DNA of 64,000 nucleotides from a virus (IMGVR_UViG_3300011805_000010:5557-69556); one strand, 5' to 3'. Shown: positions 1 to 64,000, numbered from the stretch's first letter. Notes: generated by a model from the letters alone, not told the origin. Program-made: numbers and translations.

Positions 1-125
1 AATTAATTAATAACATTTGTTCAAGAAAGAGTTCTACCAGCCCTCTGGAGGACAACAAAAGATAGCAGCTACCACTGTCATCTTCTGTTGACCTCTTTTT
101 ATTTTAACCAAAGGAGTGATGAATA

Positions 126-566
126 GTGGATATATTAAAAAATATTGATGGAAAGGCTACGCAAAAAGCCATTGAAAAGGTTTTACGTCAATATCGAACA
201 TATCAACTAACAACATCTGAGGATTTGTTGCCATCGGTTACATCGAATTATACGTTAAACATGCCATCTTACAGTGGATGATTCAATTCAAAAGTTGAAA
301 ACGCGGCAATACGAAATGTAGAGTATTACAAGCAAGTGAAAGCCTTTTTTGAAAGATTTAATCGTGCATATTATAAACTGACGCAAAAAGAGCGACAGAT
401 TATTGTTATGGCTTTTTTAGAGGAAACACCATTGTATAATTATCAGATTTCAAGAAAGCTTCATATTAGTGAGTGAACGTTTTATCGTATTAAGGCACAA
501 GCATTGTATAAATTGGCTTTAGCATTGCGAGTGGAGGTATATGAGGGGAATGAGGTGAATAGTTAA
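126..566 (+). pseudogene. ArpU-family late transcriptional activator, two in-frame TGA stops (279-281, 474-476)
   Basis: AAGGAG RBS then GTG126; conceptual translation VDILKNIDGKATQKAIEKVLRQYR...KLTQKERQII...RIKAQALYKLALAL matches ArpU family; stop overlaps next ATG. Confidence 0.85.
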
Positions 567-1129
567 TGAATTTTGTCCAGCAAATACGTGATATTGAAAA
601 AGTACGGGAAGTTAGGGCATATTTAGCTAATAAAAATGACCGCGATGAACTGCTATTTTGCTTTGGTATTTTTAGTGGTTTACGAATCAGTGATTTATTA
701 CAGCTAAGAGTTAGAGATGTAAGAGGCAAGACTGTGTTGGTTGTTAGAGAGCAAAAAGTACAGAATACAAGGAAAACCAATAAATCGAAGCGTATTCCTA
801 TCCAGTCAGAGTTTCAACGACTAATAAAAAGGTATGTTAAAGGTCGCCAGGATGACGAGTATTTATTTAAATCTCGTCAAGGTAAAAACAAGCCTATTAC
901 TCGCGTAAGAGCGTACGATATTTTACGAGAGGCTGCATATGCAAACGAATTGTCTGAAATCGGTACTCATACGTTACGAAAAACATTTGGCTATCATATT
1001 TTTGCTGCTACAAAGGATGTGGCATTGTTACAGGATATTTTTAATCATAGTGCACCTTATATTACGTTAAAGTACATTGGGGTAAACCAAGATGCGATTG
1101 ATGATGCATATGGGAAGTTAAGATATTAA
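566..1129 (+). CDS. small tyrosine recombinase (phage integrase family, catalytic domain only)
   Basis: SGLRISDLL (R), HTLRKTFG (HxxR), FNHS (H/W) and TLKYIG (Y) motifs; typical ArpU-linked recombinase. Confidence 0.92.
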   Translation: MNFVQQIRDIEKVREVRAYLANKNDRDELLFCFGIFSGLRISDLLQLRVRDVRGKTVLVVREQKVQNTRKTNKSKRIPIQSEFQRLIKRYVKGRQDDEYLFKSRQGKNKPITRVRAYDILREAAYANELSEIGTHTLRKTFGYHIFAATKDVALLQDIFNHSAPYITLKYIGVNQDAIDDAYGKLRY

Positions 1130-1148
1130 CATAACAGAGTTATATAAA

Positions 1149-1221
1149 TCAACAAAATTTGTTGACAGAGAAAACTGTATAAGTTATTCTGAATATAGAA
1201 ACAATATAGCATGTTTCTATA
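1149..1221 (+). promoter_or_regulatory. sigmaA promoter TTGACA(1162)-17-TATTCT with two palindromic operators
   Basis: TCAACAAA-A-TTTGTTGA (1149-1165) over the -35; TATAGAAACA-N8-TGTTTCTATA (1194-1221) downstream of the -10. Confidence 0.65.
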
Positions 1222-1251
1222 AATATTATATTAGGGAGGAGGAACGGAGCT

Positions 1252-1617
1252 GTGTTAACTCAATTTGGCAAGTTTTGTAGAAAGCTAAGAATTGACAACG
1301 GTGAATTACTGAAAGATATGGCAAATAAATTGGATGTTACATCATCATATTTATCTGCTGTTGAGAATGGTAAAAGAAATGTTCCTCAAGAATGGCCTGC
1401 ACAAATAATTGATTTTTATGCTCTAAATAAAGAGCAACAAATGGAACTATCATTAGCTTTACAAGAATCGAAAAAAGAATTAAGAATTGATATTAGTAGC
1501 TATGATAATGAGGACAAGCAAGTGATGATGGCTTTGGCGAGAGAATATAAAGACTTAGATCCGGAATTTAAAGAGACTATTAAAAGCATTCTTGATTCTT
1601 TAAGGAAAGAGGAGTGA
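1252..1617 (+). CDS. XRE-family HTH transcriptional regulator
   Basis: LRIDNGELLKDMANKLDVTSSYLSAVENGKR HTH_3 signature. Confidence 0.9.
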   Translation: MLTQFGKFCRKLRIDNGELLKDMANKLDVTSSYLSAVENGKRNVPQEWPAQIIDFYALNKEQQMELSLALQESKKELRIDISSYDNEDKQVMMALAREYKDLDPEFKETIKSILDSLRKEE

Positions 1618-1641
1618 GGTCTTATATATATTGCTGATCCA

Positions 1642-2142
1642 TTGTCGAGATTGAAAATTCGGTGCATTACGGAAAAAATTCGTACAATCATGGGATTAAA
1701 CGAAGGAGATTATTTTGATGTAGTTCAGTTTCTTGAATATAAATTACATCTAATTTTTCCTGAGTTTCATCTTGAAATAGTTGAATACAGTGAAATGCCA
1801 TTTAAATACGCAGAAGCTCTTCCAGAGACTAAATGTATTCGTATTAGGGAAGATGTTTATGATGGAGCAGTTGAAGGGAACGCAAGGGATCGATTTACGC
1901 TTGCCCATGAGATAGGACATTTATGGCTACATAGACCAGGTAAAATACGATTAGCTCGTAGTCATAATAAAGAAAATATTCCACCATATAAATGTCCGGA
2001 ATGGCAAGCTAATACCTTTGCAGGTGAGCTACTAGTTCCTCCAGAAGGAACAGTGGGATTAACACCCTCAATGGTTGCAGAAAATTTTGGCGTTTCATTT
2101 CAAGCAGCAATGATACAAATGAATCAAGTGGAAGGAGCATAA
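1642..2142 (+). CDS. ImmA/IrrE-family zinc metallopeptidase
   Basis: RDRFTLAHEIGH (HExxH) and EWQANTFAGELL. Confidence 0.9.
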   Translation: MSRLKIRCITEKIRTIMGLNEGDYFDVVQFLEYKLHLIFPEFHLEIVEYSEMPFKYAEALPETKCIRIREDVYDGAVEGNARDRFTLAHEIGHLWLHRPGKIRLARSHNKENIPPYKCPEWQANTFAGELLVPPEGTVGLTPSMVAENFGVSFQAAMIQMNQVEGA

Positions 2143-2156
2143 TAACATGCAGACAC

Positions 2157-2182
2157 AAAAAAAAGGTCCTTGCAAAGGACCT
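2157..2182 (-). terminator. intrinsic terminator for a minus-strand transcript
   Basis: AGGTCCTT-GCA-AAGGACCT hairpin preceded by A8 (U8 on the minus strand). Confidence 0.65.
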
Positions 2183-2240
2183 ACATAGCTACAGATGTAG
2201 TAGTGACTACCGCTGCATTAAAGTTAAACCTAGGAAATTT
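2157..2240 (-). ncRNA. candidate ~85-nt antisense RNA
   Basis: minus-strand TTGCAA(2276-2271)-18-TGa-TACATT(2252-2247) promoter pointing at the terminator above. Confidence 0.45.
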
Positions 2241-2302
2241 ATCTTTAATGTATCACTTTTATGGGTTCTTTGCAATAAATAAATTGCAAAGGAAGCGATA
2301 GT

Positions 2303-2464
2303 ATGGAAAATAATCATAAGTTAATTTGGTCTGAGCATTACCAGTGTTACGGTATTTTTAGAGCGTGGAGAAAACATCCTAAAACCCAGCAAATTTTGTG
2401 GGCAAAGAATTATAAGAAGAAAGCATGGTTTATACCACTTTCTGAATTACAAGCAGAAGAGTAA
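2303..2464 (+). CDS. 53-aa basic/aromatic small protein, not in ORF track (MENNHKLIWSEHYQCYGIFRAWRKHPKTQQILWAKNYKKKAWFIPLSELQAEE)
   Basis: AAAGGAAG RBS and ATG2303; open frame to TAA2464. Confidence 0.7.
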   Translation: MENNHKLIWSEHYQCYGIFRAWRKHPKTQQILWAKNYKKKAWFIPLSELQAEE

Positions 2465-2541
2465 GTAATAGCATGTAATTCTAGGAGCCAGCGGTAGGGC
2501 TTCTATCTATAATTATATTTATATTTTAGGAGGTATTCTTT

Positions 2542-2976
2542 ATGATAATTGCAACATATCGTAATCAACCAATAAAAACTATATTTTCTGTATTGGTAGT
2601 AATTTTAGGACTCTTTACGCTAGTTAAGTATCAAGAGTTAGAGATAACTACAATTGAAAGTGTAATAAATTTAATTTTTAATGAAGGAATGACTGCAGAG
2701 GTATATAAAACTTTAGCCTTTAATTTAGCTTCTTTATTGGCACTTTTATTTATTGCACTGCTTTGGGTAAAATCTGCAATTAAACCTGATTGGTATTGCG
2801 AAGACATATTGGGTGTAAACAGATGGATAAATGTTATTACAGCAATATTGCTAGTAGCATTTTCTGTAGTTTTCATTGTCTATTTATTTCAGAAATTAAC
2901 AGGTTTTATCATATTAGCATTCTTACTATTGATTTTTATTATAGGAGATACTGATTCTAAAAAAAATAGATACTAA
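2542..2976 (+). CDS. membrane protein, about 4 TM segments
   Basis: AGGAGG RBS; four hydrophobic stretches. Confidence 0.75.
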   Translation: MIIATYRNQPIKTIFSVLVVILGLFTLVKYQELEITTIESVINLIFNEGMTAEVYKTLAFNLASLLALLFIALLWVKSAIKPDWYCEDILGVNRWINVITAILLVAFSVVFIVYLFQKLTGFIILAFLLLIFIIGDTDSKKNRY

Positions 2977-3293
2977 TTATTTCAAATTTGCGATTAGCTA
3001 AATGCTAGTCGCTTTTTATTTTGCGAATTTTAGGAAATGGAGCAAGTTCTGAAATTGTTTAACACTTTCACATACTAAAGACATTTACAAAATAAGGACA
3101 TGTAAAGCTCGTAATTTGAATGTGGTGTAAAGTATTGAGAAATTTAGCTTTTCAACACTTTCTGCACCTTAACAGAATATAAGATATGTTAATGTGAAAT
3201 CTATATTCTAATTTCTTCTTCTTATTCAATATCCAAATTTTCACTGGTAGTTTATAATTAAATATAATATATAAAATTTGGAGGTTAGCATTA

Positions 3294-5705
3294 ATGAAAG
3301 AGATTGAGTATTCAAAAATATATAATAAACTATTAGAATTATCAGAGGGTGATTCTGATGTAAAGTTACTAGTTACTATAGTAGAAAATGGAGTTAAATA
3401 CGCCATTAATAGAACAAAAATCATTATTAGATACATGGATGAATATACATTACATGATGAAACACATTTACATAGAGTACTTACTTTAATGGAAAAATTA
3501 ATTCCTGAATCTACATTAAATAATTTAAAACCTTTAGAGTTGAGTTTATTAATATTAAGTGCTTTTTTTCATGATTTAGGTATGGCTCCAAGGGAAAAAG
3601 AAATTAAAATATATAAAGGATTAATTTCCAAGGAGGAAAAACTTAGTAAAGAAGAAGAGAAAATATTGGAAGATTTTAATGTTTATTGTGAAGCTAAAGT
3701 ATCCCTAAAACAAAGAATAGAACGTGCTTATAAAAAAGAAGATAATGGATTGGCAAGAGTATTGGAAAATCATAGAATAACAGAGTATATAAGGATTAAT
3801 CACGCAATAAAAGTTAAGGACATTATTCAAGAAATAGAAAATGAAGAAAAATGGGCAATGGGATTAAGGTATAAAAACTTTAGTTTTGGAAGATACTTAT
3901 CAAAAATATGTGAAAGTCATAATGAAAATATATTAGAAGTAAATAATCCATTAATAAGTACTTCAATCCCAGTAGCTTCAGATGAGTATTTAAATTCTAC
4001 TTTTATAGCAGTAGTACTACGATTGGCTGATATTTTGGATTTTGATGCAGAAAGAACTCCGGATGTTTTATATAATCACCTTGATATACGAAATCCTATA
4101 AGTATGCAGGAGTGGCAAAAACATCGTTCTATTCAATCTTGGTCTTTCAGTAGTGAAAGAATAATGTTTGCAGCTGAATGCGAACACCCTGCAATTGAAA
4201 AAACTATTAAAGATTTTTGTAATTATATTGAGGAAGAACTCTATACATGTAAAATTGTTTTAAATAATATGTCCGATAGGCAAAGAGAAAATCTAAAAAA
4301 AATATATGAAATGCCTCTACCATATGAAGTAGATACAATGGAAGTTAGAGCAAAAGTAGACTATGATGGTAATCCTATATATATATATAAAGATTTGAGT
4401 TTTAATTTAGATCAGAATGAGATTATTAAACTATTAATGGGTACCAGTTTATATGGAAACAGCCATGTAGCTTTTAGAGAATTACTTCAAAATTCAATAG
4501 ATGCTTGTAGATTTAGAAAGATTTGTAGTGTTGAATGGGGAGATACAGGGTATAAGCCTATAATAAAAATAAAAACATACCAAGATCAAGGGGAATATTA
4601 TTTTGAAATAACAGATAATGGAATAGGTATGAATGAAGATATTATACTTAATTATTTCTCGAGTGTTGGGAAGTCTTACTACAAATCTGAGGAATTTCTA
4701 AAATTTAAGAACAGTTTTAAAAGTAATTTCAATCCAATATCTAATTTTGGTATTGGATTCTTATCTTGTTTTATGGTTGCTGATCAAATTAAAGTACAAA
4801 CAACTAAAATTATTGATAGATATAAAAGTTCACAGGCTTTAGATATAACTATAGATGGTTTGTCTGGTTTATTTTATTTTAATAGAGGTACTAGTAATGA
4901 AATTGGGACTAAAGTGTTGTTAAAATTAAAAAAAGAACATAATATAGTCAAAAATCAAAGTGAATTAAAGGATTATATTGAAAATTTAATAAGTTTTTCC
5001 GGTGATATAGAGCTATATTTTAATGCGGATTTAATAGATACTTCCAAGAGACAATTAATACAAAACTATGATTGGAATATAAAATCTTCTATTGAATTTT
5101 ATTCTTTAAATATATGCGATTTGGGTATTTCTGGGGAAATGAAGGTAGCATTAATTGAGGAGAACAATCTTTTTCATGATAAAATAAATATTGATTCTAA
5201 TGATGTTGAAGGTATTGAGTTAAATGAATTTATAACTATTAGTAATAATCAAATACAAAGAGAAGCTGATTCTATTAGTGTTAATGGCGATTTTAGTACA
5301 GGATATTCATCATATATTAAAACAGAGGAAAAATTTTATTTAAAAGGAATTTTAGTAGAAGATACAATATTTAAAATTCCAGATTTTTGGAACAGAAACT
5401 TTAACGATGCAAATAAAATAGAATGGCCATTCCCAGTAAATTGCATATTAAATTTAGATGGTAAATATAATTTAAATTTAAACGCAGCCAGAGATAAAAT
5501 AATTTTGGATGAAGAATGGGATATATTTAAATCATCATTAACTCAAGTTGTTTTGCAAAACTTAATAAAGCAATTTGATGATGTAAATAAGGTATTATCC
5601 TTTAAAAATGTATATAAGGGATCAAGTAAGAATGATGATTATAACATAATATTAGAAAATGTAGTGAATAATAGACTCAAAGAATTAGAGTTGGAATTAA
5701 AGTAA
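3294..5705 (+). CDS. HD-domain (HD-CE-like) plus Hsp90-like GHKL ATPase fusion protein
   Basis: TLHDETH...AFFHDLGM...RLADILDF HD motifs; RELLQNSIDA, DNGIGM and FGIGFLSCF GHKL motifs. Confidence 0.8.
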   Translation: MKEIEYSKIYNKLLELSEGDSDVKLLVTIVENGVKYAINRTKIIIRYMDEYTLHDETHLHRVLTLMEKLIPESTLNNLKPLELSLLILSAFFHDLGMAPREKEIKIYKGLISKEEKLSKEEEKILEDFNVYCEAKVSLKQRIERAYKKEDNGLARVLENHRITEYIRINHAIKVKDIIQEIENEEKWAMGLRYKNFSFGRYLSKICESHNENILEVNNPLISTSIPVASDEYLNSTFIAVVLRLADILDFDAERTPDVLYNHLDIRNPISMQEWQKHRSIQSWSFSSERIMFAAECEHPAIEKTIKDFCNYIEEELYTCKIVLNNMSDRQRENLKKIYEMPLPYEVDTMEVRAKVDYDGNPIYIYKDLSFNLDQNEIIKLLMGTSLYGNSHVAFRELLQNSIDACRFRKICSVEWGDTGYKPIIKIKTYQDQGEYYFEITDNGIGMNEDIILNYFSSVGKSYYKSEEFLKFKNSFKSNFNPISNFGIGFLSCFMVADQIKVQTTKIIDRYKSSQALDITIDGLSGLFYFNRGTSNEIGTKVLLKLKKEHNIVKNQSELKDYIENLISFSGDIELYFNADLIDTSKRQLIQNYDWNIKSSIEFYSLNICDLGISGEMKVALIEENNLFHDKINIDSNDVEGIELNEFITISNNQIQREADSISVNGDFSTGYSSYIKTEEKFYLKGILVEDTIFKIPDFWNRNFNDANKIEWPFPVNCILNLDGKYNLNLNAARDKIILDEEWDIFKSSLTQVVLQNLIKQFDDVNKVLSFKNVYKGSSKNDDYNIILENVVNNRLKELELELK

Positions 5706-5768
5706 TGTTTAATATCTATACAATTATTAATTATTTTTTAGTGAATTTTTATAGTTAAGAATTATTAA

Positions 5769-5807
5769 TGGCAGACTTTTGGCAGTAATTTGGCAGAATG
5801 TTGGCAC
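5769..5807 (+). promoter_or_regulatory. four TGGCA(G/C) direct repeats at 11-bp period, probable ArpU/RinA activator site of the late promoter
   Basis: copies at 5769, 5780, 5791 and 5802, just upstream of terS. Confidence 0.65.
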
Positions 5808-5869
5808 ACTCTTTCAAAATGAACATGCTATTATGGTAGTATGCGATATTTATAAAACAACATAACGAT

Positions 5870-5903
5870 AGGCGATGCAGCACATGCTGCGTCGTCTTTT
5901 TTT
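5870..5903 (+). terminator. intrinsic terminator in the late leader
   Basis: AGGCGATGCAGC-ACAT-GCTGCGTCGTCT followed by a T-tract. Confidence 0.7.
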
Positions 5904-6025
5904 GTCTTAGGATCTTCTACCGAAGAACGCCAGCCTTCGGGTCTCCGAGGCCCGAAAAAGGACTAGATAAAGTGTGAAAAAAGGTGTTCCTTCCATCCGG
6001 TAAATCAAGTGAGGTGAGTGCATGT

Positions 6026-6595
6026 GTGACAGCGAAAACGAAATTGGATGATCGAACGATTGTCAATACGAAAACGATTGCCAAAATGTTTAATATGACA
6101 GAAAGGAATGTTCGTTATTTAGTCGAAGAAGGTGTGATTGCACGTGTTGCTCATGGCCGCTATGATCTGATCGATACCGTCAGTCGCTACATTACTTTTT
6201 TGAAAATGTCCTTTGAAGGCATTGATGAGAACAAGGTGATGGAGTCTTTAGATTATGAGAAACGGCTGCATGAAAAGGCGAACCGGGAGAAGGCAGAAAT
6301 TGAGTTGGCGCATCTAAAACGAGAAATGCATAAGGCGGATGAGGTAGAGAAAATTCAAAATCATATGGTCATGGCGTTTCGTTCAAAGATGTTGTCGCTG
6401 CCCTCAAAATCAGGGTTACTTTTAGCGAGTAAGGATGACCCGAAGATGATTGAAGCATTACTGGAAAGAGATATTCATGAAGCATTAGCAGAGCTTGCTG
6501 AGTATGATGCGGCACATTATTTCACAGAAGATAAAGTTGAATTAGAATTGGAAGGTGATGAAGTTGGTCCAAAAACAGACAATGAGTCTATATAA
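6026..6595 (+). CDS. terS: terminase small subunit-like protein (Nu1-type HTH)
   Basis: GAGGTGA RBS and GTG6026; N-terminal HTH IAKMFNMTERNVRYL; overlaps the terL start. Confidence 0.7.
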   Translation: MTAKTKLDDRTIVNTKTIAKMFNMTERNVRYLVEEGVIARVAHGRYDLIDTVSRYITFLKMSFEGIDENKVMESLDYEKRLHEKANREKAEIELAHLKREMHKADEVEKIQNHMVMAFRSKMLSLPSKSGLLLASKDDPKMIEALLERDIHEALAELAEYDAAHYFTEDKVELELEGDEVGPKTDNESI

Positions 6596-6830
6596 AGGAA
6601 TTGCTAGCTTAGTAGTACCTCCTCCAAAGCTTACGGTATCGCAGTGGGCGGATAAGCATCGTGTATTATCCAAGGAATCGTCAGCTGAGCATGGGCGATG
6701 GAATACGGAGCGTGCGCCATATCAAAGAGAGATTATGGAAGCAGTCAATGATCTTGAAGTTCATCTTAATGTCGAAAAAATTAAAAAAAGTGGTCTTATG
6801 AAAAATAATCTGTTTTTAATAGTTATATAA
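6555..6830 (+). pseudogene. terL: lambda gpA-type terminase large subunit, 5' fragment only
   Basis: PPPKLTVSQWADKHRVLS...GRWNTERAPYQREIM is the gpA N-terminus; similarity ends after ~70 aa. Confidence 0.85.
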
Positions 6831-7002
6831 CATTCATTGGATAAGTCTCTTAGTTTCGGTATGTCATTTTTGTGAAACTGAAAATGGAGATTTAATATAG
6901 AAATCATGTGATAAATCTTGTATAAATAAAAGAGTTTAGAATTTCGGATACACCTTATGATTAGTTGTATCTATATGACAACATGATAAGGGGGCATCTT
7001 AA

Positions 7003-7629
7003 ATGGCAATAAATAATGGGAATACAGATTTTGGTTTAAGAGTCTCAAAAACAGGAATCAAAAGTTTAAGAATTTCTTGGAATAAAAGGGGTGGTATAGG
7101 TTACAATGGATCAATTCAAGTACAGCGGCCTGGAGATGGAAAAATCATTTTCACAAAAAATTATAGCCAATCAACTTCAAGAGACTCTTTTACGGTAGAA
7201 ACGCCTTTTTTCGGAGAGTACAAAGTTCATATAAAGTCAAATAACGGTTATACGTATGATATAGCTTATACAAAAGTGCATTTATCAAGAACAACATCTA
7301 CAACATATACGTTTACATCGCGTGATGTATTGAATTGGAAGGTAGGTGCAATATTTACAATAGGAACTTTTGCCGCACTGGGCTTAGTAAGTTTTGTAGC
7401 TGTAAGTGTTATATCTACAGTAATTACAGTTGGTGCATCAATTAGAGAGGTTTGGGTATATGATACTCAATACGAACCATTTCCAACCCCTAGGGCTGGC
7501 GATAATATAACTACTAAAATTGAACCAGTAGCTGAGGGAGTGAAGACAACAATGTCGTACAAAGCTAAAAATGGTGCGGTATATCCTGACAAGGTTGTAA
7601 TAGCAAAATACTTGTCATATCCTCGATAA
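7003..7629 (+). CDS. hypothetical protein, beta-rich with one internal hydrophobic segment
   Basis: AAGGGGG RBS; 208 aa; hydrophobic VGAIFTIGTFAALGLVSFVAVSVI. Confidence 0.7.
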   Translation: MAINNGNTDFGLRVSKTGIKSLRISWNKRGGIGYNGSIQVQRPGDGKIIFTKNYSQSTSRDSFTVETPFFGEYKVHIKSNNGYTYDIAYTKVHLSRTTSTTYTFTSRDVLNWKVGAIFTIGTFAALGLVSFVAVSVISTVITVGASIREVWVYDTQYEPFPTPRAGDNITTKIEPVAEGVKTTMSYKAKNGAVYPDKVVIAKYLSYPR

Positions 7630-7670
7630 AAATCCAAAGCACATGTCTATTCATGTGCTTTGGATTTTTT
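7628..7670. terminator. bidirectional terminator, perfect 18-bp stem
   Basis: AAAAATCCAAAGCACATG-TCTATT-CATGTGCTTTGGATTTTT between convergent genes. Confidence 0.85.
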
Positions 7671-8003
7671 TATATATTTATAAAGCTGATAAAAAAACAT
7701 TATGTAACTAAAGAGCAAAATAAAAATAATCCCTAAATTTAGAATGTCAAAATTGATAAATAAAATATCTTTTATATTAAATACAAGACTGTTAATTAGC
7801 AAAAATAGAGCGAAACTTGCAATTAATTCAATAAGTTGTTTTTTTCGTTTGAAAAAGAGAGGTAATAGCAATTTTAATGAAAGGATAACTGCCAAAATAG
7901 TTAAATAGTGCGACATACCAGTATCGAATTCTACAAATATTCTATTAATACCCGTATCTATTTCCATTTCATCACCTTGTGTTCTAAATGTTTTAAGACT
8001 CAA
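7647..8003 (-). CDS. small membrane protein, about 3 TM segments
   Basis: hydrophobic stretches; stop codon lies in the terminator loop. Confidence 0.65.
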   Translation of the reverse strand: MSLKTFRTQGDEMEIDTGINRIFVEFDTGMSHYLTILAVILSLKLLLPLFFKRKKQLIELIASFALFLLINSLVFNIKDILFINFDILNLGIIFILLFSYIMFFYQLYKYIKKSKAHE

Positions 8004-8217
8004 TTCATGAAGGGCTACCTTTAATTATTATAAAAGGGTGTTTTAATTTCGTACAGTCAAAAAGGAAAATTGAAAGTAGGTTATTATTTGGGGATATTGT
8101 GAAATAAATCAGTTTTTTACTCCACTTAAAGTAACAACCTATTTGGTGATTCGCTTTTAAAATCGTTAAATTAGACAAAAAGATGAAAAGTAAAAGGGGT
8201 ATCGATTATAAAATAAG

Positions 8218-8535
8218 GTGGAATTTTCAATGAAGAATAACCGTAAACTTGATAAATTGGTAGAGGAATATTTGAAACTATATCCATATATAAATAAAGT
8301 AAAAGATGGAACTTTAACGAAAAATCAAAAAATTGTAATATGTATAGATGAATTATTAAACATAATGCCTGAAAAAGAAGTCTACTTCATAAAGCATAGA
8401 TATTTTAAGGAATGGACTATAGTAAAGATTGCTAGAAAGATGAATTATAGCCCACAAATGATATATGTCATTCGTAAAAATGCATTAAAAAAGATTTATC
8501 ACGGTATCAGCCACATACTATACGATTCAGAATAA
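8218..8535 (+). CDS. ArpU/sigma70-region-4-like HTH regulator
   Basis: IKHRYFKEWTIVKIARKMNYSPQMIYVIRKNALKKI. Confidence 0.7.
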   Translation: MEFSMKNNRKLDKLVEEYLKLYPYINKVKDGTLTKNQKIVICIDELLNIMPEKEVYFIKHRYFKEWTIVKIARKMNYSPQMIYVIRKNALKKIYHGISHILYDSE

Positions 8536-8720
8536 GATTTATATGTAGTTAAAATAATACTATTCAACTCTTGCCAGTGGAAACGTATGGGCTAAGGAGG
8601 ATTTGATATAACTATGTTATAGTTAACCAACTGGTGTGTCGGAAATTGATATAATGCAATAAACGGGTACAGACGAATAATTCTGAAACAAACAATATAT
8701 ATTTTTAGGGAGATTAGTTA

Positions 8721-9278
8721 GTGAAGTCTATTTATACAAAAGTATTTCAAATAATTATGGATGTTTGGTGTTATGATATTAAAAGTGATTATAATCATCA
8801 TTTTTTACTTAAAGAAGATACATTAAAAAACGCAATGTACTATCATATTCGAAATCGACTAGGTGATACATTCATAAAAGACAACAACTTAGCAATTTTT
8901 ACAGAATATTATATCGATACGAATCAAAAAATCGATTTAGTAGTAGTGAAAATAGATGTAGATAAAGCAAAAAATGATCATTTAGGTGATTGTGTAGAGG
9001 AAATATTAGCAATTGTAGAAATGAAGTATAAAGGACTGAATGTTTCAGAAAAACATTTTATCAATGATGTTGAAAAAGTATTAGTATTCACTAATCAGTT
9101 TAACTCAGAGGCAACGAAGTTCTTTCTAGCATTTATTAGGGAAAAATATTTCCTTGCTGATGAAGTTACTAATTTTTTATCATTTTATGAAGGTTATCCA
9201 AGTGGTAGAATAGTAGAACTTTTATCGTATGGATCTGTTGAGGAAGATGATATGGTTTGGAAAGTATTTGAATCTTGA
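8721..9278 (+). CDS. PD-(D/E)XK-fold nuclease-like protein
   Basis: E...KIDLVVV...AIVEMKY pattern. Confidence 0.55.
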   Translation: MKSIYTKVFQIIMDVWCYDIKSDYNHHFLLKEDTLKNAMYYHIRNRLGDTFIKDNNLAIFTEYYIDTNQKIDLVVVKIDVDKAKNDHLGDCVEEILAIVEMKYKGLNVSEKHFINDVEKVLVFTNQFNSEATKFFLAFIREKYFLADEVTNFLSFYEGYPSGRIVELLSYGSVEEDDMVWKVFES

Positions 9279-9336
9279 TGAAAGCCAGTATCTTAAATCA
9301 TTTTTTAGATTGATTCATTCTAATATAATGCGCTGA

Positions 9337-9933
9337 AAAACAGTTGTACCTTCTGGTGTCGTTGATACCAATACATTCAAAATAACTGGTAAAGCATCGG
9401 ATGACGATGCGAATGCGACAGTAAAGGTGACAAGCCGTATTAATACAGGTGAGCCAGTGGAGATTTACAGTGGTGCGGGTGGTCCTTGGGAGTTTGAAGT
9501 AGGACTTGCACAATTAGTAGTCGGAGAAAATACGATTGTTCTTGAGGTCGTAGATAATTACGGGGCCAAGACAAGTAAAACCATTAAACTAAATAAAAAA
9601 GAAGTGAAAACGCCTATTTTACAATCCGTTGCTCGATACCAAATCGAGCCGCCAAACGGATCTGCAAAGGGCGTTTTATTGTTTATTCAACGTGATAGGG
9701 AGCTCAATATAAAGGTGGAACTATCTATGACAGCAAAGGGTTAAGAAGAACAATACACAGTGTTAACACCAGTAAATACAGCACCCATCACAGCCAAACA
9801 AGGTGTCGTGGAGGACACTTTTGAGCATAAAGGAATGGAAGCTAAACAACAAATTGTGTTAAAAATTACGCCAATACGTACGGACTTGGCATCTCATCAC
9901 AAAATACATCTGATAACAGGGGCGGTGGACTAA
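9337..9933 (+). pseudogene. 3' fragment of a phage tail/structural gene with premature TAA at 9742-9744
   Basis: no 5' end; frame continues after the stop (EEQYTVLTP...HLITGAVD*); Ig-like beta-rich sequence. Confidence 0.65.
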
Positions 9934-10184
9934 TGGCATTTCAATATAAAGTACGTAATCCAGATGGTACGATGGGTAAAATGAGAAAGTTTGGTGATGA
10001 GGACACAGCTGAAGAAAAGGCTGCACGTTTAGAAAAAGAAAACCAACTACTATTGAGCAGTATGAGGGAGATGTCAACGTATATAGCGAACCAAGAGCAA
10101 CGTTTAGCAGAGCAGGAAAGGGCGATTATGGAGCTTTCCACGTTAATTGCAAAGGAATCAGAAGGAGGCGAACCAAGTGTTTAA
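9933..10184 (+). CDS. phage tail-region coiled-coil protein
   Basis: coupled TAATG start; heptad-like sequence; position before holins. Confidence 0.7.
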   Translation: MAFQYKVRNPDGTMGKMRKFGDEDTAEEKAARLEKENQLLLSSMREMSTYIANQEQRLAEQERAIMELSTLIAKESEGGEPSV

Positions 10185-10323
10185 TGAACATAGTGGTCTT
10201 GTAATCATCTGGTATAACTATGTGCTAGCAAGACCCGAAAAGCGGAATCAAGTGCCAAATCTATCGAATCTGCGCCAAGTGGTTTATTGGAAATTAGATA
10301 ATGATATTACTAATTCTAAGTAA
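10177..10323 (+). CDS. 48-aa phage protein (CD1375-like), not in ORF track
   Basis: AAGGAGG RBS and GTG; VFNEHSGLVIIWY...QVPNLSNLRQVV. Confidence 0.55.
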   Translation: MFNEHSGLVIIWYNYVLARPEKRNQVPNLSNLRQVVYWKLDNDITNSK

Positions 10324-10418
10324 TTAGGAGATTTGGATTAGTTTCAATGTCTGAAATTAAAATCTATTAGAAATAGCTCAAATCACAATAATCCTTAATA
10401 TGATATAATTAGTAAAAA

Positions 10419-10721
10419 TTGAAAGGTTTGATTCCAATAAGTTCTTCAAAAGATTTTTATACTTCAATGGGATGGACAGAACAAGCAAGACAAAAACATC
10501 CAACTTTAAAACAAGGATTTACATTTACAGTTGAAAGAGCTAGTAAAAAAGTGGATAAAGGATTTTGGGAAATAGTAGAAAATAAGAGTGTCCCTTATTA
10601 TAAATGTAGGAGAATACTAAAAAACGGGTCTTACGCTACGTGGTCGACTAGTAATGAAAGGATATTGTCGGAAAGCTTAATATATGCGAACTTGGATAAG
10701 AATACTCCCTTTATAATTTGA
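10419..10721 (+). CDS. hypothetical protein (moron)
   Basis: 100-aa ORF between tail-end and lysis genes. Confidence 0.5.
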   Translation: MKGLIPISSSKDFYTSMGWTEQARQKHPTLKQGFTFTVERASKKVDKGFWEIVENKSVPYYKCRRILKNGSYATWSTSNERILSESLIYANLDKNTPFII

Positions 10722-10803
10722 CAGTGTAACACTTTTATTAATTGCTATGAGGGCTGTTTCTCATTGCGTTTTATTTTTAACGAATAGGGTAAAGGGTGAT
10801 AGT

Positions 10804-11103
10804 ATGGATGTAGCTGCAGTAAATGAAATTGCTACAAGCCAAGCCGTATGGGCAATAGCTTGTTTAATTATTGCATTTGGGGCATTTCGTTATTTAATTA
10901 GTAAAAATGATAAGTTAATGAACAGAGCGGAAGAACGTGAAAACAAATTAATGGATCATTTGGAACGGTCTAATGATTCGCAAGAAAGAACCGCAATTGC
11001 GCTCGAAGGAATAAATCGGTCGTTGAATGTTTTGGAAGGTCGTGTGGATCGTATCGAAAAACACACACTCAAAAATAAAAATACAGAAAGGGAAGCTGAA
11101 TAA
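10804..11103 (+). CDS. BhlA/UviB-like holin-associated protein
   Basis: single N-terminal TM then AEERENKLMDHLERS coiled coil; RBS AAGGGTGA. Confidence 0.7.
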   Translation: MDVAAVNEIATSQAVWAIACLIIAFGAFRYLISKNDKLMNRAEERENKLMDHLERSNDSQERTAIALEGINRSLNVLEGRVDRIEKHTLKNKNTEREAE

Positions 11104-11366
11104 TGGATCTAACGAACATTTTTACACTTGCAGCGATAATGGTTGCAATTGTTTTAGCTGTTTCAGAGGTACTAAAAAAGACATTCAAAATTAATACACA
11201 ATACATGCCAATCACTTCCGTTGTGATTGGTATTTTTATTGGTCTAGTTTGTTGGCCGTTATCAGAGTATCCAGTGTACATCATGTTAATTGCTGGTTTT
11301 GTTGCAGGATTAACAGCTTCTGGAACATTTGATTTATTGAAAGTATCCAAAAAGGTTGGTGGATAG
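11103..11366 (+). CDS. holin
   Basis: 3 TM, GFVAGLTASGTFD motif, directly before the lysin. Confidence 0.85.
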   Translation: MDLTNIFTLAAIMVAIVLAVSEVLKKTFKINTQYMPITSVVIGIFIGLVCWPLSEYPVYIMLIAGFVAGLTASGTFDLLKVSKKVGG

Positions 11367-11367
11367 A

Positions 11368-12069
11368 ATGACTAGTGTCACAACTACATGTCGAGATTTA
11401 ACTGAACTATTACCAGTGGCGCAAACGGCCTGCAGATTGCTCTTTCAAGAGTGCTATAAAGCAGGTATTCAAAATATCTTCGTTACAGAAACATATAGAA
11501 GTCAAGCACGGCAAAATTATCTATATGCACAAGGCAGAACAAGACCCGGGAAAATTGTAACTTGGACGCTGAAGAGTAATCATACTTCTCGATTAGCATG
11601 GGACATTGCCATAGCTCCCCCTAAATCCTTATATGACGTAGATACATTAACAAAAGTCGGGGCAATAGCTCGTAAGTTAGGTATTACGTGGGGTGGTGAT
11701 TGGGAACGCAGAATTGACCGTCCACACTTTGAAGTGAAACGAAATTGGAGAATGCCTAAAGGGTACAAATTAGAAAGTCAAGTAATTGTACCAAGTAACA
11801 GTAAAATGAAAGTCCAATTAATTGTGAAAGATAAGAAGGAGGAAATTAAAATGGGTAAATCATTATTAGCCGATACAGGACGTACAGAAATTCGTTTATT
11901 ATTAAAGAAAGCGCGAAATAAAACATATAAAGTAGAAGACAATTACAAACCTATCATTGATCCTAAGATTCATACTGATGTTAAAATTGACACTTACAAT
12001 GATGGGCAGTTGTTAAGTTATCAAGCTGCTGTTATCAACCGTTTCTTTGATTTGCCCTCTAAAAGTTAG
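11368..12069 (+). CDS. endolysin, M15 (L-Ala-D-Glu) peptidase
   Basis: ETYRSQARQNYLYAQGR, SNH...AWDI and WGGDW...DRPHFE motifs. Confidence 0.92.
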   Translation: MTSVTTTCRDLTELLPVAQTACRLLFQECYKAGIQNIFVTETYRSQARQNYLYAQGRTRPGKIVTWTLKSNHTSRLAWDIAIAPPKSLYDVDTLTKVGAIARKLGITWGGDWERRIDRPHFEVKRNWRMPKGYKLESQVIVPSNSKMKVQLIVKDKKEEIKMGKSLLADTGRTEIRLLLKKARNKTYKVEDNYKPIIDPKIHTDVKIDTYNDGQLLSYQAAVINRFFDLPSKS

Positions 12070-12387
12070 ACAAGATATTTCATCAGGCAAATAGCGAAAA
12101 AATGAGTTCGGTAATGTACCGGACTAATTTTGTATTTTGTCTTCTTCAGTGTAGTATTAAAGATTTCTATAGAATTTATTCGATCCATTAAAATAGCATA
12201 TTTTTAATTTCTTTTAAGTGGAGAAAATAGGAATTGAACATTTGGGCGAAATTCCTAATGAGTGTTCTCCTAAACTATAACTTCGAGAGATATGCTTTGT
12301 ATAATCCAATTCATAGACAATATTTTAGCGTATGGAACTTAACGCAAAATCTTATGGATAATAATTGTTAAGAACGGATTTATTAAT

Positions 12388-13449
12388 CTATTCATCATTT
12401 GTAGATGCAACTTCAAAGTATCCATTTTCAATTGCTTTATCTATATTAATCCCTGTACTTTTATAAAAATTATAATCATTTTCTTCCATTTCATCCCAAT
12501 GGCTTATGTTAGGATATATTTTTGAAAAGTATTTATCAAAGTCTGTAAACATTAATACATCTTGTACAAACAGTAAAAAACTCATTTCATCATTTCCATA
12601 ATAATTTTGGTAATTTGAAATGAAATCTGTATTTATTAGTAAATCAAAATCTTCGATATTGGATATCTTAAATAACTTCAAAACATTTATTATCTCATCT
12701 ATTTCTTTCTCATCATTGCTTAAATTTAATTTATCTTTAATTTTAGAGTTGAAATACTTTTCTAAAGTAACAGGATTTATTTCTGTTTTACTACCTGGTG
12801 TAATATGTATATGCTGTGAATAATGCTCGATGTCATTTACAATTTTATCAAATTCTCTATCTGCTAATTCTAGATTGGCAGCTAATAAATGAAATCTACG
12901 TTTTAGTTCTAGAGTTTCTGGTAGTTTTTCTTTTAATTTATAGCTTCTATCATGTTCAATTTCTGCCCATGCATGCTGTAGTATAGTTCGCACTTGAATT
13001 TCGAATGGAAAGTTTTGATATTTATTGTATTCGGGTAACCCTGATCTTTCGTTATTTAATTTTGCAACGTAGTGCACTGATCGATATCCGAATTGATCGT
13101 CTTTGAGTTCTTTTGTCTTATCAACAGAATGTTCTTCTATGATATTAAACTCATTATTAATAACCTCACATACTTTTTTTACTTCTGATTCTACATAGGT
13201 GATTACTCTAATCCCTGAGAAATCAAATATCTCATCTTTAGGATTTTCATAACCTTTCTTCTCAATCTTGTCTTTAAAACTTTTCACATCTTTACACCTA
13301 GAGGTTATTTCATAATAAGTAATTCCCTCTTCATCAAGTATTTCTTTAAGTAATAATTCCATTTTTAAAGAAAATCTTTTATACTTTTTTCTTTCCTCTT
13401 GGAACCATGCTACTGCATCGTCAATTCTTTTTGTCTTTAAATCTGCCAT
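12388..13449 (-). CDS. RelA/SpoT-domain protein (small alarmone synthetase-like) with a C-terminal extension
   Basis: RCKDVKSFKDK, DFSGIRVI, GYRSVHY and EIQVRTILQHAWAEIEH SYNTH motifs; no hydrolase domain. Confidence 0.88.
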   Translation of the reverse strand: MADLKTKRIDDAVAWFQEERKKYKRFSLKMELLLKEILDEEGITYYEITSRCKDVKSFKDKIEKKGYENPKDEIFDFSGIRVITYVESEVKKVCEVINNEFNIIEEHSVDKTKELKDDQFGYRSVHYVAKLNNERSGLPEYNKYQNFPFEIQVRTILQHAWAEIEHDRSYKLKEKLPETLELKRRFHLLAANLELADREFDKIVNDIEHYSQHIHITPGSKTEINPVTLEKYFNSKIKDKLNLSNDEKEIDEIINVLKLFKISNIEDFDLLINTDFISNYQNYYGNDEMSFLLFVQDVLMFTDFDKYFSKIYPNISHWDEMEENDYNFYKSTGINIDKAIENGYFEVASTNDE

Positions 13450-13738
13450 TTTACTGTGTGCCCCTTTACTTTATCTACAAATTAACACTGTTACTAATAT
13501 TTTATTAGTAAATAGCTGGAAAGTACATACAAAAATTATTTTAAAAAAAACGGAGGAATTCTCTTGTAGTAGAAGAGTGCAGGGATGAAAGAGGAACTTG
13601 TAAAAGCTATACAACGAAATTAATAGTTATCATGAGTATGTATCAAAAATTGTTGACATTTGAGTTTTATTAGAAAGTATATTTATGAGGAAATTTTAAT
13701 AAATAAAAGTTAATTTAGATTTCTTTTTACGACAAAAA

Positions 13739-14010
13739 AAAGCAACCAAAGCAACAAAAAAGCAACCAAAAATCTGAATGCAGGTGAATATCGGTGAAAT
13801 CGAAACATTATACAAGTGTGAAAAACCTTGCTATAATGGGCTTTGTGATTACATATGAAAGAGGGTAAAAGCATGAACGCTTACGACGAATGTATGCGTT
13901 CATGCTTTTTCTATGTCTTGATATATCAACGTTTGTAGGGGTTTTTTGAATTTGGTTTTTTGGAAAAAGTCACGGAAAGTAAACATTTATCCTATGTTTT
14001 TACATGGGGA
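13739..14010. other. probable att junction between elements A and B
   Basis: three AAAGCAAC arm-like repeats (13739, 13748, 13759); 14-bp perfect inverted repeat 13867-13909; lies between the lysis end of A and the integrase end of B. Confidence 0.6.
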
Positions 14011-14135
14011 TAAAATAGTATATTGCTTTTTTTAATGATGAATTTTACCATTTGATGTATAATTAAAATTAGTAAAATCTAACTAGTAAGTGATATCAAA
14101 AAATTCAATTTTAATACGATTTAAGGAGGAAGCAT

Positions 14136-14978
14136 ATGGTACAGGGATTAATCGGAGGTATGACTAATTACAATAATCAATCACTCAATGATATTGTAGG
14201 TGATATAAATGATTGGATTGGTTATAGTTTAGAAACTAAAAATTTTTTGGAAGATAATATGGAATTTTTAAAGAAGAATGATTATTGGAATAATATTCCT
14301 TTTAACTTTCAAATGACTTTATATTCTAGTATTAGGTGCCAAAATACTTTTATCAGTGATATGCAATTAGTTTTAAAAGCTATAGATACCAATCATTTGA
14401 CTAAGAGAGAGGTAGAACTAATAAAAAATATCGGCAATATTGCTATAGAATATAATCGAGAATATGGTCAAACGTATAAAGAAGATTCGAGATGGAAAAA
14501 TTACGGAGACGAAAACTTTCGAGTTGCTGAACAACTATATGCAAAAGGAAGAGACTATTTTGTTACAATGCAAGACGCAAGTAATCTTTCCGCTAGGTTA
14601 AATAACTATATTAATACCATTCCTCCAATTGTTAATCAGAGTATTCACCAAACAGTTAATGGAGCAGGAAATATTGTAACAGGCGTAAATAACGGTAGTA
14701 TAGAGCAAGTTCAGATAAATAACTCACAATTTGCTAGTGAAATAAATTCCGTTTTAGAACAATTAAAAAAACTTGAAGATATTGATCCAATACACAAATT
14801 ATATATTGAAGATGTTTTAAATGAATCTAAAGAAGCAGTAGAAAAGGGGGATCAAGAAGCACAATCTAAGACTAAAACTAAAATGAAGAGTTTTTTAGAA
14901 AGTGCTGGTAGTAAAGCACTTAGTTACGTAAATTTGTTGAGTGCCTATTCTAGTATCGCTTCATATTTCCAATTTTAA
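14136..14978 (+). CDS. hypothetical moron protein with an N/Q/G-rich linker and a helical C-terminus
   Basis: AAGGAGG RBS; 280 aa. Confidence 0.75.
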   Translation: MVQGLIGGMTNYNNQSLNDIVGDINDWIGYSLETKNFLEDNMEFLKKNDYWNNIPFNFQMTLYSSIRCQNTFISDMQLVLKAIDTNHLTKREVELIKNIGNIAIEYNREYGQTYKEDSRWKNYGDENFRVAEQLYAKGRDYFVTMQDASNLSARLNNYINTIPPIVNQSIHQTVNGAGNIVTGVNNGSIEQVQINNSQFASEINSVLEQLKKLEDIDPIHKLYIEDVLNESKEAVEKGDQEAQSKTKTKMKSFLESAGSKALSYVNLLSAYSSIASYFQF

Positions 14979-15042
14979 AACTTCTATTGTAAATAAGCAT
15001 TTAATAATTGGAGATACTATATTTTATAGTATCTCCTTTACA

Positions 15043-16191
15043 TCATTTCCCCAACAACTCCGTAAACTTATCATGCATCTTCTCAGTAGCAGCCACCCTC
15101 ATCCCAGAAGTAACATGCAAATAAATCTTCGTAGTGGTATCAGAATTTTTATGGCCAACCCGATTCATAATAAAATTCAAATCCACACCTGCCTCTGCTA
15201 ACAGACTAATATGTGTATGGCGGAGGATGTAGGTGCGGAATTGTTTGTTGAGGTCGGTGAGGGCGCCGATGCGTCGGACGGTTTGGTTGAGCATTTTGAC
15301 GGTAGGGGGGATGCCTTCCTTGTCGCCGAATACAAAGTCGGACATAGTCCATTCCCGATACTCGCGCCATTGGTAGAGCTGCTTTAATTTTTCCACTACA
15401 ATATCATCAATATCGACGGAGCGGACGCTGCCGGCTGTTTTTGGGGGAGTGAGTTCGAAGTCGCCTCGTAAACTTTTCTTTGCATACACTGTTTTGTTGA
15501 TGTGTATGACCTTCTTCTCCAAATCTACATCCTCATATTTTAATGCTACAGCTTCGCCTGGTCGCATTCCTGTAAAAGCGATTGCGTAGATCAGCGTGCG
15601 ATATATAATATTACGATGTTTGTCCACGAAACTTAAAAATTCCTTCAGTTCATTTGTTTCTAAATAAAGTTTTGCTGTATCCTCACTGCTAGCTTCCTCT
15701 AACGTCATTTTCTTCTTCGGCACAAAAGTAGCTTCCACAGGATTCATCTCAATCAATCCAGACTCTTTGGCATAGGCAAATAACATTTTGGCTGTATTAT
15801 GAGTGCCTCGTAACGTATTATAGGTTGTCCCATTAGCAAATAAATGATTGAGCAAACCTTGTAATTCGATAGAAGTGATTGCGGTCATTTTCTTTTTGGC
15901 CAAGTATCGATTGAGTAGGGTGATGCAGTAGGCACGCTGTTCGTTGGTTGTTTCCTTATTGCCTTTCATACGGTAAAGCTTTAACCAATCTTGGCTGAAT
16001 TCTTCAAACGTTATCTTAGCATCGAAGTAATATGCTTTGTTTAATTCAGCTATAGCTTTTTCAACTCTTTCTCGTGCTTCCGTTTTACTTTTACCACGAC
16101 GTGTAATTTGACGGCGTTTGCCAGTGGCAGGGTTACGAGGGCCTTCACCAGTGCACCGCCAAGTTGTTTTATTAATTTGAACGTAATGCAT
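15043..16191 (-). CDS. int: tyrosine integrase of element B
   Basis: arm-binding N-terminus, TGMRPGEA, LRHTHISLL, RVGH and TTKIYLH; likely start ATG16191 after AAAGGTGGTG. Confidence 0.95.
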   Translation of the reverse strand: MHYVQINKTTWRCTGEGPRNPATGKRRQITRRGKSKTEARERVEKAIAELNKAYYFDAKITFEEFSQDWLKLYRMKGNKETTNEQRAYCITLLNRYLAKKKMTAITSIELQGLLNHLFANGTTYNTLRGTHNTAKMLFAYAKESGLIEMNPVEATFVPKKKMTLEEASSEDTAKLYLETNELKEFLSFVDKHRNIIYRTLIYAIAFTGMRPGEAVALKYEDVDLEKKVIHINKTVYAKKSLRGDFELTPPKTAGSVRSVDIDDIVVEKLKQLYQWREYREWTMSDFVFGDKEGIPPTVKMLNQTVRRIGALTDLNKQFRTYILRHTHISLLAEAGVDLNFIMNRVGHKNSDTTTKIYLHVTSGMRVAATEKMHDKFTELLGK

Positions 16192-16205
16192 AGCTGTCAC
16201 CACCT

Positions 16206-16562
16206 TTATGAAAGTACTTCCCAAATTATTTTTAGTTTCTCGACGTCTCTCTCATTACAGTAGGGAAGAGACTTGTACCATTGCTGTAATGAGGGATTTT
16301 GGGGAAATGGTTCTTTTAATGCAGGATTATAAGTAGGGTCATCGGACAATCCTGCAACCTCAATTAGGTTTATGTAATCATATTGATAGGCTGTGGCGAT
16401 GCGTTGCAATGTTTCAGGCGTAGGTTTGATCGCATTGCCAGTTCGACGATCGATTCCTCTTTCAAGCATAGCCAAGTAAGAAAACGTAATATCCATACGT
16501 TTTGCTGCATCACGTAAAGATTCATCACCACGTAGTTCCTTTAATAACTCACCTAAACTCAA
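16206..16562 (-). CDS. XRE-family HTH regulator
   Basis: SLRDAAKRMDITFSYLAMLERG. Confidence 0.88.
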   Translation of the reverse strand: MSLGELLKELRGDESLRDAAKRMDITFSYLAMLERGIDRRTGNAIKPTPETLQRIATAYQYDYINLIEVAGLSDDPTYNPALKEPFPQNPSLQQWYKSLPYCNERDVEKLKIIWEVLS

Positions 16563-16616
16563 AATCGTTCACCTTCATTTCCTTAGTTTTGAATGCATAT
16601 ACCATTCTGTTTTCAA

Positions 16617-17111
16617 CTATAAAATAAAGTTATCTGTCTCACTATTCCAATTCAGCATAAGTAACTTTTTACTGCGATACTGCTCCAATCGTTTGAATGC
16701 AAATTCATATTCAACATTAAATAGCCGTTGTACATTTTCGACAGTCAGTTCACTAGGCTCTAGTTCATCCAACATAAAAGAGGGGACACAGGCATGGTAC
16801 ATAAAGTTCTTTGCTTTATATTCTTGATATTCACGGAAGAGGCGATACATAAAGAATTGATCCCCTGTATGTAATAAGACGTGCGCTAATTCATGGCAAA
16901 AATCCTGCCATCTTTGCTGCTGGGTAAGTGATTCATCTAAGAATATGTAGGGTAGGTCGTTCGCATATAACGCTTGACTAGTTTCTGACCAATAAAAAAC
17001 TTTAATACCTAAATTTTTTGCAATTTCTCTAAAATCCAAAAGGGGAGGAGTGGTGATTTTCATTTTAAAGTAGAATTCTTTAATGAAATCTTCTAAATGA
17101 CTATAGTACAT
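16617..17111 (-). CDS. immA: ImmA/IrrE-family anti-repressor metallopeptidase
   Basis: QRWQDFCHELAH (HExxH) and EYKAKNF; next to integrase. Confidence 0.88.
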   Translation of the reverse strand: MYYSHLEDFIKEFYFKMKITTPPLLDFREIAKNLGIKVFYWSETSQALYANDLPYIFLDESLTQQQRWQDFCHELAHVLLHTGDQFFMYRLFREYQEYKAKNFMYHACVPSFMLDELEPSELTVENVQRLFNVEYEFAFKRLEQYRSKKLLMLNWNSETDNFIL

Positions 17112-17126
17112 TTAACCACCTCGAAC

Positions 17127-17140
17127 AGAACGTGTGTTCT
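17127..17140. promoter_or_regulatory. LexA/DinR (Cheo) SOS box
   Basis: AGAAC-GTGT-GTTCT just upstream of immA matches GAAC-N4-GTTC. Confidence 0.75.
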
Positions 17141-17157
17141 ATTTATTGTACTATAAA

Positions 17158-17183
17158 ACCCTACTTATTGAAAGTAGGGTTTA
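17158..17183 (-). terminator. terminator after lmuB
   Basis: AAACCCTACT-N-AGTAGGGTTT hairpin. Confidence 0.65.
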
Positions 17184-17186
17184 AAT

Positions 17187-19208
17187 TTATAAAGGTAAGA
17201 AGGCCGTTGCATCAACTTGATATTCTTGGATATTTTTATTCTGGTCTAGCTTAACAAGTTCTTTGATATCGATGCTTTCAGAAGTAATTCCTATAAAGGT
17301 CTGGGACTCACCATTAATAGTTTTTAAGACTTTAAAGAGTTGAGTAATATCTTCTTGAACAATATTATGTTGACCAGGTTCATCAAAGAGAATTAAACCA
17401 AAATGGTTACCATTTAATTCATTCGATGTTTGTAAAAGAGCTATAGTAAACGACCAAATTCCGCGTATATAATCACTAGCTGATGAATCAAATTTCAAAT
17501 CAAAGCCGTCAACTGCGGGTAAAAAAGTTTCATCAGAAATGGAAATACTGTCGATATTTGTGATACTTTTAAAATTAAAATTTTTCAGATTCTTGATGAA
17601 ATTAGTTTTTAGCGTATATAGTTTTAATTTATCATTTTCGGATAGTTTACCAGCAGGTAGATTTTTTTTGTCTTCGCGATTTTTTTTCCACTCTTTTGAT
17701 AGAGTAGTGAACTTTGTTCTAATGGTAATAGATTTTTCGAGAATTTGTTTGTATCTTTCTATGTCATTAAATAATTTAACTCTTTTATAGACAGATTCCT
17801 CTGAATAACTACCGTCTAATGAGAATATGTCATTTTTCAATATTCTAGCCAAATTTTCAAGCTTCATTTTGGCTTTTTTAACTTGATTAATTTGTAATTC
17901 AATTTCTTGTATATTTTTCTCTATTTGAGAGAGAGAATGAGAAAATACATTTTTTTGAGCTTTTAAATGAGAAATATTTTCCTCAATAGCCATTACTAGA
18001 TTTGAATTTTGAACAGTTAAAACACTGTCAACAATTGTCTGTTTACATGTTGGACAAATACCCTTAAACATATCAAGGTTATGAGCAGACCCTATTTTCT
18101 GTAACTTTAGGGCATCGGTGTTATTGTTTATATCTGTTTCTATAATTGATAATCTTTTTGTTAGATTTTTCGATTCCATAAATTCCATATTTAGTATTTT
18201 TTGAGCATCTAAAATATTATTTTCTAAAACTTGAATATTGGATAAAGTATCATTAAGTTTAACTTGTAAATTTTCAATATGTTGAGTATTATTTTTTGTG
18301 ATTTTTTCAGTATTTACATACTGGTTTTCTAAATATGTAATATAATCTTCTAAAGTAAATGTATTATTGGAATCTTCAATTATGAAATCAATAGAACTAT
18401 CAGGTTTCAAAATTTCTATAATATTCGTTATACCTTGTAGTCTTATATTGAATCGATTTAATTCATTAGTAGTTTCACGGTAAAATGAGCTCCATCTAGA
18501 TTTTAAAGATTTTTCATCATCTAATATCCTTTTTCTTTCTTTTTCATTCTCCAATGAGTCCATATTTAATATAAACTCGATTACTCTTTTTTTAGCTTCT
18601 AAAATACCGAAATGAGGCATTGCAGAAAAGAAATCTGCCCAACCTCTTTTCTGTTCAATAAGCATACCCGAAAAAATTAATTGTAAATAAAGTTTACTTT
18701 CACTATCGGATCTATTAGGTACTTTTGGAAGTCTGATATTTAAAAATTTTTCTAAATATGAAAAGTAACCTAACTGATTAGATGCTGAATTAGGACCGTG
18801 TATATAATAATCTGTTGAAGTAGTATTAGGATCATTAATTGAATCATAATTAGAATTATACACAGTAGCTAAAGCATCCGAACGGACCTCATGAAGAGCG
18901 CTCCTTAAAATGGTATTAGTTTCTAAACCGTTATTTATTTCAAGGTAAATTTTTGATTCTAAAACTTTTAATAAATTTGGACCACTTTTGATTTCTTTTT
19001 TAAATACAGGTGATAATATTACTTGACCTTTGCCTCCAATTATCTCTTCCATGCCGAGTCCATAGAATATAGCAGATAAAATAGAACTTTTACCAACAGT
19101 GTTACCCCGACTCCAAATTAATTGTACTTTTTCATTAAAAGATTCATCAAAACCATATAATCCTGAATTAGTTTGAATTTCGATTCGTATTCTCTGAATA
19201 TTAAGCAT
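17187..19208 (-). CDS. lmuB: Lamassu SMC-like ABC ATPase
   Basis: Walker A RGNTVGKSS, coiled coils with CPTC zinc hook, Walker B LILFDEPGQH. Confidence 0.85.
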   Translation of the reverse strand: MLNIQRIRIEIQTNSGLYGFDESFNEKVQLIWSRGNTVGKSSILSAIFYGLGMEEIIGGKGQVILSPVFKKEIKSGPNLLKVLESKIYLEINNGLETNTILRSALHEVRSDALATVYNSNYDSINDPNTTSTDYYIHGPNSASNQLGYFSYLEKFLNIRLPKVPNRSDSESKLYLQLIFSGMLIEQKRGWADFFSAMPHFGILEAKKRVIEFILNMDSLENEKERKRILDDEKSLKSRWSSFYRETTNELNRFNIRLQGITNIIEILKPDSSIDFIIEDSNNTFTLEDYITYLENQYVNTEKITKNNTQHIENLQVKLNDTLSNIQVLENNILDAQKILNMEFMESKNLTKRLSIIETDINNNTDALKLQKIGSAHNLDMFKGICPTCKQTIVDSVLTVQNSNLVMAIEENISHLKAQKNVFSHSLSQIEKNIQEIELQINQVKKAKMKLENLARILKNDIFSLDGSYSEESVYKRVKLFNDIERYKQILEKSITIRTKFTTLSKEWKKNREDKKNLPAGKLSENDKLKLYTLKTNFIKNLKNFNFKSITNIDSISISDETFLPAVDGFDLKFDSSASDYIRGIWSFTIALLQTSNELNGNHFGLILFDEPGQHNIVQEDITQLFKVLKTINGESQTFIGITSESIDIKELVKLDQNKNIQEYQVDATAFLPL

Positions 19209-19219
19209 TAAACTACCCC

Positions 19220-19687
19220 TTAAATTAGTTGATTACTTATTTGTTTAATTTTTACTTCTGATAATTTACTACCTAATTTTTTTAAAAAAGCTTTTTCTTT
19301 TATTAAAAGTCCTGAGTCAGAAATAATTGCGTCTACAAAGGAATTCCCTTTGTCTGTTAACATAAATTGATTAGAATCGTTTAAATAAATTAATTTTTCA
19401 GCAAGTAAATATTCAACAGTAGTATTTACCGTTGGATCATATCTTAAAGTAATACGAGATAAATCATTTTTGTTAATATATTCAATTAATTTGTTACTCT
19501 CATCTTCATTAAACATCACCGTAATAATTAAATGGAGCTTAGTTAGGGAACAAGAACTATTTTTTCTACAAGTTAATTTTAAAAGTAAACAAGTAATAGA
19601 AGCCCGATAACTAAGGCGATAGAAGTAAGGTACTGACTCAGGTCTTGAAGTGAATCGAATTTTTTTTATTTCTAGTTCTTCATTCAT
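19220..19687 (-). CDS. lmuC: Lamassu / ABC-3C middle component
   Basis: 155 aa between effector and ATPase; winged-helix-like FMLTDKG; overlaps upstream gene. Confidence 0.75.
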   Translation of the reverse strand: MNEELEIKKIRFTSRPESVPYFYRLSYRASITCLLLKLTCRKNSSCSLTKLHLIITVMFNEDESNKLIEYINKNDLSRITLRYDPTVNTTVEYLLAEKLIYLNDSNQFMLTDKGNSFVDAIISDSGLLIKEKAFLKKLGSKLSEVKIKQISNQLI

Positions 19688-20642
19688 TTAAATCACCTAT
19701 AAATTCAAGTGGGCAATCAGCTAACCATTCTGCAGTAGTACTATGTGTTAAACTCATAATTGTGTTAGGACTGAGCCCTGAAAAGTTAGTTTCCAGTTGT
19801 TTAGTGAACTCCTTTTGTAATTCAATAAATATTTTATTATTTAATGTACTATCTGGATTCATCATTGACTTTGTTTCCACCTCAAATTTGTATAAGTTTT
19901 TTAATTCTAATATGTTTGCTCTTAATTCAGGGAAGTTTGTACCAATGTCATCCATGAACTCTAAACCTTGAGCGTATAAGGTCATATAATTATTAATCAA
20001 TTTATCCCATAAAGAATCATTATTTATTAACATAGGATTTATAGCTAAAGTTTTCCTTTTCACATTGTCTACCTTTTCTGATTCGAGGTCTCTCCAGTTA
20101 GCGTTATATGAAGTTAACAAAGGTAAATCTAATTTTTTTCCTAAAGCCTTAGAATTAAATAGATCTACTATTTCATCTATAAAATCATCAGCAACCTTTA
20201 TTAGACATTTGAAGTTATCTGAAATATAAGTGTATGATGAAGGGTCATTTTTTTTAGTTTCGGAAACTAATTTTTCTTTATCACATAAATGTTGTAGTAT
20301 TCTTTTATCCTTATATTCAGGAACAATAAAAATCCATTTATCAACTAATGAAACCCCAATTTCAGCTAATCTATCTTTATTTGCAATTAATTTATTAATA
20401 TCCTTAGTGACTTTATCTCTTTGATGATTGTATAGATCATCTTTAGATAGGTTTCTGTCATCTGGACAATAGCATTGTATTACTATTCCATTTTGGGTGA
20501 AACCCTCTATACCACAGTCTCCTTTATGACCTGCAGGAACTTCCATAAAGTCGTGTTCTTTATATGTAGATCTACAACAAGCTATAATTAACTCTTCCCA
20601 TTTGTCCCCACTTAAATAATCCTTTATAATATCTAAAATCAT
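19680..20642 (-). CDS. lmuA: Lamassu effector, restriction-endonuclease-fold nuclease with ABC-3C C-terminal domain
   Basis: WEEL...GDCGIEG...QCY nuclease motif; C-terminal WLADCPLEF. Confidence 0.78.
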   Translation of the reverse strand: MILDIIKDYLSGDKWEELIIACCRSTYKEHDFMEVPAGHKGDCGIEGFTQNGIVIQCYCPDDRNLSKDDLYNHQRDKVTKDINKLIANKDRLAEIGVSLVDKWIFIVPEYKDKRILQHLCDKEKLVSETKKNDPSSYTYISDNFKCLIKVADDFIDEIVDLFNSKALGKKLDLPLLTSYNANWRDLESEKVDNVKRKTLAINPMLINNDSLWDKLINNYMTLYAQGLEFMDDIGTNFPELRANILELKNLYKFEVETKSMMNPDSTLNNKIFIELQKEFTKQLETNFSGLSPNTIMSLTHSTTAEWLADCPLEFIGDLNE

Positions 20643-20644
20643 AT

Positions 20645-20839
20645 TTACCTCTTAAATTCTATTTTTATATATTCTTCATTACTAGGAACTTTTCTTAAAA
20701 AATTTGTATCAATTATAAAATTTTCGTTGCTATTGATATATTTTACTAAAGCCATATTAAAGGGATAATAATCTTCCACAATAGTAATTTCTTTGTCCTG
20801 TAAGAAATAAATTTCATTTTCAGAAAGTTGTAGTATCAT
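20645..20839 (-). CDS. 64-aa hypothetical protein upstream of lmuA
   Basis: AGGAGGG RBS; ends 2 nt before the lmuA start. Confidence 0.55.
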   Translation of the reverse strand: MILQLSENEIYFLQDKEITIVEDYYPFNMALVKYINSNENFIIDTNFLRKVPSNEEYIKIEFKR

Positions 20840-20970
20840 ATTATCCCTCCTCTAGGTTTATAATGATTTATAATATCAAAGCTATAAAAAAGTATCATTA
20901 TAAAATTTGAGGTCAGATTTTGACTTTGTTTCATAAGTACAAATTATTAGCGACTTTACACCGAAAATTA

Positions 20971-21630
20971 TCATCGTTCACAAGCCCAACCGTCTTTATC
21001 GCGATCATGCTTAGGTGCATAGGCAGGGTGGTCGGAAGGTACGCCACTTGGATAGACTTTTCTTAGCTCTGTGCAATTCTGGTAGTACTCTCTTTGAGGA
21101 GCACTTGGGATAGTAACTGTATTTACTGTTTCTTCTTGAGTGTTACTACTAGATTCAGTTTCTGATATTCCTGTATTAGAATTTGACTCTGTTGAGTTAT
21201 TTGATTCTTGGTCTGGCGTATTATTTACTACAGGTTCTTCTTTAACTTCCTCCTGCTCAACTTGTGGGATAGGTTCTGGCTCCGGCTCTTTTTCTGGTGT
21301 TGAAGTAGGGGAGTCAGTTGTATCGTTAACAGGCGTTGCATCTTCTTCTGTTTGTTCTTCATTCACAACGGCTTCTGACTCACTTTTTGACGTTTCAGCA
21401 CTGTCTTTTTCTGTGTCCTTTGAAAGTGTTAATGCACAACCAGAAATAGAGAATATAAACCCAAGAGTAATGATTGTTGGTATTAATTTTGATTTTGCAT
21501 TAAGTTGTTTGTTAATTTTATATTCATGAATTCCCCACCAAATTAACACCACACCTAATATAAATAAAGGGTAAGTGATTAATATGGATAGTGCGATAAT
21601 TACAACTATAATAGATAAGCAACCTTTCAT
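20971..21630 (-). CDS. membrane-anchored Excalibur calcium-binding domain protein
   Basis: N-terminal TMs, S/T/E/P linker, C-terminal YQNCTELR...DRDKDGWACE. Confidence 0.9.
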   Translation of the reverse strand: MKGCLSIIVVIIALSILITYPLFILGVVLIWWGIHEYKINKQLNAKSKLIPTIITLGFIFSISGCALTLSKDTEKDSAETSKSESEAVVNEEQTEEDATPVNDTTDSPTSTPEKEPEPEPIPQVEQEEVKEEPVVNNTPDQESNNSTESNSNTGISETESSSNTQEETVNTVTIPSAPQREYYQNCTELRKVYPSGVPSDHPAYAPKHDRDKDGWACER

Positions 21631-22685
21631 TTCAGTTCCTCCACGAGTCTAAATCCTTTAGTTTTAAGGTATTTCATATTATGTTCAAATGTTTCAATGG
21701 TGTCAGAGCAATCTATGTTTTCAAAATCTAAGAGTTCTAGATTTTCTCTATTTATTCGTGTTGAAAGTATGCAACCTTTCATTGGAGGTAAGTCTGCTTG
21801 ACCATAATCGTAAACATGAATAAGTACGTTTTCGATTGGGAGGATAGCAAGTACCTCTCTAGCAATCCGAATAACACAACTGCAAACGTAGTCTTGATAA
21901 AGCGCTAAATAAATTGTTTTGCCCATTTTTTTACGAGAAAGTTTATTTGTTGAAGTTAATGATAATGTATCAGTTGGAACAACCTCTTCATTTCCAACAG
22001 TTAAACTTACTACCAGTTCATTGTTAATGACTTTGAAGTTTAATTGACTTCCAAAACTTTCGATATCGTCAAAAGGTGCATATTCTGTTAATGCCATTAT
22101 CCAAGCATTACTATCCCCACTTAAAATTAGGGGAGCAGCATCTTTTAGTCTTTGCTTTTTTTGATAGATTTCATGATCTAGTTGTTTGGCTTCAGGTAAT
22201 TTTTCTTCAATAATCATTTTTTTAGCAGTAGTTCGATTGAAAAGTTTGTCACGAAATGTTGGTTTATAGTTTGCGATTTCTTCCAAAACAGAAGATACAT
22301 TTGGACCTTCTTTCAACAAATAAGTAATATCTTCTTCAGCAACCCGATGCCAATTCACGTCATTTTCAGTTTCCAAATGGACAGAAATTAACATGTTTAT
22401 GTACGCATTATAATTTTCGACTTCCTGTATGTTATGCTCCAAGTCGGGTTGTACTGTCGTATTCATCGTTTCATACGCGATCCGTTGCGGTCGTTTATTT
22501 CTATTGCTAATCTGTTTAGAGTAGGAAATACCAGTGCCAGGGATTGAACTTGAAAATGTTGTTCTTTTATTTCCAAAGGTTGTCCTTGCATATTTATTAC
22601 CGACAGTAACACTAGTACCTCTCTTGCCAATGTTTAATTTAACTCCTGGGGCAATCTTTACGCTTTTCCTATAACGAAATCCCAT
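21627..22685 (-). CDS. DUF4236 domain protein
   Basis: MGFRYRKSVKIAPGVKLNIGKRG signature. Confidence 0.88.
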   Translation of the reverse strand: MGFRYRKSVKIAPGVKLNIGKRGTSVTVGNKYARTTFGNKRTTFSSSIPGTGISYSKQISNRNKRPQRIAYETMNTTVQPDLEHNIQEVENYNAYINMLISVHLETENDVNWHRVAEEDITYLLKEGPNVSSVLEEIANYKPTFRDKLFNRTTAKKMIIEEKLPEAKQLDHEIYQKKQRLKDAAPLILSGDSNAWIMALTEYAPFDDIESFGSQLNFKVINNELVVSLTVGNEEVVPTDTLSLTSTNKLSRKKMGKTIYLALYQDYVCSCVIRIAREVLAILPIENVLIHVYDYGQADLPPMKGCILSTRINRENLELLDFENIDCSDTIETFEHNMKYLKTKGFRLVEELK

Positions 22686-22808
22686 TTTATGTATACCTCC
22701 TTGAATATAAGTACATTTGACTTGCGTAAATATAACTAATATTTTGGTAAAAAATTTTAATTGATGCGTATTGAGGTTATTTTAAAGGACATGCAACTGA
22801 GCATGTCC

Positions 22809-23180
22809 TTATTTGATTTCACCGCTATCCTTCAAAATCTCCCACATTTTTCGTAGCCTTTGTAAATCTTCCTCACGATTCTTAGGTAAATCCTTATACC
22901 ATTTTTGTAGGGAAGGATCGTTAGCGAATGCTTGGAATTCAGCTTCGTCATTTATGGATTGAGTATGAGGGTTTTTAACGTCACTTTCACATAAAATATA
23001 TGCGACACTAACGCCATATTTTTCAGCTAATTTTTGTAGGCTACTTATTGAAATTTCATTGCGACCTTGTTCGTAATAACCATAGGCACTCTCAGAAATA
23101 TTCAAGAATTTAGCAATATCAGCTTGTGTTAATTTGAATTCTTTTCTTAATTCCTTAAGTCTTTGTGGGACATTAGGCAT
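22809..23180 (-). CDS. CI-like repressor (XRE)
   Basis: HTH LTQADIAKFLNISESAYGYYEQG; divergent from cro. Confidence 0.88.
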   Translation of the reverse strand: MPNVPQRLKELRKEFKLTQADIAKFLNISESAYGYYEQGRNEISISSLQKLAEKYGVSVAYILCESDVKNPHTQSINDEAEFQAFANDPSLQKWYKDLPKNREEDLQRLRKMWEILKDSGEIK

Positions 23181-23215
23181 GGTTACACCTCTTTCGCATA
23201 TGTAAGTACATTATA

Positions 23216-23324
23216 CAACTAATAGTTGGGTAATTAGGTAAATAAAAAACAAATACAACAAAAAATCCGATTTATTGTTGACTCACAACATTTTGTTGTG
23301 TAAAATAAAAACAACAAAATGTTG
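23216..23324. promoter_or_regulatory. primary switch: PR TTGACT(23278)-17-TAAAAT(23301) and 13-bp operators CAAC-N5-GTTG
   Basis: operators at 23216, 23286 and 23312, plus a fourth copy at 23564. Confidence 0.8.
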
Positions 23325-23337
23325 GGGAGGTGATGAT

Positions 23338-23583
23338 TTGAGCCATTCTACTTGTCGACATAGGTTAGTAGTTCTTCGTAAAGAAAAAGGTTGGTTACAA
23401 AAAGATGTTGTTGCGAATTTGCTAAAAGAATACAACATATCAATCACTGAAAGTTACTACGGAATGATCGAGCGGGGAGTTAGAACTCCCTCATTAAAAG
23501 TTGCTTTAGCGATTGCAGCATTATTTAATGTTGAACCAATTGATATTTTTTTAAACGTTAAAACAACATTTTGTTGTATTTAG
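23338..23583 (+). CDS. Cro-like XRE regulator
   Basis: GGAGGTG RBS and TTG23338; ERGVRTPSLKVALAIA. Confidence 0.82.
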   Translation: MSHSTCRHRLVVLRKEKGWLQKDVVANLLKEYNISITESYYGMIERGVRTPSLKVALAIAALFNVEPIDIFLNVKTTFCCI

Positions 23584-23711
23584 GTAAGTAAGAAAACAAC
23601 TTAACGTGGAACTTTTCAAGATTGGTAAGTAATGTCATTGGATGTAATTTATCATTTTCAATCTACTACTAGCTTAGCAGATTGGAAGACTTCAAAAATA
23701 GGAGGTTATAT

Positions 23712-24443
23712 ATGAATCCATTACAAGTAATCGTAAATGACAATCAGCGTGTGTTAACAACAAATCAATTGGCTGAGAGTTATGAAACAGATGTAAAAGT
23801 CATTTCGAATAATTTCACTCGTAACAAAGATCGGTATATAGAAGGCAAACACTTTATTCATCTTTCGGGTGAGGACTTAAAACAATTTAAAGCCATTCAT
23901 CAAAATGATGAAAGCCTTAAATTTGCTTCTTCGTTATACCTTTGGACAGAAAAAGGTGCATGGTTACACGCAAAATCTCTTAACACCGATAGAGCGTGGG
24001 ATGCCTATGAAAAACTAGTGGACGAGTATTACAACATGAAAGAAAAGATTGTGCCGTTATCAAAAGACCAAGCGCTTGTCACAGTTCTTCGTACTACTGC
24101 AGATTTGGTTGAAGATACGCAGGAGATTAAAAAAGAACAACACGAAATCCGTAAAGAACTGTCACTTATCAACGAAAAGGTTGAAGAGCAAATCACCTTA
24201 ACGTCAGGTGAACAACGTGCTGTACAAAAGGCTGTAGCGACAAAGGTGTATGAATTTGAACTAAATCCTTCAGTTCGTCCTAAACTTTTCCGCGAATTGT
24301 ATCGTGAAATTAAAGATCGGTTTGCAGTAGCTAGTTACAAAGATATTCGTCGTCAAGATTTACAACTAGTACTGGGTTATATCAATTCTTGGATTCCTCG
24401 AAAAGTTACTTTGGAAGAGGCTGCTAGTCAAAGCAGCCTATAG
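23712..24443 (+). CDS. phage antirepressor-like protein (ORF6N + ORF6C domains)
   Basis: RVLTTNQLAESY, LYLWTEKGA; C-terminal FAVASYKDIRRQD. Confidence 0.88.
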   Translation: MNPLQVIVNDNQRVLTTNQLAESYETDVKVISNNFTRNKDRYIEGKHFIHLSGEDLKQFKAIHQNDESLKFASSLYLWTEKGAWLHAKSLNTDRAWDAYEKLVDEYYNMKEKIVPLSKDQALVTVLRTTADLVEDTQEIKKEQHEIRKELSLINEKVEEQITLTSGEQRAVQKAVATKVYEFELNPSVRPKLFRELYREIKDRFAVASYKDIRRQDLQLVLGYINSWIPRKVTLEEAASQSSL

Positions 24444-24458
24444 ATTGGAGGGCAGGTA

Positions 24459-24767
24459 ATGTTTAGCGAGGAGTTTAAAGCGGAGATAAAAGAGGAATTT
24501 CGCCAGTTGTTTCGACAGGAGTTGGAGAAGGCATTTACACCAAAGCCATTAATTCGTGAGTTACCGATTTTGTTAACTCGTAATCAGTTGATGGAGGTAT
24601 TCCATATAAAAAGTACAAAAGCGTCAGCGTTATTGAGGCGCGAAGATTTCCCGAAGTTTTATGAAGCGGGGCGAGTACTAATTCCATCAAAAGCATTGTT
24701 GCAATGGATTGATGAGCATACCGAATGGGTTCAAACACATACGAAGTATTTTCAATCCGTTGGTTAA
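24459..24767 (+). CDS. DNA-binding protein (excisionase-like HTH)
   Basis: LPILLTRNQLMEVFHI...GRVLIPSKALLQWI. Confidence 0.65.
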   Translation: MFSEEFKAEIKEEFRQLFRQELEKAFTPKPLIRELPILLTRNQLMEVFHIKSTKASALLRREDFPKFYEAGRVLIPSKALLQWIDEHTEWVQTHTKYFQSVG

Positions 24768-24824
24768 TGTTTCATATAAAAATTTTAAAACACAACAACG
24801 TAATATTGTATTCCGGTTTGGAAT

Positions 24825-25118
24825 GTGAAAGGTGGTGAGACGATGAAAATTGGCGCCATTTTGCAAGCCTGTCGTGAACGCGCAGGGTTGTCACAAGAAG
24901 AACTGGCATTTCGAATGAATCGATCGCAGTCCTGTATCTCAAAATTTGAAAATAGCGTAAAGATTCCTGATGCCATCACCTTTATGGAATGGTTTAAGCA
25001 AACAAATACGCAAGAGGTCGCTGTCGCATTTTTAATGGGGATGGACGGGCTTACGATTTTACAAACATTGCTACCGATGGTTGGTGGGTTTGTATGTTGG
25101 ATTATGTATTTGGTTTAG
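24825..25118 (+). CDS. XRE-family HTH protein
   Basis: RERAGLSQEELAFRMNRSQSCISKFE. Confidence 0.85.
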   Translation: MKGGETMKIGAILQACRERAGLSQEELAFRMNRSQSCISKFENSVKIPDAITFMEWFKQTNTQEVAVAFLMGMDGLTILQTLLPMVGGFVCWIMYLV

Positions 25119-25147
25119 AGATCATTAGAAAGTGGGTGAGATGTGAA

Positions 25148-25357
25148 ATGAATATTGCACCGTTTAAGTACAAGATGCCGGTGGTCCGTCTTGAAACGGA
25201 AGAGTTTGAAGAACGTTTCAGCGAGTATGACATTATCAGTCAATTCAATGGCATCATTCTGACGCTCGTTGCGGTTGAAAATGACGTGCGGTATATATCG
25301 TATGTCACAGCATCTTATGCAGAAATTTTACGAAAACAAAAGGAGGAGAGGGTTTGA
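25148..25357 (+). CDS. small phage hypothetical protein
   Basis: ORF in the early operon, overlapping the next gene. Confidence 0.6.
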   Translation: MNIAPFKYKMPVVRLETEEFEERFSEYDIISQFNGIILTLVAVENDVRYISYVTASYAEILRKQKEERV

Positions 25358-25578
25358 ATTTATTGATTGAAAATCCAATGGTATTAAGCACTATTGAGCA
25401 AATAAATCATGCCCCAACATTGCATTATGTTGAAGATGATTTCCGAGATGTCTATGGATCTCTAATCGTTAGTAATGACGATTACATGCTGTTTTCAAAC
25501 GGTGATGTAGTTCATATGGATAACATTCATACGTACTTAGAAGAACATTATAAGGCGGAATTTTGCACGAAAAAATAG
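25354..25578 (+). CDS. small phage hypothetical protein (YqaI-like position)
   Basis: AAGGAGGAG RBS; LLIENPMV motif. Confidence 0.65.
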   Translation: MNLLIENPMVLSTIEQINHAPTLHYVEDDFRDVYGSLIVSNDDYMLFSNGDVVHMDNIHTYLEEHYKAEFCTKK

Positions 25579-25615
25579 ACCACTTGGCAGAGTGGTCTAA
25601 ACAAAACTAATTCTT
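25570..25615 (-). ncRNA. candidate ~45-nt antisense RNA
   Basis: minus-strand TTGAAC(25650-45)-17-TATAAT(25627-22); terminator TAGACCACT-TGGCAG-AGTGGTCTA plus U-tract. Confidence 0.55.
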
Positions 25616-25649
25616 GCGCTCATTATAGCGCACTACAGGAGGAAGTTCA

Positions 25650-26528
25650 ATGACGAAACTTAATGAACAGTTCAATAACCCTCAAATGGGACAACCTCAA
25701 TTTCAGGGTGGAACGCAAGCGCAAGCTAGTGCTTCACGCGAAATGGAAGAAGTAAAAGGGCAAATTTTCATGGCGAAACAGTTTCCTCGTAACGTTTTCC
25801 AAGCTGAACAACGTATTTTAGATACTTGTCGTAGACCGGCACTAGCACAAGTTGCAATGTATCAATACCCTCGTGGCGGACAGCGAGTAACTGGTCCATC
25901 CATTCGATTAGCAGAAGCCATTGCACAAAATTGGGGGAATTTATCGTACGGCATTCAAGAATTAGAACAACGTAATGGTGAATCAGTCGCAAAAGCATTC
26001 TGTTGGGATCTTGAAACGAATGTTCGCCAAGAAAAGGTATTTACTGTTAAGCATTCTATGAAAGCGAAAGGGACTATCAAGAAACTAGACGATCCACGTG
26101 ATATTTATGAAAAGGTAGCAAATGATGGGGCACGTCGTTTACGTTCATGCATTCTAGGCATAATCCCAGGTGACATTATTGATAAAGCCATTGTTCAATG
26201 TTATGAAACGTTAGCGGGAAATAGCCAGGGGCCATTAAAAGATCGTATTGCTAAAGCTTTGCGAAGTTATAAAGAACAGTATCGTGTTACACAAGAAATG
26301 ATCGAAGCGAAGTTTGGTTATAATGCAGATTCGTTTACAGAATATGACTACGTAGAGTTGATTAACATATTTAATAGCTTAAAAGATGGTTTGAGTAAGG
26401 TTGAAGATTGGTTTAACAAAGAAGATGGTAAAAAGCAATCTAGTGGCTTAGGAGACGATTTCAAAGCTCAATCAGAACCAAAAACAGAGGTGAAATCAGA
26501 TGCTTCAAACGACATTCCAGTTGAATAG
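25650..26528 (+). CDS. phage protein, probable single-strand annealing partner of the adjacent exonuclease
   Basis: conserved YPRGG..VTGPSIRLAEAIAQNWGN; function inferred from position. Confidence 0.55.
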   Translation: MTKLNEQFNNPQMGQPQFQGGTQAQASASREMEEVKGQIFMAKQFPRNVFQAEQRILDTCRRPALAQVAMYQYPRGGQRVTGPSIRLAEAIAQNWGNLSYGIQELEQRNGESVAKAFCWDLETNVRQEKVFTVKHSMKAKGTIKKLDDPRDIYEKVANDGARRLRSCILGIIPGDIIDKAIVQCYETLAGNSQGPLKDRIAKALRSYKEQYRVTQEMIEAKFGYNADSFTEYDYVELINIFNSLKDGLSKVEDWFNKEDGKKQSSGLGDDFKAQSEPKTEVKSDASNDIPVE

Positions 26529-27303
26529 CGATAACTATCACACGAATGAGGCAAATCAACATTACATGTCCGTATCGCAGTTTAAAAGTGCAATGGAATG
26601 CGAAGCTAGAACGTTTGCAGAGATGAGGGGCGAGTTTACTCGTTCCCTCTCAACCGCCTTAATGGTCGGCTCTTATATACACGCAGCTTTCCAAAGTAAC
26701 GAAGCATTTGCTGAATTTCTAGCACTTCATCACAACAGCATTTATAACAGTCGTGGGAACAAATATAGGGATTATGAAAAAGCTGATGACATGATTGAAA
26801 CGATTAAAAATGACGAGTTTTGTATGTTCGCTCTACAAGGTGAAAAAGAAGTCATCTACACAGGTGAATTATTCGGTGTTGAGTGGAAAATCAAAGTCGA
26901 TAACATCAACCATGAGCGTCGATTTTTCAGCGATATAAAGAGCACACAAGAGCTTAGAAAACGATACTGGAGCGAGAAATATAGCACTTGGGTTTCGTTT
27001 GTACAAGCCTTCGATTATGTGCTGCAGATGTGGGTCTATCGTGAAATTATTTATCAAAATACAGGTCATTATTATGATCCGTATATTGTGGCAGTCACTA
27101 AAGAAACGCCACCTGATAAAGCGGTTTTACACTTCGATACAGCGCGTTTTAACTTCGAGAAGGAATATGTCGAAACGATGTTACCAAGCATCTTAGAAGC
27201 AAAGAGAGGGGCTAAAAAACCACATTATTGTGATAAATGTGAATACTGTCGGGCTCATAAAAAATTAAGTGGCACATTTGAAATTGAATACCTACTAGAT
27301 TAG
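26500..27303 (+). CDS. PD-(D/E)XK exonuclease (DUF3799/RecE-like)
   Basis: MSVSQFK, GSYIH, EKEVIYTG, KIKVD and SDIKST motifs. Confidence 0.85.
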   Translation: MLQTTFQLNSDNYHTNEANQHYMSVSQFKSAMECEARTFAEMRGEFTRSLSTALMVGSYIHAAFQSNEAFAEFLALHHNSIYNSRGNKYRDYEKADDMIETIKNDEFCMFALQGEKEVIYTGELFGVEWKIKVDNINHERRFFSDIKSTQELRKRYWSEKYSTWVSFVQAFDYVLQMWVYREIIYQNTGHYYDPYIVAVTKETPPDKAVLHFDTARFNFEKEYVETMLPSILEAKRGAKKPHYCDKCEYCRAHKKLSGTFEIEYLLD

Positions 27304-27316
27304 GTGGTGCATATGG

Positions 27317-27496
27317 ATGTATAACGTACCACACAAAGTCCTTCTGCCTGCTTGGATCTTCGAGCAGGCGAAGGATACAAATGAATTGAGAAGCCTAGTA
27401 GTGGAATATATGAAACGCTATCCAGACTATCGAATCATCAAAATAAGCGGTAGTTTCGCAGTTTGTGAGCGAGAACAATCCTTTTTTAGGAGGTAG
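27317..27496 (+). CDS. 59-aa phage protein, not in ORF track
   Basis: MYNVPHKVLLPAWIFEQAKD...YMKRYPDY...FAVCERE; AGGTGG RBS. Confidence 0.6.
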   Translation: MYNVPHKVLLPAWIFEQAKDTNELRSLVVEYMKRYPDYRIIKISGSFAVCEREQSFFRR

Positions 27497-27498
27497 CT

Positions 27499-27704
27499 AT
27501 GATTAAAATTCGATTCGCCATTTTGTTAGCTGAACGTAGCCTAAAAATACGAGACATTCACCAATGTACAGGTATTCCTATAATTACGCTTAGAAATCTG
27601 TATTATGGACGTTCGAACAGCATCAAAATGAACGATTTAAAGCGATATGTAAGGTTTTGAAATGCAATGTAGGTGACATTTTACAATACGTTCAGGAGGG
27701 CTAA
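27499..27704 (+). pseudogene. Cro/C1-type HTH protein with a 1-nt frameshift near 27638
   Basis: AGGAGGT RBS; MIKIRFAILLAERSLK...NDL continues in another frame as KAICKVLKCNVGDILQY. Confidence 0.7.
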
Positions 27705-27860
27705 TATGCTTGAACTACATAAGTTTAGAAGCGAATTAGTCGATGGACAGTAAAACTTGTCATTTCTTGCGCTTACCCGGGAAATTTTTATTTATTTCCT
27801 AACTGAAATACCACATTTCTAATAACATTTTTACACCAAAAAAAGGAGAGGCGAGGGCAA

Positions 27861-28691
27861 ATGGGCATTATCAGAGTAGCTAAAAACAACAACTATGTAG
27901 TGATGAATCGTACAGCATTAAATGACAACCGACTATCTTGGAAAGCTAAAGGCATTATGGCTTATATGCTTTCAATGCCAGATGATTGGGTGTTTTATAT
28001 GGACGAATTAATTACGCATGCTACAGATGGCAAAGATTCGTTCAAAAGCGGACTGAAAGAGCTTAAAGATAACGGGTATGTAGAGCGTAAACCAGTTAGG
28101 GATGAAAAAACGAAAAGAATCGTTGCTTGGGAGACGATTGTCCATGAAGCGCCTATCCAACAAGAGGAGGAACCACGAGTAGAAATGCCACCAGTGGAAA
28201 AGCCATTAGAGGAAAACCCACTAATGGAAAACCCACTAATGGAAAACCCACATGTGGAAAAACCACTAGTGGCAAATCCGCCCCTACTAAGTATTGATAA
28301 TAACCAAGTATTGAATAAACTAAATACTGATATTAACCAAGTACTGACTACAGACAAGCAACATGCTCAAAAGCTATATGGGTTCTTTGTCAGTCGTTTG
28401 CAAAAGTTGCCTAGTAATAAGTTACGAGAAGATATTGATTACTATCTATCGACCTATCAAGATGCAAATCTAGTTATTGAAGCGTTTGAGCGAGCTCTGT
28501 TAAATGGACGAGTCAGAAATAAAGAAAAATATGCTAATGGTACATTACGTAATTGGAGATATGAAGGCGTAACATCTATGCAACTATTAGCGAAAAAGGA
28601 GGCTCAACAACGTGCATCCAATACAGGAAGTACTAGCAAAGGCGCAAGCAAAGTACCAAGCATTATTGGACGAAGAAGCAGTCTCGATTAA
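27861..28691 (+). CDS. phage replication initiator (HTH N-terminus, DnaD-like C-terminus)
   Basis: LSWKAKGIMAYMLSMPDDW; internal iteron repeats; KYANGTLRNW. Confidence 0.88.
   Translation: MGIIRVAKNNNYVVMNRTALNDNRLSWKAKGIMAYMLSMPDDWVFYMDELITHATDGKDSFKSGLKELKDNGYVERKPVRDEKTKRIVAWETIVHEAPIQQEEEPRVEMPPVEKPLEENPLMENPLMENPHVEKPLVANPPLLSIDNNQVLNKLNTDINQVLTTDKQHAQKLYGFFVSRLQKLPSNKLREDIDYYLSTYQDANLVIEAFERALLNGRVRNKEKYANGTLRNWRYEGVTSMQLLAKKEAQQRASNTGSTSKGASKVPSIIGRRSSLD
28166..28285 (+). repeat. eight 15-bp tandem repeats (consensus GGAAAACCCACTAAT), probable origin iterons
   Basis: encode (V/M)E(N/K)Px pentapeptides inside the initiator gene. Confidence 0.8.
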
Positions 28692-29457
28692 TGACAAACA
28701 GTACGAATGTGTGAAGTGCAAAGATGTAGGCGGATTATTTGAAATGAAAGTCGATGAAGATGAAACCAGTATTACTTACGGTAAATCATTTCAAATTTGG
28801 GTTGATTGCGAATGCGAGAAAAATAGAATTGTTAGCAAGCTGATGAAGGCTAGTGAAATCACAGAAGAATTCAAAGCAATGACATTTGATAACTTTTTCA
28901 TCAATGGAGCACCCAAGGTAGTACAAGACATGCACCTATTGGCTACTAAATACTATACAGATTTTGAACAAATCCAAAAGTCAAAGCAAAACAGTATTGC
29001 CTATCTAGGTCAACCAGGATCAGGGAAAACACACTTACTTATAGCTTTGGCCAACTTAATGATGACAGAGAAACATAAGTCAGTATTGTATTTTCCATTC
29101 GTGGAAGGCTTCGATGATTTACGTTCAGACTTCGAAAAGCTAGAGGCCAAGATGATCCGTATGAAGCAGGTCGATATTCTCTTTATCGATGACTTGTTTA
29201 AACCTGTTACAAAGCAAGTGAAAGATGGGGAAAGGATTAAAGTGCCACAAGGGAGCGAGTGGGAAATTAAACAGCTTTATTCAGTTGTGAACTATCGTTA
29301 TATGAATCATAAGCCAGTGTTTATTAGCAGCGAACTAACGTTTGATGAAATGATTGTTCAAATGGACGAAGGGCTCGGTACACGCTTTTACCAGATGTGT
29401 AAGCAGTTTTTTATTCATATCGATAAGGATTTAGGGTTGAATTATAGATTAAAGTGA
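28612..29457 (+). CDS. DnaC/IstB-like helicase loader ATPase
   Basis: CxxC...CxC, GQPGSGKT and LFIDDL motifs. Confidence 0.9.
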   Translation: MHPIQEVLAKAQAKYQALLDEEAVSINDKQYECVKCKDVGGLFEMKVDEDETSITYGKSFQIWVDCECEKNRIVSKLMKASEITEEFKAMTFDNFFINGAPKVVQDMHLLATKYYTDFEQIQKSKQNSIAYLGQPGSGKTHLLIALANLMMTEKHKSVLYFPFVEGFDDLRSDFEKLEAKMIRMKQVDILFIDDLFKPVTKQVKDGERIKVPQGSEWEIKQLYSVVNYRYMNHKPVFISSELTFDEMIVQMDEGLGTRFYQMCKQFFIHIDKDLGLNYRLK

Positions 29458-29491
29458 GGGGCGCCTAGCCCCTTGATTGGAGGGAGTATGG

Positions 29492-29683
29492 ATGAATCAT
29501 GATTTAAAACAGATTTTAGCCCAGATTCGTGAGGCAAGATGTGAGTGGGAACTAAAAAAACTCATGACTGAGCTTGAGGAATTCAACAAACAAAATTACA
29601 AAGCGGCTGCTATTGATATCGCTTTGGAAACTGGTGACCGCAAGGCTTTTAATAAATTGGTGGTGTGTCATACAAATGACTAA
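29492..29683 (+). CDS. small phage protein (IDEAL-like tail)
   Basis: AAAIDIALETGDRKAFNKLV; GGAG RBS. Confidence 0.6.
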   Translation: MNHDLKQILAQIREARCEWELKKLMTELEEFNKQNYKAAAIDIALETGDRKAFNKLVVCHTND

Positions 29684-29900
29684 AAATTTCACATGGTATG
29701 CACCAAATGGAGAATTGCTGAAATGCCCTGTGCCTGGCTGTCATCACATTGGAACCATCATTACGAAAAAGCATTGCTGGCTAGTGCATGATATGTCGAG
29801 AGATGAGGTTGGTGAAAAGTACGGGAAGCCTAAACGTATTTTGAGATATAGCAAGAATCAAATTAAAGCGAGGAATTCGGAATGGGTGAACAATATTTAA
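29676..29900 (+). CDS. small zinc-finger-like phage protein
   Basis: CPVPGCHH...KKHC..VH. Confidence 0.6.
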   Translation: MTKNFTWYAPNGELLKCPVPGCHHIGTIITKKHCWLVHDMSRDEVGEKYGKPKRILRYSKNQIKARNSEWVNNI

Positions 29901-30070
29901 TCGATCAGTTGGTGTTACACATAGGCCTCTACAAAAAATATCAGTACAAAGAAAACGAGATAGGGTTTTATCAGAACCTTGAAGCTTTACGGGAACTGAA
30001 AGGGTTGAGCACACAGGACGAGTCTTTGGATTATGCTATTGCAATTACTGAAGAATTAAAGGCTTCATGA
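29882..30070 (+). CDS. small phage hypothetical protein
   Basis: overlapping ORF in the early operon. Confidence 0.55.
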   Translation: MGEQYLIDQLVLHIGLYKKYQYKENEIGFYQNLEALRELKGLSTQDESLDYAIAITEELKAS

Positions 30071-30179
30071 GACTGTGTAACGATATTCAAATTTGAAGGA
30101 AACCTGGACTGTTTACTATGGAGAGTGCCATCGTTATTGATAATTTCGTTCAGTAAATGGAAAAGGGGAATGACCACAT

Positions 30180-30455
30180 TTATTTCAATTGTTTTTTTAA
30201 ATAAGCTATAAATCTTTTTTGTGCTTGCTTTGTCTTCATAATCTTTTTAACACGAAAATTATTTTGAAGGTAATTTCTTACGTTACGATTTGCAAAAAAT
30301 AACTTATGATAATTATCATCTTGATAAATTTCATTAAACCAATTATATTGTTGTAATTTTTTTATATTTTTATCGATTTTTTTAGTATTTAAAGTGGTAC
30401 TGCTACCAAATGATATTCCGGACAAAATATCTGATAAAAAATCAAAATTTAACAT
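30180..30455 (-). CDS. hypothetical cargo protein, antisense to the early operon
   Basis: AAGGCG RBS; AT-rich; inverted-repeat site upstream at 30495. Confidence 0.6.
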   Translation of the reverse strand: MLNFDFLSDILSGISFGSSTTLNTKKIDKNIKKLQQYNWFNEIYQDDNYHKLFFANRNVRNYLQNNFRVKKIMKTKQAQKRFIAYLKKQLK

Positions 30456-30625
30456 GTAATCAACGCCTTATTTTAAATTACTTGTGAAAATATTTTTAAC
30501 TAACCAGGTACCTAGTTATCCTAAATCAGGTGTAGAAAATTATCAACATCTAAATATTGGTATTTTGTATTGCTAAACAAGGAAAGGATTAAGCGAAAAA
30601 ATGTACAATAACGGTAGGTGATTAT

Positions 30626-31441
30626 TTGAAGCGAGTTTTAAATTATGTCGGTTCTAAATGGAATCTGGCTAGATGGATAGTAAACCAAATGCCCGAGCAT
30701 GAGGTGTATCTTGAGCCATTCTTCGGAAGTGGTGCTGTCTTATTCAATAAGCCACCTGCGCGCATTGAAACAATAAATGATTTAGATGACAATATCGTCA
30801 ATCTATTTAAAGTGATTCGTGACAAGCCTGAACAATTGGCTCAACAAATTCAACTTACGCCCTATTCAAGACAAGAATACAATGAATCATTTACAGCATT
30901 GAAGGGTGAATTAAATTCGTTAGAAAGAGCTAGGGTATTCTTAGTTCGTTGTTGGATGTCTAGGGGAGGAAAAACAAGTGATAGAACAGGGTGGCGTCAT
31001 AATGTAGACTCGAAAACATTTAGTGCCTTAGCTGATTGGCGTAAGCTACCAGCTATCGTTTTAGAGGCAACGGAGCGATTAAAACATGTACAAATTGAAA
31101 ATTTAGATGCAGTAACTCTGATAAGCCGTTATAACAAAGAGGATTGTTTGATATACAGTGATCCACCGTATTTATTGAGCACACGTACAAAACGACACTA
31201 TGCTCATGAAATGACGGATGAACAACATGAAACGTTATTGCGAGCTTTAAATAAACATCGGGGTTTTGCCATGATTAGTGGCTACAACAACGATATGTAC
31301 AATGATATTTTACAAGGTTGGACAAGAATTTCGAAGATGGCCACAACCGAAGCTGCAAAAGAAAAATGTGAAAGTCTGTGGCTAAATCCTCAAATAATTG
31401 AGCGTGGGTATATACAACAATCGCTTTTTGAAATGGTGTAG
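30626..31441 (+). CDS. DNA adenine methyltransferase (Dam/D12 class), orphan
   Basis: YVGSKW, EPFFGSGAV and YSDPPY motifs. Confidence 0.92.
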   Translation: MKRVLNYVGSKWNLARWIVNQMPEHEVYLEPFFGSGAVLFNKPPARIETINDLDDNIVNLFKVIRDKPEQLAQQIQLTPYSRQEYNESFTALKGELNSLERARVFLVRCWMSRGGKTSDRTGWRHNVDSKTFSALADWRKLPAIVLEATERLKHVQIENLDAVTLISRYNKEDCLIYSDPPYLLSTRTKRHYAHEMTDEQHETLLRALNKHRGFAMISGYNNDMYNDILQGWTRISKMATTEAAKEKCESLWLNPQIIERGYIQQSLFEMV

Positions 31442-31451
31442 GGGCGCAAAT

Positions 31452-31657
31452 ATGTGTGAAAAAGTTTGCTGGACTTGCGGACATTTTGCTTTTGGTGCTT
31501 TGTAACAGGTGAATACAACAATACAGTTAAAGTAGATGACACATGCGACAAATGGTGTCCAGAAGGAACTCAAGGCATTGTAACAGAATATGGTTACGAT
31601 GATGGAAAAAATGAAGAGTGGCTAAAAGATGATATGTCATGTCTAATCTTTAGTTAA
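31452..31657 (+). pseudogene. small Cys-rich phage gene, probably frameshifted near 31483
   Basis: MCEKVCWTCGH joins FCFWCFVTGEY...CDKW in another frame. Confidence 0.45.
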
Positions 31658-31679
31658 AGCAGTATAAAAGGATTGTTTA

Positions 31680-31919
31680 TTAGTGCTTCATTAAGTAAAA
31701 ATAAATTGCTATTAAATAAATGACTATGTATATCACTGCCCAAATTTTATAAATAAACATTAAGCAACCTTTTTCACTTTTAAAGATAAGTAATACTAGA
31801 AGAGCTATAATAACTTGCCATATAAATAAAGGACTGTAGGTTAATTGAGCTAGTAAACTAGTCAAAGGTTGTTCTGCTAAATCAGTCATATTGCCTCCGA
31901 ATAAAGATAATGAAATCAA
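31680..31919 (-). CDS. small 2-TM membrane protein (cargo)
   Basis: hydrophobic; bounded by half-sites at 31649 and 31981. Confidence 0.6.
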   Translation of the reverse strand: MISLSLFGGNMTDLAEQPLTSLLAQLTYSPLFIWQVIIALLVLLIFKSEKGCLMFIYKIWAVIYIVIYLIAIYFYLMKH

Positions 31920-32039
31920 TAAATTATATCTTTATTCTAAATAAGAATCCATGGAAAGTGTTGGAGATAAAATGAGCTCTGTTAGTTAAAAAGAAAAGAG
32001 TCTAATGAACAATCTGAGGAAAATAAGCAGAAAGAGCGA

Positions 32040-32276
32040 CTATAATATCGCTCTAAAAAACTCATAAAATCCCATATTCATAGGGATTGCCCATATAAAG
32101 AAACCGAGTAGGGCAATTGGGCCAATAAAGAAATTATATATCTTTGTCGGCAAGATTTTTCCGAATAACGTTTTGTAGATTGCTACGCAAACTACCATTA
32201 CTACCGGTAGTAATATCATTGGTGGTATAAAAAATAAAAGACTTCCACCAAGTGATATATCTGAAAATATGTTCAT
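32040..32276 (-). CDS. small 2-TM membrane protein (cargo)
   Basis: GAGGT RBS; two hydrophobic helices. Confidence 0.7.
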   Translation of the reverse strand: MNIFSDISLGGSLLFFIPPMILLPVVMVVCVAIYKTLFGKILPTKIYNFFIGPIALLGFFIWAIPMNMGFYEFFRAIL

Positions 32277-32402
32277 TGAATTACCTCGTTATGTATTTTG
32301 TGTAAATTGTACCATAAAAAAAGCTGCAGCGTCGTTACTCGCTACAGCACGTCTCTTATTCCATATTCGTATCAGCATTATAACACATAGGAGGGCTGAA
32401 CT

Positions 32403-32822
32403 ATGTTAAAAGAAAGATTACAACTAAATCGCTACCAGCTAGACAAGGCAATTAAAAATTACCACCACAATATGCGTAGGTATATGAGAATGAAAGACGA
32501 GCTGGTTTCATTGACTGCGACAGCATCTACAGGGAAATATGGTATTGAGGCAATAATGCCAAAACCAGTTGGTAGTTCAAGTGATCCAGTTTACGCGCAT
32601 GTTCAAATCAGAGCGTCTCGTGTGTTTCGTTTAAAAAAAATCAAAGATGAGCTATTGTTGGTGCAAAATTTAACGAAAAAGGTTTCTGGTGATATTGAGC
32701 AAGAGGTGCTTTTCTGGTTGTTAGAGGGTATGCCTTTGCGTTGTATTGGTGCAAAGCTTAATATTAGCCATACAAGCGTACAGCGAGTGCGTGAGCGGAT
32801 ATTAGACCTGATGTTAAAGTGA
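32403..32822 (+). CDS. RinA/ArpU-like late transcription activator
   Basis: AGGAGG RBS; C-terminal HTH LEGMPLRCIGAKLNISHTSVQRVRE. Confidence 0.75.
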   Translation: MLKERLQLNRYQLDKAIKNYHHNMRRYMRMKDELVSLTATASTGKYGIEAIMPKPVGSSSDPVYAHVQIRASRVFRLKKIKDELLLVQNLTKKVSGDIEQEVLFWLLEGMPLRCIGAKLNISHTSVQRVRERILDLMLK

Positions 32823-32916
32823 TGTAATATTTTGCCTTCAAAAAATCCCCCCTTCTTTATATTAATTGGAAGAGGGGATATTAAGGTTATATTATTATTT
32901 TAACCAAAAATAATTT

Positions 32917-33912
32917 TTATTTTGATATAATCTTTATTCCACTATAAACTAGAGTGTCATCAATATAAATTCGCACTCTCGCTTTAGTAATACTTTCTAA
33001 TCTACTTTTAGAAAAATGAGGTAAAATAATTTTTTCTTGTAAAAACTTATATTCTTCTTCAAAACCAGAATTTATTACTTCACCTGTTATCTCACTTAAT
33101 TCAATATAAAATCTTCGATTATAGAAATTAGGATTGATAAATTTTACATTTACTGTTTCTAATCCTAGTTCGACTGATTCTATAATTAAATAATTATTTA
33201 TGAACATATTTTGAAAAGCCTCAGGCTTTATAATGCCTATTTTATCGTAATATTTTGCAACTTTATTTTCTGGTAGTAAGTCTACTAGTGTTTCTTTTTC
33301 AGCATTTGTACGACATACAATTAAAACCAAATCATTTAAATCGCACTGTTGAGGTATGATTAGCTCAGCTTGACGGTTTTTCTTAATAAAATACTCAGTT
33401 TCAGGATTATAAGAACCACTGTGATAGATATACTTGAAAGGTGCATTTTCAAATTCATTAGGTGTGTTATATATATCTACATTATTGCTAGCTAATCCTT
33501 CATATGTAAATTGAGAATCCTCTCTATCGAGCATTTTTACAATATCAAATAATAAAAAAATAGGAACCGGGCAATGGGCTAAATGGCTAGTATGTATTTC
33601 CTCTTTTGCCCTAATGCCCTCATTATGAAATTGTGTAGGTGTTAAAGGACGAAAATAAAATCTCACATAGTCTTTTATATCATTTTCAGTACTGTCTATT
33701 ACCGGTATACTTGCATTATTATTTTTCATGAGATTTAATTGAAGTGCCATTTTCCTACTGTAGATATTCCCCGTCTCTAATATTTTGGCAATATTATTTA
33801 CATCACTGAAATGATAAACGTAATTTTTCCACCATTCGCAATTATAAGGTAAAAATTTCGTTACAAGATCACTATTTAAAATATTAGCGTATGTTAAAAT
33901 AGATTTATTCAA
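32917..33912 (-). CDS. darT: DarT ssDNA thymidine ADP-ribosyltransferase (DUF4433) with a C-terminal extension
   Basis: YVYHFSDVNN, VRFYFRPLTPTQF and RQAELIIP motifs. Confidence 0.88.
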   Translation of the reverse strand: MNKSILTYANILNSDLVTKFLPYNCEWWKNYVYHFSDVNNIAKILETGNIYSRKMALQLNLMKNNNASIPVIDSTENDIKDYVRFYFRPLTPTQFHNEGIRAKEEIHTSHLAHCPVPIFLLFDIVKMLDREDSQFTYEGLASNNVDIYNTPNEFENAPFKYIYHSGSYNPETEYFIKKNRQAELIIPQQCDLNDLVLIVCRTNAEKETLVDLLPENKVAKYYDKIGIIKPEAFQNMFINNYLIIESVELGLETVNVKFINPNFYNRRFYIELSEITGEVINSGFEEEYKFLQEKIILPHFSKSRLESITKARVRIYIDDTLVYSGIKIISK

Positions 33913-33999
33913 TATAGTCCACCCCTAATTACCTATTAATAATAATGTATACTATATTATCATATAAAAGGTATTAATATCCATAAGAGGAGTGTTAAA

Positions 34000-35043
34000 A
34001 TGTTAGAATTTAAAAAAATTGACTTTTTTAGTGAAATAAATAACTATGATGCTATTGTAAATACAGTTAATTCTGTTGGTGTTATGGGAAAAGGTATTGC
34101 TCTTGAATTTAAAAAAAGGTATCCAGAGAATTTTATAGAGTATAAAAAAGCCTGTCAGTCAAAAGAATTAAAAATAGGGAAAAGCTTGGTTTTCCCTATT
34201 GAAGATGAATTAATACATACTAAATTTATAATTAATTTCCCTACTAAAGTACATTGGAGAAATCCTTCAAAAATTGAATATATTGAAGAAGGTTTAAATG
34301 ATTTAGCCGAAATTATCCGAGACAAGGAAATTAAATCTATTTTAATGCCTGCATTAGGATGTGGTAATGGAAATCTTGATTGGGATATTGTAAAACCTTT
34401 AATTAAGAAAAAACTGGATCACTTAAATGATATTAGAATAACTGTTATTGAGCCCAAAACAACAGCCAATACAAAACCAAAGAAACCAAGACTAACGATA
34501 ACTAGGAAAAAGTTGCTACTTTTAATGAATGATTATAATAAAAGTTCAACTAGTAGTAGTTTAATAACATATAAAGAAGTAAACTTATTAAGTTATTTAC
34601 TCACATATGTAGATCCAAAATTAAACCTTGATTTTTCACTCTCATCAGTTGGGCCATATTGTAAAGATATTAATTCTATTTTACTTAGTTTGAATGGATA
34701 TTATATTAGCCCGCAAAAAAACAATACATCGGGAAATTCAACACCTATTAAAGTTAATACAATAAATTTTCCGAAAAAAACAGAAGTTATACAAGATAAA
34801 GATTATTTAGAAGTAAAAGAGCTTATAAAAGGTTTTGAAAGCCCTACTGAATTAATGTTACTTTGTGTAGTGCATTGGTTTAAATTTAATGAGGGCGCAC
34901 CGGAAGAGAATCTGTTGAATAAAGTTCATGATTGGTTAAAATCTAGCTCCGGTTTAGATGTAGAAGATAAATTAATTAATAAAGCGATAAATAGAATAAT
35001 TAAAATATCAATTAACACTACAAATCTTAAATTTGATTTGTAA
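34000..35043 (+). CDS. darG: DarG macrodomain antitoxin
   Basis: AIVNTVNSVGVMGKGIA, INFPTK.HWR, PALGCGNG; C-terminal GPY motif. Confidence 0.9.
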   Translation: MLEFKKIDFFSEINNYDAIVNTVNSVGVMGKGIALEFKKRYPENFIEYKKACQSKELKIGKSLVFPIEDELIHTKFIINFPTKVHWRNPSKIEYIEEGLNDLAEIIRDKEIKSILMPALGCGNGNLDWDIVKPLIKKKLDHLNDIRITVIEPKTTANTKPKKPRLTITRKKLLLLMNDYNKSSTSSSLITYKEVNLLSYLLTYVDPKLNLDFSLSSVGPYCKDINSILLSLNGYYISPQKNNTSGNSTPIKVNTINFPKKTEVIQDKDYLEVKELIKGFESPTELMLLCVVHWFKFNEGAPEENLLNKVHDWLKSSSGLDVEDKLINKAINRIIKISINTTNLKFDL

Positions 35044-35060
35044 AGATTTTAGTGTTTAAA

Positions 35061-35137
35061 TGTCACATATGTGACAAGTGTTCCAAATGTGACAGATGTT
35101 CCAAAGGTAATATTTTAAGTAAATTATTGTGTAAAAT
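35061..35137 (+). promoter_or_regulatory. late promoter: five TGTnnCA heptamers at 9-bp period plus TAAAAT -10 box
   Basis: copies at 35061, 35070, 35079, 35088 and 35097; -10 at 35132. Confidence 0.7.
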
Positions 35138-35143
35138 AGGGGA

Positions 35144-35387
35144 GGACGGTTCGATAAGTTTTTTCCTTCTCTAGTATTAATAATACCCTTGAACTTCGTA
35201 CACTTTCGATTTATTCAGTCAAACTTACTAAACGTGCACGGAAATGCACGAGCACAATTCGATTACAGTAATTAACGTGGTAAAGAAGCTCTACCACGGT
35301 TGCTAGTAGTGAGCTAACTCGACAGTTTTACCACAATAGAATAGTAGTCGAATGCAAGACCCCTTGAGCGGATTCGAGGGGTTTTTA
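35144..35387 (+). ncRNA. candidate structured late-leader RNA ending in an intrinsic terminator
   Basis: hairpins at 35233-35250, 35276-35298 and 35319-35351; terminator at 35359-35387; no sizeable ORF seen. Confidence 0.45.
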
Positions 35388-35513
35388 TTTTGCTTTGAAA
35401 ACTGCATCAAACAGCCAAAACGCTTAATGATGAGAGGGTAGAGTTTGGTGTGGTTTTGAGAGCGGAATTTGTAGAAAAATGTTCCAAATTATTGCCTCTT
35501 AGATTATTATTAT

Positions 35514-36230
35514 TTGGGAGGTATAACAATGAAAAAAGGATATATTAGAGTTTCACATTTAATTTATATTATTATTATTGCAGTAATAATTTTGGCGTTT
35601 TTCCTAGTAATTGCATTCGGTGGCTCAACAAATGCTAGCACAACAATGGGTACAGCATCCACAGTATCTTCTTTAATTTTATCTGTCATAGCCATTGTAA
35701 TGACTATTACGGATTTAGCAGGACAAAAAGATACCATCTCGGATTTAAAAGAAACCGCTGAAAAGTTTGAAAGTAATTTAATTACTGTTAATGAGGGCAT
35801 AGAAGAGATAAATAATCTTAAAGATGACTTAATGGAATCAATGAGGTTAATTCAAGACAGTAATTTAACAGTTTTAAACGCAGTAGTTGAACTTAAGGAG
35901 AAATATAGCAAAACCGAAGAGGGAACCCAATCAAATTTGGATTCTGAAAATATTTTGAGGGATCTAGAAAACTTGAGTGACAAAATGAAAACAACCTTTT
36001 CAAATTTAAGTTTTACCGATAAATTCTACTATAATAATTTGCAAAATGGAATGAATAATAAATTAAATCGTATAATAATTGAAAGTGTTTTATTAAATAA
36101 TCCGAATATCAATAAACAAGATATTAATGAGATTAGCAGAGAAATTTTTGAAAAGTATGGAATTAAAATTCATAGACCAATTATAGAACAAGAAATAAAA
36201 AGATTTAATAATAGAACCTCAGACGTCTAG
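35514..36230 (+). CDS. membrane-anchored coiled-coil protein (2 TM)
   Basis: two N-terminal TMs; followed by a terminator at 36221-36247. Confidence 0.75.
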   Translation: MGGITMKKGYIRVSHLIYIIIIAVIILAFFLVIAFGGSTNASTTMGTASTVSSLILSVIAIVMTITDLAGQKDTISDLKETAEKFESNLITVNEGIEEINNLKDDLMESMRLIQDSNLTVLNAVVELKEKYSKTEEGTQSNLDSENILRDLENLSDKMKTTFSNLSFTDKFYYNNLQNGMNNKLNRIIIESVLLNNPNINKQDINEISREIFEKYGIKIHRPIIEQEIKRFNNRTSDV

Positions 36231-36322
36231 TTAGACGTCTTTTTTTATTTTAAAAAAGCAACTTGCATAATGGGGTGATTACAAAACAAACAAACGAAGA
36301 TGGAGGTGGTGGTGTATGAGAT

Positions 36323-37096
36323 ATGGCTAGACCAAGGAATCCGAAACGTGATGAAGCGTTTCACATGTGGGTTGAAAGCAAAGGGAAAATACTCTTGAAG
36401 GATATTGCCGAGCAGTTGAATTTATCCGATTCGCAAATCCGAAAGTGGAAGAACCAAGATAAATGGGATAACCAATTGAAAGGTAACGTTACTAAATCCA
36501 ATGGTAACGTTACTAAACGAACACGAGGTGCACCTGTTGGTAACAGCAATGCTAAGGGCCATGGTGCACCTAAGCAAAATCAGAACGCTGTTACACATGG
36601 CTTCTTTCAAAAATTTCTACCTGAAGAAACACTCGAAATCATGGAAGCGATGAATGAACGTTCTCCAGCTGATTTAATCTGGGATCAAATACAAATCCAG
36701 TATGCTGCTATCATTCGAGCTCAACGTATCATGCATGTTACTGATAAAGGTGAAATGATTAAGGAACTCAAAAAAGCAAAGTATGAATACTATCCGCGTT
36801 CTAAAGAAGAAGGTGGTGGCATGGAACAAGCTACAATTGAAGAAGAATACAATTTCCAGTTTGCTTGGGAACGACAGGCGCAACTACTCATTGCTCAATC
36901 GAGAGCAATCGGGGAGTTGCGTTCTTCTATTCGACAGTTTGTGGAGATGGCTGATGCTGATGATGAGCGTAGAATTAAACTAGAGCAGATGCAGTTGAAT
37001 ATTGATAAAACGAAATTGGAGATTGAAAAACTTGGTTCTGATCAACAAAATGAAGATATAGAAATTCAAATTGTCAGCAAAAAAAAGCAACCTTAA
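36323..37096 (+). CDS. terS: terminase small subunit (XtmA-like)
   Basis: [15 protein letters not shown]; [13 protein letters not shown] and NAVTHG motifs. Confidence 0.9.
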
Positions 37097-37527
37097 TTGG
37101 CTGCCTTTTTGTCGTTTTGGTCAATACCAAGAGCCTCTTTAAGGGAAGCTTGAAGAATCTGTGAAAAGTTTAAACCGGCATCTTCATCTGCATCTCTTAA
37201 CCAGCGAGGAAGTGTACAGTTTTTAGTTACAGCTTTATTTACAGTCTCATTCCGAAATGGGGGCATGTAAAAGTCAATAAAGATAATTCGATCTGATTCT
37301 GCATGCAAAACTATATCTGCAGGATTTGATGGATTGGGAAGAGATGTTTCATTTTCTTCTAATTCAAGGATACGAAAAGCTAACATATCTTTCGCTTTTT
37401 GGAGACCTTCTTTAATATCGTCAGCTAAAATAGCTGTTCCAGCAAAGTCAGGGAAATACATTCCAAAACCACCATCGGCTGCAGTTTCAACAACGACTGG
37501 GTAAATAAAATGATTGGCGTAACTCAA
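37093..37527 (-). CDS. hicB: HicB-family antitoxin with no hicA partner
   Basis: AGGAGGT RBS and TTG37527; IYPVVV...YFPDF...KNCTLPRWL...NFSQILQ. Confidence 0.85.
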
Positions 37528-37631
37528 TATTAATACCTCCTTTACTGAATTTATTATAACGCGCACCAGAAGCGCGTATCTATTTTGGGACAGAAAAATA
37601 TGCATATTTTTTAAGTTTAATATTTCAGGAG

Positions 37632-38915
37632 TTGAGTAAAATGACACTATTAATTGAAAAAGAAGTAAATCCACATTTCGAAAATTTTCTATTCGACTGG
37701 TGTTGTAAGACACAACTCCTCGTCGGTGGTTATGGTTCATCGAAATCCTATCATGCTGCATTAAAGATAATCTTTAAATTACTTGAGGAAAAACGTACAG
37801 CTCTAGTCGTTCGTGAAGTTTATGATACGCACAGGGAAAGTACGTTTTCTTTATTTAGTGAAATCATTGAAGATTTAGGACTAGGAGGCATTGTGAAGAC
37901 AAGTTCTTCACCTATGAGGGTTAATTTCCGAAACGGTTCAAAAATCATCTTCCGGGGCATGGATAAACCAGAAAAGCTAAAATCAATCAACAATATCTCA
38001 CTTATCTGGTTGGAGGAATGTAGTGAAATTAAGTACGCCGGTTTTAAAGAATTACTGGGTCGCTTAAGACACCCAACACTTGAGCTGTTTATCATTTTGT
38101 CAACCAATCCTGTGTCAAAAGGAAATTGGGTATATAAGCATTTCTTCAAGAATGAGATGGAAGAATACTTTGTTCTCGAAGATGAAGAATTGTACCAGCA
38201 ACGAACGATGATAGTAAACAATACGTACTATCACCACTCAACTGCTGACGATAATCTTTTCTTACCTAAAAGTTATATCGAGCAGCTAGATGAGTTGGCT
38301 CTATACGATCCCGACTTATACAGGGTTGCACGTAATGGACGCTTTGGTGTAAATGGTCAATTAGTGCTTCCTCAATTTGAGATGAAGCCCCATGAACAGG
38401 TAATGGATGAAATAGCGCTAATACGAAAACCAATTCGAAAAAACGGGATGGACTTTGGTTTTGTTGATTCCTACAATGCTGTTTTGCGCATGGTAGTGGA
38501 CCATGATAAAAAGTGGTTGTATATCTATCAGGAGTATTACAAGAGGGGTATGACGGATGACAAAACAGCTGACGAACTTGAAGCGTTAGGGCTTAAGAAG
38601 TCAATTATTAAGGCGGATAACGCCGAGCCTAAAACGATTGCTTACTTCAAACAAAGAGGCTTTCGTATGTATCCTTGTAAGAAGCTAACACGTGTAGAGA
38701 ACACAAAGAAGATGAAACGTTTCAAACGAATCATTTGTTCGGATGCTTGTGTCAATACGATTCGTGAATTGAAGGAACTTACTTTTAAGAAAGATCCTAA
38801 AACAGATGAAATCATTGAAGATGAATTTAACATCGACAGTCACTGCTTTAGTGCCATGTGGTATGGGTTAGATGACTATGAAGTAGCGAGTGTGAAAGGT
38901 GTAAATTCGAAATAG
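37632..38915 (+). CDS. terL: terminase large subunit, PBSX family
   Basis: GGYGSSKS Walker A, IWLEEC, STNP and DFGF nuclease motifs. Confidence 0.95.
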
Positions 38916-38927
38916 GGAGGCTTCAGC

Positions 38928-40331
38928 ATGAACGAATATATCCAATACATCGATGAGAATGGTATTTCGCCTTTATTAATTGAGAAGTTAGTAAAAGAAA
39001 CACAAGCAGAACGAAATAAACGATTACTAAACTACAACCGCTATAAAGCTGAAGCAGTGCCCATTTTAACACGTAAACCTGCAGACTATGCCCAAGGTAA
39101 TGCACATGTGCAACGAGTAGATGATAAGGTGAACAACACGCTCAATAATCCACTTGATGCTGAAATTGTAGACACAAAAGTAGGATATATGTTCGGTAAT
39201 CCAATTTCATATGTAGTAGATAAGCAAGCTCAAAGCCTTAAGTCATTAACAGAGGCCATTGAGCTTTTTAATTTGCGTAATTCGATTGATGATTTAGATA
39301 GTGAATCAGGAAAGAAAACGGCTATTTGTGGCTATTCTGCTCGGTTACTTTACATTGACACTGAAGGAAATGAACGTGCAATGGTAATTGATCCGTGGGA
39401 AACAATCATTCTTTCTGAAACTGGAGAGGTAAGTGAACCTAAATATGGATTTCGCTATTTTAAAAGCGCGGAACTGAATGCTGAAGGTGAAAAGGTAGAA
39501 ATTGAGCAGCTGGTATTTTACGATGCTACAACTGAAAAAGTCTATACACGTGCAGATAAAGATTCACCATTTGTACTGAAAGATGAGCGCAAGCATTTAT
39601 TCGACTACTGTCCTTTATTTGGGATTTCAAATAATGAGGAGCTGCAAGGCGATGCGGACAAAGTCTATAACCTGATTGATGCGTACGACCGCACTCTATC
39701 AGATGCATCGAACGAGATTGAACAGTGGCGATTAGCGTATTTGGTACTGAAAGGTGTTGGAATGGACGAAGAAGATGCACAGAAGGTAGCGCGCACTGGC
39801 ATTTTCGAGTTAATGGACAAGGATGACGACATTAAATACCTAACCAAAGAAGTCAATGACCAAATGATTGAGAATCATCTAAATCGCTTAGAAGAGAATA
39901 TCATGCGATTAGCTAAAAGCGTGAACTTTAGCGATGAAGCGTTTGCCGGTAACACAAGTGGTGTGGCGATGAAGTTTAAACTCATGGCACTTGAGAACAA
40001 ATGCAAAACAATGGAGCGTAAGTTTACTACTGCTCTACGCTATCAATTCAAAGTGTTATGCAGCGCCTGGGCAAAGAAAGGAATCTGTTTGAAAGATGAT
40101 TACTTGAAATTATGGTTCGAGTACAAGCGAAATGTTCCTATGGATTTATTATCCGAGGCACAGGCATCACAAGCATTAAAAGGGCTAGTGTCAGAGCGAA
40201 CACGTCTTTCTAAGATGTCGATTGTGGATGATGTGGACTATGAGTTGAAAGAGATGGAGAAGGACACTAAGGTGTATGGCAAAGATTTAGAGGATTTGGA
40301 TGACGATCCTGAAGAAGTGGATAAACAATGA
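38928..40331 (+). CDS. portal protein, SPP1 gp6-like
   Basis: VDTKVGYMFGNPI, LIDAYD and SGVAMKFKL motifs. Confidence 0.95.
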   Translation: MNEYIQYIDENGISPLLIEKLVKETQAERNKRLLNYNRYKAEAVPILTRKPADYAQGNAHVQRVDDKVNNTLNNPLDAEIVDTKVGYMFGNPISYVVDKQAQSLKSLTEAIELFNLRNSIDDLDSESGKKTAICGYSARLLYIDTEGNERAMVIDPWETIILSETGEVSEPKYGFRYFKSAELNAEGEKVEIEQLVFYDATTEKVYTRADKDSPFVLKDERKHLFDYCPLFGISNNEELQGDADKVYNLIDAYDRTLSDASNEIEQWRLAYLVLKGVGMDEEDAQKVARTGIFELMDKDDDIKYLTKEVNDQMIENHLNRLEENIMRLAKSVNFSDEAFAGNTSGVAMKFKLMALENKCKTMERKFTTALRYQFKVLCSAWAKKGICLKDDYLKLWFEYKRNVPMDLLSEAQASQALKGLVSERTRLSKMSIVDDVDYELKEMEKDTKVYGKDLEDLDDDPEEVDKQ

Positions 40332-41338
40332 ATCAACAAGAGATTAATAAAATCCTAGATGAACTGGAGAAGAAGGCGGAAAAAGACATTGAAGTGGTCT
40401 TTAACAAGCGGTTAAAAGCTATCCTCGACCAAATGCTGCAGATGCATCGTAAGTTTGGTAAGAATGGTGAAGCGACTTGGACTGACGTTAATAAATACAA
40501 TCGCTTCAATCAGGAAATGAAGCTAATTGCTCAAGAGCTCAATGCGGATTATAAAGCAATTATTAAGCTAATAAGAGAGTCAAAGGAACGACTTTACATT
40601 GAGAGGTATTTGATGATGGCCTACCTTTTACAACAGTCTACAGGTGAGGAAATGGGCTTTGTATTGCCTTCAGTTGAAACAGCTCTAACTAATCCAGTTG
40701 AGTTTTTAACACTTCCGAAGGTATTTGAAGCCCATAGGAATGACATTATTAGACGACTAAACATCGAGATAGCACAAAGCCTACAAGCCGGCGAAAGCTA
40801 CACTGAAATGGCACATAGGATTGAGAACGCTATGGGATGGACCAAGAAGAAGGCTATCCTTGTTGCTCGTACAGAAGGTGGCCGAGTACGATCGCAAGCA
40901 GATTTAGCTGTAGAAGAACAGGTGGGTAAATCCGTTCGGTTAACAAAGGTTTGGATGTCGTCACTTGATACGAGAGTTCGCAAATCACATAGAAAGCTAG
41001 ATGGGCAGAAAGCTGATAAAGACGGCTACTATCACTATGGTAAGTGGAAATCAAAAGCGCCAAGACTTTGGGGTATTGCATCTATGGATATTCAGTGCCG
41101 GTGTCATTCAATTTACTTGGTAAACGGTAAATTTCCTGAATATAGACGAGGAAGAGACTACATGGATGACACGTACCAAAAGAAATTAGCAGCTCGTATA
41201 GACGCTTACATGGAGGATTTAGGGCTGACGTATAGAAAAGCGTTTAACAAAGCATATAAGGAAGTTAAGCCACCTAGTGTGACGATACCTTATGTCAGTT
41301 ATAACGAGTGGAGAAAGAAGTTTAGTGGAGAAGGATAG
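40328..41338 (+). CDS. minor head protein, SPP1 gp7/Mu gpF-like
   Basis: VARTEG, KVWMSSLD.R.R..H..LDG and CRC motifs. Confidence 0.9.
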   Translation: MNQQEINKILDELEKKAEKDIEVVFNKRLKAILDQMLQMHRKFGKNGEATWTDVNKYNRFNQEMKLIAQELNADYKAIIKLIRESKERLYIERYLMMAYLLQQSTGEEMGFVLPSVETALTNPVEFLTLPKVFEAHRNDIIRRLNIEIAQSLQAGESYTEMAHRIENAMGWTKKKAILVARTEGGRVRSQADLAVEEQVGKSVRLTKVWMSSLDTRVRKSHRKLDGQKADKDGYYHYGKWKSKAPRLWGIASMDIQCRCHSIYLVNGKFPEYRRGRDYMDDTYQKKLAARIDAYMEDLGLTYRKAFNKAYKEVKPPSVTIPYVSYNEWRKKFSGEG

Positions 41339-41404
41339 TCTTATGCACACGTAGTGCTAGAAGCAGATGCAATATAAAAATCAAAAAATTAAAGGAGCGG
41401 AAAA

Positions 41405-41554
41405 ATGGAATATAAATCAATAAATGAAATGTCAGTTGAAGAAATACTCCGCCAACAACTAGTATTGTTAGCGGAGCGATCTCAATCAGCGCTTGATGAG
41501 GAACTAGCGCGATTGACAAATTCAATGATAGAAATAGCAAATTACTTAGAATGA
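41405..41554 (+). CDS. 49-aa small protein, not in ORF track
   Basis: AAAGGAG RBS; MEYKSINEMSVEEILRQQLVLLAERS. Confidence 0.5.
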   Translation: MEYKSINEMSVEEILRQQLVLLAERSQSALDEELARLTNSMIEIANYLE

Positions 41555-41894
41555 GAATTTTTTCCCTTTCTTAATTTAGTATACGAGGCTTATGGAATAA
41601 ATTTTGTTTGTATAAGCATCATTAATTTAGTTCTTGAATTAAAGCATGATAAAAATCACCTCATTAGTTTTTCTTAGAGGTGGTTTCGTTATTGGTTATA
41701 TGTGTTAAAATTGAATCGGTTCGGAAGTTTTGTTTAAATTTTATTCAACAATCGGGCGCGATTCTGTAATAAGAATCAGCGCTCGGTTTCTTTATAGGAT
41801 CAGATTGTGAATTAACGGTTCTAGTCAGATTTATGTGGATTTTACCATGGTAAGAAAAGAAAAGTCCCCAACCGACACTTTGGGAAGGTTATAC

Positions 41895-41921
41895 TTCAAC
41901 TAAAGACAAGGTTTAGTTGAA
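41895..41921. repeat. perfect cassette-type inverted repeat TTCAACTAAA-N7-TTTAGTTGAA
   Basis: related copies at 30495, 31649, 31981, 42346, 44612, 44736, 45219 and 47085. Confidence 0.75.
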
Positions 41922-41983
41922 TAAAGAAACAAGATGAAACAGGTTACCGAATATTTACATACGTTATATAAAGGAGGCTGTAT

Positions 41984-42334
41984 ATGCGATTACTATCTAC
42001 TGTTCTTATAATATTCTTAATACCTTTTATATTAATTGGCTGTTCAGGAGGTCCTGGTCAGAATGAATGGGGAGTGTTAAGTAAGGAACAAGTATTAAAG
42101 CTAAATCCAGATGCAGACATCTTTGAATTTGATGGGAGAGTTTATAAAACGGGTATAGATTGGATTGAAGAGGAAGAATTAATAAAAGATGAACAAATAG
42201 GGGAAATATCTGAAGGGATGGCAAATAAATTACCAGTTGGTGCAAAGATATTTTCTTCAAAAGAAAGTAGAGATATTTTGATTGTTGAGTATGATGGGAA
42301 AGAAAAGAGGTACTTGCTTCAAGTTGGCGAATAG
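41984..42334 (+). CDS. lipoprotein (cargo)
   Basis: lipobox LIGC; AAGGAGG RBS; flanked by two inverted-repeat sites. Confidence 0.85.
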   Translation: MRLLSTVLIIFLIPFILIGCSGGPGQNEWGVLSKEQVLKLNPDADIFEFDGRVYKTGIDWIEEEELIKDEQIGEISEGMANKLPVGAKIFSSKESRDILIVEYDGKEKRYLLQVGE

Positions 42335-42487
42335 GTTTATTTTTCTTCAACTAACGGATGCTTCGTTCAATAATGATTTATATCGTATACGCGTACACCA
42401 AAAAGTCACGAATGTTGTTAAATCAACGTTTGTGACTTTTCTTGTGACATTTTTTATTCAGAGAGCAATTTGACTGGCTAAGTATTA

Positions 42488-42859
42488 TTAATTTTCATGT
42501 TTTAAAATTTCCCAAATATCACGTAGTCTCTTAACTGCTTCTTCTTTCGAGTAAGGAAGTTCTTTGTAAAACTTCTGTAGTTCTGGATTGTTAGCAAAGG
42601 CTTGAAAGTCTGCATCTTCTTCTTGAGGAGCAATTTTTTGTTTTTCTGTGCGACCAAGAAGGTAATCTATTGAAACATCAAAAAGTTTAGCGATACTACT
42701 TAAAGTGTCTATAGGAGGCATTTTTGTGCCATTTTCATAAGCTGTATAAGTAGTTCTTGCAACACCTATTTCTTTAGCAACAAATGATTGGGTATATTCA
42801 GGCTTTGATTTCTTTATATTTTCACGAACCTTTTTTAAACGTTGTGCAAGAATATCCAT
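42488..42859 (-). CDS. second CI-like XRE repressor
   Basis: YTQSFVAKEIGVARTTYTAYENG; divergent from a cro-like gene. Confidence 0.88.
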   Translation of the reverse strand: MDILAQRLKKVRENIKKSKPEYTQSFVAKEIGVARTTYTAYENGTKMPPIDTLSSIAKLFDVSIDYLLGRTEKQKIAPQEEDADFQAFANNPELQKFYKELPYSKEEAVKRLRDIWEILKHEN

Positions 42860-42906
42860 TTATACGCACATCCTTAAATATAATTTGGCTACTTATGATT
42901 GTATAT

Positions 42907-43032
42907 GTTACCTAAAGGAACTTCTATATTTAATTATTTATTGTTCCTTAAAGAAACTTTAATATTCGAAAATCATTGAAATGTTCCTTAAAGGAACTTA
43001 TGATTAAATTAATTAATGTTCCTAAAAGGAAC
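42907..43032. promoter_or_regulatory. four 15-bp palindromic operators GTTCCTT-A-AAGGAAC
   Basis: copies at 42907, 42943, 42983 and 43018. Confidence 0.88.
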
Positions 43033-43051
43033 TTTTGAAAGGGGAGAGGTT

Positions 43052-43261
43052 ATGAGAAAATGGCTGAAACAGATCCGAATAGCTCAAGGAATAAAACAGG
43101 AAGAAATAGCTCATTCTGTGGACATTTCACGTGGGTATTATGCAAACATTGAACGGGGTGAAAAAACTCCATCAGTAGAAGTGGCGAGAAAAATAGCAGC
43201 TTATCTAAAATTTGATTGGACAAAATTCTTTGTACAAGAAAAGGAGGAAGTAAATTTATGA
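43052..43261 (+). CDS. second Cro-like XRE protein
   Basis: IKQEEIAHSVDISRGYYANIERGEKTPS. Confidence 0.85.
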   Translation: MRKWLKQIRIAQGIKQEEIAHSVDISRGYYANIERGEKTPSVEVARKIAAYLKFDWTKFFVQEKEEVNL

Positions 43262-44040
43262 ATCTTAAATTAGCAACACAAAATCGATTTAATTCAGTTA
43301 TGTGTGATTTTTACCAAAATGAAAACAATGAAGTATTTATGACAATTAACCAGATAGCTCAGGCGCTTGAATATGCAAGTAAAAAGGGAGTTGAAAATTT
43401 AGTAGCTAATAATGAGTACCTTAGAGATGAAGAATTTTCGACTATTGCAAAGGTATCTACAGGTACCCACGGAAAAGGGGGTACCCAAGAAACCCGTATT
43501 TTTACTGAGGATGGTATATATGAAGTAACAATGTTATCTAAACAACCTAAAGCAAAAGTATTTAGAGCTTTTGTTCGAAAGACACTTAAAACTTTACGTA
43601 AAGGTGAAATGATTTTAGTTCAACCCCAAAACGTAGATACTAAACTTGAGGTACAACGTATGCGAGCTGAGGCAATGTTGAATAACAGTCGTACACGCCA
43701 AGCTAAGTTAATTTTGGAAATGCAGAAAAATAAAATCTTATCTCCCGTAGCTGTTGAGTTGTTACAAGTAAATGCTTTAGAGGTTTTAAGTGACCAAACA
43801 ATTGATTATCGTCCAGAAGTAAAAAAGACATATACGGCTAGTGATATTGGTTCAGAATTAGGAATTTCACCGCAAAAGGTTGGTAGTATTGCAAATAAAC
43901 ATAACCTTAAAACTGATGAATACGGTTATTTTGCTTTGGACAAGTCACCATATAGTAATAAACAAGTAGAATCTTTCCGTTATTATGAAAAAGGTCGTCA
44001 GAAGATACAAGAAATTGTCCAGGGGAAGTTGGTTAATTAA
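43258..44040 (+). CDS. BRO-N domain antirepressor
   Basis: FMTINQIAQALEY, FTEDGIYEVTMLS.QPKAKVF; C-terminal YTASDIGSELGIS. Confidence 0.85.
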   Translation: MNLKLATQNRFNSVMCDFYQNENNEVFMTINQIAQALEYASKKGVENLVANNEYLRDEEFSTIAKVSTGTHGKGGTQETRIFTEDGIYEVTMLSKQPKAKVFRAFVRKTLKTLRKGEMILVQPQNVDTKLEVQRMRAEAMLNNSRTRQAKLILEMQKNKILSPVAVELLQVNALEVLSDQTIDYRPEVKKTYTASDIGSELGISPQKVGSIANKHNLKTDEYGYFALDKSPYSNKQVESFRYYEKGRQKIQEIVQGKLVN

Positions 44041-44048
44041 TGGGGAAC

Positions 44049-44122
44049 AAAAAAAGAAAAGCCATGCTTTAAGCGGCAACTTAAAACATGACATAAATTT
44101 GAGTGACATCCACCCTTATCGT
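44049..44122 (-). ncRNA. candidate antisense RNA with a GCGGCAAC-loop terminator
   Basis: minus-strand TATAAT (44134-29) with weak -35 TTCTAA; hairpin CATGCTTTAAG-CGGCAA-CTTAAAACATG preceded by an A-tract. Confidence 0.5.
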
Positions 44123-44161
44123 ATATCTATTATAAACGAATATCGTTATTTTTAGAAGTGG

Positions 44162-44473
44162 ATGTTACTCCCAGGAGGGAGCATTGTGCAAATACCAAGT
44201 GAAAGCTGTTTACAAGCTATGATCCATTATTCAGAGTTTTATAATCTTACACCGCCACGTTCAAATGAATTTAATGACTGGTGCAAAAGTGTGGTGAATG
44301 AAATGGGTGACAGAGAAATACACCTACTTTATTTGGCGGTGAATGCTGCATTAAATAAAGGTCATGGTTGTCAAAAGTTAATGTCTATAATGTTTCAGGA
44401 ACTTCAAAGACGTAAATCAGAAATAGAGTTTTATGTAACTTATGCAAACGCATTATCACAAATCAAGACCTGA
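44162..44473 (+). CDS. hypothetical protein
   Basis: 103-aa ORF after the antirepressor. Confidence 0.6.
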   Translation: MLLPGGSIVQIPSESCLQAMIHYSEFYNLTPPRSNEFNDWCKSVVNEMGDREIHLLYLAVNAALNKGHGCQKLMSIMFQELQRRKSEIEFYVTYANALSQIKT

Positions 44474-44853
44474 AATATAAAAGTAAAAAATATTAAGGGT
44501 GATACATAATAGTCATAAATACTATGTATCACTCTTTTACATCTTGCTCAGTAATCGCAATTCATTTGGATATTTATGTTAAAACCCAAGCGAAGTTGTG
44601 ATAAAATGCACTTAAACTAACTGCGCAGGTTAGTTAAACAGTGTTGTTTAGCGTTTAATCCACCATTGAGACATATAACTCAATAACAGTTTTATAAGAT
44701 ATGTTACCAAAGAACGCTTGGCGGGCTTTGTTATATCCAACTGACGGGAAGTTTATATTAGGGTTATATTTCCTTAAAAGTATATAAAATGTAATTTAAA
44801 TTAAGTATAATTCAATTAAAGTATATAATTTCTATTAGAACTGAGGGGATTTT

Positions 44854-45195
44854 TTGAAGAATTTAATAATAGGATTATGTTTAGTATTAACCACTGGATT
44901 TCTCCTCTTTATCGTACAAGGAGATGAATTTAGAGAGAAAGAGGCTGTAAATAATATTAATGAATTGTTTTCTGGTCAAATTTTTGATGATGCACAGGAG
45001 AAATTCACTGTACATGCTATGGGGCTAAGTCCAGAAGAAAAAGTACTTACAGTTAGAATTGAAAAAACACAATACAAAGAACTAACAGAGGAATATTTTA
45101 GAGACATCTTAGATTCTCGTGATATGGAAAATTATGAACTTGAAGTTTTTGTTGATGATATAACTTTACAACCTTTACAACAAAGGGATGTGTAA
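44854..45195 (+). CDS. membrane-anchored hypothetical protein (cargo)
   Basis: GAGGGG RBS; N-terminal hydrophobic segment. Confidence 0.7.
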   Translation: MKNLIIGLCLVLTTGFLLFIVQGDEFREKEAVNNINELFSGQIFDDAQEKFTVHAMGLSPEEKVLTVRIEKTQYKELTEEYFRDILDSRDMENYELEVFVDDITLQPLQQRDV

Positions 45196-45338
45196 AAGTA
45201 TCTAGCGTAATAGGGTCTTTAGTTCAACAAGGATTTTTAAAGTATACAAATTAAATCTAACATTATGTTTTTGGTAATTTATATTAATATTAATTAGTAT
45301 ATGAAAACAGATTTTTAACTAAAGGCGGTTTATATTTT

Positions 45339-45809
45339 ATGGGAGTTTCATTATGTAAAGCAAACTTAGATGATGCAGTGACGATTCATGAAATGCAAGT
45401 TAAAGCATTTATGCCATTATTAGAAAAATACCAAGATTATGATACAAACCCTGCCAACGAATCCTTAGAAAGAATTATCGCACGGTTTAATCAAAAAACA
45501 ACAGATTATTATTTAATCAAATACTTTGAAGATACAATTGGAGGCATTAGAATTGTAAAGTTGGGCAATAATTCTTTTCGTGTCAGTCCTATATTCATAT
45601 TGCCAGAATATCAAGGAAAAGGAATAGCTCAAAAAGTCTTTGAGAAAATAGAACTGATATACCATGATGCGAAATTATGGGAGTTGGATACCATAATGCA
45701 AGAAGAAGGACTCTGTTACCTGTATGAAAAGTTAGGTTATAAAAAAACAGGTGAAATAAAGAAAATAAACGATAATATAACAATAGTGTTTTATGAAAAA
45801 TCCTATTAA
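45339..45809 (+). CDS. GNAT-family N-acetyltransferase (cargo)
   Basis: IFILPEYQGKGIA acetyl-CoA loop; LYEKLGY. Confidence 0.92.
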   Translation: MGVSLCKANLDDAVTIHEMQVKAFMPLLEKYQDYDTNPANESLERIIARFNQKTTDYYLIKYFEDTIGGIRIVKLGNNSFRVSPIFILPEYQGKGIAQKVFEKIELIYHDAKLWELDTIMQEEGLCYLYEKLGYKKTGEIKKINDNITIVFYEKSY

Positions 45810-45946
45810 TTTAGTCAAACACTCTCATTTGAGGGTGTTTTTCTATTAAAAAAATTCAATTTTTTCAGCTGAGAATATTGTTGAATCTTCCCTAATTATT
45901 TATATTTATATTGAGATGAATTTTTTATAAAGGGAGGAATTTTTTT

Positions 45947-46537
45947 ATGAAAAAGGCATTTAAGTTTGGTTGTGGTGGTATTGTAGCTTTAATTCTTTTA
46001 ATAGTCATTGTCACTTCTTGGGGTGGCGAAGATACCAATAAATCGGCGGATAAAGAAAAAGCACCTGTTACGTCTTCAACTAGTAATGAAGATAATGGGG
46101 AAAAATCTGAATCGAGTGCTGAAGAAAATGGACATGTTGGAATTGGGGAAGAGCTTATTGTAGGTAAAGTTGCTTTTAAAGTAAATTCAATTGAAGAAGT
46201 AAATGAAATTAGTGCATCTGATGGATTTATGAAGTATGAGCCCGATGCAGCAGGTGCAGTGTTTTTAACCGTCAATGTGACTGTTCGTAATGATGGAACA
46301 GAAATGATTAACACTGATTCAAGTTTCTTTAAATTAATTTCTAGTAATGGAGCTGAATATTCACCTTCAACAATAATCATAGCTGATGATAAATACTTTA
46401 CATATGAAGGAATAAATCCTGGGCTTGCTTTAACTGGTAATGTAGTGTTTGAAGTTCCACCAGGATTAATGGGCCTTGATTTACAAGTCCAGACAGGATT
46501 CTGGGGTACTGAAACAGGCATAATAAAACTAAATTAA
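45947..46537 (+). CDS. DUF4352 membrane-anchored surface protein
   Basis: N-terminal TM; FLTVNVTVRN and INPG..LTGNVVFEVP. Confidence 0.88.
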   Translation: MKKAFKFGCGGIVALILLIVIVTSWGGEDTNKSADKEKAPVTSSTSNEDNGEKSESSAEENGHVGIGEELIVGKVAFKVNSIEEVNEISASDGFMKYEPDAAGAVFLTVNVTVRNDGTEMINTDSSFFKLISSNGAEYSPSTIIIADDKYFTYEGINPGLALTGNVVFEVPPGLMGLDLQVQTGFWGTETGIIKLN

Positions 46538-46562
46538 GAGTTAAAAAAGTCACTCATTGAGT

Positions 46563-47240
46563 AACGGGTTCTGTTTTCGAGTACAAAACTTTAAAAACAC
46601 TATAAAAGGGGTATCAAATTGAAATGATTTGGATGCCTCTTTTTTATTGATATAAAGCGTTTTTTTAACAATTTTCATACGAATTGGTATATCAAATCGC
46701 ATTATTAAAAATTGATGAAGAAACATCCAAGTGAAACAGCAATAAAAATTATGGCAAATACTAAACTATTCCACAGGCCTAGCATAATAAAAGGTGAAGT
46801 ACTTTTATCTCCGTCTTTCTTGAGACCTGTGAATGTTCGCCAGGTTATTATTAGCTGCCAAATACCTATTAATAAAAAAATGAATCCAAATAAATATCTC
46901 ATATAATCACCTCCTTTATATAAAAATACCACGCTGGAAAAGCGTTATCAATGAAATTGGAATATAATGAAAAAATGTTTTATATTGTAAACATCGAAAT
47001 GAGTTTCGGTTTAGCACTAATAGTAGTACCACTATTAAAATTATCCACTGCAACTTTTTTTGGATGAAGACTAACAAATGTTTATTAAGCTAACGGGTAG
47101 TTTTAGTTAAATTTTGATTCACGAAATATCAAACCAAGTTGTACAAAAAAGGTACTGCAATTGCAGTACCTTTTAATTTGCTAATCAATTGACTTTTTAA
47201 CCTGTGATTTTGCTTTTTGTACTTCAAAACAGAACCCGTT
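46563..47240. mobile_element. 678-bp non-autonomous TIR element (MITE/MIC-like) with an 11-bp target duplication
   Basis: 26-bp terminal inverted repeats with 2 mismatches; direct repeat ACTCATTGAGT at 46552-62 and 47241-51; no transposase. Confidence 0.75.
46705..46902 (-). CDS. 65-aa 2-TM membrane protein carried by the TIR element
   Basis: AAAGGAGGTG RBS and ATG46902. Confidence 0.75.
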   Translation of the reverse strand: MRYLFGFIFLLIGIWQLIITWRTFTGLKKDGDKSTSPFIMLGLWNSLVFAIIFIAVSLGCFFINF

Positions 47241-47360
47241 ACTCATTGAGTGGCTTTTTCTTTTGTCTTTCTTCTCGCAGACGCTATAAAGAACGGGAAA
47301 AACTACTATCGAACAGTTTAGGGATTCCATCGAATAACTAAATTGGGCAAGGAGGACATC

Positions 47361-48023
47361 ATGAAGAACAATCCATTTTATTTAAAAACCTTTTTACCTT
47401 TAGCTATTCAAATGTTTGCTGATGGTGGGGAAGAAGGTACTTCAGGGGATCATCCACCACAAGGAGATGGCGGAAACGAACAAGGGGCTTCATTGACACT
47501 TGAAACGGTTCAAGCTTTTCTAAAAGACAATGATGAGGGTAAGAAATGGTTACAGTCATTTGCTGATACACGTGTAACGGAAGCGATTAAAACGTATGAA
47601 TCGAAAACTCTTCCTAAGAAACTAGAAGAGGAAATTACAAAACGTTATCCACCAGAAACGGAGGAAGCGAAACAATTACGGGAGTTAAAGGCGCAATTTG
47701 AGCAATCGCAAAAAGAAGCTGCACGTGAAAAGTTAATTAATCAGGCGTTATCTATTGCAACTGAAAAGAGTCTACCAAGTAAGTTAGTAGAATTCTTTGT
47801 TGGTGAAGATGCTGAAAAGACAACAGCTAATTTAGGTGTACTTGAAGCGGAATTTAACGCAGCTGTTCAAGCGGAAGTGGATCAACGCTTCAAAGATGGT
47901 GGGACGCCACCACCACAAAAAGGAGGGGGCTCAACTACATTGACGAAAGAAGCTGTTCTCAACATGACAACGGATGAAATCAATGCGAATTGGGATGAAA
48001 TTGTGAAAAACAATTTACTATAA
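47361..48023 (+). CDS. head scaffolding protein (DUF4355)
   Basis: LAIQMFADG and ADTRVTEAIKT motifs; directly before capsid. Confidence 0.88.
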   Translation: MKNNPFYLKTFLPLAIQMFADGGEEGTSGDHPPQGDGGNEQGASLTLETVQAFLKDNDEGKKWLQSFADTRVTEAIKTYESKTLPKKLEEEITKRYPPETEEAKQLRELKAQFEQSQKEAAREKLINQALSIATEKSLPSKLVEFFVGEDAEKTTANLGVLEAEFNAAVQAEVDQRFKDGGTPPPQKGGGSTTLTKEAVLNMTTDEINANWDEIVKNNLL

Positions 48024-48052
48024 CCGATTAGCGATAAGGAGGAAATATCGAT

Positions 48053-48919
48053 ATGACGATTAAAAACTTTATTCCAACAATCTGGTCAGCTCGACTACTA
48101 CACAACTTACAAAAGTCTTTAGTTTTTGGTCAAGCTAGTGTTATTAACCGTGACTATACTGGTGAAATCAAGGCTTACGGTGACACGGTAAAGATCAATG
48201 GTATTGGTGCTGTATCCGTAGGTGATTATACACGAAATAAAGATATGAAGGATCCAGAGGAACTGACAGATCATACGCGCAATCTAGTGATTGACCAATC
48301 AAAGTTCTTCAACTTCCAAGTTGATGATTTAGATAAAATTCAACAAAATCCTAAATTAATGGATCATGCAATGCGCGAAGCGGCTTATGCCTTATCAAAT
48401 GTAGCAGATCAATTTATTGCTTCTCACTACGTCTATGCTGGCAATGCAATCGGTACCGATACAGACCCTATTAAAGTAACAAAAGATAATGCCTATGAAT
48501 ACCTTGTGGACCTTTCTACTTTATTGGATGAATCAAATATTCCAACACAAAGTCGTTTTGCAGTATTACCACCTTGGTATGAAGGTCTGTTACTAAAAGA
48601 TGATCGCTTTGTAGGATCAGGTGCATTACCAGCCGATGAACGATTACTTAACGGTGTTGTTGGTCGCGCGGCAGGCTTTTTACTCTTGAAATCCAATAAT
48701 TCACCTGCCGTTGACACTGGATTCTACGGTGTCGTCGCAAATTCAAAAATCATTGCGGGACACAATATGGCATGGACGTATGCTGAACAAGCGTCACAGG
48801 TAGAGGGTTACCGTATGGAGAAACGATTTGCGGATGCGGTGAAGGGACTTCATCTCTTCGGTTGTAAGGTGGTCCGTCCAGAAGCTTTAGCAGTTCTGTC
48901 AGCTAGACGACCTTCATAA
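48053..48919 (+). CDS. major capsid protein (P22 coat-like family)
   Basis: FIPTIWSARLL, GDTVKI and FADAVKGLHLFG motifs. Confidence 0.88.
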   Translation: MTIKNFIPTIWSARLLHNLQKSLVFGQASVINRDYTGEIKAYGDTVKINGIGAVSVGDYTRNKDMKDPEELTDHTRNLVIDQSKFFNFQVDDLDKIQQNPKLMDHAMREAAYALSNVADQFIASHYVYAGNAIGTDTDPIKVTKDNAYEYLVDLSTLLDESNIPTQSRFAVLPPWYEGLLLKDDRFVGSGALPADERLLNGVVGRAAGFLLLKSNNSPAVDTGFYGVVANSKIIAGHNMAWTYAEQASQVEGYRMEKRFADAVKGLHLFGCKVVRPEALAVLSARRPS

Positions 48920-48965
48920 AAACTTACATCTCTTTATTAAATATCATGACTAAGGAGGGCTAAAC

Positions 48966-49250
48966 ATGTTCGTAAAAAACTTTTATACAGGTTTCACATG
49001 GTGGGTCACTGAAGAACACGGTGCCCGTCTTGTGCGTTTAGGAGATTTTGAGGAAGTTGAAGCAAAAGAAGAAAATCTTAAGAAGAAACACCAAACTGAC
49101 TTACTTACTGAGCTTCCTGAGTATGGGAAAATTACAGCTAATCAAATTAGAGAAGATTTGACGCTACGAGGAATTGCTTGTGATGATATAGCAGACAAAC
49201 AAGAGCTGTATGCATTATTAAAAGCTGTATTTGAGGAAGTTGGTGACTAA
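48966..49250 (+). CDS. small head-associated protein
   Basis: position after the capsid gene; AAGGAGG RBS. Confidence 0.65.
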   Translation: MFVKNFYTGFTWWVTEEHGARLVRLGDFEEVEAKEENLKKKHQTDLLTELPEYGKITANQIREDLTLRGIACDDIADKQELYALLKAVFEEVGD

Positions 49251-49578
49251 ATTGTGGCAACCAACTCAAGAAGAAATTGAGCAACTTAAACAATTAAATG
49301 GCGATACGGGAGCTAAGCATGATGCGTTTTATTGTGCAATGGCTCCTATTTTATTTGATGTAGCAATTGACCATTGTAACGATACGTGGTGTCCTGAAAC
49401 GATGCCTCAAGGTGTGCAGCTTTTCATTGCCAAGGCTATACAATTCAATATGCAAACAACAGGGTTAAAAGGGCGTGTCATGGGAACCGTCTCCTATTCT
49501 TATGACACAGAGTTTCCAAAAGCCATTTGGACCTATTTACGACCATATAAGAAGGTGAAATTCTATGCTTTACGATGA
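49231..49578 (+). CDS. head-tail connector (SPP1 gp15-like)
   Basis: GVQLFIAKA and TVSYSY...LRPYKK motifs. Confidence 0.8.
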   Translation: MRKLVTKLWQPTQEEIEQLKQLNGDTGAKHDAFYCAMAPILFDVAIDHCNDTWCPETMPQGVQLFIAKAIQFNMQTTGLKGRVMGTVSYSYDTEFPKAIWTYLRPYKKVKFYALR

Positions 49579-49888
49579 ATTTCCTCATACAGTCGAAGTC
49601 GTTGAGAAGCAACGCATTTCTGATGGTGCGGGAGGATATAAAACGGAGTGGATGCCAGTTGATACTATTGAAGCGTTTGTTGATACACCATCAAGCAAAG
49701 AGCAGTATTACGCACAACAGCTAAGTAATCCTATGGATAGGTACATGTACTATCCATATCGCACAGATTTAACATCAGCTATGCGATTATGCTTTGAAGG
49801 TGAAATATACGAGTTTGCTGGACACCCTGAAGATCAAGGTGGCCAACAAGAAATGATGCGTGTGGCATTAAAGTTGGTGCTATCATAA
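49565..49888 (+). CDS. head closure protein (SPP1 gp16-like)
   Basis: DGAGGYK and EDQGGQQE motifs. Confidence 0.8.
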   Translation: MLYDEFPHTVEVVEKQRISDGAGGYKTEWMPVDTIEAFVDTPSSKEQYYAQQLSNPMDRYMYYPYRTDLTSAMRLCFEGEIYEFAGHPEDQGGQQEMMRVALKLVLS

Positions 49889-50313
49889 TGGCTCGAATTA
49901 CTTTCAGTGGATGGAAATTGTTAAGAGCCGCGCAACGTTTTGAAGAGAGGATTTTAGAGAAAGTATCCGACATTGTGTACGAGACTGCAAGGCTTATACA
50001 AACAGAGGCTAAGGCACTTGCGCCTGTTGATGATGGTAGTTTGCGTGACTCTATCAAAATGAAGATGCTAGGGAAGTATAATGCCGTTGTCACTGTAGGG
50101 AGCCATTACGCTATTTGGGTGGAATTTGGTACTGGTGTACATGCAGAGGGGCCAGGAGGAAGTAGAGCTAAAAAGATTCCTTGGACTTATTACAGTGAAA
50201 AGTTAGGACGCTGGGTAACTAGTAGCGGTAATAAAGCTCAACCATTCTGGGGCCCAGCAGTTGATGCGGGACAAGCTTATTTTAAAACAGAAATGAGGCG
50301 ATTGGGCTTATGA
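49888..50313 (+). CDS. HK97 gp10-family protein
   Basis: APVDDGSLRDSI, YAIWVEFGT and AQPFWGPA motifs. Confidence 0.88.
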   Translation: MARITFSGWKLLRAAQRFEERILEKVSDIVYETARLIQTEAKALAPVDDGSLRDSIKMKMLGKYNAVVTVGSHYAIWVEFGTGVHAEGPGGSRAKKIPWTYYSEKLGRWVTSSGNKAQPFWGPAVDAGQAYFKTEMRRLGL

Positions 50314-50753
50314 CCAATTATTATGCGCTGCCTTATTTCGAGTTGCAGCAAGCTATCTACCAAAAGTTGATTGCTTGTGAAGCACTGACAAATATTACTC
50401 GAAAAAGTGAAGAGGATTTAGGTGTGTACGATACTGTTGATGAAAATACACCTTATCCATACGTAACGATTGCAGAGCCTTATTCATCACCATTTGACAC
50501 GAAAACGAGCAATATTGAAACGATTACTTTTACGATTCATGCTTGGTGGATGGATAACGATGCGTACAGTGGTAAACGGAAAGTGTATGAGATGCTATCA
50601 GCTTCTCAACAAGCGCTGATGGCTCAAAATTACAAGCTTCCAAAAGCGAAGGTGCTAAGTGTCAAAAGGCGTGAATCTCGTGTTTTTGATGACAATAGCC
50701 CTGGTGTAAAGCATGGCGTCTTAGTGGTGCAATATAAAGTGCAGAATATTTAA
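50310..50753 (+). CDS. tail completion protein (DUF3168)
   Basis: LQQAIYQKL and VYD..DENTPYPYVTI motifs. Confidence 0.85.
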   Translation: MTNYYALPYFELQQAIYQKLIACEALTNITRKSEEDLGVYDTVDENTPYPYVTIAEPYSSPFDTKTSNIETITFTIHAWWMDNDAYSGKRKVYEMLSASQQALMAQNYKLPKAKVLSVKRRESRVFDDNSPGVKHGVLVVQYKVQNI

Positions 50754-50796
50754 CAGTCTTTATGGGACTGTTTTTCGTTTAGGAGGGGAAAAACAC

Positions 50797-51576
50797 ATGC
50801 AAAACGGTAAGGATACAGTTCTTATTGTTCAGCTTGCTACAAATGCGTTAGGTGAGGATGGGTACCTCATCGGGCATCTAACTGAAAATAGCCACTCAAT
50901 CGAAAATGAGCTAGTTGATGAACAGACGAAGTTTGGACGGATTCTCGCTTACGGCCAATCGAGTGAATCCTTTGAAGTTACGATGTTTGGTGAGAAAACA
51001 GATCCTGGGCAGAAGGCGATTTTAGATGCGATTCGTAATAAGGTGCAGCTAAAAGTTTGGCAAGTTGATTTAAATATAGTCAAAAATGATAGTAATGAAG
51101 ATGTTCATGATGCCATTTTTGCTTACACATTAGTTGAGTCAGTAGAGGTATCGTATCCAGGCGACAGTTTCCAAGAAATCTCCGGCACGTTACAGGTGAT
51201 CGGAGAATCCAAACCAGGACAATTGCCGAAGCTACCTGATTCCGTTATAGAATTTGCAAGGAGTGCATTTGAAAAGCCGGGAGAGAAAACAGGCGAATTC
51301 GGTAAAGCGAAAGAAAAAGCAGTACCTGTTACGAGTGTAAAAGTTACACCTGCAACAGCATCATTTGCTGTGAATGCTACCAAACAATTAAGTGTTGTTG
51401 TGAGTCCTGAAGATGCATCAAACCAACATGTAACATTTGCTTCGAGTGATACTACGGTTGCGAAAGTATCGCCTACAGGACTTGTAACAGGACTTGCAGC
51501 AGGAACAGCTACAATCACCGTTACAACGGTAAATGGAGCTAAAACAGCTACCGCAGCAATAACGGTTACAGCTTAA
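50797..51576 (+). CDS. major tail protein with a C-terminal Ig-like (Big_2) domain
   Basis: NGKDTVLIVQ; VTPATAS...FASSDTTVAKVS..GLVTG. Confidence 0.9.
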   Translation: MQNGKDTVLIVQLATNALGEDGYLIGHLTENSHSIENELVDEQTKFGRILAYGQSSESFEVTMFGEKTDPGQKAILDAIRNKVQLKVWQVDLNIVKNDSNEDVHDAIFAYTLVESVEVSYPGDSFQEISGTLQVIGESKPGQLPKLPDSVIEFARSAFEKPGEKTGEFGKAKEKAVPVTSVKVTPATASFAVNATKQLSVVVSPEDASNQHVTFASSDTTVAKVSPTGLVTGLAAGTATITVTTVNGAKTATAAITVTA

Positions 51577-51637
51577 GGAAGAGGGCGCAATATGCGCTCT
51601 TTTCTTTTTGACTCGTTTAAAAGGAGGGTTAAATCAT

Positions 51638-52114
51638 ATGGCAACAATAACAATTGGCAAGAATCAATTTGAAGCAAAATTCGGATTCGCTTTTAAAAAC
51701 TTAGCAGATAAAAATTACAATCAAACTGATAAAGAAGGCAATGAGGTAGGCGGATTTAGTGCCATTTATACAGGTTTATTGCAATTTGATTTGGATGCTT
51801 TAAAAGCGTTTTGGGATTGTGGATTAGCGCATTTAGGAACAAAAGGCCGTCCATCAATTGCTGATATTGAGGCAGCGTTAGAAACAAGAATTGAAGAAGA
51901 TGGAGATACAACAAAGTTATTTAAAGAAGCATTTCGTGAGATTAATGACTCGGGTTTTTTCAAAAAAGATGCGAAGACGTTTTGGAAGAACTTAGAGCTA
52001 TTCAAAACGATGGGCAAAACCGAGGAAGAGCAAGTGGAGAATGCCAAGGGCGTTCAGATCATGCTAGACGCGAAAACGGAGTTATTGGAAGAGGAAACAG
52101 AGTTGACGGACTAG
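51638..52114 (+). CDS. tail assembly chaperone
   Basis: AAGGAGG RBS; lies between major tail and tape measure genes. Confidence 0.8.
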   Translation: MATITIGKNQFEAKFGFAFKNLADKNYNQTDKEGNEVGGFSAIYTGLLQFDLDALKAFWDCGLAHLGTKGRPSIADIEAALETRIEEDGDTTKLFKEAFREINDSGFFKKDAKTFWKNLELFKTMGKTEEEQVENAKGVQIMLDAKTELLEEETELTD

Positions 52115-52458
52115 AATGGCTCGAAGTCTTTTCAAACGCTGCAGAATACTTAGGTGTTCATGATGTGGAGTTAATTATGTCATGGACACCAAACGAGTAC
52201 AAGGCACTTCTGAATGGTGCCCAAATGAAAATGGTGAGTGATTATGAAAATTTAGCGATTCAAGCCATATATATTCGCAAGGCTGAAAATGAGAAACGTT
52301 TAAGGTTAACGGACTTATTTGATGCTGAAAAAGCTAGAAAAAGAATCCTAGCAGGTGATAAAGAGTGGAAGCAATCGAAGAAAATAGATACGTCACTTTA
52401 CAAGAAAGCGCAGGCCGATATGAAGGCGTGGGCTGAAAAAATAAACACGAAAGGGTAA
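51982..52458 (+). CDS. second tail assembly chaperone ORF (true start uncertain, -1 frame to the upstream gene)
   Basis: MSWTPNEYKA motif; abuts the tape measure gene. Confidence 0.65.
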   Translation: MEELRAIQNDGQNRGRASGECQGRSDHARRENGVIGRGNRVDGLEWLEVFSNAAEYLGVHDVELIMSWTPNEYKALLNGAQMKMVSDYENLAIQAIYIRKAENEKRLRLTDLFDAEKARKRILAGDKEWKQSKKIDTSLYKKAQADMKAWAEKINTKG

Positions 52459-55400
52459 TGCACATGAACGAGAATTTTACTGCACGAATTGGTGCTCGTA
52501 TTACGCAGTTTATGGCACGTATGCGCCAAGTACAAAACACAATCCGCACGACGGCAAATGATGTGCGTGTAGATATTGGTGCGGATATTAGTCAGTTCCG
52601 TCGTCGCATGGCTGAAATTCGAGCGCGCATTGCAGCTTTAATTCGTGAACGAGTCGTAATTAAAATAGAGGCTCGGATAGAGGCGTTTCAAAATAAGATT
52701 AATCGGATTGCCACGAATATTCGCGCTTTTGGTGAGTTAATACAACACACGGTAAAGGGTTCAATAATGGCCGTCTTTCCTGCGATATCTCCAATACTTG
52801 CGAATATAGCAGGTGGTATTGCGAATTTAGGTCCGATGATTGGTACTGTTGCCGGCTCTACATTTGCATTAGCCGGTGCCTTTGCAGCAGCTGGTGCGGC
52901 AGCGGTTGGATTTGGCGCAGTAGCAATTCCAACAATCCAAAATTTATTTAATGAGACAGGTCCACCATTCACTGCATTACAAAAGAAAGCGTGGAATTCA
53001 TTTGAAAGTGTGAAGAAAACATATCGATCACTCGTGAAAGAGACAGAAACACCAGTCCTGCAAGCTTTTACAAGCGCCATGCAAGCAACCGATGCCATAT
53101 TAAATAAGTTACGCCCTCTATTTATCTCAAGTGCACATGCAGTAGCAAACTTAATGGCTCAACTCAATACAGCTATTGATACGCCACCTATACAAACGTT
53201 TTTAGAATATCTAAATACTAGTGGCGCCTCACTGTTAGAGACGTTTGGTCGCTCATTTGGAAATGTATTTAAAGGGTTGCTAACAATGCTGACAGCTTTT
53301 GCACCATTAAGCATCAGTACGGCAAATGGTTTTGAAGCAATGACAGCTCGTTTTGCCGAGTGGGCAAATGGATTAAGTGGCAGTGCAAAATTCCAAGCGT
53401 TTATAGATTACGTAAATACAAACATGCCAAAGGTTCGCGCAATCTTCCGAGATGCAATAGCGGGTATTGTGTATTTCTTTAGTGCATTTGCGGGATCATC
53501 ATCAAGTATGATGGATGGGCTTGTATCGATGATGGCTCGATTTAAAGAGTGGTCAGCCACACTCAGTCAAAATCAAGGTTTCCAACAATTTATTGATTAT
53601 GTCCATCAATCAGCGCCTAGTGTTATGAACTTAATGGGTAACTTAACGACTTTCCTTGTGAACTTAGGTATTGGCATGGCGCCACTTGGTGCAACCATTA
53701 TCGAGCTAGCCAATAAGTTTTTAACTTTTGCGAATAGCTTGATGGAAAACAATCGATCCATAGGGGTCATCGCAGCGGGGCTTATTTCGTTTGGTGGTGT
53801 TTTACTTGCCATCGTACCAAATCTTATTGCATTCAAAGAGTTATTCGCAGGATTAGGCCCATCCATATTTGCCGGTATTGGGAAAGCGCTGAAATCCGTA
53901 ACAGGGTTATTGACAAACTTTAGCGGAACAATGGCATCGTTGGGTGCTAAAGTGATGTCCTTTGCTACAAACTTTGGGAAAGCATTTGGACTGATTTCAA
54001 GTCCCGTAGGTTTAGTTGTCATTGCAATCGTCGGTTTCATCGCCATTTTAGTGCGTTTATACCAAACGAATGAAACGTTCCGAGCACAGGTTCAAACGGT
54101 TTGGGAAGCCATTAAAACCGGGATTTCGGTCGCCGTAACAGCCGTTAAAGATTTAGTGATGTCAGTCTGGGCACAGATCACAACATTTTGGGCAGAAAAC
54201 CAAGAAAGTATTAAGGCGACTGCCTCGGCCGTATGGAATTTCATCGAACATGTTGTGACGTCTGTGATGTCGGCAATCGGTACAATCATGCAAACGATAT
54301 GGCCAGTCGTAAAAGCGCTCATTGTCTCTACATGGGAAGCGATTAAAAATGTGATCCAAGGCGCAATCAATGTCATTTTGGGAATCGTAAAAACATTCAG
54401 CTCACTATTTAGAGGTGACTGGCAAGGTGTCTGGGATGGTATTAAACAAATCCTCGGCGGTGTGTTACAAGCTGTTTGGGGAGCAATTAATCTTTACTTT
54501 GTAGGAAAATTACTTGGTCCATTAAAAGCATTTGGTTCAACTGCAAAAACGCTTCTAAAGGGCATTTGGACAACGATTAAAGGCATATTCACTAATACTT
54601 TAAATGCGATAAAAAGTACAATTAAAACCATTTTTAACGGACTGAAAAATACAATTAAAACGATTTGGAATGGTATTAAATCATTTTTCAATACGGTTTT
54701 AAATGGCATAAAATCTATTTTTACAAGTGTATGGCGAAGTATCGCTTCATTCCTAGATAATTTTTTCACAAGTTTAGTCGGCACAATCCGTTCTATTTGG
54801 AATGGCATAAAGAGCTTCATCTCAAGTGTGTTAAAAGCTATTGCGAACATTATTAAAAGTATTTGGAACGGTATTAAAACAACCATTAATACCATTCTCA
54901 AGGGCATAAAGAGGACTATTGAAACGATTTGGAATGGCTTTAAAACAATCGTATCAACGGCGATGAAAAACGTTAAAACGGCTGTTGTAAACGGATGGAA
55001 TAAGGCAAAGTCTTTCTTACAAAATATTAGTCTCGTGAAAATCGGTGAATTTATCGTATCTGGATTAGTGAAGGGGATTAGTAATTGGTTTGGTAAAGTA
55101 AAAGATAAAGTGATGGAACTTGCACAGTTATTACCTTCGTGGCTACGAAATAAATTAGGTATTAACTCTCCATCCCGAGTCATGATGGCAGTTGGTAAAT
55201 GGATTCCATCGGGGCTTGCCAAGGGAATTAAAGGCAGTGCCAAAGTTGTCACGAAAGCGGCAGCAGTCTTGGCTGCGAATGCAGTTCCTGATATTAGTTC
55301 CAGTCTATCTACTACAAAAGCGAAAATGAAGCTTGCGGCATCTCAATTAGCCGAAGCAGCTAGAGCAGATTTACGTATTATAACGGATGGGCTATCTGTG

Positions 55401-55607
55401 AAAAGTGCCATTAGCAGTGCGCAAAACACAAGTATTACAAGCGAATCTGTCCTTGATTTATCGATGCTTGAAAAGGTAGTTCAGCTTCTTGGAATTATCG
55501 CTGACAAAGACCTGTCGCTTGAGTTAGACGGGCAAGTTTTAACGAATTATGTAGATGAGCGAACAGCAAGAAAAGTAGATTTAAAACGTTCTATGAGAGG
55601 AGTGTAG
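52458..55607 (+). CDS. tape measure protein
   Basis: 1049 aa, periodic W/F 11-mer repeats, GINSPSRVM motif. Confidence 0.93.
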   Translation: MHMNENFTARIGARITQFMARMRQVQNTIRTTANDVRVDIGADISQFRRRMAEIRARIAALIRERVVIKIEARIEAFQNKINRIATNIRAFGELIQHTVKGSIMAVFPAISPILANIAGGIANLGPMIGTVAGSTFALAGAFAAAGAAAVGFGAVAIPTIQNLFNETGPPFTALQKKAWNSFESVKKTYRSLVKETETPVLQAFTSAMQATDAILNKLRPLFISSAHAVANLMAQLNTAIDTPPIQTFLEYLNTSGASLLETFGRSFGNVFKGLLTMLTAFAPLSISTANGFEAMTARFAEWANGLSGSAKFQAFIDYVNTNMPKVRAIFRDAIAGIVYFFSAFAGSSSSMMDGLVSMMARFKEWSATLSQNQGFQQFIDYVHQSAPSVMNLMGNLTTFLVNLGIGMAPLGATIIELANKFLTFANSLMENNRSIGVIAAGLISFGGVLLAIVPNLIAFKELFAGLGPSIFAGIGKALKSVTGLLTNFSGTMASLGAKVMSFATNFGKAFGLISSPVGLVVIAIVGFIAILVRLYQTNETFRAQVQTVWEAIKTGISVAVTAVKDLVMSVWAQITTFWAENQESIKATASAVWNFIEHVVTSVMSAIGTIMQTIWPVVKALIVSTWEAIKNVIQGAINVILGIVKTFSSLFRGDWQGVWDGIKQILGGVLQAVWGAINLYFVGKLLGPLKAFGSTAKTLLKGIWTTIKGIFTNTLNAIKSTIKTIFNGLKNTIKTIWNGIKSFFNTVLNGIKSIFTSVWRSIASFLDNFFTSLVGTIRSIWNGIKSFISSVLKAIANIIKSIWNGIKTTINTILKGIKRTIETIWNGFKTIVSTAMKNVKTAVVNGWNKAKSFLQNISLVKIGEFIVSGLVKGISNWFGKVKDKVMELAQLLPSWLRNKLGINSPSRVMMAVGKWIPSGLAKGIKGSAKVVTKAAAVLAANAVPDISSSLSTTKAKMKLAASQLAEAARADLRIITDGLSVKSAISSAQNTSITSESVLDLSMLEKVVQLLGIIADKDLSLELDGQVLTNYVDERTARKVDLKRSMRGV

Positions 55608-55610
55608 AGG

Positions 55611-56519
55611 GTGGATGCGAAGTTAGTAAAAGTGAATGGCGAAGAAATGATATTGTCTCAAGAGCGTTTTGTGACACAGGACATAATTGTTTCTCCTATC
55701 GAGATTAAACGTGATGTAGCCGATGTTGAAAGACGAGCAGGAGCTATCAACGAATTAGTAAAACATGGAACACGTAAAATACAGCTTCATCTGATGTTTA
55801 TTGCAAAAGACCATTCAGACTTTACAATTCTTCGAGACAGAGCGTTTGATCTGTTCACAGATTTAGAACCGTATTATTTATATAAAGCTATACCAACAAA
55901 GCAATCCACTATGTACGAGTTCGAGCTACCAGGGAAGAAGTGGGGTAGAGAGCTCGAATTTATCCCTAGTGAGATTGCTTTTTTACATGGAAAACGATAC
56001 TTCGTTATCAACAGCGATATGTCTGAGGTTGCACAAAATGGGCTCACAGGTCGGTTTACGGTTGAATTAGAGACTTATATGCTTCCTTACGCAGAAAGCG
56101 CTGCAACATTAAAAGAATTAAAGCTGTGGGACGCTAATAAGTGGGAATGGAATCAAGGGTTAACGTGGGACGAGGATTTACAGTACAAGTTTACGGCTAA
56201 TAATTTCACTGTAAAGAACCTTGGCAATGTAAAAATTGATCCGCGTGAAAGTGAATTGAGAATAACAATTAAGGCAACAGCAGCGAGCTATTTAGAATTT
56301 AAGAATAATACCACTAGCGAAGTGTTTAGGTTTAATGGCGCTTTAACAGGTACTGATACATTAGTTTTGAATGGCATTCACACTTATAAAAACGGTGCGA
56401 ATGCCATTTTAAATACGAATAAAAAATTATTGACGCTTGCACCGGGAAACAATGTTTTTTCGGTGTCTGGTGGGACAATTCAAGCAATCGAATTTGATTT
56501 TAGATTCTTGTTCAAATAG
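55611..56519 (+). CDS. distal tail protein (Dit)
   Basis: follows tape measure; VKNLGNVKIDP motif. Confidence 0.82.
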   Translation: MDAKLVKVNGEEMILSQERFVTQDIIVSPIEIKRDVADVERRAGAINELVKHGTRKIQLHLMFIAKDHSDFTILRDRAFDLFTDLEPYYLYKAIPTKQSTMYEFELPGKKWGRELEFIPSEIAFLHGKRYFVINSDMSEVAQNGLTGRFTVELETYMLPYAESAATLKELKLWDANKWEWNQGLTWDEDLQYKFTANNFTVKNLGNVKIDPRESELRITIKATAASYLEFKNNTTSEVFRFNGALTGTDTLVLNGIHTYKNGANAILNTNKKLLTLAPGNNVFSVSGGTIQAIEFDFRFLFK

Positions 56520-56535
56520 AAAGGGCGTGCGCAAA

Positions 56536-58278
56536 TTGGCTTTAGAATTGCATAACACAGAAAATCCCATTAGTAATGCTGAACGATTGAAGCTTAATGA
56601 GAACTGGCAACGAATTACATCCGGTTATAGTTATCTGCAACAACAAATCAAAGTGTTGGCGGGTGGTAAAGAAGTTGACGAATTGTTACAGCGACTAGAT
56701 GACGCGGTAGAAAATGCAAATAAAGCGGTGCAACAAGCGATTGAAACAAATAAAAAGTCAACACAAGAAGCACTGGAAGCAAACAATACGGCATTGCAAC
56801 AGGCACTGAATACGGTCTCGCAAACGCTTGATGGTATGAAAAAGACGATTGCGGATGCAAATACTGCTAAAAACCAAGCAAATAAAGCGAAACAAGGTGC
56901 ATTAGATGCCACACAGCAAGTTCAAACAGCTCTTAATACAATGCAGTCACTCATTGATAACATGGTTCCAAAAGGCACGTGGAATAATACAACGCAATAT
57001 AATAAAAACAATTTGGTTTTCTATAATGGCTCTACCTTTATCGCATTACAGGATAACGTTGGAAAAGTGCCACCTAGAAATCGTACTGAGAAGAGTGCTA
57101 TTTGGTCATTGTTTGCGGAAAAAGGGGCTAGAGGCGAGAGAGGGGAAAAGGGCGAAAAAGGTGCTGACGGTAAAGATGGTACAGGCGTAACGATTATAGG
57201 TAGTCTACCAAATGAAAGCGCATTACCCTCAACAGGTTCACCTGGAGATGCTTATACGATTAATGGAGATCTTTTTGTATGGCAAGTAAACTTGAATACA
57301 TGGAAAAATGTCGGGCCCATCCAAGGCCCTCAAGGGAAATCAGCATACGAACTAGCTGTAGAAAATGGCTTTCAAGGAACGATGAAACAATGGATTGAAT
57401 CTTTAAAAGGGAGTCGAGGTCCACAAGGCCCACCAGGACCACAGGGACCGCCAGGAGAAACACCTGATTTATCAAATTTCAATCAGCAAATTAGCGCATT
57501 ACAAACAAAAGTTAATAACCAGATTAAAAAATCTACTCTGCATCCACATTTCGTAAGGGAGAAGCAAGATGCTAACGGAACCTATAATTTAACGATTCCA
57601 GGTATCACAAAATATGTACCCGGGCTACAAATTCTTCTAGAACCAACAGAAGATAATAAGAAAGGGAAAGTAAAATTCAATATCAATAATCTTGGTCCTA
57701 AAGATGTAAGCTTTCAAAATCGACGCGATGAAGGGCAGGATCCTGTTATTTATATTGATAGTGCTGAGACATTACAATCGTACAAAGTTTATGAATTTGT
57801 CTATAATGGCAGGGATTTTAATGTGATAGGTATGCCGTTTGTTACGCATCATCCTGAACTTGGATTCTTTGATAACATGCCTGTATCAGCAAAAGCTGTA
57901 CGTGAATTAAATGGATTAAAGGCGAACAAGAAGCTACCTAGCAGCGTCCAATGTACGCTCGAAGCTGGCTGGAGTCATCAACGGGATACTCCTTTAACCT
58001 ATTTCAAAGACGATTTTGGCATTGTGCATGTTCAAGGGCAAATCCTTAAAACAGGAACCCCAACACATAATGTATGTACAGTATTGCCAGTTGGATTTAG
58101 ATCACGAAGTGATGTGGATAGACGGGAGGAAGTAGTTGCCATAGGGTACAAGTTTAATAATAGAGCAGTGAATGTTCCACCAATAGTAACGAAGCTTACA
58201 ATAGAACGCTCTGGTTTTATCCATTGTGATACCCAATTGGACAAGATTGCAATGGCATTTTCATTTAGGACAGATTAG
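56536..58278 (+). CDS. baseplate/tail fibre protein with coiled coil and collagen-like G-X-Y repeats
   Basis: GARGERGEKGEKG and GPQGPPGPQGPPG; start probably 56527 or 56536. Confidence 0.8.
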   Translation: MALELHNTENPISNAERLKLNENWQRITSGYSYLQQQIKVLAGGKEVDELLQRLDDAVENANKAVQQAIETNKKSTQEALEANNTALQQALNTVSQTLDGMKKTIADANTAKNQANKAKQGALDATQQVQTALNTMQSLIDNMVPKGTWNNTTQYNKNNLVFYNGSTFIALQDNVGKVPPRNRTEKSAIWSLFAEKGARGERGEKGEKGADGKDGTGVTIIGSLPNESALPSTGSPGDAYTINGDLFVWQVNLNTWKNVGPIQGPQGKSAYELAVENGFQGTMKQWIESLKGSRGPQGPPGPQGPPGETPDLSNFNQQISALQTKVNNQIKKSTLHPHFVREKQDANGTYNLTIPGITKYVPGLQILLEPTEDNKKGKVKFNINNLGPKDVSFQNRRDEGQDPVIYIDSAETLQSYKVYEFVYNGRDFNVIGMPFVTHHPELGFFDNMPVSAKAVRELNGLKANKKLPSSVQCTLEAGWSHQRDTPLTYFKDDFGIVHVQGQILKTGTPTHNVCTVLPVGFRSRSDVDRREEVVAIGYKFNNRAVNVPPIVTKLTIERSGFIHCDTQLDKIAMAFSFRTD

Positions 58279-58291
58279 GGAGGAGTTCCTT

Positions 58292-58606
58292 GTGCGTAAG
58301 CAAGTTTATCAAGTGGATAGCGACGGGTTTATTGAGGAAGTGTTTTTAGGCGAATTTGACGATGAGGGTCATTTGATTAATCCAATTGGTGAATTTGTCA
58401 CGACAGATTTACCACAACCTTTACCGTTCTATCGACCGAGATGGGATGGGGCTCAATGGGTTGAAGGTGCAACAGAAGAAGAAATAGCGAAGCATAAAGA
58501 ACAACAATTAATTGAGAATTTAAACCCGTCATGGGAAGAAATACTGGATGCTAATTTAGAAATCAAAATTCTTACTATGTTAATAGAAATGGAGGTAATC
58601 GAGTAA
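58292..58606 (+). CDS. tail fibre-associated small protein
   Basis: FYRPRWDGAQWVEGAT motif. Confidence 0.7.
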   Translation: MRKQVYQVDSDGFIEEVFLGEFDDEGHLINPIGEFVTTDLPQPLPFYRPRWDGAQWVEGATEEEIAKHKEQQLIENLNPSWEEILDANLEIKILTMLIEMEVIE

Positions 58607-58788
58607 TGGAGAAACATTTAGAAGGATTGACTCTTGTGCAAAAACGATTGGTGAAAGCCTATGCAACGAGCATTACGGGAGAGGTTCGTACGGTTAAAGA
58701 TGTGAAACCGGAGGCGTTGCAGAGATATGTTGAGTTAGAAATTGCGGAACGGGAAATTGCTGCATTAAAAGGTGCCAAAAGCAGCTAG
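58606..58788 (+). CDS. small phage protein
   Basis: coupled start; followed by a terminator at ~58805-58833. Confidence 0.65.
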   Translation: MEKHLEGLTLVQKRLVKAYATSITGEVRTVKDVKPEALQRYVELEIAEREIAALKGAKSS

Positions 58789-58885
58789 TGAATTTCAATT
58801 TAGGAAGTATCCTCTCTTGAGGATGCTTTTTCTTTTGCTTGAAAGGATGTGGGCCTATGAAATTCATGTTTGTTGGTGATAAAGC

Positions 58886-60625
58886 ATGCTAGTCGTTACA
58901 AACTTCGCAGGTAATCAAACAGAGCCTTTTTTCACAACATCTGCACCAATACTCGAACAAGATACGCAAGGCAATTTAACGCTTGAATTTACAGTCAATA
59001 AATCAAATAACGAAGCTGGATTTAATCTTCTTCAAGAAGAATCGATTGTTAGGGCCGCTAATTATGATTTTCGAGTAAAGCAAATTATTGATGATAAACC
59101 AGGACGAAAAACCATCCTTGCCATTTCAACATTTTTTGATTTAGCCTATCAGTTTAAAGATAAAACTTTTGGTGGTACTCATAGCAGTCAGGAGTTTGTG
59201 AACTACTTGTTTGCTGGTACAGGTTGGACAGCGAAAATAGATTTTACGGAAACTGCAATCATCTATAAATTTGGTTCTAAAAACATCATCCAGTGTGTGA
59301 ATCAAATCTGTGATGCCTTCAATTGTGAATTTGAGATATTACCGAATAATCGAGTGCATTTTAGTAAAACACTTGGACCGGACAATGGTGCACAGTATCG
59401 CTATGGTCATAACATCAAAGCGCTTAGCCGAAAGATTGATACAACGCATCTACGAACAAAAATTACGGCCACAGGTAAAGAAGATTTAACCGTGACTTAT
59501 ACTTCTCCAAATCACACAATATGGGGTATCCGTATCGCTGATCCAATTAGTGACGAGCGATTTACAAATGCAGATAACCTATTGAAAAAGGCTAAGGATG
59601 CCCTTATTGATTATCCAGAAGTATCGTTTGAGCTCGATACAATCGAATTATTAGATAAACAGTTAGGTGAGAAGGTATGGCTGATTTACGAGCCGATTGA
59701 TGGGATAGAGCTACAGACTCGAATTCTCAAACGCATTTGTATAGTAGACGAGGTTACAGACGAGTTAAAGACAATTGCAGTCACACTAGGCAACGCATTA
59801 CCTCGTACTATGTCAGATAACGAGGTTGATACGGAAGAGGTTATTGCAGAGACAAAAGAAGAGCTAAGCGAAGTGATTGAGGAAAATAAAAAGGAATATA
59901 AGTCATCCATTACACAAACGGATAGCCGTATTACTCTTGAGGTAGAAAAACTCAATAAATCGATCGCATCTATTGATGTGAAAGCCGACCAGATTAGTCT
60001 ATCAGTGAGTAATCGCATCACAAATGAAGTAGCGGTGATTAATGTTCGTGCTAATCAAATACAGTCTACGGTCAGTGCTCAAGCTGTCCAGATACAAGGC
60101 ATTGGTACAAGAGTAGCCAATGCTGAATCGTCCATTACACAACAAGCTCATCAGATTTCACAGAAAGTATCGGTCACTGATTTTAACGGGAATACAATAT
60201 CCTCATTAATCAATCAAACGGCTACTTCGGTAAAAATTCGAGCGCAAAACATTGAGTTGCAGGGAGCTGTCAGAGTTCTTTCGGACATAAGTGGCAATTT
60301 GGGGACAATTCATGCTGGGAACATTCGTATTAAAGAAGATATTCACATGGGGAATAGACTTTACTTTAGTGATATGACATCTGTGGGAGGTGCAAATGGG
60401 ACGATTCAGTTAAGTGCTTGGAATGACATCGTATATAGCGGTTCACGTCACTCTTTTAATGGAACGGTTGATTTTAGTGGAGCAAGGGTCGTAGGACTAG
60501 GTGGTGGAGGAAATTATGTCAGCACCAACACCCTTGGTCTAGAAATTACACAAAGTACAAATAATTCTAGGACGATTGTCTTTAAACGATATGGCCGCGA
60601 TATTGGTACGATTACATTAAGATAA
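58886..60625 (+). CDS. tail-associated (Tal/endopeptidase-family) protein with a gp58-like C-terminal region
   Basis: YRYGHNIKAL..KIDTTHLRT, I.DERFTNADNL and SLINQTATSVKIRA motifs. Confidence 0.82.
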   Translation: MLVVTNFAGNQTEPFFTTSAPILEQDTQGNLTLEFTVNKSNNEAGFNLLQEESIVRAANYDFRVKQIIDDKPGRKTILAISTFFDLAYQFKDKTFGGTHSSQEFVNYLFAGTGWTAKIDFTETAIIYKFGSKNIIQCVNQICDAFNCEFEILPNNRVHFSKTLGPDNGAQYRYGHNIKALSRKIDTTHLRTKITATGKEDLTVTYTSPNHTIWGIRIADPISDERFTNADNLLKKAKDALIDYPEVSFELDTIELLDKQLGEKVWLIYEPIDGIELQTRILKRICIVDEVTDELKTIAVTLGNALPRTMSDNEVDTEEVIAETKEELSEVIEENKKEYKSSITQTDSRITLEVEKLNKSIASIDVKADQISLSVSNRITNEVAVINVRANQIQSTVSAQAVQIQGIGTRVANAESSITQQAHQISQKVSVTDFNGNTISSLINQTATSVKIRAQNIELQGAVRVLSDISGNLGTIHAGNIRIKEDIHMGNRLYFSDMTSVGGANGTIQLSAWNDIVYSGSRHSFNGTVDFSGARVVGLGGGGNYVSTNTLGLEITQSTNNSRTIVFKRYGRDIGTITLR

Positions 60626-60638
60626 GGAGATATGTAGT

Positions 60639-60995
60639 ATGGAACAAAACTATTTTCTAATTTCAAATGAAGGAACAGCGTTCGCATTAGAGGGAAAAAT
60701 AGACTTAGTACAGATTCAAAAGGTCTTAAATACACCACAAACTGTAGCTGTGCGATTAGGCTGTAAAGTCGTGAGCAAGATTATGATCCATGCCGTTGCG
60801 AAAAACGAATGTTCCGACATGGAGGAATATAATTTAGGCATCACAGTTGGACAAAGTAAGCTTCGTACGAATGCGGCAGATGTAGAAAAGGTATTAGATG
60901 CATTAGAAGCTGATATTAACAAAATGGAATATGTCATGATAAATGACGCAATGTTAATTTTTAAACATGCTTTTCAGGTGGCTGAGGCGGAATAA
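60639..60995 (+). CDS. phage hypothetical protein
   Basis: AAGGAG RBS; last gene of the tail block. Confidence 0.7.
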   Translation: MEQNYFLISNEGTAFALEGKIDLVQIQKVLNTPQTVAVRLGCKVVSKIMIHAVAKNECSDMEEYNLGITVGQSKLRTNAADVEKVLDALEADINKMEYVMINDAMLIFKHAFQVAEAE

Positions 60996-61100
60996 ATAAC
61001 AAGAACGCAAGCATAAGCTTAGCGTTATTTTATTGTCAAAAAGGTTTAGAGGGAAATCTCTTTTTTTATCGAATTGAGTCCAAAAGGGAGTGGATAAATA

Positions 61101-61355
61101 TTGAATAAAGTCTCAACTAAATCATTAATTGAGCTTATTAACGATTTAAAACTAAGTGCAAAAGACAACGGAAAGGTTTATTTAATACTAACAGCTCAAG
61201 AATTACACGATATTATTGGTAGCTACCCAAATGGAAATACAAGGTTTCCTATGGTCTGCAATGCGATGTTTAAAAGTATGAAAGAAGGAGATAAAGTTTT
61301 AGATACATCTCCTAGTAAACAAACCAATAAGACTAAAATTATGTATTTTTTATAG
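61101..61355 (+). CDS. 84-aa hypothetical moron protein
   Basis: GGGAG RBS; IGSYPNGNTRFPMVCNAM motif. Confidence 0.65.
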   Translation: MNKVSTKSLIELINDLKLSAKDNGKVYLILTAQELHDIIGSYPNGNTRFPMVCNAMFKSMKEGDKVLDTSPSKQTNKTKIMYFL

Positions 61356-61439
61356 CATTCTTATTCAAATTTGCTTTTTATAAGGCTTTTCACAATCTTC
61401 TGTGGAGGGCTTTTATTATGCAAAAAAGGGAGGGGTTAT

Positions 61440-61856
61440 ATGAAAACAGACACATTATATACATCGCTCGTAGGCGGCTCCATGGCAGGGGTCGCTTATT
61501 TTGTTGGTGGGATTGACCATTTAATTAAAGCACTCACTATCTTTATGACGATTGATTATATCTTAGGCATTATGGTTGCTTATGTTGTGAAAAACGTTGA
61601 TAGCAGAAAAGCTTTAATCGGACTGTTTAAAAAAGTGGCAATGATTTTGATGGTCATCGCTGCAGTGCAACTAGACTTAGCAACAGAGAGCGGGAACTTT
61701 ATGCGGAATGCCATGATTCTCTTTCTGATTGGTATGGAAGGCATCAGTATGATTGAGAATCTTGGAAAGCTAGGGTTGAAAGTACCGAAGTTTTTAACAA
61801 ACGCTTTTAAGCAACTTCAAAATGACAATGATGATAAAAAGGATGATAAACAATGA
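61440..61856 (+). CDS. holin (phage holin family 4-like)
   Basis: IDYILG and EGISMIENLGKLG motifs. Confidence 0.88.
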   Translation: MKTDTLYTSLVGGSMAGVAYFVGGIDHLIKALTIFMTIDYILGIMVAYVVKNVDSRKALIGLFKKVAMILMVIAAVQLDLATESGNFMRNAMILFLIGMEGISMIENLGKLGLKVPKFLTNAFKQLQNDNDDKKDDKQ

Positions 61857-62518
61857 GCGTCACAACAACATGTCGAGATCTTGCCGAATTACTACCAGTG
61901 GCTCAAACAGCGTGCAGATTGTTATTTCAACAGTGCTATAAAGCAGGTATTCAAAATATCTTCATTACGGAAACTTACCGTTCGCAAGCACGGCAAAATT
62001 ATCTATATGCACAAGGAAGATCAAGACCAGGGAAAATTGTAACGTGGACACTCTCAAGCAATCACACTTCACGTTTAGCATGGGACATTGCCGTAGCCCC
62101 TCCTAAAAACTTATATGATGTAGATACATTAACAAAAGTCGGGGCAATCGCTCGTAAGTTAGGTATTACATGGGGTGGAGATTGGACACGCAGAATCGAT
62201 CGTCCTCATTTTGAAGTGAAACACAATTGGAAGATACCAAGAGGATACAAATTAGAAGGACAAGTATTCGTGCCGAGCAACAGTAAATTGAAAGTTCAAT
62301 TAATTGTGAAAGACAAGAAGGAGGAAATCAAAGTGAGTAATCCTATTTGGGATCCTGGTTCACCAGCGATGAGAGCGGAGACTGAAAACTTTATTGCACA
62401 GGCAGTGAAGGAGGGGATTATTAATGCTTCACATTTAAAGGATTTACAAAATGGCGTGATGACAACGGATCGATTAATTGGGTTGTATATTACAATACAA
62501 CAACGTCGTAATAAATAA
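61853..62518 (+). CDS. endolysin, M15 peptidase
   Basis: same catalytic motifs as the lysin at 11368; different C-terminal domain. Confidence 0.92.
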   Translation: MSVTTTCRDLAELLPVAQTACRLLFQQCYKAGIQNIFITETYRSQARQNYLYAQGRSRPGKIVTWTLSSNHTSRLAWDIAVAPPKNLYDVDTLTKVGAIARKLGITWGGDWTRRIDRPHFEVKHNWKIPRGYKLEGQVFVPSNSKLKVQLIVKDKKEEIKVSNPIWDPGSPAMRAETENFIAQAVKEGIINASHLKDLQNGVMTTDRLIGLYITIQQRRNK

Positions 62519-62524
62519 AATAGT

Positions 62525-62563
62525 AAGACCGCACTACCACTGATTATTGTGGGGGCGGTCTCT
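62525..62563. terminator. terminator between the lysin and the convergent moron
   Basis: AGACCGC...GCGGTCT hairpin. Confidence 0.6.
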
Positions 62564-62566
62564 TGA

Positions 62567-64000
62567 TTAATACTCTCTTACTTCAAATGAAGCAATCTTG
62601 TCGTGTACAATATATTCAGTTACTTTTTTATAAGGTGAGATGGTTTTTGTGAATTTGAAAGTAGACGTACCTTGAGCACTTTCAAACCAATTCAAGTAAT
62701 TATTTAAAACGGTATTAGTAACATCATATTCTTTTGTAATACCATTTACTAAAGTAATACTAAGGATAGCACTAGAAGATTCACTAGTTGGTTTTTTAAC
62801 AATAACAGTGCTAGTAGCTATAATATCAGTGTTTTCTATTTTTGCAGTAATGATTGCAGTTCCTTCACGAATAGCTGTCACATTTCCGTTTTGATCTACG
62901 GTCGCAATAGCGTTGTTGCTTGATGACCAGATTACTTTTGCTGTGTCTGGAGTCACCGTAACTGTTAATTTATCTTGACTTCCTTCTAGTAGTTCTAAAT
63001 TATTCTTGTCTAAAGTGATTGATTCAACACTAGGAACTTCATTTTCATCTAATAATTTCCCGTCGACATCAATAGCATCTAGTATAGTTATGCCAGTAGA
63101 TGATGTACTTATTATAACGTTATGCTCACCATTAACTAATCCCAATTTTTCATATATAAAAGTTTGCCATTGAAGCGACGTGTTTCTTAAACTGAATTTT
63201 TCAGATGAACCATCTATAGTTATAGTAACTTCTGTAGCTAAGTCATAATTTATTGGAGATATAATTCTTAGTTTAGTACCATAGAATTTAAATTTTATAG
63301 ATTCACCTGATTTAGTTGTTCTGTGATCAGAATAATTTGAAGAACTAGTGTATAGTGTCCAACCATTTGAATATTGGATAGCGGAATCTGTATTTTCAAA
63401 TCTATTCCAATCTTTTTCTGGTTGTGGTAAAGGACTTCCGATAGTGGTAATTATAGATCCGGATTCGTCTATATCGATAGCATCTACAATACTTATTCCT
63501 GTATTAGAGGTAGATATAGTTACATTATGTTTTCCTTGAGTTAACCCAATCTTTTCGTATACAAGTGTCTGCCATTGAAGGCTTGTCCCTCTAATACTAA
63601 AATTCTCTACTACGTCGTCAATAGTAATTGTCATTTCAGATGATAGATTGTGGTTTAACGGAGAAATAATTCTTAATTTAGTACCTTCAAAAGTAAAAGT
63701 TAATGTTTGCTCACCGACTGTTGTTCTATGGTCATACCCACCAAAAGCAGAAGATGTTCCGTATTTTTCCCACCCACTAGAATATTTTAAAGCGGGGAAG
63801 GTATCATCGAATCTTTTCCAACCTTTTTCTGGATTTAGGAGTTGCTGCCCAATTTGTGTATTGCTATCAAGATTGTTATTTTGATTAGTTACTACTTTTT
63901 GATAATCCACAGCTTCTTCAGCTGAAGCACTTGCCATACTAAAGCTACATAGCATTAAAAGCATTAATGTTATATAGATTTTTTTTAATAAATTAATCAC
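62567..64000 (-). CDS. secreted/surface protein: signal peptide, two tandem ~120-aa beta-sandwich repeats, Big_2 Ig domain
   Basis: AxA signal motif; repeats share W.RF...Y..GW, GTKLRIISP and LQWQT; VIWSSSNNAIATVDQNGNVTA. Confidence 0.82.
   Translation of the reverse strand: MINLLKKIYITLMLLMLCSFSMASASAEEAVDYQKVVTNQNNNLDSNTQIGQQLLNPEKGWKRFDDTFPALKYSSGWEKYGTSSAFGGYDHRTTVGEQTLTFTFEGTKLRIISPLNHNLSSEMTITIDDVVENFSIRGTSLQWQTLVYEKIGLTQGKHNVTISTSNTGISIVDAIDIDESGSIITTIGSPLPQPEKDWNRFENTDSAIQYSNGWTLYTSSSNYSDHRTTKSGESIKFKFYGTKLRIISPINYDLATEVTITIDGSSEKFSLRNTSLQWQTFIYEKLGLVNGEHNVIISTSSTGITILDAIDVDGKLLDENEVPSVESITLDKNNLELLEGSQDKLTVTVTPDTAKVIWSSSNNAIATVDQNGNVTAIREGTAIITAKIENTDIIATSTVIVKKPTSESSSAILSITLVNGITKEYDVTNTVLNNYLNWFESAQGTSTFKFTKTISPYKKVTEYIVHDKIASFEVREY

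Follow-up and report, generated by a model that had tools for sequence, protein, structure and literature searches.

The window considered here, a stretch of viral DNA of 64,000 nt, contains copies of an inverted repeat beside small accessory genes, which raises the question of whether these genes are mobile cassettes and of which system they would be part. The sequence-only reading had seen tyrosine-recombinase-type core sites bounding small cargo in a Gram-positive gene-cassette system; overall this reading is partly supported, and the observation behind it partly confirmed. On balance it appears probable, from the sequences compared, that the 27-bp repeat is the right-hand half of the junction of a Bacillales cassette system, and that the window sites are degenerate junctions of cassettes captured in a hot spot of the phage head operon. 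Three of the sites are copies of a short palindrome that, on chromosomes of the Lysinibacillus/Sporosarcina type, lies between dozens of co-oriented accessory genes beside an Xer-like recombinase gene, so that parts of an integron-like system seem to be present in the prophage.

The exact half-site TTYAACTAAM occurs nine times in the whole window against 2.39 ± 1.58 expected (0/100 shuffles), all nine within 30495–47111; with one mismatch allowed, the whole window holds no excess (58 versus 51.6 expected). A scan for the full inverted repeat returned three sites only with two or fewer mismatches, each with a 7-nt spacer and therefore of 10-7-10 geometry, all on the + strand (A, B and C, table 1). 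A covariance model, in which these three were among the 17 input copies, scores them at 43, 46.9 and 31.1 bits, respectively. Their spacers are unlike each other, and the window copies are predicted to be weak hairpins when folded as ssDNA (−6.6, −5.4 and −0.7 kcal/mol for A, B and C, with −11.2 kcal/mol for a chromosomal copy), site A having a z value of −4.5 and site C giving no stable hairpin on ssDNA folding. The element at 42346 is insignificant by the covariance model alone (15.4 bits, E 0.85), and it also aligns to the left-hand-site consensus of the array junctions described below. Other repeats listed at first are at chance level, namely 30495, with four mismatches, a spacer of 6 and no model match at E ≤ 10, and also 44736 and the lone halves at 31649, 31981 and 45314, which are indistinguishable from the matches with 3–5 mismatches across the whole AT-rich window. 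What stands of that list is thus the three real sites, with 42346 as a degenerate homologous partner; the statement that the motif recurs only beside small accessory genes holds for the three, all of which lie within one 6-kb accessory island, about half of the listed items not being real sites. A comparison with Rfam 15 gave no match in the window at the gathering score, nor any in 41300–47400 at E ≤ 5.

Table 1. Features of the accessory island and its surroundings (positions in the window).
Feature	Position	Strand	Remarks
Accessory island, ~6 kb	41339..47342	+	between head-morphogenesis gene (40328-41338) and scaffold gene (47343-48023)
Second palindrome, TTCAACAATC...GATTGTGAA	41744..41811	+	terminator-like hairpin in spacer; recurs elsewhere
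Site A, TTCAACTAAA-gacaagg-TTTAGTTGAA	41895..41921	+	right-hand-type simple site; perfect 10-bp arms, 0 mismatches
116-aa lipoprotein gene	41984..42334	+	clearest cassette-like unit; no Pfam family
Degenerate left-hand-type simple site, TTCAACTAAC-ggatg-CTTCGTTCAA	42346..42370	+	3' element of lipoprotein unit, truncated ahead of terminator
Context upstream of site B, GGATATTTATGTTAA-N14-TTGTGAtAAAATGCAC	44558..44611	+	conserved
Site B, TTAAACTAAC-tgcgcag-GTTAGTTAAA	44612..44638	+	1 mismatch
113-aa gene	44854..45195	+	downstream of site B; no Pfam family
GNAT acetyltransferase gene	45339..45809	+	Pfam PF13508, PF13673, PF00583
Element bounded by 45-nt inverted repeat	46544..47259		carries small membrane gene (46705-46905, minus strand) and site C
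Site C, TTAAGCTAAC-gggtagt-TTTAGTTAAA	47085..47111	+	2 mismatches; most degenerate copy

Site A lies 62 nt upstream of the lipoprotein gene, homologues of which are present in 22 of 61 family genomes. One genome (G057) has four chromosomal copies of the gene, with the motif 67–78 nt upstream of each, in agreement with the distance of site A from its gene, and a second motif approximately 70 nt downstream in the two whose downstream flank was seen. The 42346 element matches the positionally conserved 3' element that follows these four copies (TTCAACTAAC-GGRWGC-TT..TTCAA, in the alignment also written TTCAACTAAC-GGGWGC-TT.ACTTCAA) and, by this positional homology, the lipoprotein gene is bracketed by two sites, as had been claimed, in the same site-gene-site layout as its four paralogues. 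The lipoprotein family thus recurs with the same sites in different contexts, one of the checks proposed for the cassette idea. Contigs from two other samples contain the module 41746–42349 as one unit, their matches ending at 42349.

The system to which the sites belong is chromosomal and host-wide, and not the prophage device that had been envisaged. Genomes of Psychrobacillus, Viridibacillus, Sporosarcina and Lysinibacillus each have 10 to 77 copies of the consensus cTTA-TTGAACTAAC-GGGGCAG-KTTAGTTGAA-TAAG, within a motif family of hundreds of copies that conserves the asymmetric spacer GGGGCAG. A stringent pattern (AACTAACNNNNCAGKTTAGTT) gave 69, 77, 20, 11 and 3 matches in five genomes, with 0 for the reversed control, and occurs in at least 120 stretches of the genome collection, nearly all from Planococcaceae and Bacillaceae. 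Approximately 24 co-oriented copies lie within 20 kb in locus L184, with one or two ORFs between neighbours, and the layout of L183 and L187–L191 resembles it; the units of these arrays, which are spread over several regions of a genome, are co-oriented and contain one or two genes apiece, so that the predicted arrays with one gene per repeat are indeed seen. GNATs are the commonest cargo, with SAM methyltransferases, GyrI-like/Cass2 proteins (PF14526), SDR and many unknowns. The junctions are composite, with a total length of 83–91 nt, and run from the gene stop through a left-hand site (TTCAACTAAC-GGGTGC-TTTAGTTNAA, 10-6-10), a terminator hairpin with T-run (of the rho-independent type, predicted in nearly every chromosomal junction) and a right-hand site (TTGAACTAAC-GGGGCAG-KTTAGTTGAA, 10-7-10) to the next gene, the window having isolated junction halves only. 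As ssDNA, chromosomal junctions are predicted to fold with z from −3.6 to −5.3, one of them as a single long hairpin at −18.2 kcal/mol (z −5.3); pair counts show no covariation favouring a folded structure and, with arms that are simply conserved, do not separate one hairpin from two.

The motif co-occurs with a conserved Xer-like tyrosine recombinase of 279 aa, whose gene lies divergently at approximately 69 nt from a variant site. In the 61-genome family sample, a homologue at ≥60% identity is present in every one of the 10 genomes with ten or more motif copies, versus only 1 of the 38 motif-free genomes, an association that may be due in part to common descent of the motif-rich genomes. The recombinase gene and the motif copies near it lie on opposite strands in 9/9 places and, at 6/7 loci, an opposite-strand copy lies 64–71 nt upstream of its start codon. 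Some 95 nt from the start codon through the variant site, TTTTACTAAC-GGGGCAG-, are conserved in five species; cross-species similarity then stops where the spacer meets the right arm, the distal arm and all beyond differing between species. The recombinase of L183 (2164-3003, minus strand) is best placed in the XerA-like family NF040815 (224 bits, cut-off 220); it scores 54.8 bits on NF011946 (cut-off 435) and 88.8 bits on the integron-integrase model TIGR02249 (cut-off 265) and, therefore, is without the IntI signature. The provirus has no homologue of this enzyme: the 187-aa recombinase at 566–1129, earlier named as a candidate, is only 22–24% identical to it and belongs to another family, so that this suggestion is not supported.

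Comparisons between genomes locate changes in homology near the motif. BLAST HSP ends cluster 10–20 nt from motif centres (280 of 3561 within ±20 nt, against roughly 1.7% expected), and cassette-sized homology blocks are motif-bounded in both compared genomes, as is the 2.1-kb block, 98% identical, common to V. arenosi and V. arvi, both ends of which are at motif edges. The ends of this block lie immediately 5' of the left arm, while at the recombinase-proximal site and at site C the break is at the 3' end of the spacer. In the window, homology to locus L002 ends at 41903, inside site A, and contigs from two studies match 46701/46829–47099 and diverge thereafter, which places the break inside the spacer of site C. 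The expectation that breakpoints would fall at the sites is thus borne out for several, at or in sites, but their position relative to the site is not a single one, and the island module borders at 42392, 44483 and 47247 fall at no site; both points count against the cassette reading.

If the cassette reading is nevertheless correct, the 279-aa recombinase would insert and excise cassettes by exchanging strands where the 7-nt spacer ends on its 3' side, and its substrate may be a folded single strand, as attC is for integron integrases. The 42346 element and sites A, B and C would then be junctions of cassettes, the lipoprotein unit being the clearest case, that landed in the hypervariable spot of the phage between the head-morphogenesis and scaffold genes. 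With no cognate recombinase in the provirus, any later mobility would depend on an enzyme supplied in trans by the host, and the window copies, being degenerate, are possibly only footprints now. Classical tyrosine recombinases do not tolerate differing spacers between partner sites, so that the three different window spacers count against partner sites of this class; the description as tyrosine-recombinase-type core sites fits the motif elsewhere. An unfoldable site C and a recombinase-free provirus also weigh against the cassette reading, the support for which is comparative throughout. Were it true, Gram-positive bacteria would have an integron-like system of gene cassettes that is new to the literature; a search found no published description of it, in agreement with the earlier remark that none was recognised for Bacillaceae.

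Sedentary chromosomal integrons likewise consist of long co-oriented arrays of single genes with imperfect palindromes between them, and their cargo also abounds in GNATs, Cass2/GyrI-like proteins, methyltransferases and unknowns. They too have a tyrosine recombinase gene that diverges from the array and adjoins a platform-specific site with a variable distal half, a feature that holds for the chromosomal arrays and not for the window, which is without such a gene. The integron attC site is a pair of simple sites separated by a variable centre (57–141 bp) and folds as a hairpin; the junctions here, organized in the same way and with one predicted hairpin, may do likewise. Their inner arms AACTAAC/GTTAGTT agree with RYYYAAC/GTTRRRY, the core consensus of integrons, at 6/7 positions. 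Differences are the XerA/XerD-like recombinase, the predicted terminator of every unit, as opposed to promoterless cassettes on a common promoter, the scattering of the arrays over several genome regions, and the hosts, which are Bacillota. Integrons are almost absent from Bacillota in published surveys (PMC4889954, PMC9024848). The use of short arm-spacer-arm Xer-type core sites around small gene modules, with a recombinase of the Xer-like branch, is shared with pdif/dif modules and Xer-dependent integrating elements. However, pdif modules have sites in alternating inverted orientation (28-bp XerC/XerD sites) and depend on the host XerC/XerD, whereas the array copies are in one, direct, orientation with 10-7-10 and 10-6-10 geometries, in long arrays with a dedicated extra recombinase.

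Among alternatives, a REP-like or insulator-type intergenic repeat, in which a terminator-plus-hairpin module ends accessory genes that are transcribed independently, its spread being due to homologous and not site-specific recombination between copies, is the most probable, though rather unlikely. The motif is directly 3' of rho-independent terminators in most chromosomal copies and invariably co-oriented with the genes, its conservation is strong without covariation, breakpoints around it vary, and one context has a promoter-like box immediately before it, with which a transcript could begin at the hairpin. The promoter/stem-loop cassettes of T4-type phages resemble such a module; like phage morons, they place small accessory genes in a hypervariable late-operon spot, bounded by conserved short stem-loops, terminators and sometimes promoter-like boxes. 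The boundary found here, in contrast, is common to host chromosomes (hundreds of copies), recombinase-linked and not phage-specific. REP/REPIN sequences with RAYT are likewise short conserved palindromes with many intergenic copies per genome, but strict gene co-orientation and array layout set the present motif apart, and no Y1/RAYT transposase is associated with it (PF01797 has 1, 0 and 2 matches in genomes G007, G006 and G008, none at the examined arrays). Such a repeat also leaves unexplained why a conserved recombinase gene lies beside the variant site, why similarity is lost within this site as in attI, and why motif and recombinase occur together in the genomes compared.

That the motif is the attB-like target of a small integrative element encoding the 279-aa recombinase, the arrays having arisen by other means, is less probable still. 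It would account for the hybrid sites on both sides of the recombinase gene in L187 (TTTTACTAA arms facing the gene), for the many recombinase-gene fragments and pseudogenes scattered within arrays, and for a protein at least 73% identical in many genera of Bacillales, a pattern suggestive of horizontal transfer. However, the block beside the recombinase keeps a fixed distance and the same half-site, with the other half varying as repeated exchange predicts, and dozens of unrelated co-oriented genes with the same composite junction would still require a cassette-forming mechanism. We consider improbable an operator of a dimeric transcription factor over a large accessory-gene regulon, to which a 10-bp inverted repeat with strongly conserved arms, lying 12–226 nt upstream of start codons, and a TANAAT −10 box with a spacing of exactly 10 nt from the right arm in 10 copies (all loci; 3 and 1 at the two other spacings tested) might point: this fixed geometry concerns only about 10 of roughly 400 copies, the distance to the start codon varies widely, the asymmetric spacer is conserved, a second copy is found at the 3' end of each gene, and the linked gene is a recombinase and no regulator. 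Chance palindromes in AT-rich intergenic DNA explain the five discarded repeats and are hardly credible for sites A, B and C, given their membership in a family with hundreds of copies, a conserved asymmetric spacer and an empty reversed control.

The captured cassette junctions that we favour would sit in a region prone to change. Across 45 related phage loci the gap between head-morphogenesis and scaffold genes ranges from 284 to 8192 bp; in 20 of the related loci (400 kb), 10/10 covariance-model matches are on the gene strand and inside two variable gaps, and relatives with a minimal gap have zero motif matches. The second palindrome is also found in L002, L019, L031 and L036, and beside the main motif in chromosomes; many other-sample contigs start matching at 41741–41746, where a depth spike is also observed. 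Site B belongs to a 91-bp island of homology to L036 (12312–12402) with unrelated flanks. Its upstream context, which includes a promoter-like TTAAAA-17-TAAAAT with TG extension at 44579–44607, likewise precedes TTAAACTAAC copies in phage loci and many chromosomes, and an other-sample contig starts matching within it, at 44565. Directly 3' of the stop codon of the 113-aa gene, TTTAGTTCAA at 45219 is within a 45-bp match in L002 and L036, and 45201–45227 (tagggtc-TTTAGTTCAA) may be a remnant of a left-hand site or 3' element; the half-sites flanking the GNAT gene (45314 and 45810) are insignificant taken alone. The right border of the island at 47247 recurs in L002, L036 and contigs from three other samples. 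Close to it ends the element carrying site C, the repeat arms of which (46544–46588 and 47215–47259) are 91% complementary, and an other-sample contig joins 46548 to 47241, that is, precisely without this element.

The motif family to which three sites of the provirus belong most likely marks the junctions in an integron-like cassette system operated by an Xer-like recombinase, and the prophage copies are most likely degenerate borders of captured cassettes. The inverted repeats that the sequence-only reading had listed beside small accessory genes were of unequal standing. Exact half-sites occur nine times in the window (2.4 expected), all within 30.5-47.1 kb; with one mismatch allowed there is no enrichment (58 versus 52 expected). 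Scanning for the complete inverted repeat, with at most two mismatches allowed, left three sites (41895, 44612 and 47085, hereafter sites A, B and C). Each has a 7-nt spacer, and the three score 31-47 bits with a covariance model built from 17 motif copies. The same model gave an E value of 0.85 for 42341-42375 and no detection at 30495, and the isolated half-sites (31649, 31981 and 45314), like the item at 44736, did not stand out from background. Thus, from the scan and the model, sites A-C are real, the element at 42346 is rescued by homology, and the other listed sites, being at background level, were discarded. The window copies form weaker hairpins than chromosomal copies.

The window comes from an IMG/VR provirus record, and its accessory island separates the head-morphogenesis and scaffold genes (table). 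Across related phages this gap varies from 284 to 8192 bp, which identifies it as a hot spot for accessory genes. The phage collection gave no megablast match with 30000-48000, and a distant search of it returned one weak antirepressor as the sole match. The island block with the XRE pair is an immunity-like module, the second in the window, lying within the head operon; four copies of the palindrome GTTCCTTAAAGGAAC are found between the XRE genes. This 2.1-kb XRE/Bro-N block is present with 94-95% identity in two fetched loci (L002 and L036) and occurs alone in several other samples. Three copies of ACAACATTTTGTTGT at 23286-23580 surround the primary repressor/cro-like pair (22809-23583) and are presumably operators of the main lysogeny switch. 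As an operator of either repressor the motif was rejected, since it differs in sequence from both ACAACATTTTGTTGT and GTTCCTTAAAGGAAC.

Genes of the accessory island and its surroundings in the provirus
Feature	Position	Remarks
Small terminase gene	36323	
Portal gene	38928	
Head-morphogenesis gene	40328-41338	83-92% relatives in 45 phage loci
Accessory island, 6 kb	41339-47342	between head-morphogenesis and scaffold genes
Lipoprotein gene	41984-42334	island
Divergent XRE pair and Bro-N antirepressor	42488-44040	island
Two small genes	44162, 44854	island; no known family
GNAT gene	45339	island
DUF4352 protein gene	45947	island
Small membrane gene	46705-46905	island; minus strand
Scaffold gene	47343	
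Major capsid gene	48053	

A stringent pattern of the motif matched just 11 stretches among 2.9 million viral contigs, against at least 120 in the genome collection; among the matches listed, nearly all were from Sporosarcina, Psychrobacillus, Lysinibacillus, Viridibacillus, Solibacillus and Paenisporosarcina, and some from Peribacillus, Neobacillus, Priestia and Oceanobacillus. Copies numbered 69 in V. arvi, 77 in a Psychrobacillus sp. and 20, 11 and 3 in three other genomes, with zero matches to a reversed-pattern control in the same five. The consensus is cTTA-TTGAACTAAC-GGGGCAG-KTTAGTTGAA-TAAG. In one locus (L184) about 24 copies are found in 20 kb, all on a single strand; adjacent copies are separated by one or two ORFs, and all ORFs are on the same strand. 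The same layout was observed in L183 and L187-L191 (three genera), bearing out the expectation that profile hits would form arrays with about one gene per repeat. The cargo comprises many GNATs, SAM methyltransferases and many family-less proteins, besides a GyrI-like/Cass2 protein, an SDR, an MBL-fold protein, a sigma regulator and an ABC-2 protein. The motif family is large and previously unremarked, and no description of this motif or cassette system was found in the literature.

Alignment of the junctions revealed an ordered set of elements, namely stop codon, left-hand site (10-6-10, TTCAACTAAC-GGGTGC-TTTAGTTNAA), GC-rich hairpin with T-run, right-hand site (10-7-10, TTGAACTAAC-GSGGCAG-KTTAGTTNAA, the motif originally reported) and next gene. 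As single-stranded DNA the entire junction is predicted to fold as one long hairpin (-18.2 kcal/mol, z -5.3), in which both the outer and the inner arms are paired, with an internal loop made by the spacers between them and the terminator hairpin as the tip. Integron attC sites consist of two simple sites flanking a variable centre, a layout that the junction as folded here resembles. Pair counts for the composite junction gave no covariation supporting the fold, and the covariation signal of the 27-nt hairpin alone is modest; a search of known structured RNAs (Rfam) matched no family. We regard the motif family with its copy numbers, the array layout, the cargo and the composite junction as established observations.

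Genes for a tyrosine recombinase of approximately 279 residues lie within or beside the arrays, on the opposite strand in all nine places. In a 61-genome family sample, all 10 genomes with at least 10 motif copies encode a homologue of at least 60% identity, but only one of 38 motif-free genomes does, an association that may be inflated by shared ancestry. A motif copy precedes the recombinase start codon by 64-71 nt in six of seven loci, and in an alignment of five species conservation extends from the start codon to the end of TTTTACTAAC-GGGGCAG, after which, at the right arm, similarity is fully lost. The co-occurrence, the fixed adjacency and the way in which similarity ends within the proximal site are directly observed, and the last is the pattern that would be expected of a platform site recombined with different partners. 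The enzyme is XerA/XerD-like, fails integron-integrase models and belongs to a family with at least 73% identity over many Bacillales genera, whose members are named in public records only 'tyrosine recombinase', 'XerD' or 'integron integrase'. No recombinase gene was found nearby in the 8-kb stretches of L085 and L086. In V. arvi (L187, 14381-15365) the recombinase gene lies between two hybrid sites with TTTTACTAA arms toward the gene, and an N at about 14746 of that record breaks its reading frame. The provirus contains no homologue of the array recombinase. The small recombinase at 566-1129, earlier put forward as a candidate enzyme, does not qualify, being a 187-aa protein of another family with the catalytic domain only (PF00589) and 22-24% identity to the array recombinase; it is preceded by an ArpU-type regulator-like ORF with in-frame stops.

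In related phage loci the copies are asymmetric, the spacer ending in CAG, a feature missed by the sequence-only reading, and their orientation is always that of the genes. The covariance model applied to 400 kb from 20 such loci detected 10 copies, all on the gene strand and all within two variable gaps, either between the head-morphogenesis and scaffold genes or after an ArpU-like gene (L031), and none in minimal-gap phages. Thus, the motif arrives with inserted genes and is not part of the phage backbone. Directly 3' of the ArpU-like gene, L031 carries an array of four small genes (1500-3700), each with a motif copy before it and a second palindrome with terminator after it. The cleanest 'site-cargo-site' unit among the phages examined is found in L054 (9595-11262, on a contig shared with L214), where ECF sigma and anti-sigma genes lie between two copies whose spacers are identical, TTGAACTAAC-GGGGCAG-GTTAGTTSAA. 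Comparison of L054/L214 with L216 did not yield an 'empty site' relative of this unit, homology stopping at the preceding terminator. The second palindrome family, TTCAACAATC-GGGCCA-GATTGTTGAA, accompanies the main motif in the window (41744-41811), L031, L036, L019, L081 and others; it has the outer TTCAAC/GTTGAA bases and the GGG..CA spacer in common with the main motif, and a terminator hairpin is often inserted in its spacer. A motif copy is also present on the 10.5-kb plasmid pA38_H3 of Sporosarcina sp. ANT_H38 (L063), so that the sites are not restricted to chromosomes and phages; this strain also has an array-recombinase homologue (P0006).

Within the window, the lipoprotein gene has the cassette-like layout. 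Homologues are present in 22 of 61 genomes, and one genome (G057) contains four paralogues, each preceded by a motif at a distance of 67-78 nt (compared with 62 nt in the window); in the two paralogues with downstream sequence available, the next motif lies approximately 70 nt past the stop codon. In this alignment the 42346 element corresponds to the left-hand site of the lipoprotein unit, truncated short of the terminator. The proposal that the gene is flanked by two sites is thereby supported for 41895 and the left-hand-type 42346, and the G057 paralogues provide the same gene with the same sites in other contexts. The segment 41746-42349 was also found as a unit in contigs of other samples. 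The island borders at 42392, 44483 and 47247 have no site. The small membrane gene and site C are contained in a 716-bp element (46544-47259) with a 45-nt inverted repeat (91% complementary) around 626 nt; a contig of another sample joins 46548 to 47241, with the element precisely missing, which indicates a discrete insertion into a terminator.

Among all fetched loci compared, the ends of BLAST matches cluster 10-20 nt from motif centres, and cassette-sized matches with the motif at their bounds in both genomes were observed, for example between L089 and L093 (80% over 816 bp). The anticipated position of breakpoints within spacers was found at site C, where contigs from two studies lose their match at 47099, but not in the 98% identical 2.1-kb block shared by V. 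arenosi and V. arvi, both ends of which lie at motif edges just 5' of the left arm. As the positions differ among cases, the exact crossover site is inconsistent, and it is on this point that the recombination reading is weakest.

The repeats might instead be REP-like or insulator elements, target sites for an element that bears the recombinase or, less probably, transcription-factor operators; a fixed -10 spacing is found in a small minority of copies only. In the most far-reaching version of the cassette reading, gene cassettes with their own terminators would be acquired and rearranged by the 279-aa Xer-like enzyme, which would act at the composite, attC-like junctions of the large chromosomal arrays; temperate phages would swap the same cassettes at moron hot spots, providing a viral route between hosts. 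From sequence comparisons, we infer the action of the recombinase on the sites, the position of the cut and acquisition by phages through that route. That Planococcaceae and other Bacillales hold a genuine functional counterpart of the integron, with cassettes also exchanged with temperate phages, is a serious possibility that we put slightly short of an even chance. Integrons are considered nearly absent from Firmicutes, in which published surveys detected one complete integron and a few orphan attC clusters (PMC4889954, PMC9024848), and phage-borne attC sites are reported from other hosts (PMC9892861). If the proposal is correct, the presence of 10-77 or more sites in each genome of these common soil Bacillales would alter this picture, their islands of GNATs and small uncharacterised genes would be accounted for, and a new recombinase/site pair could serve as a Gram-positive genetic tool; the window would add that such cassettes also reside in prophage hot spots, tying cassette traffic to phage transduction.

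Finally, at 32917-35043 of the window two genes are arranged head to head, one of the DarT family (PF14487, minus strand, 331 aa) and one with a macro domain (PF01661, plus strand, 347 aa), and together they resemble a toxin-antitoxin or defence pair of the DarTG type. They have the ArpU-like gene on one side and the terminase on the other, a slot that in L031 holds the four-cassette array.
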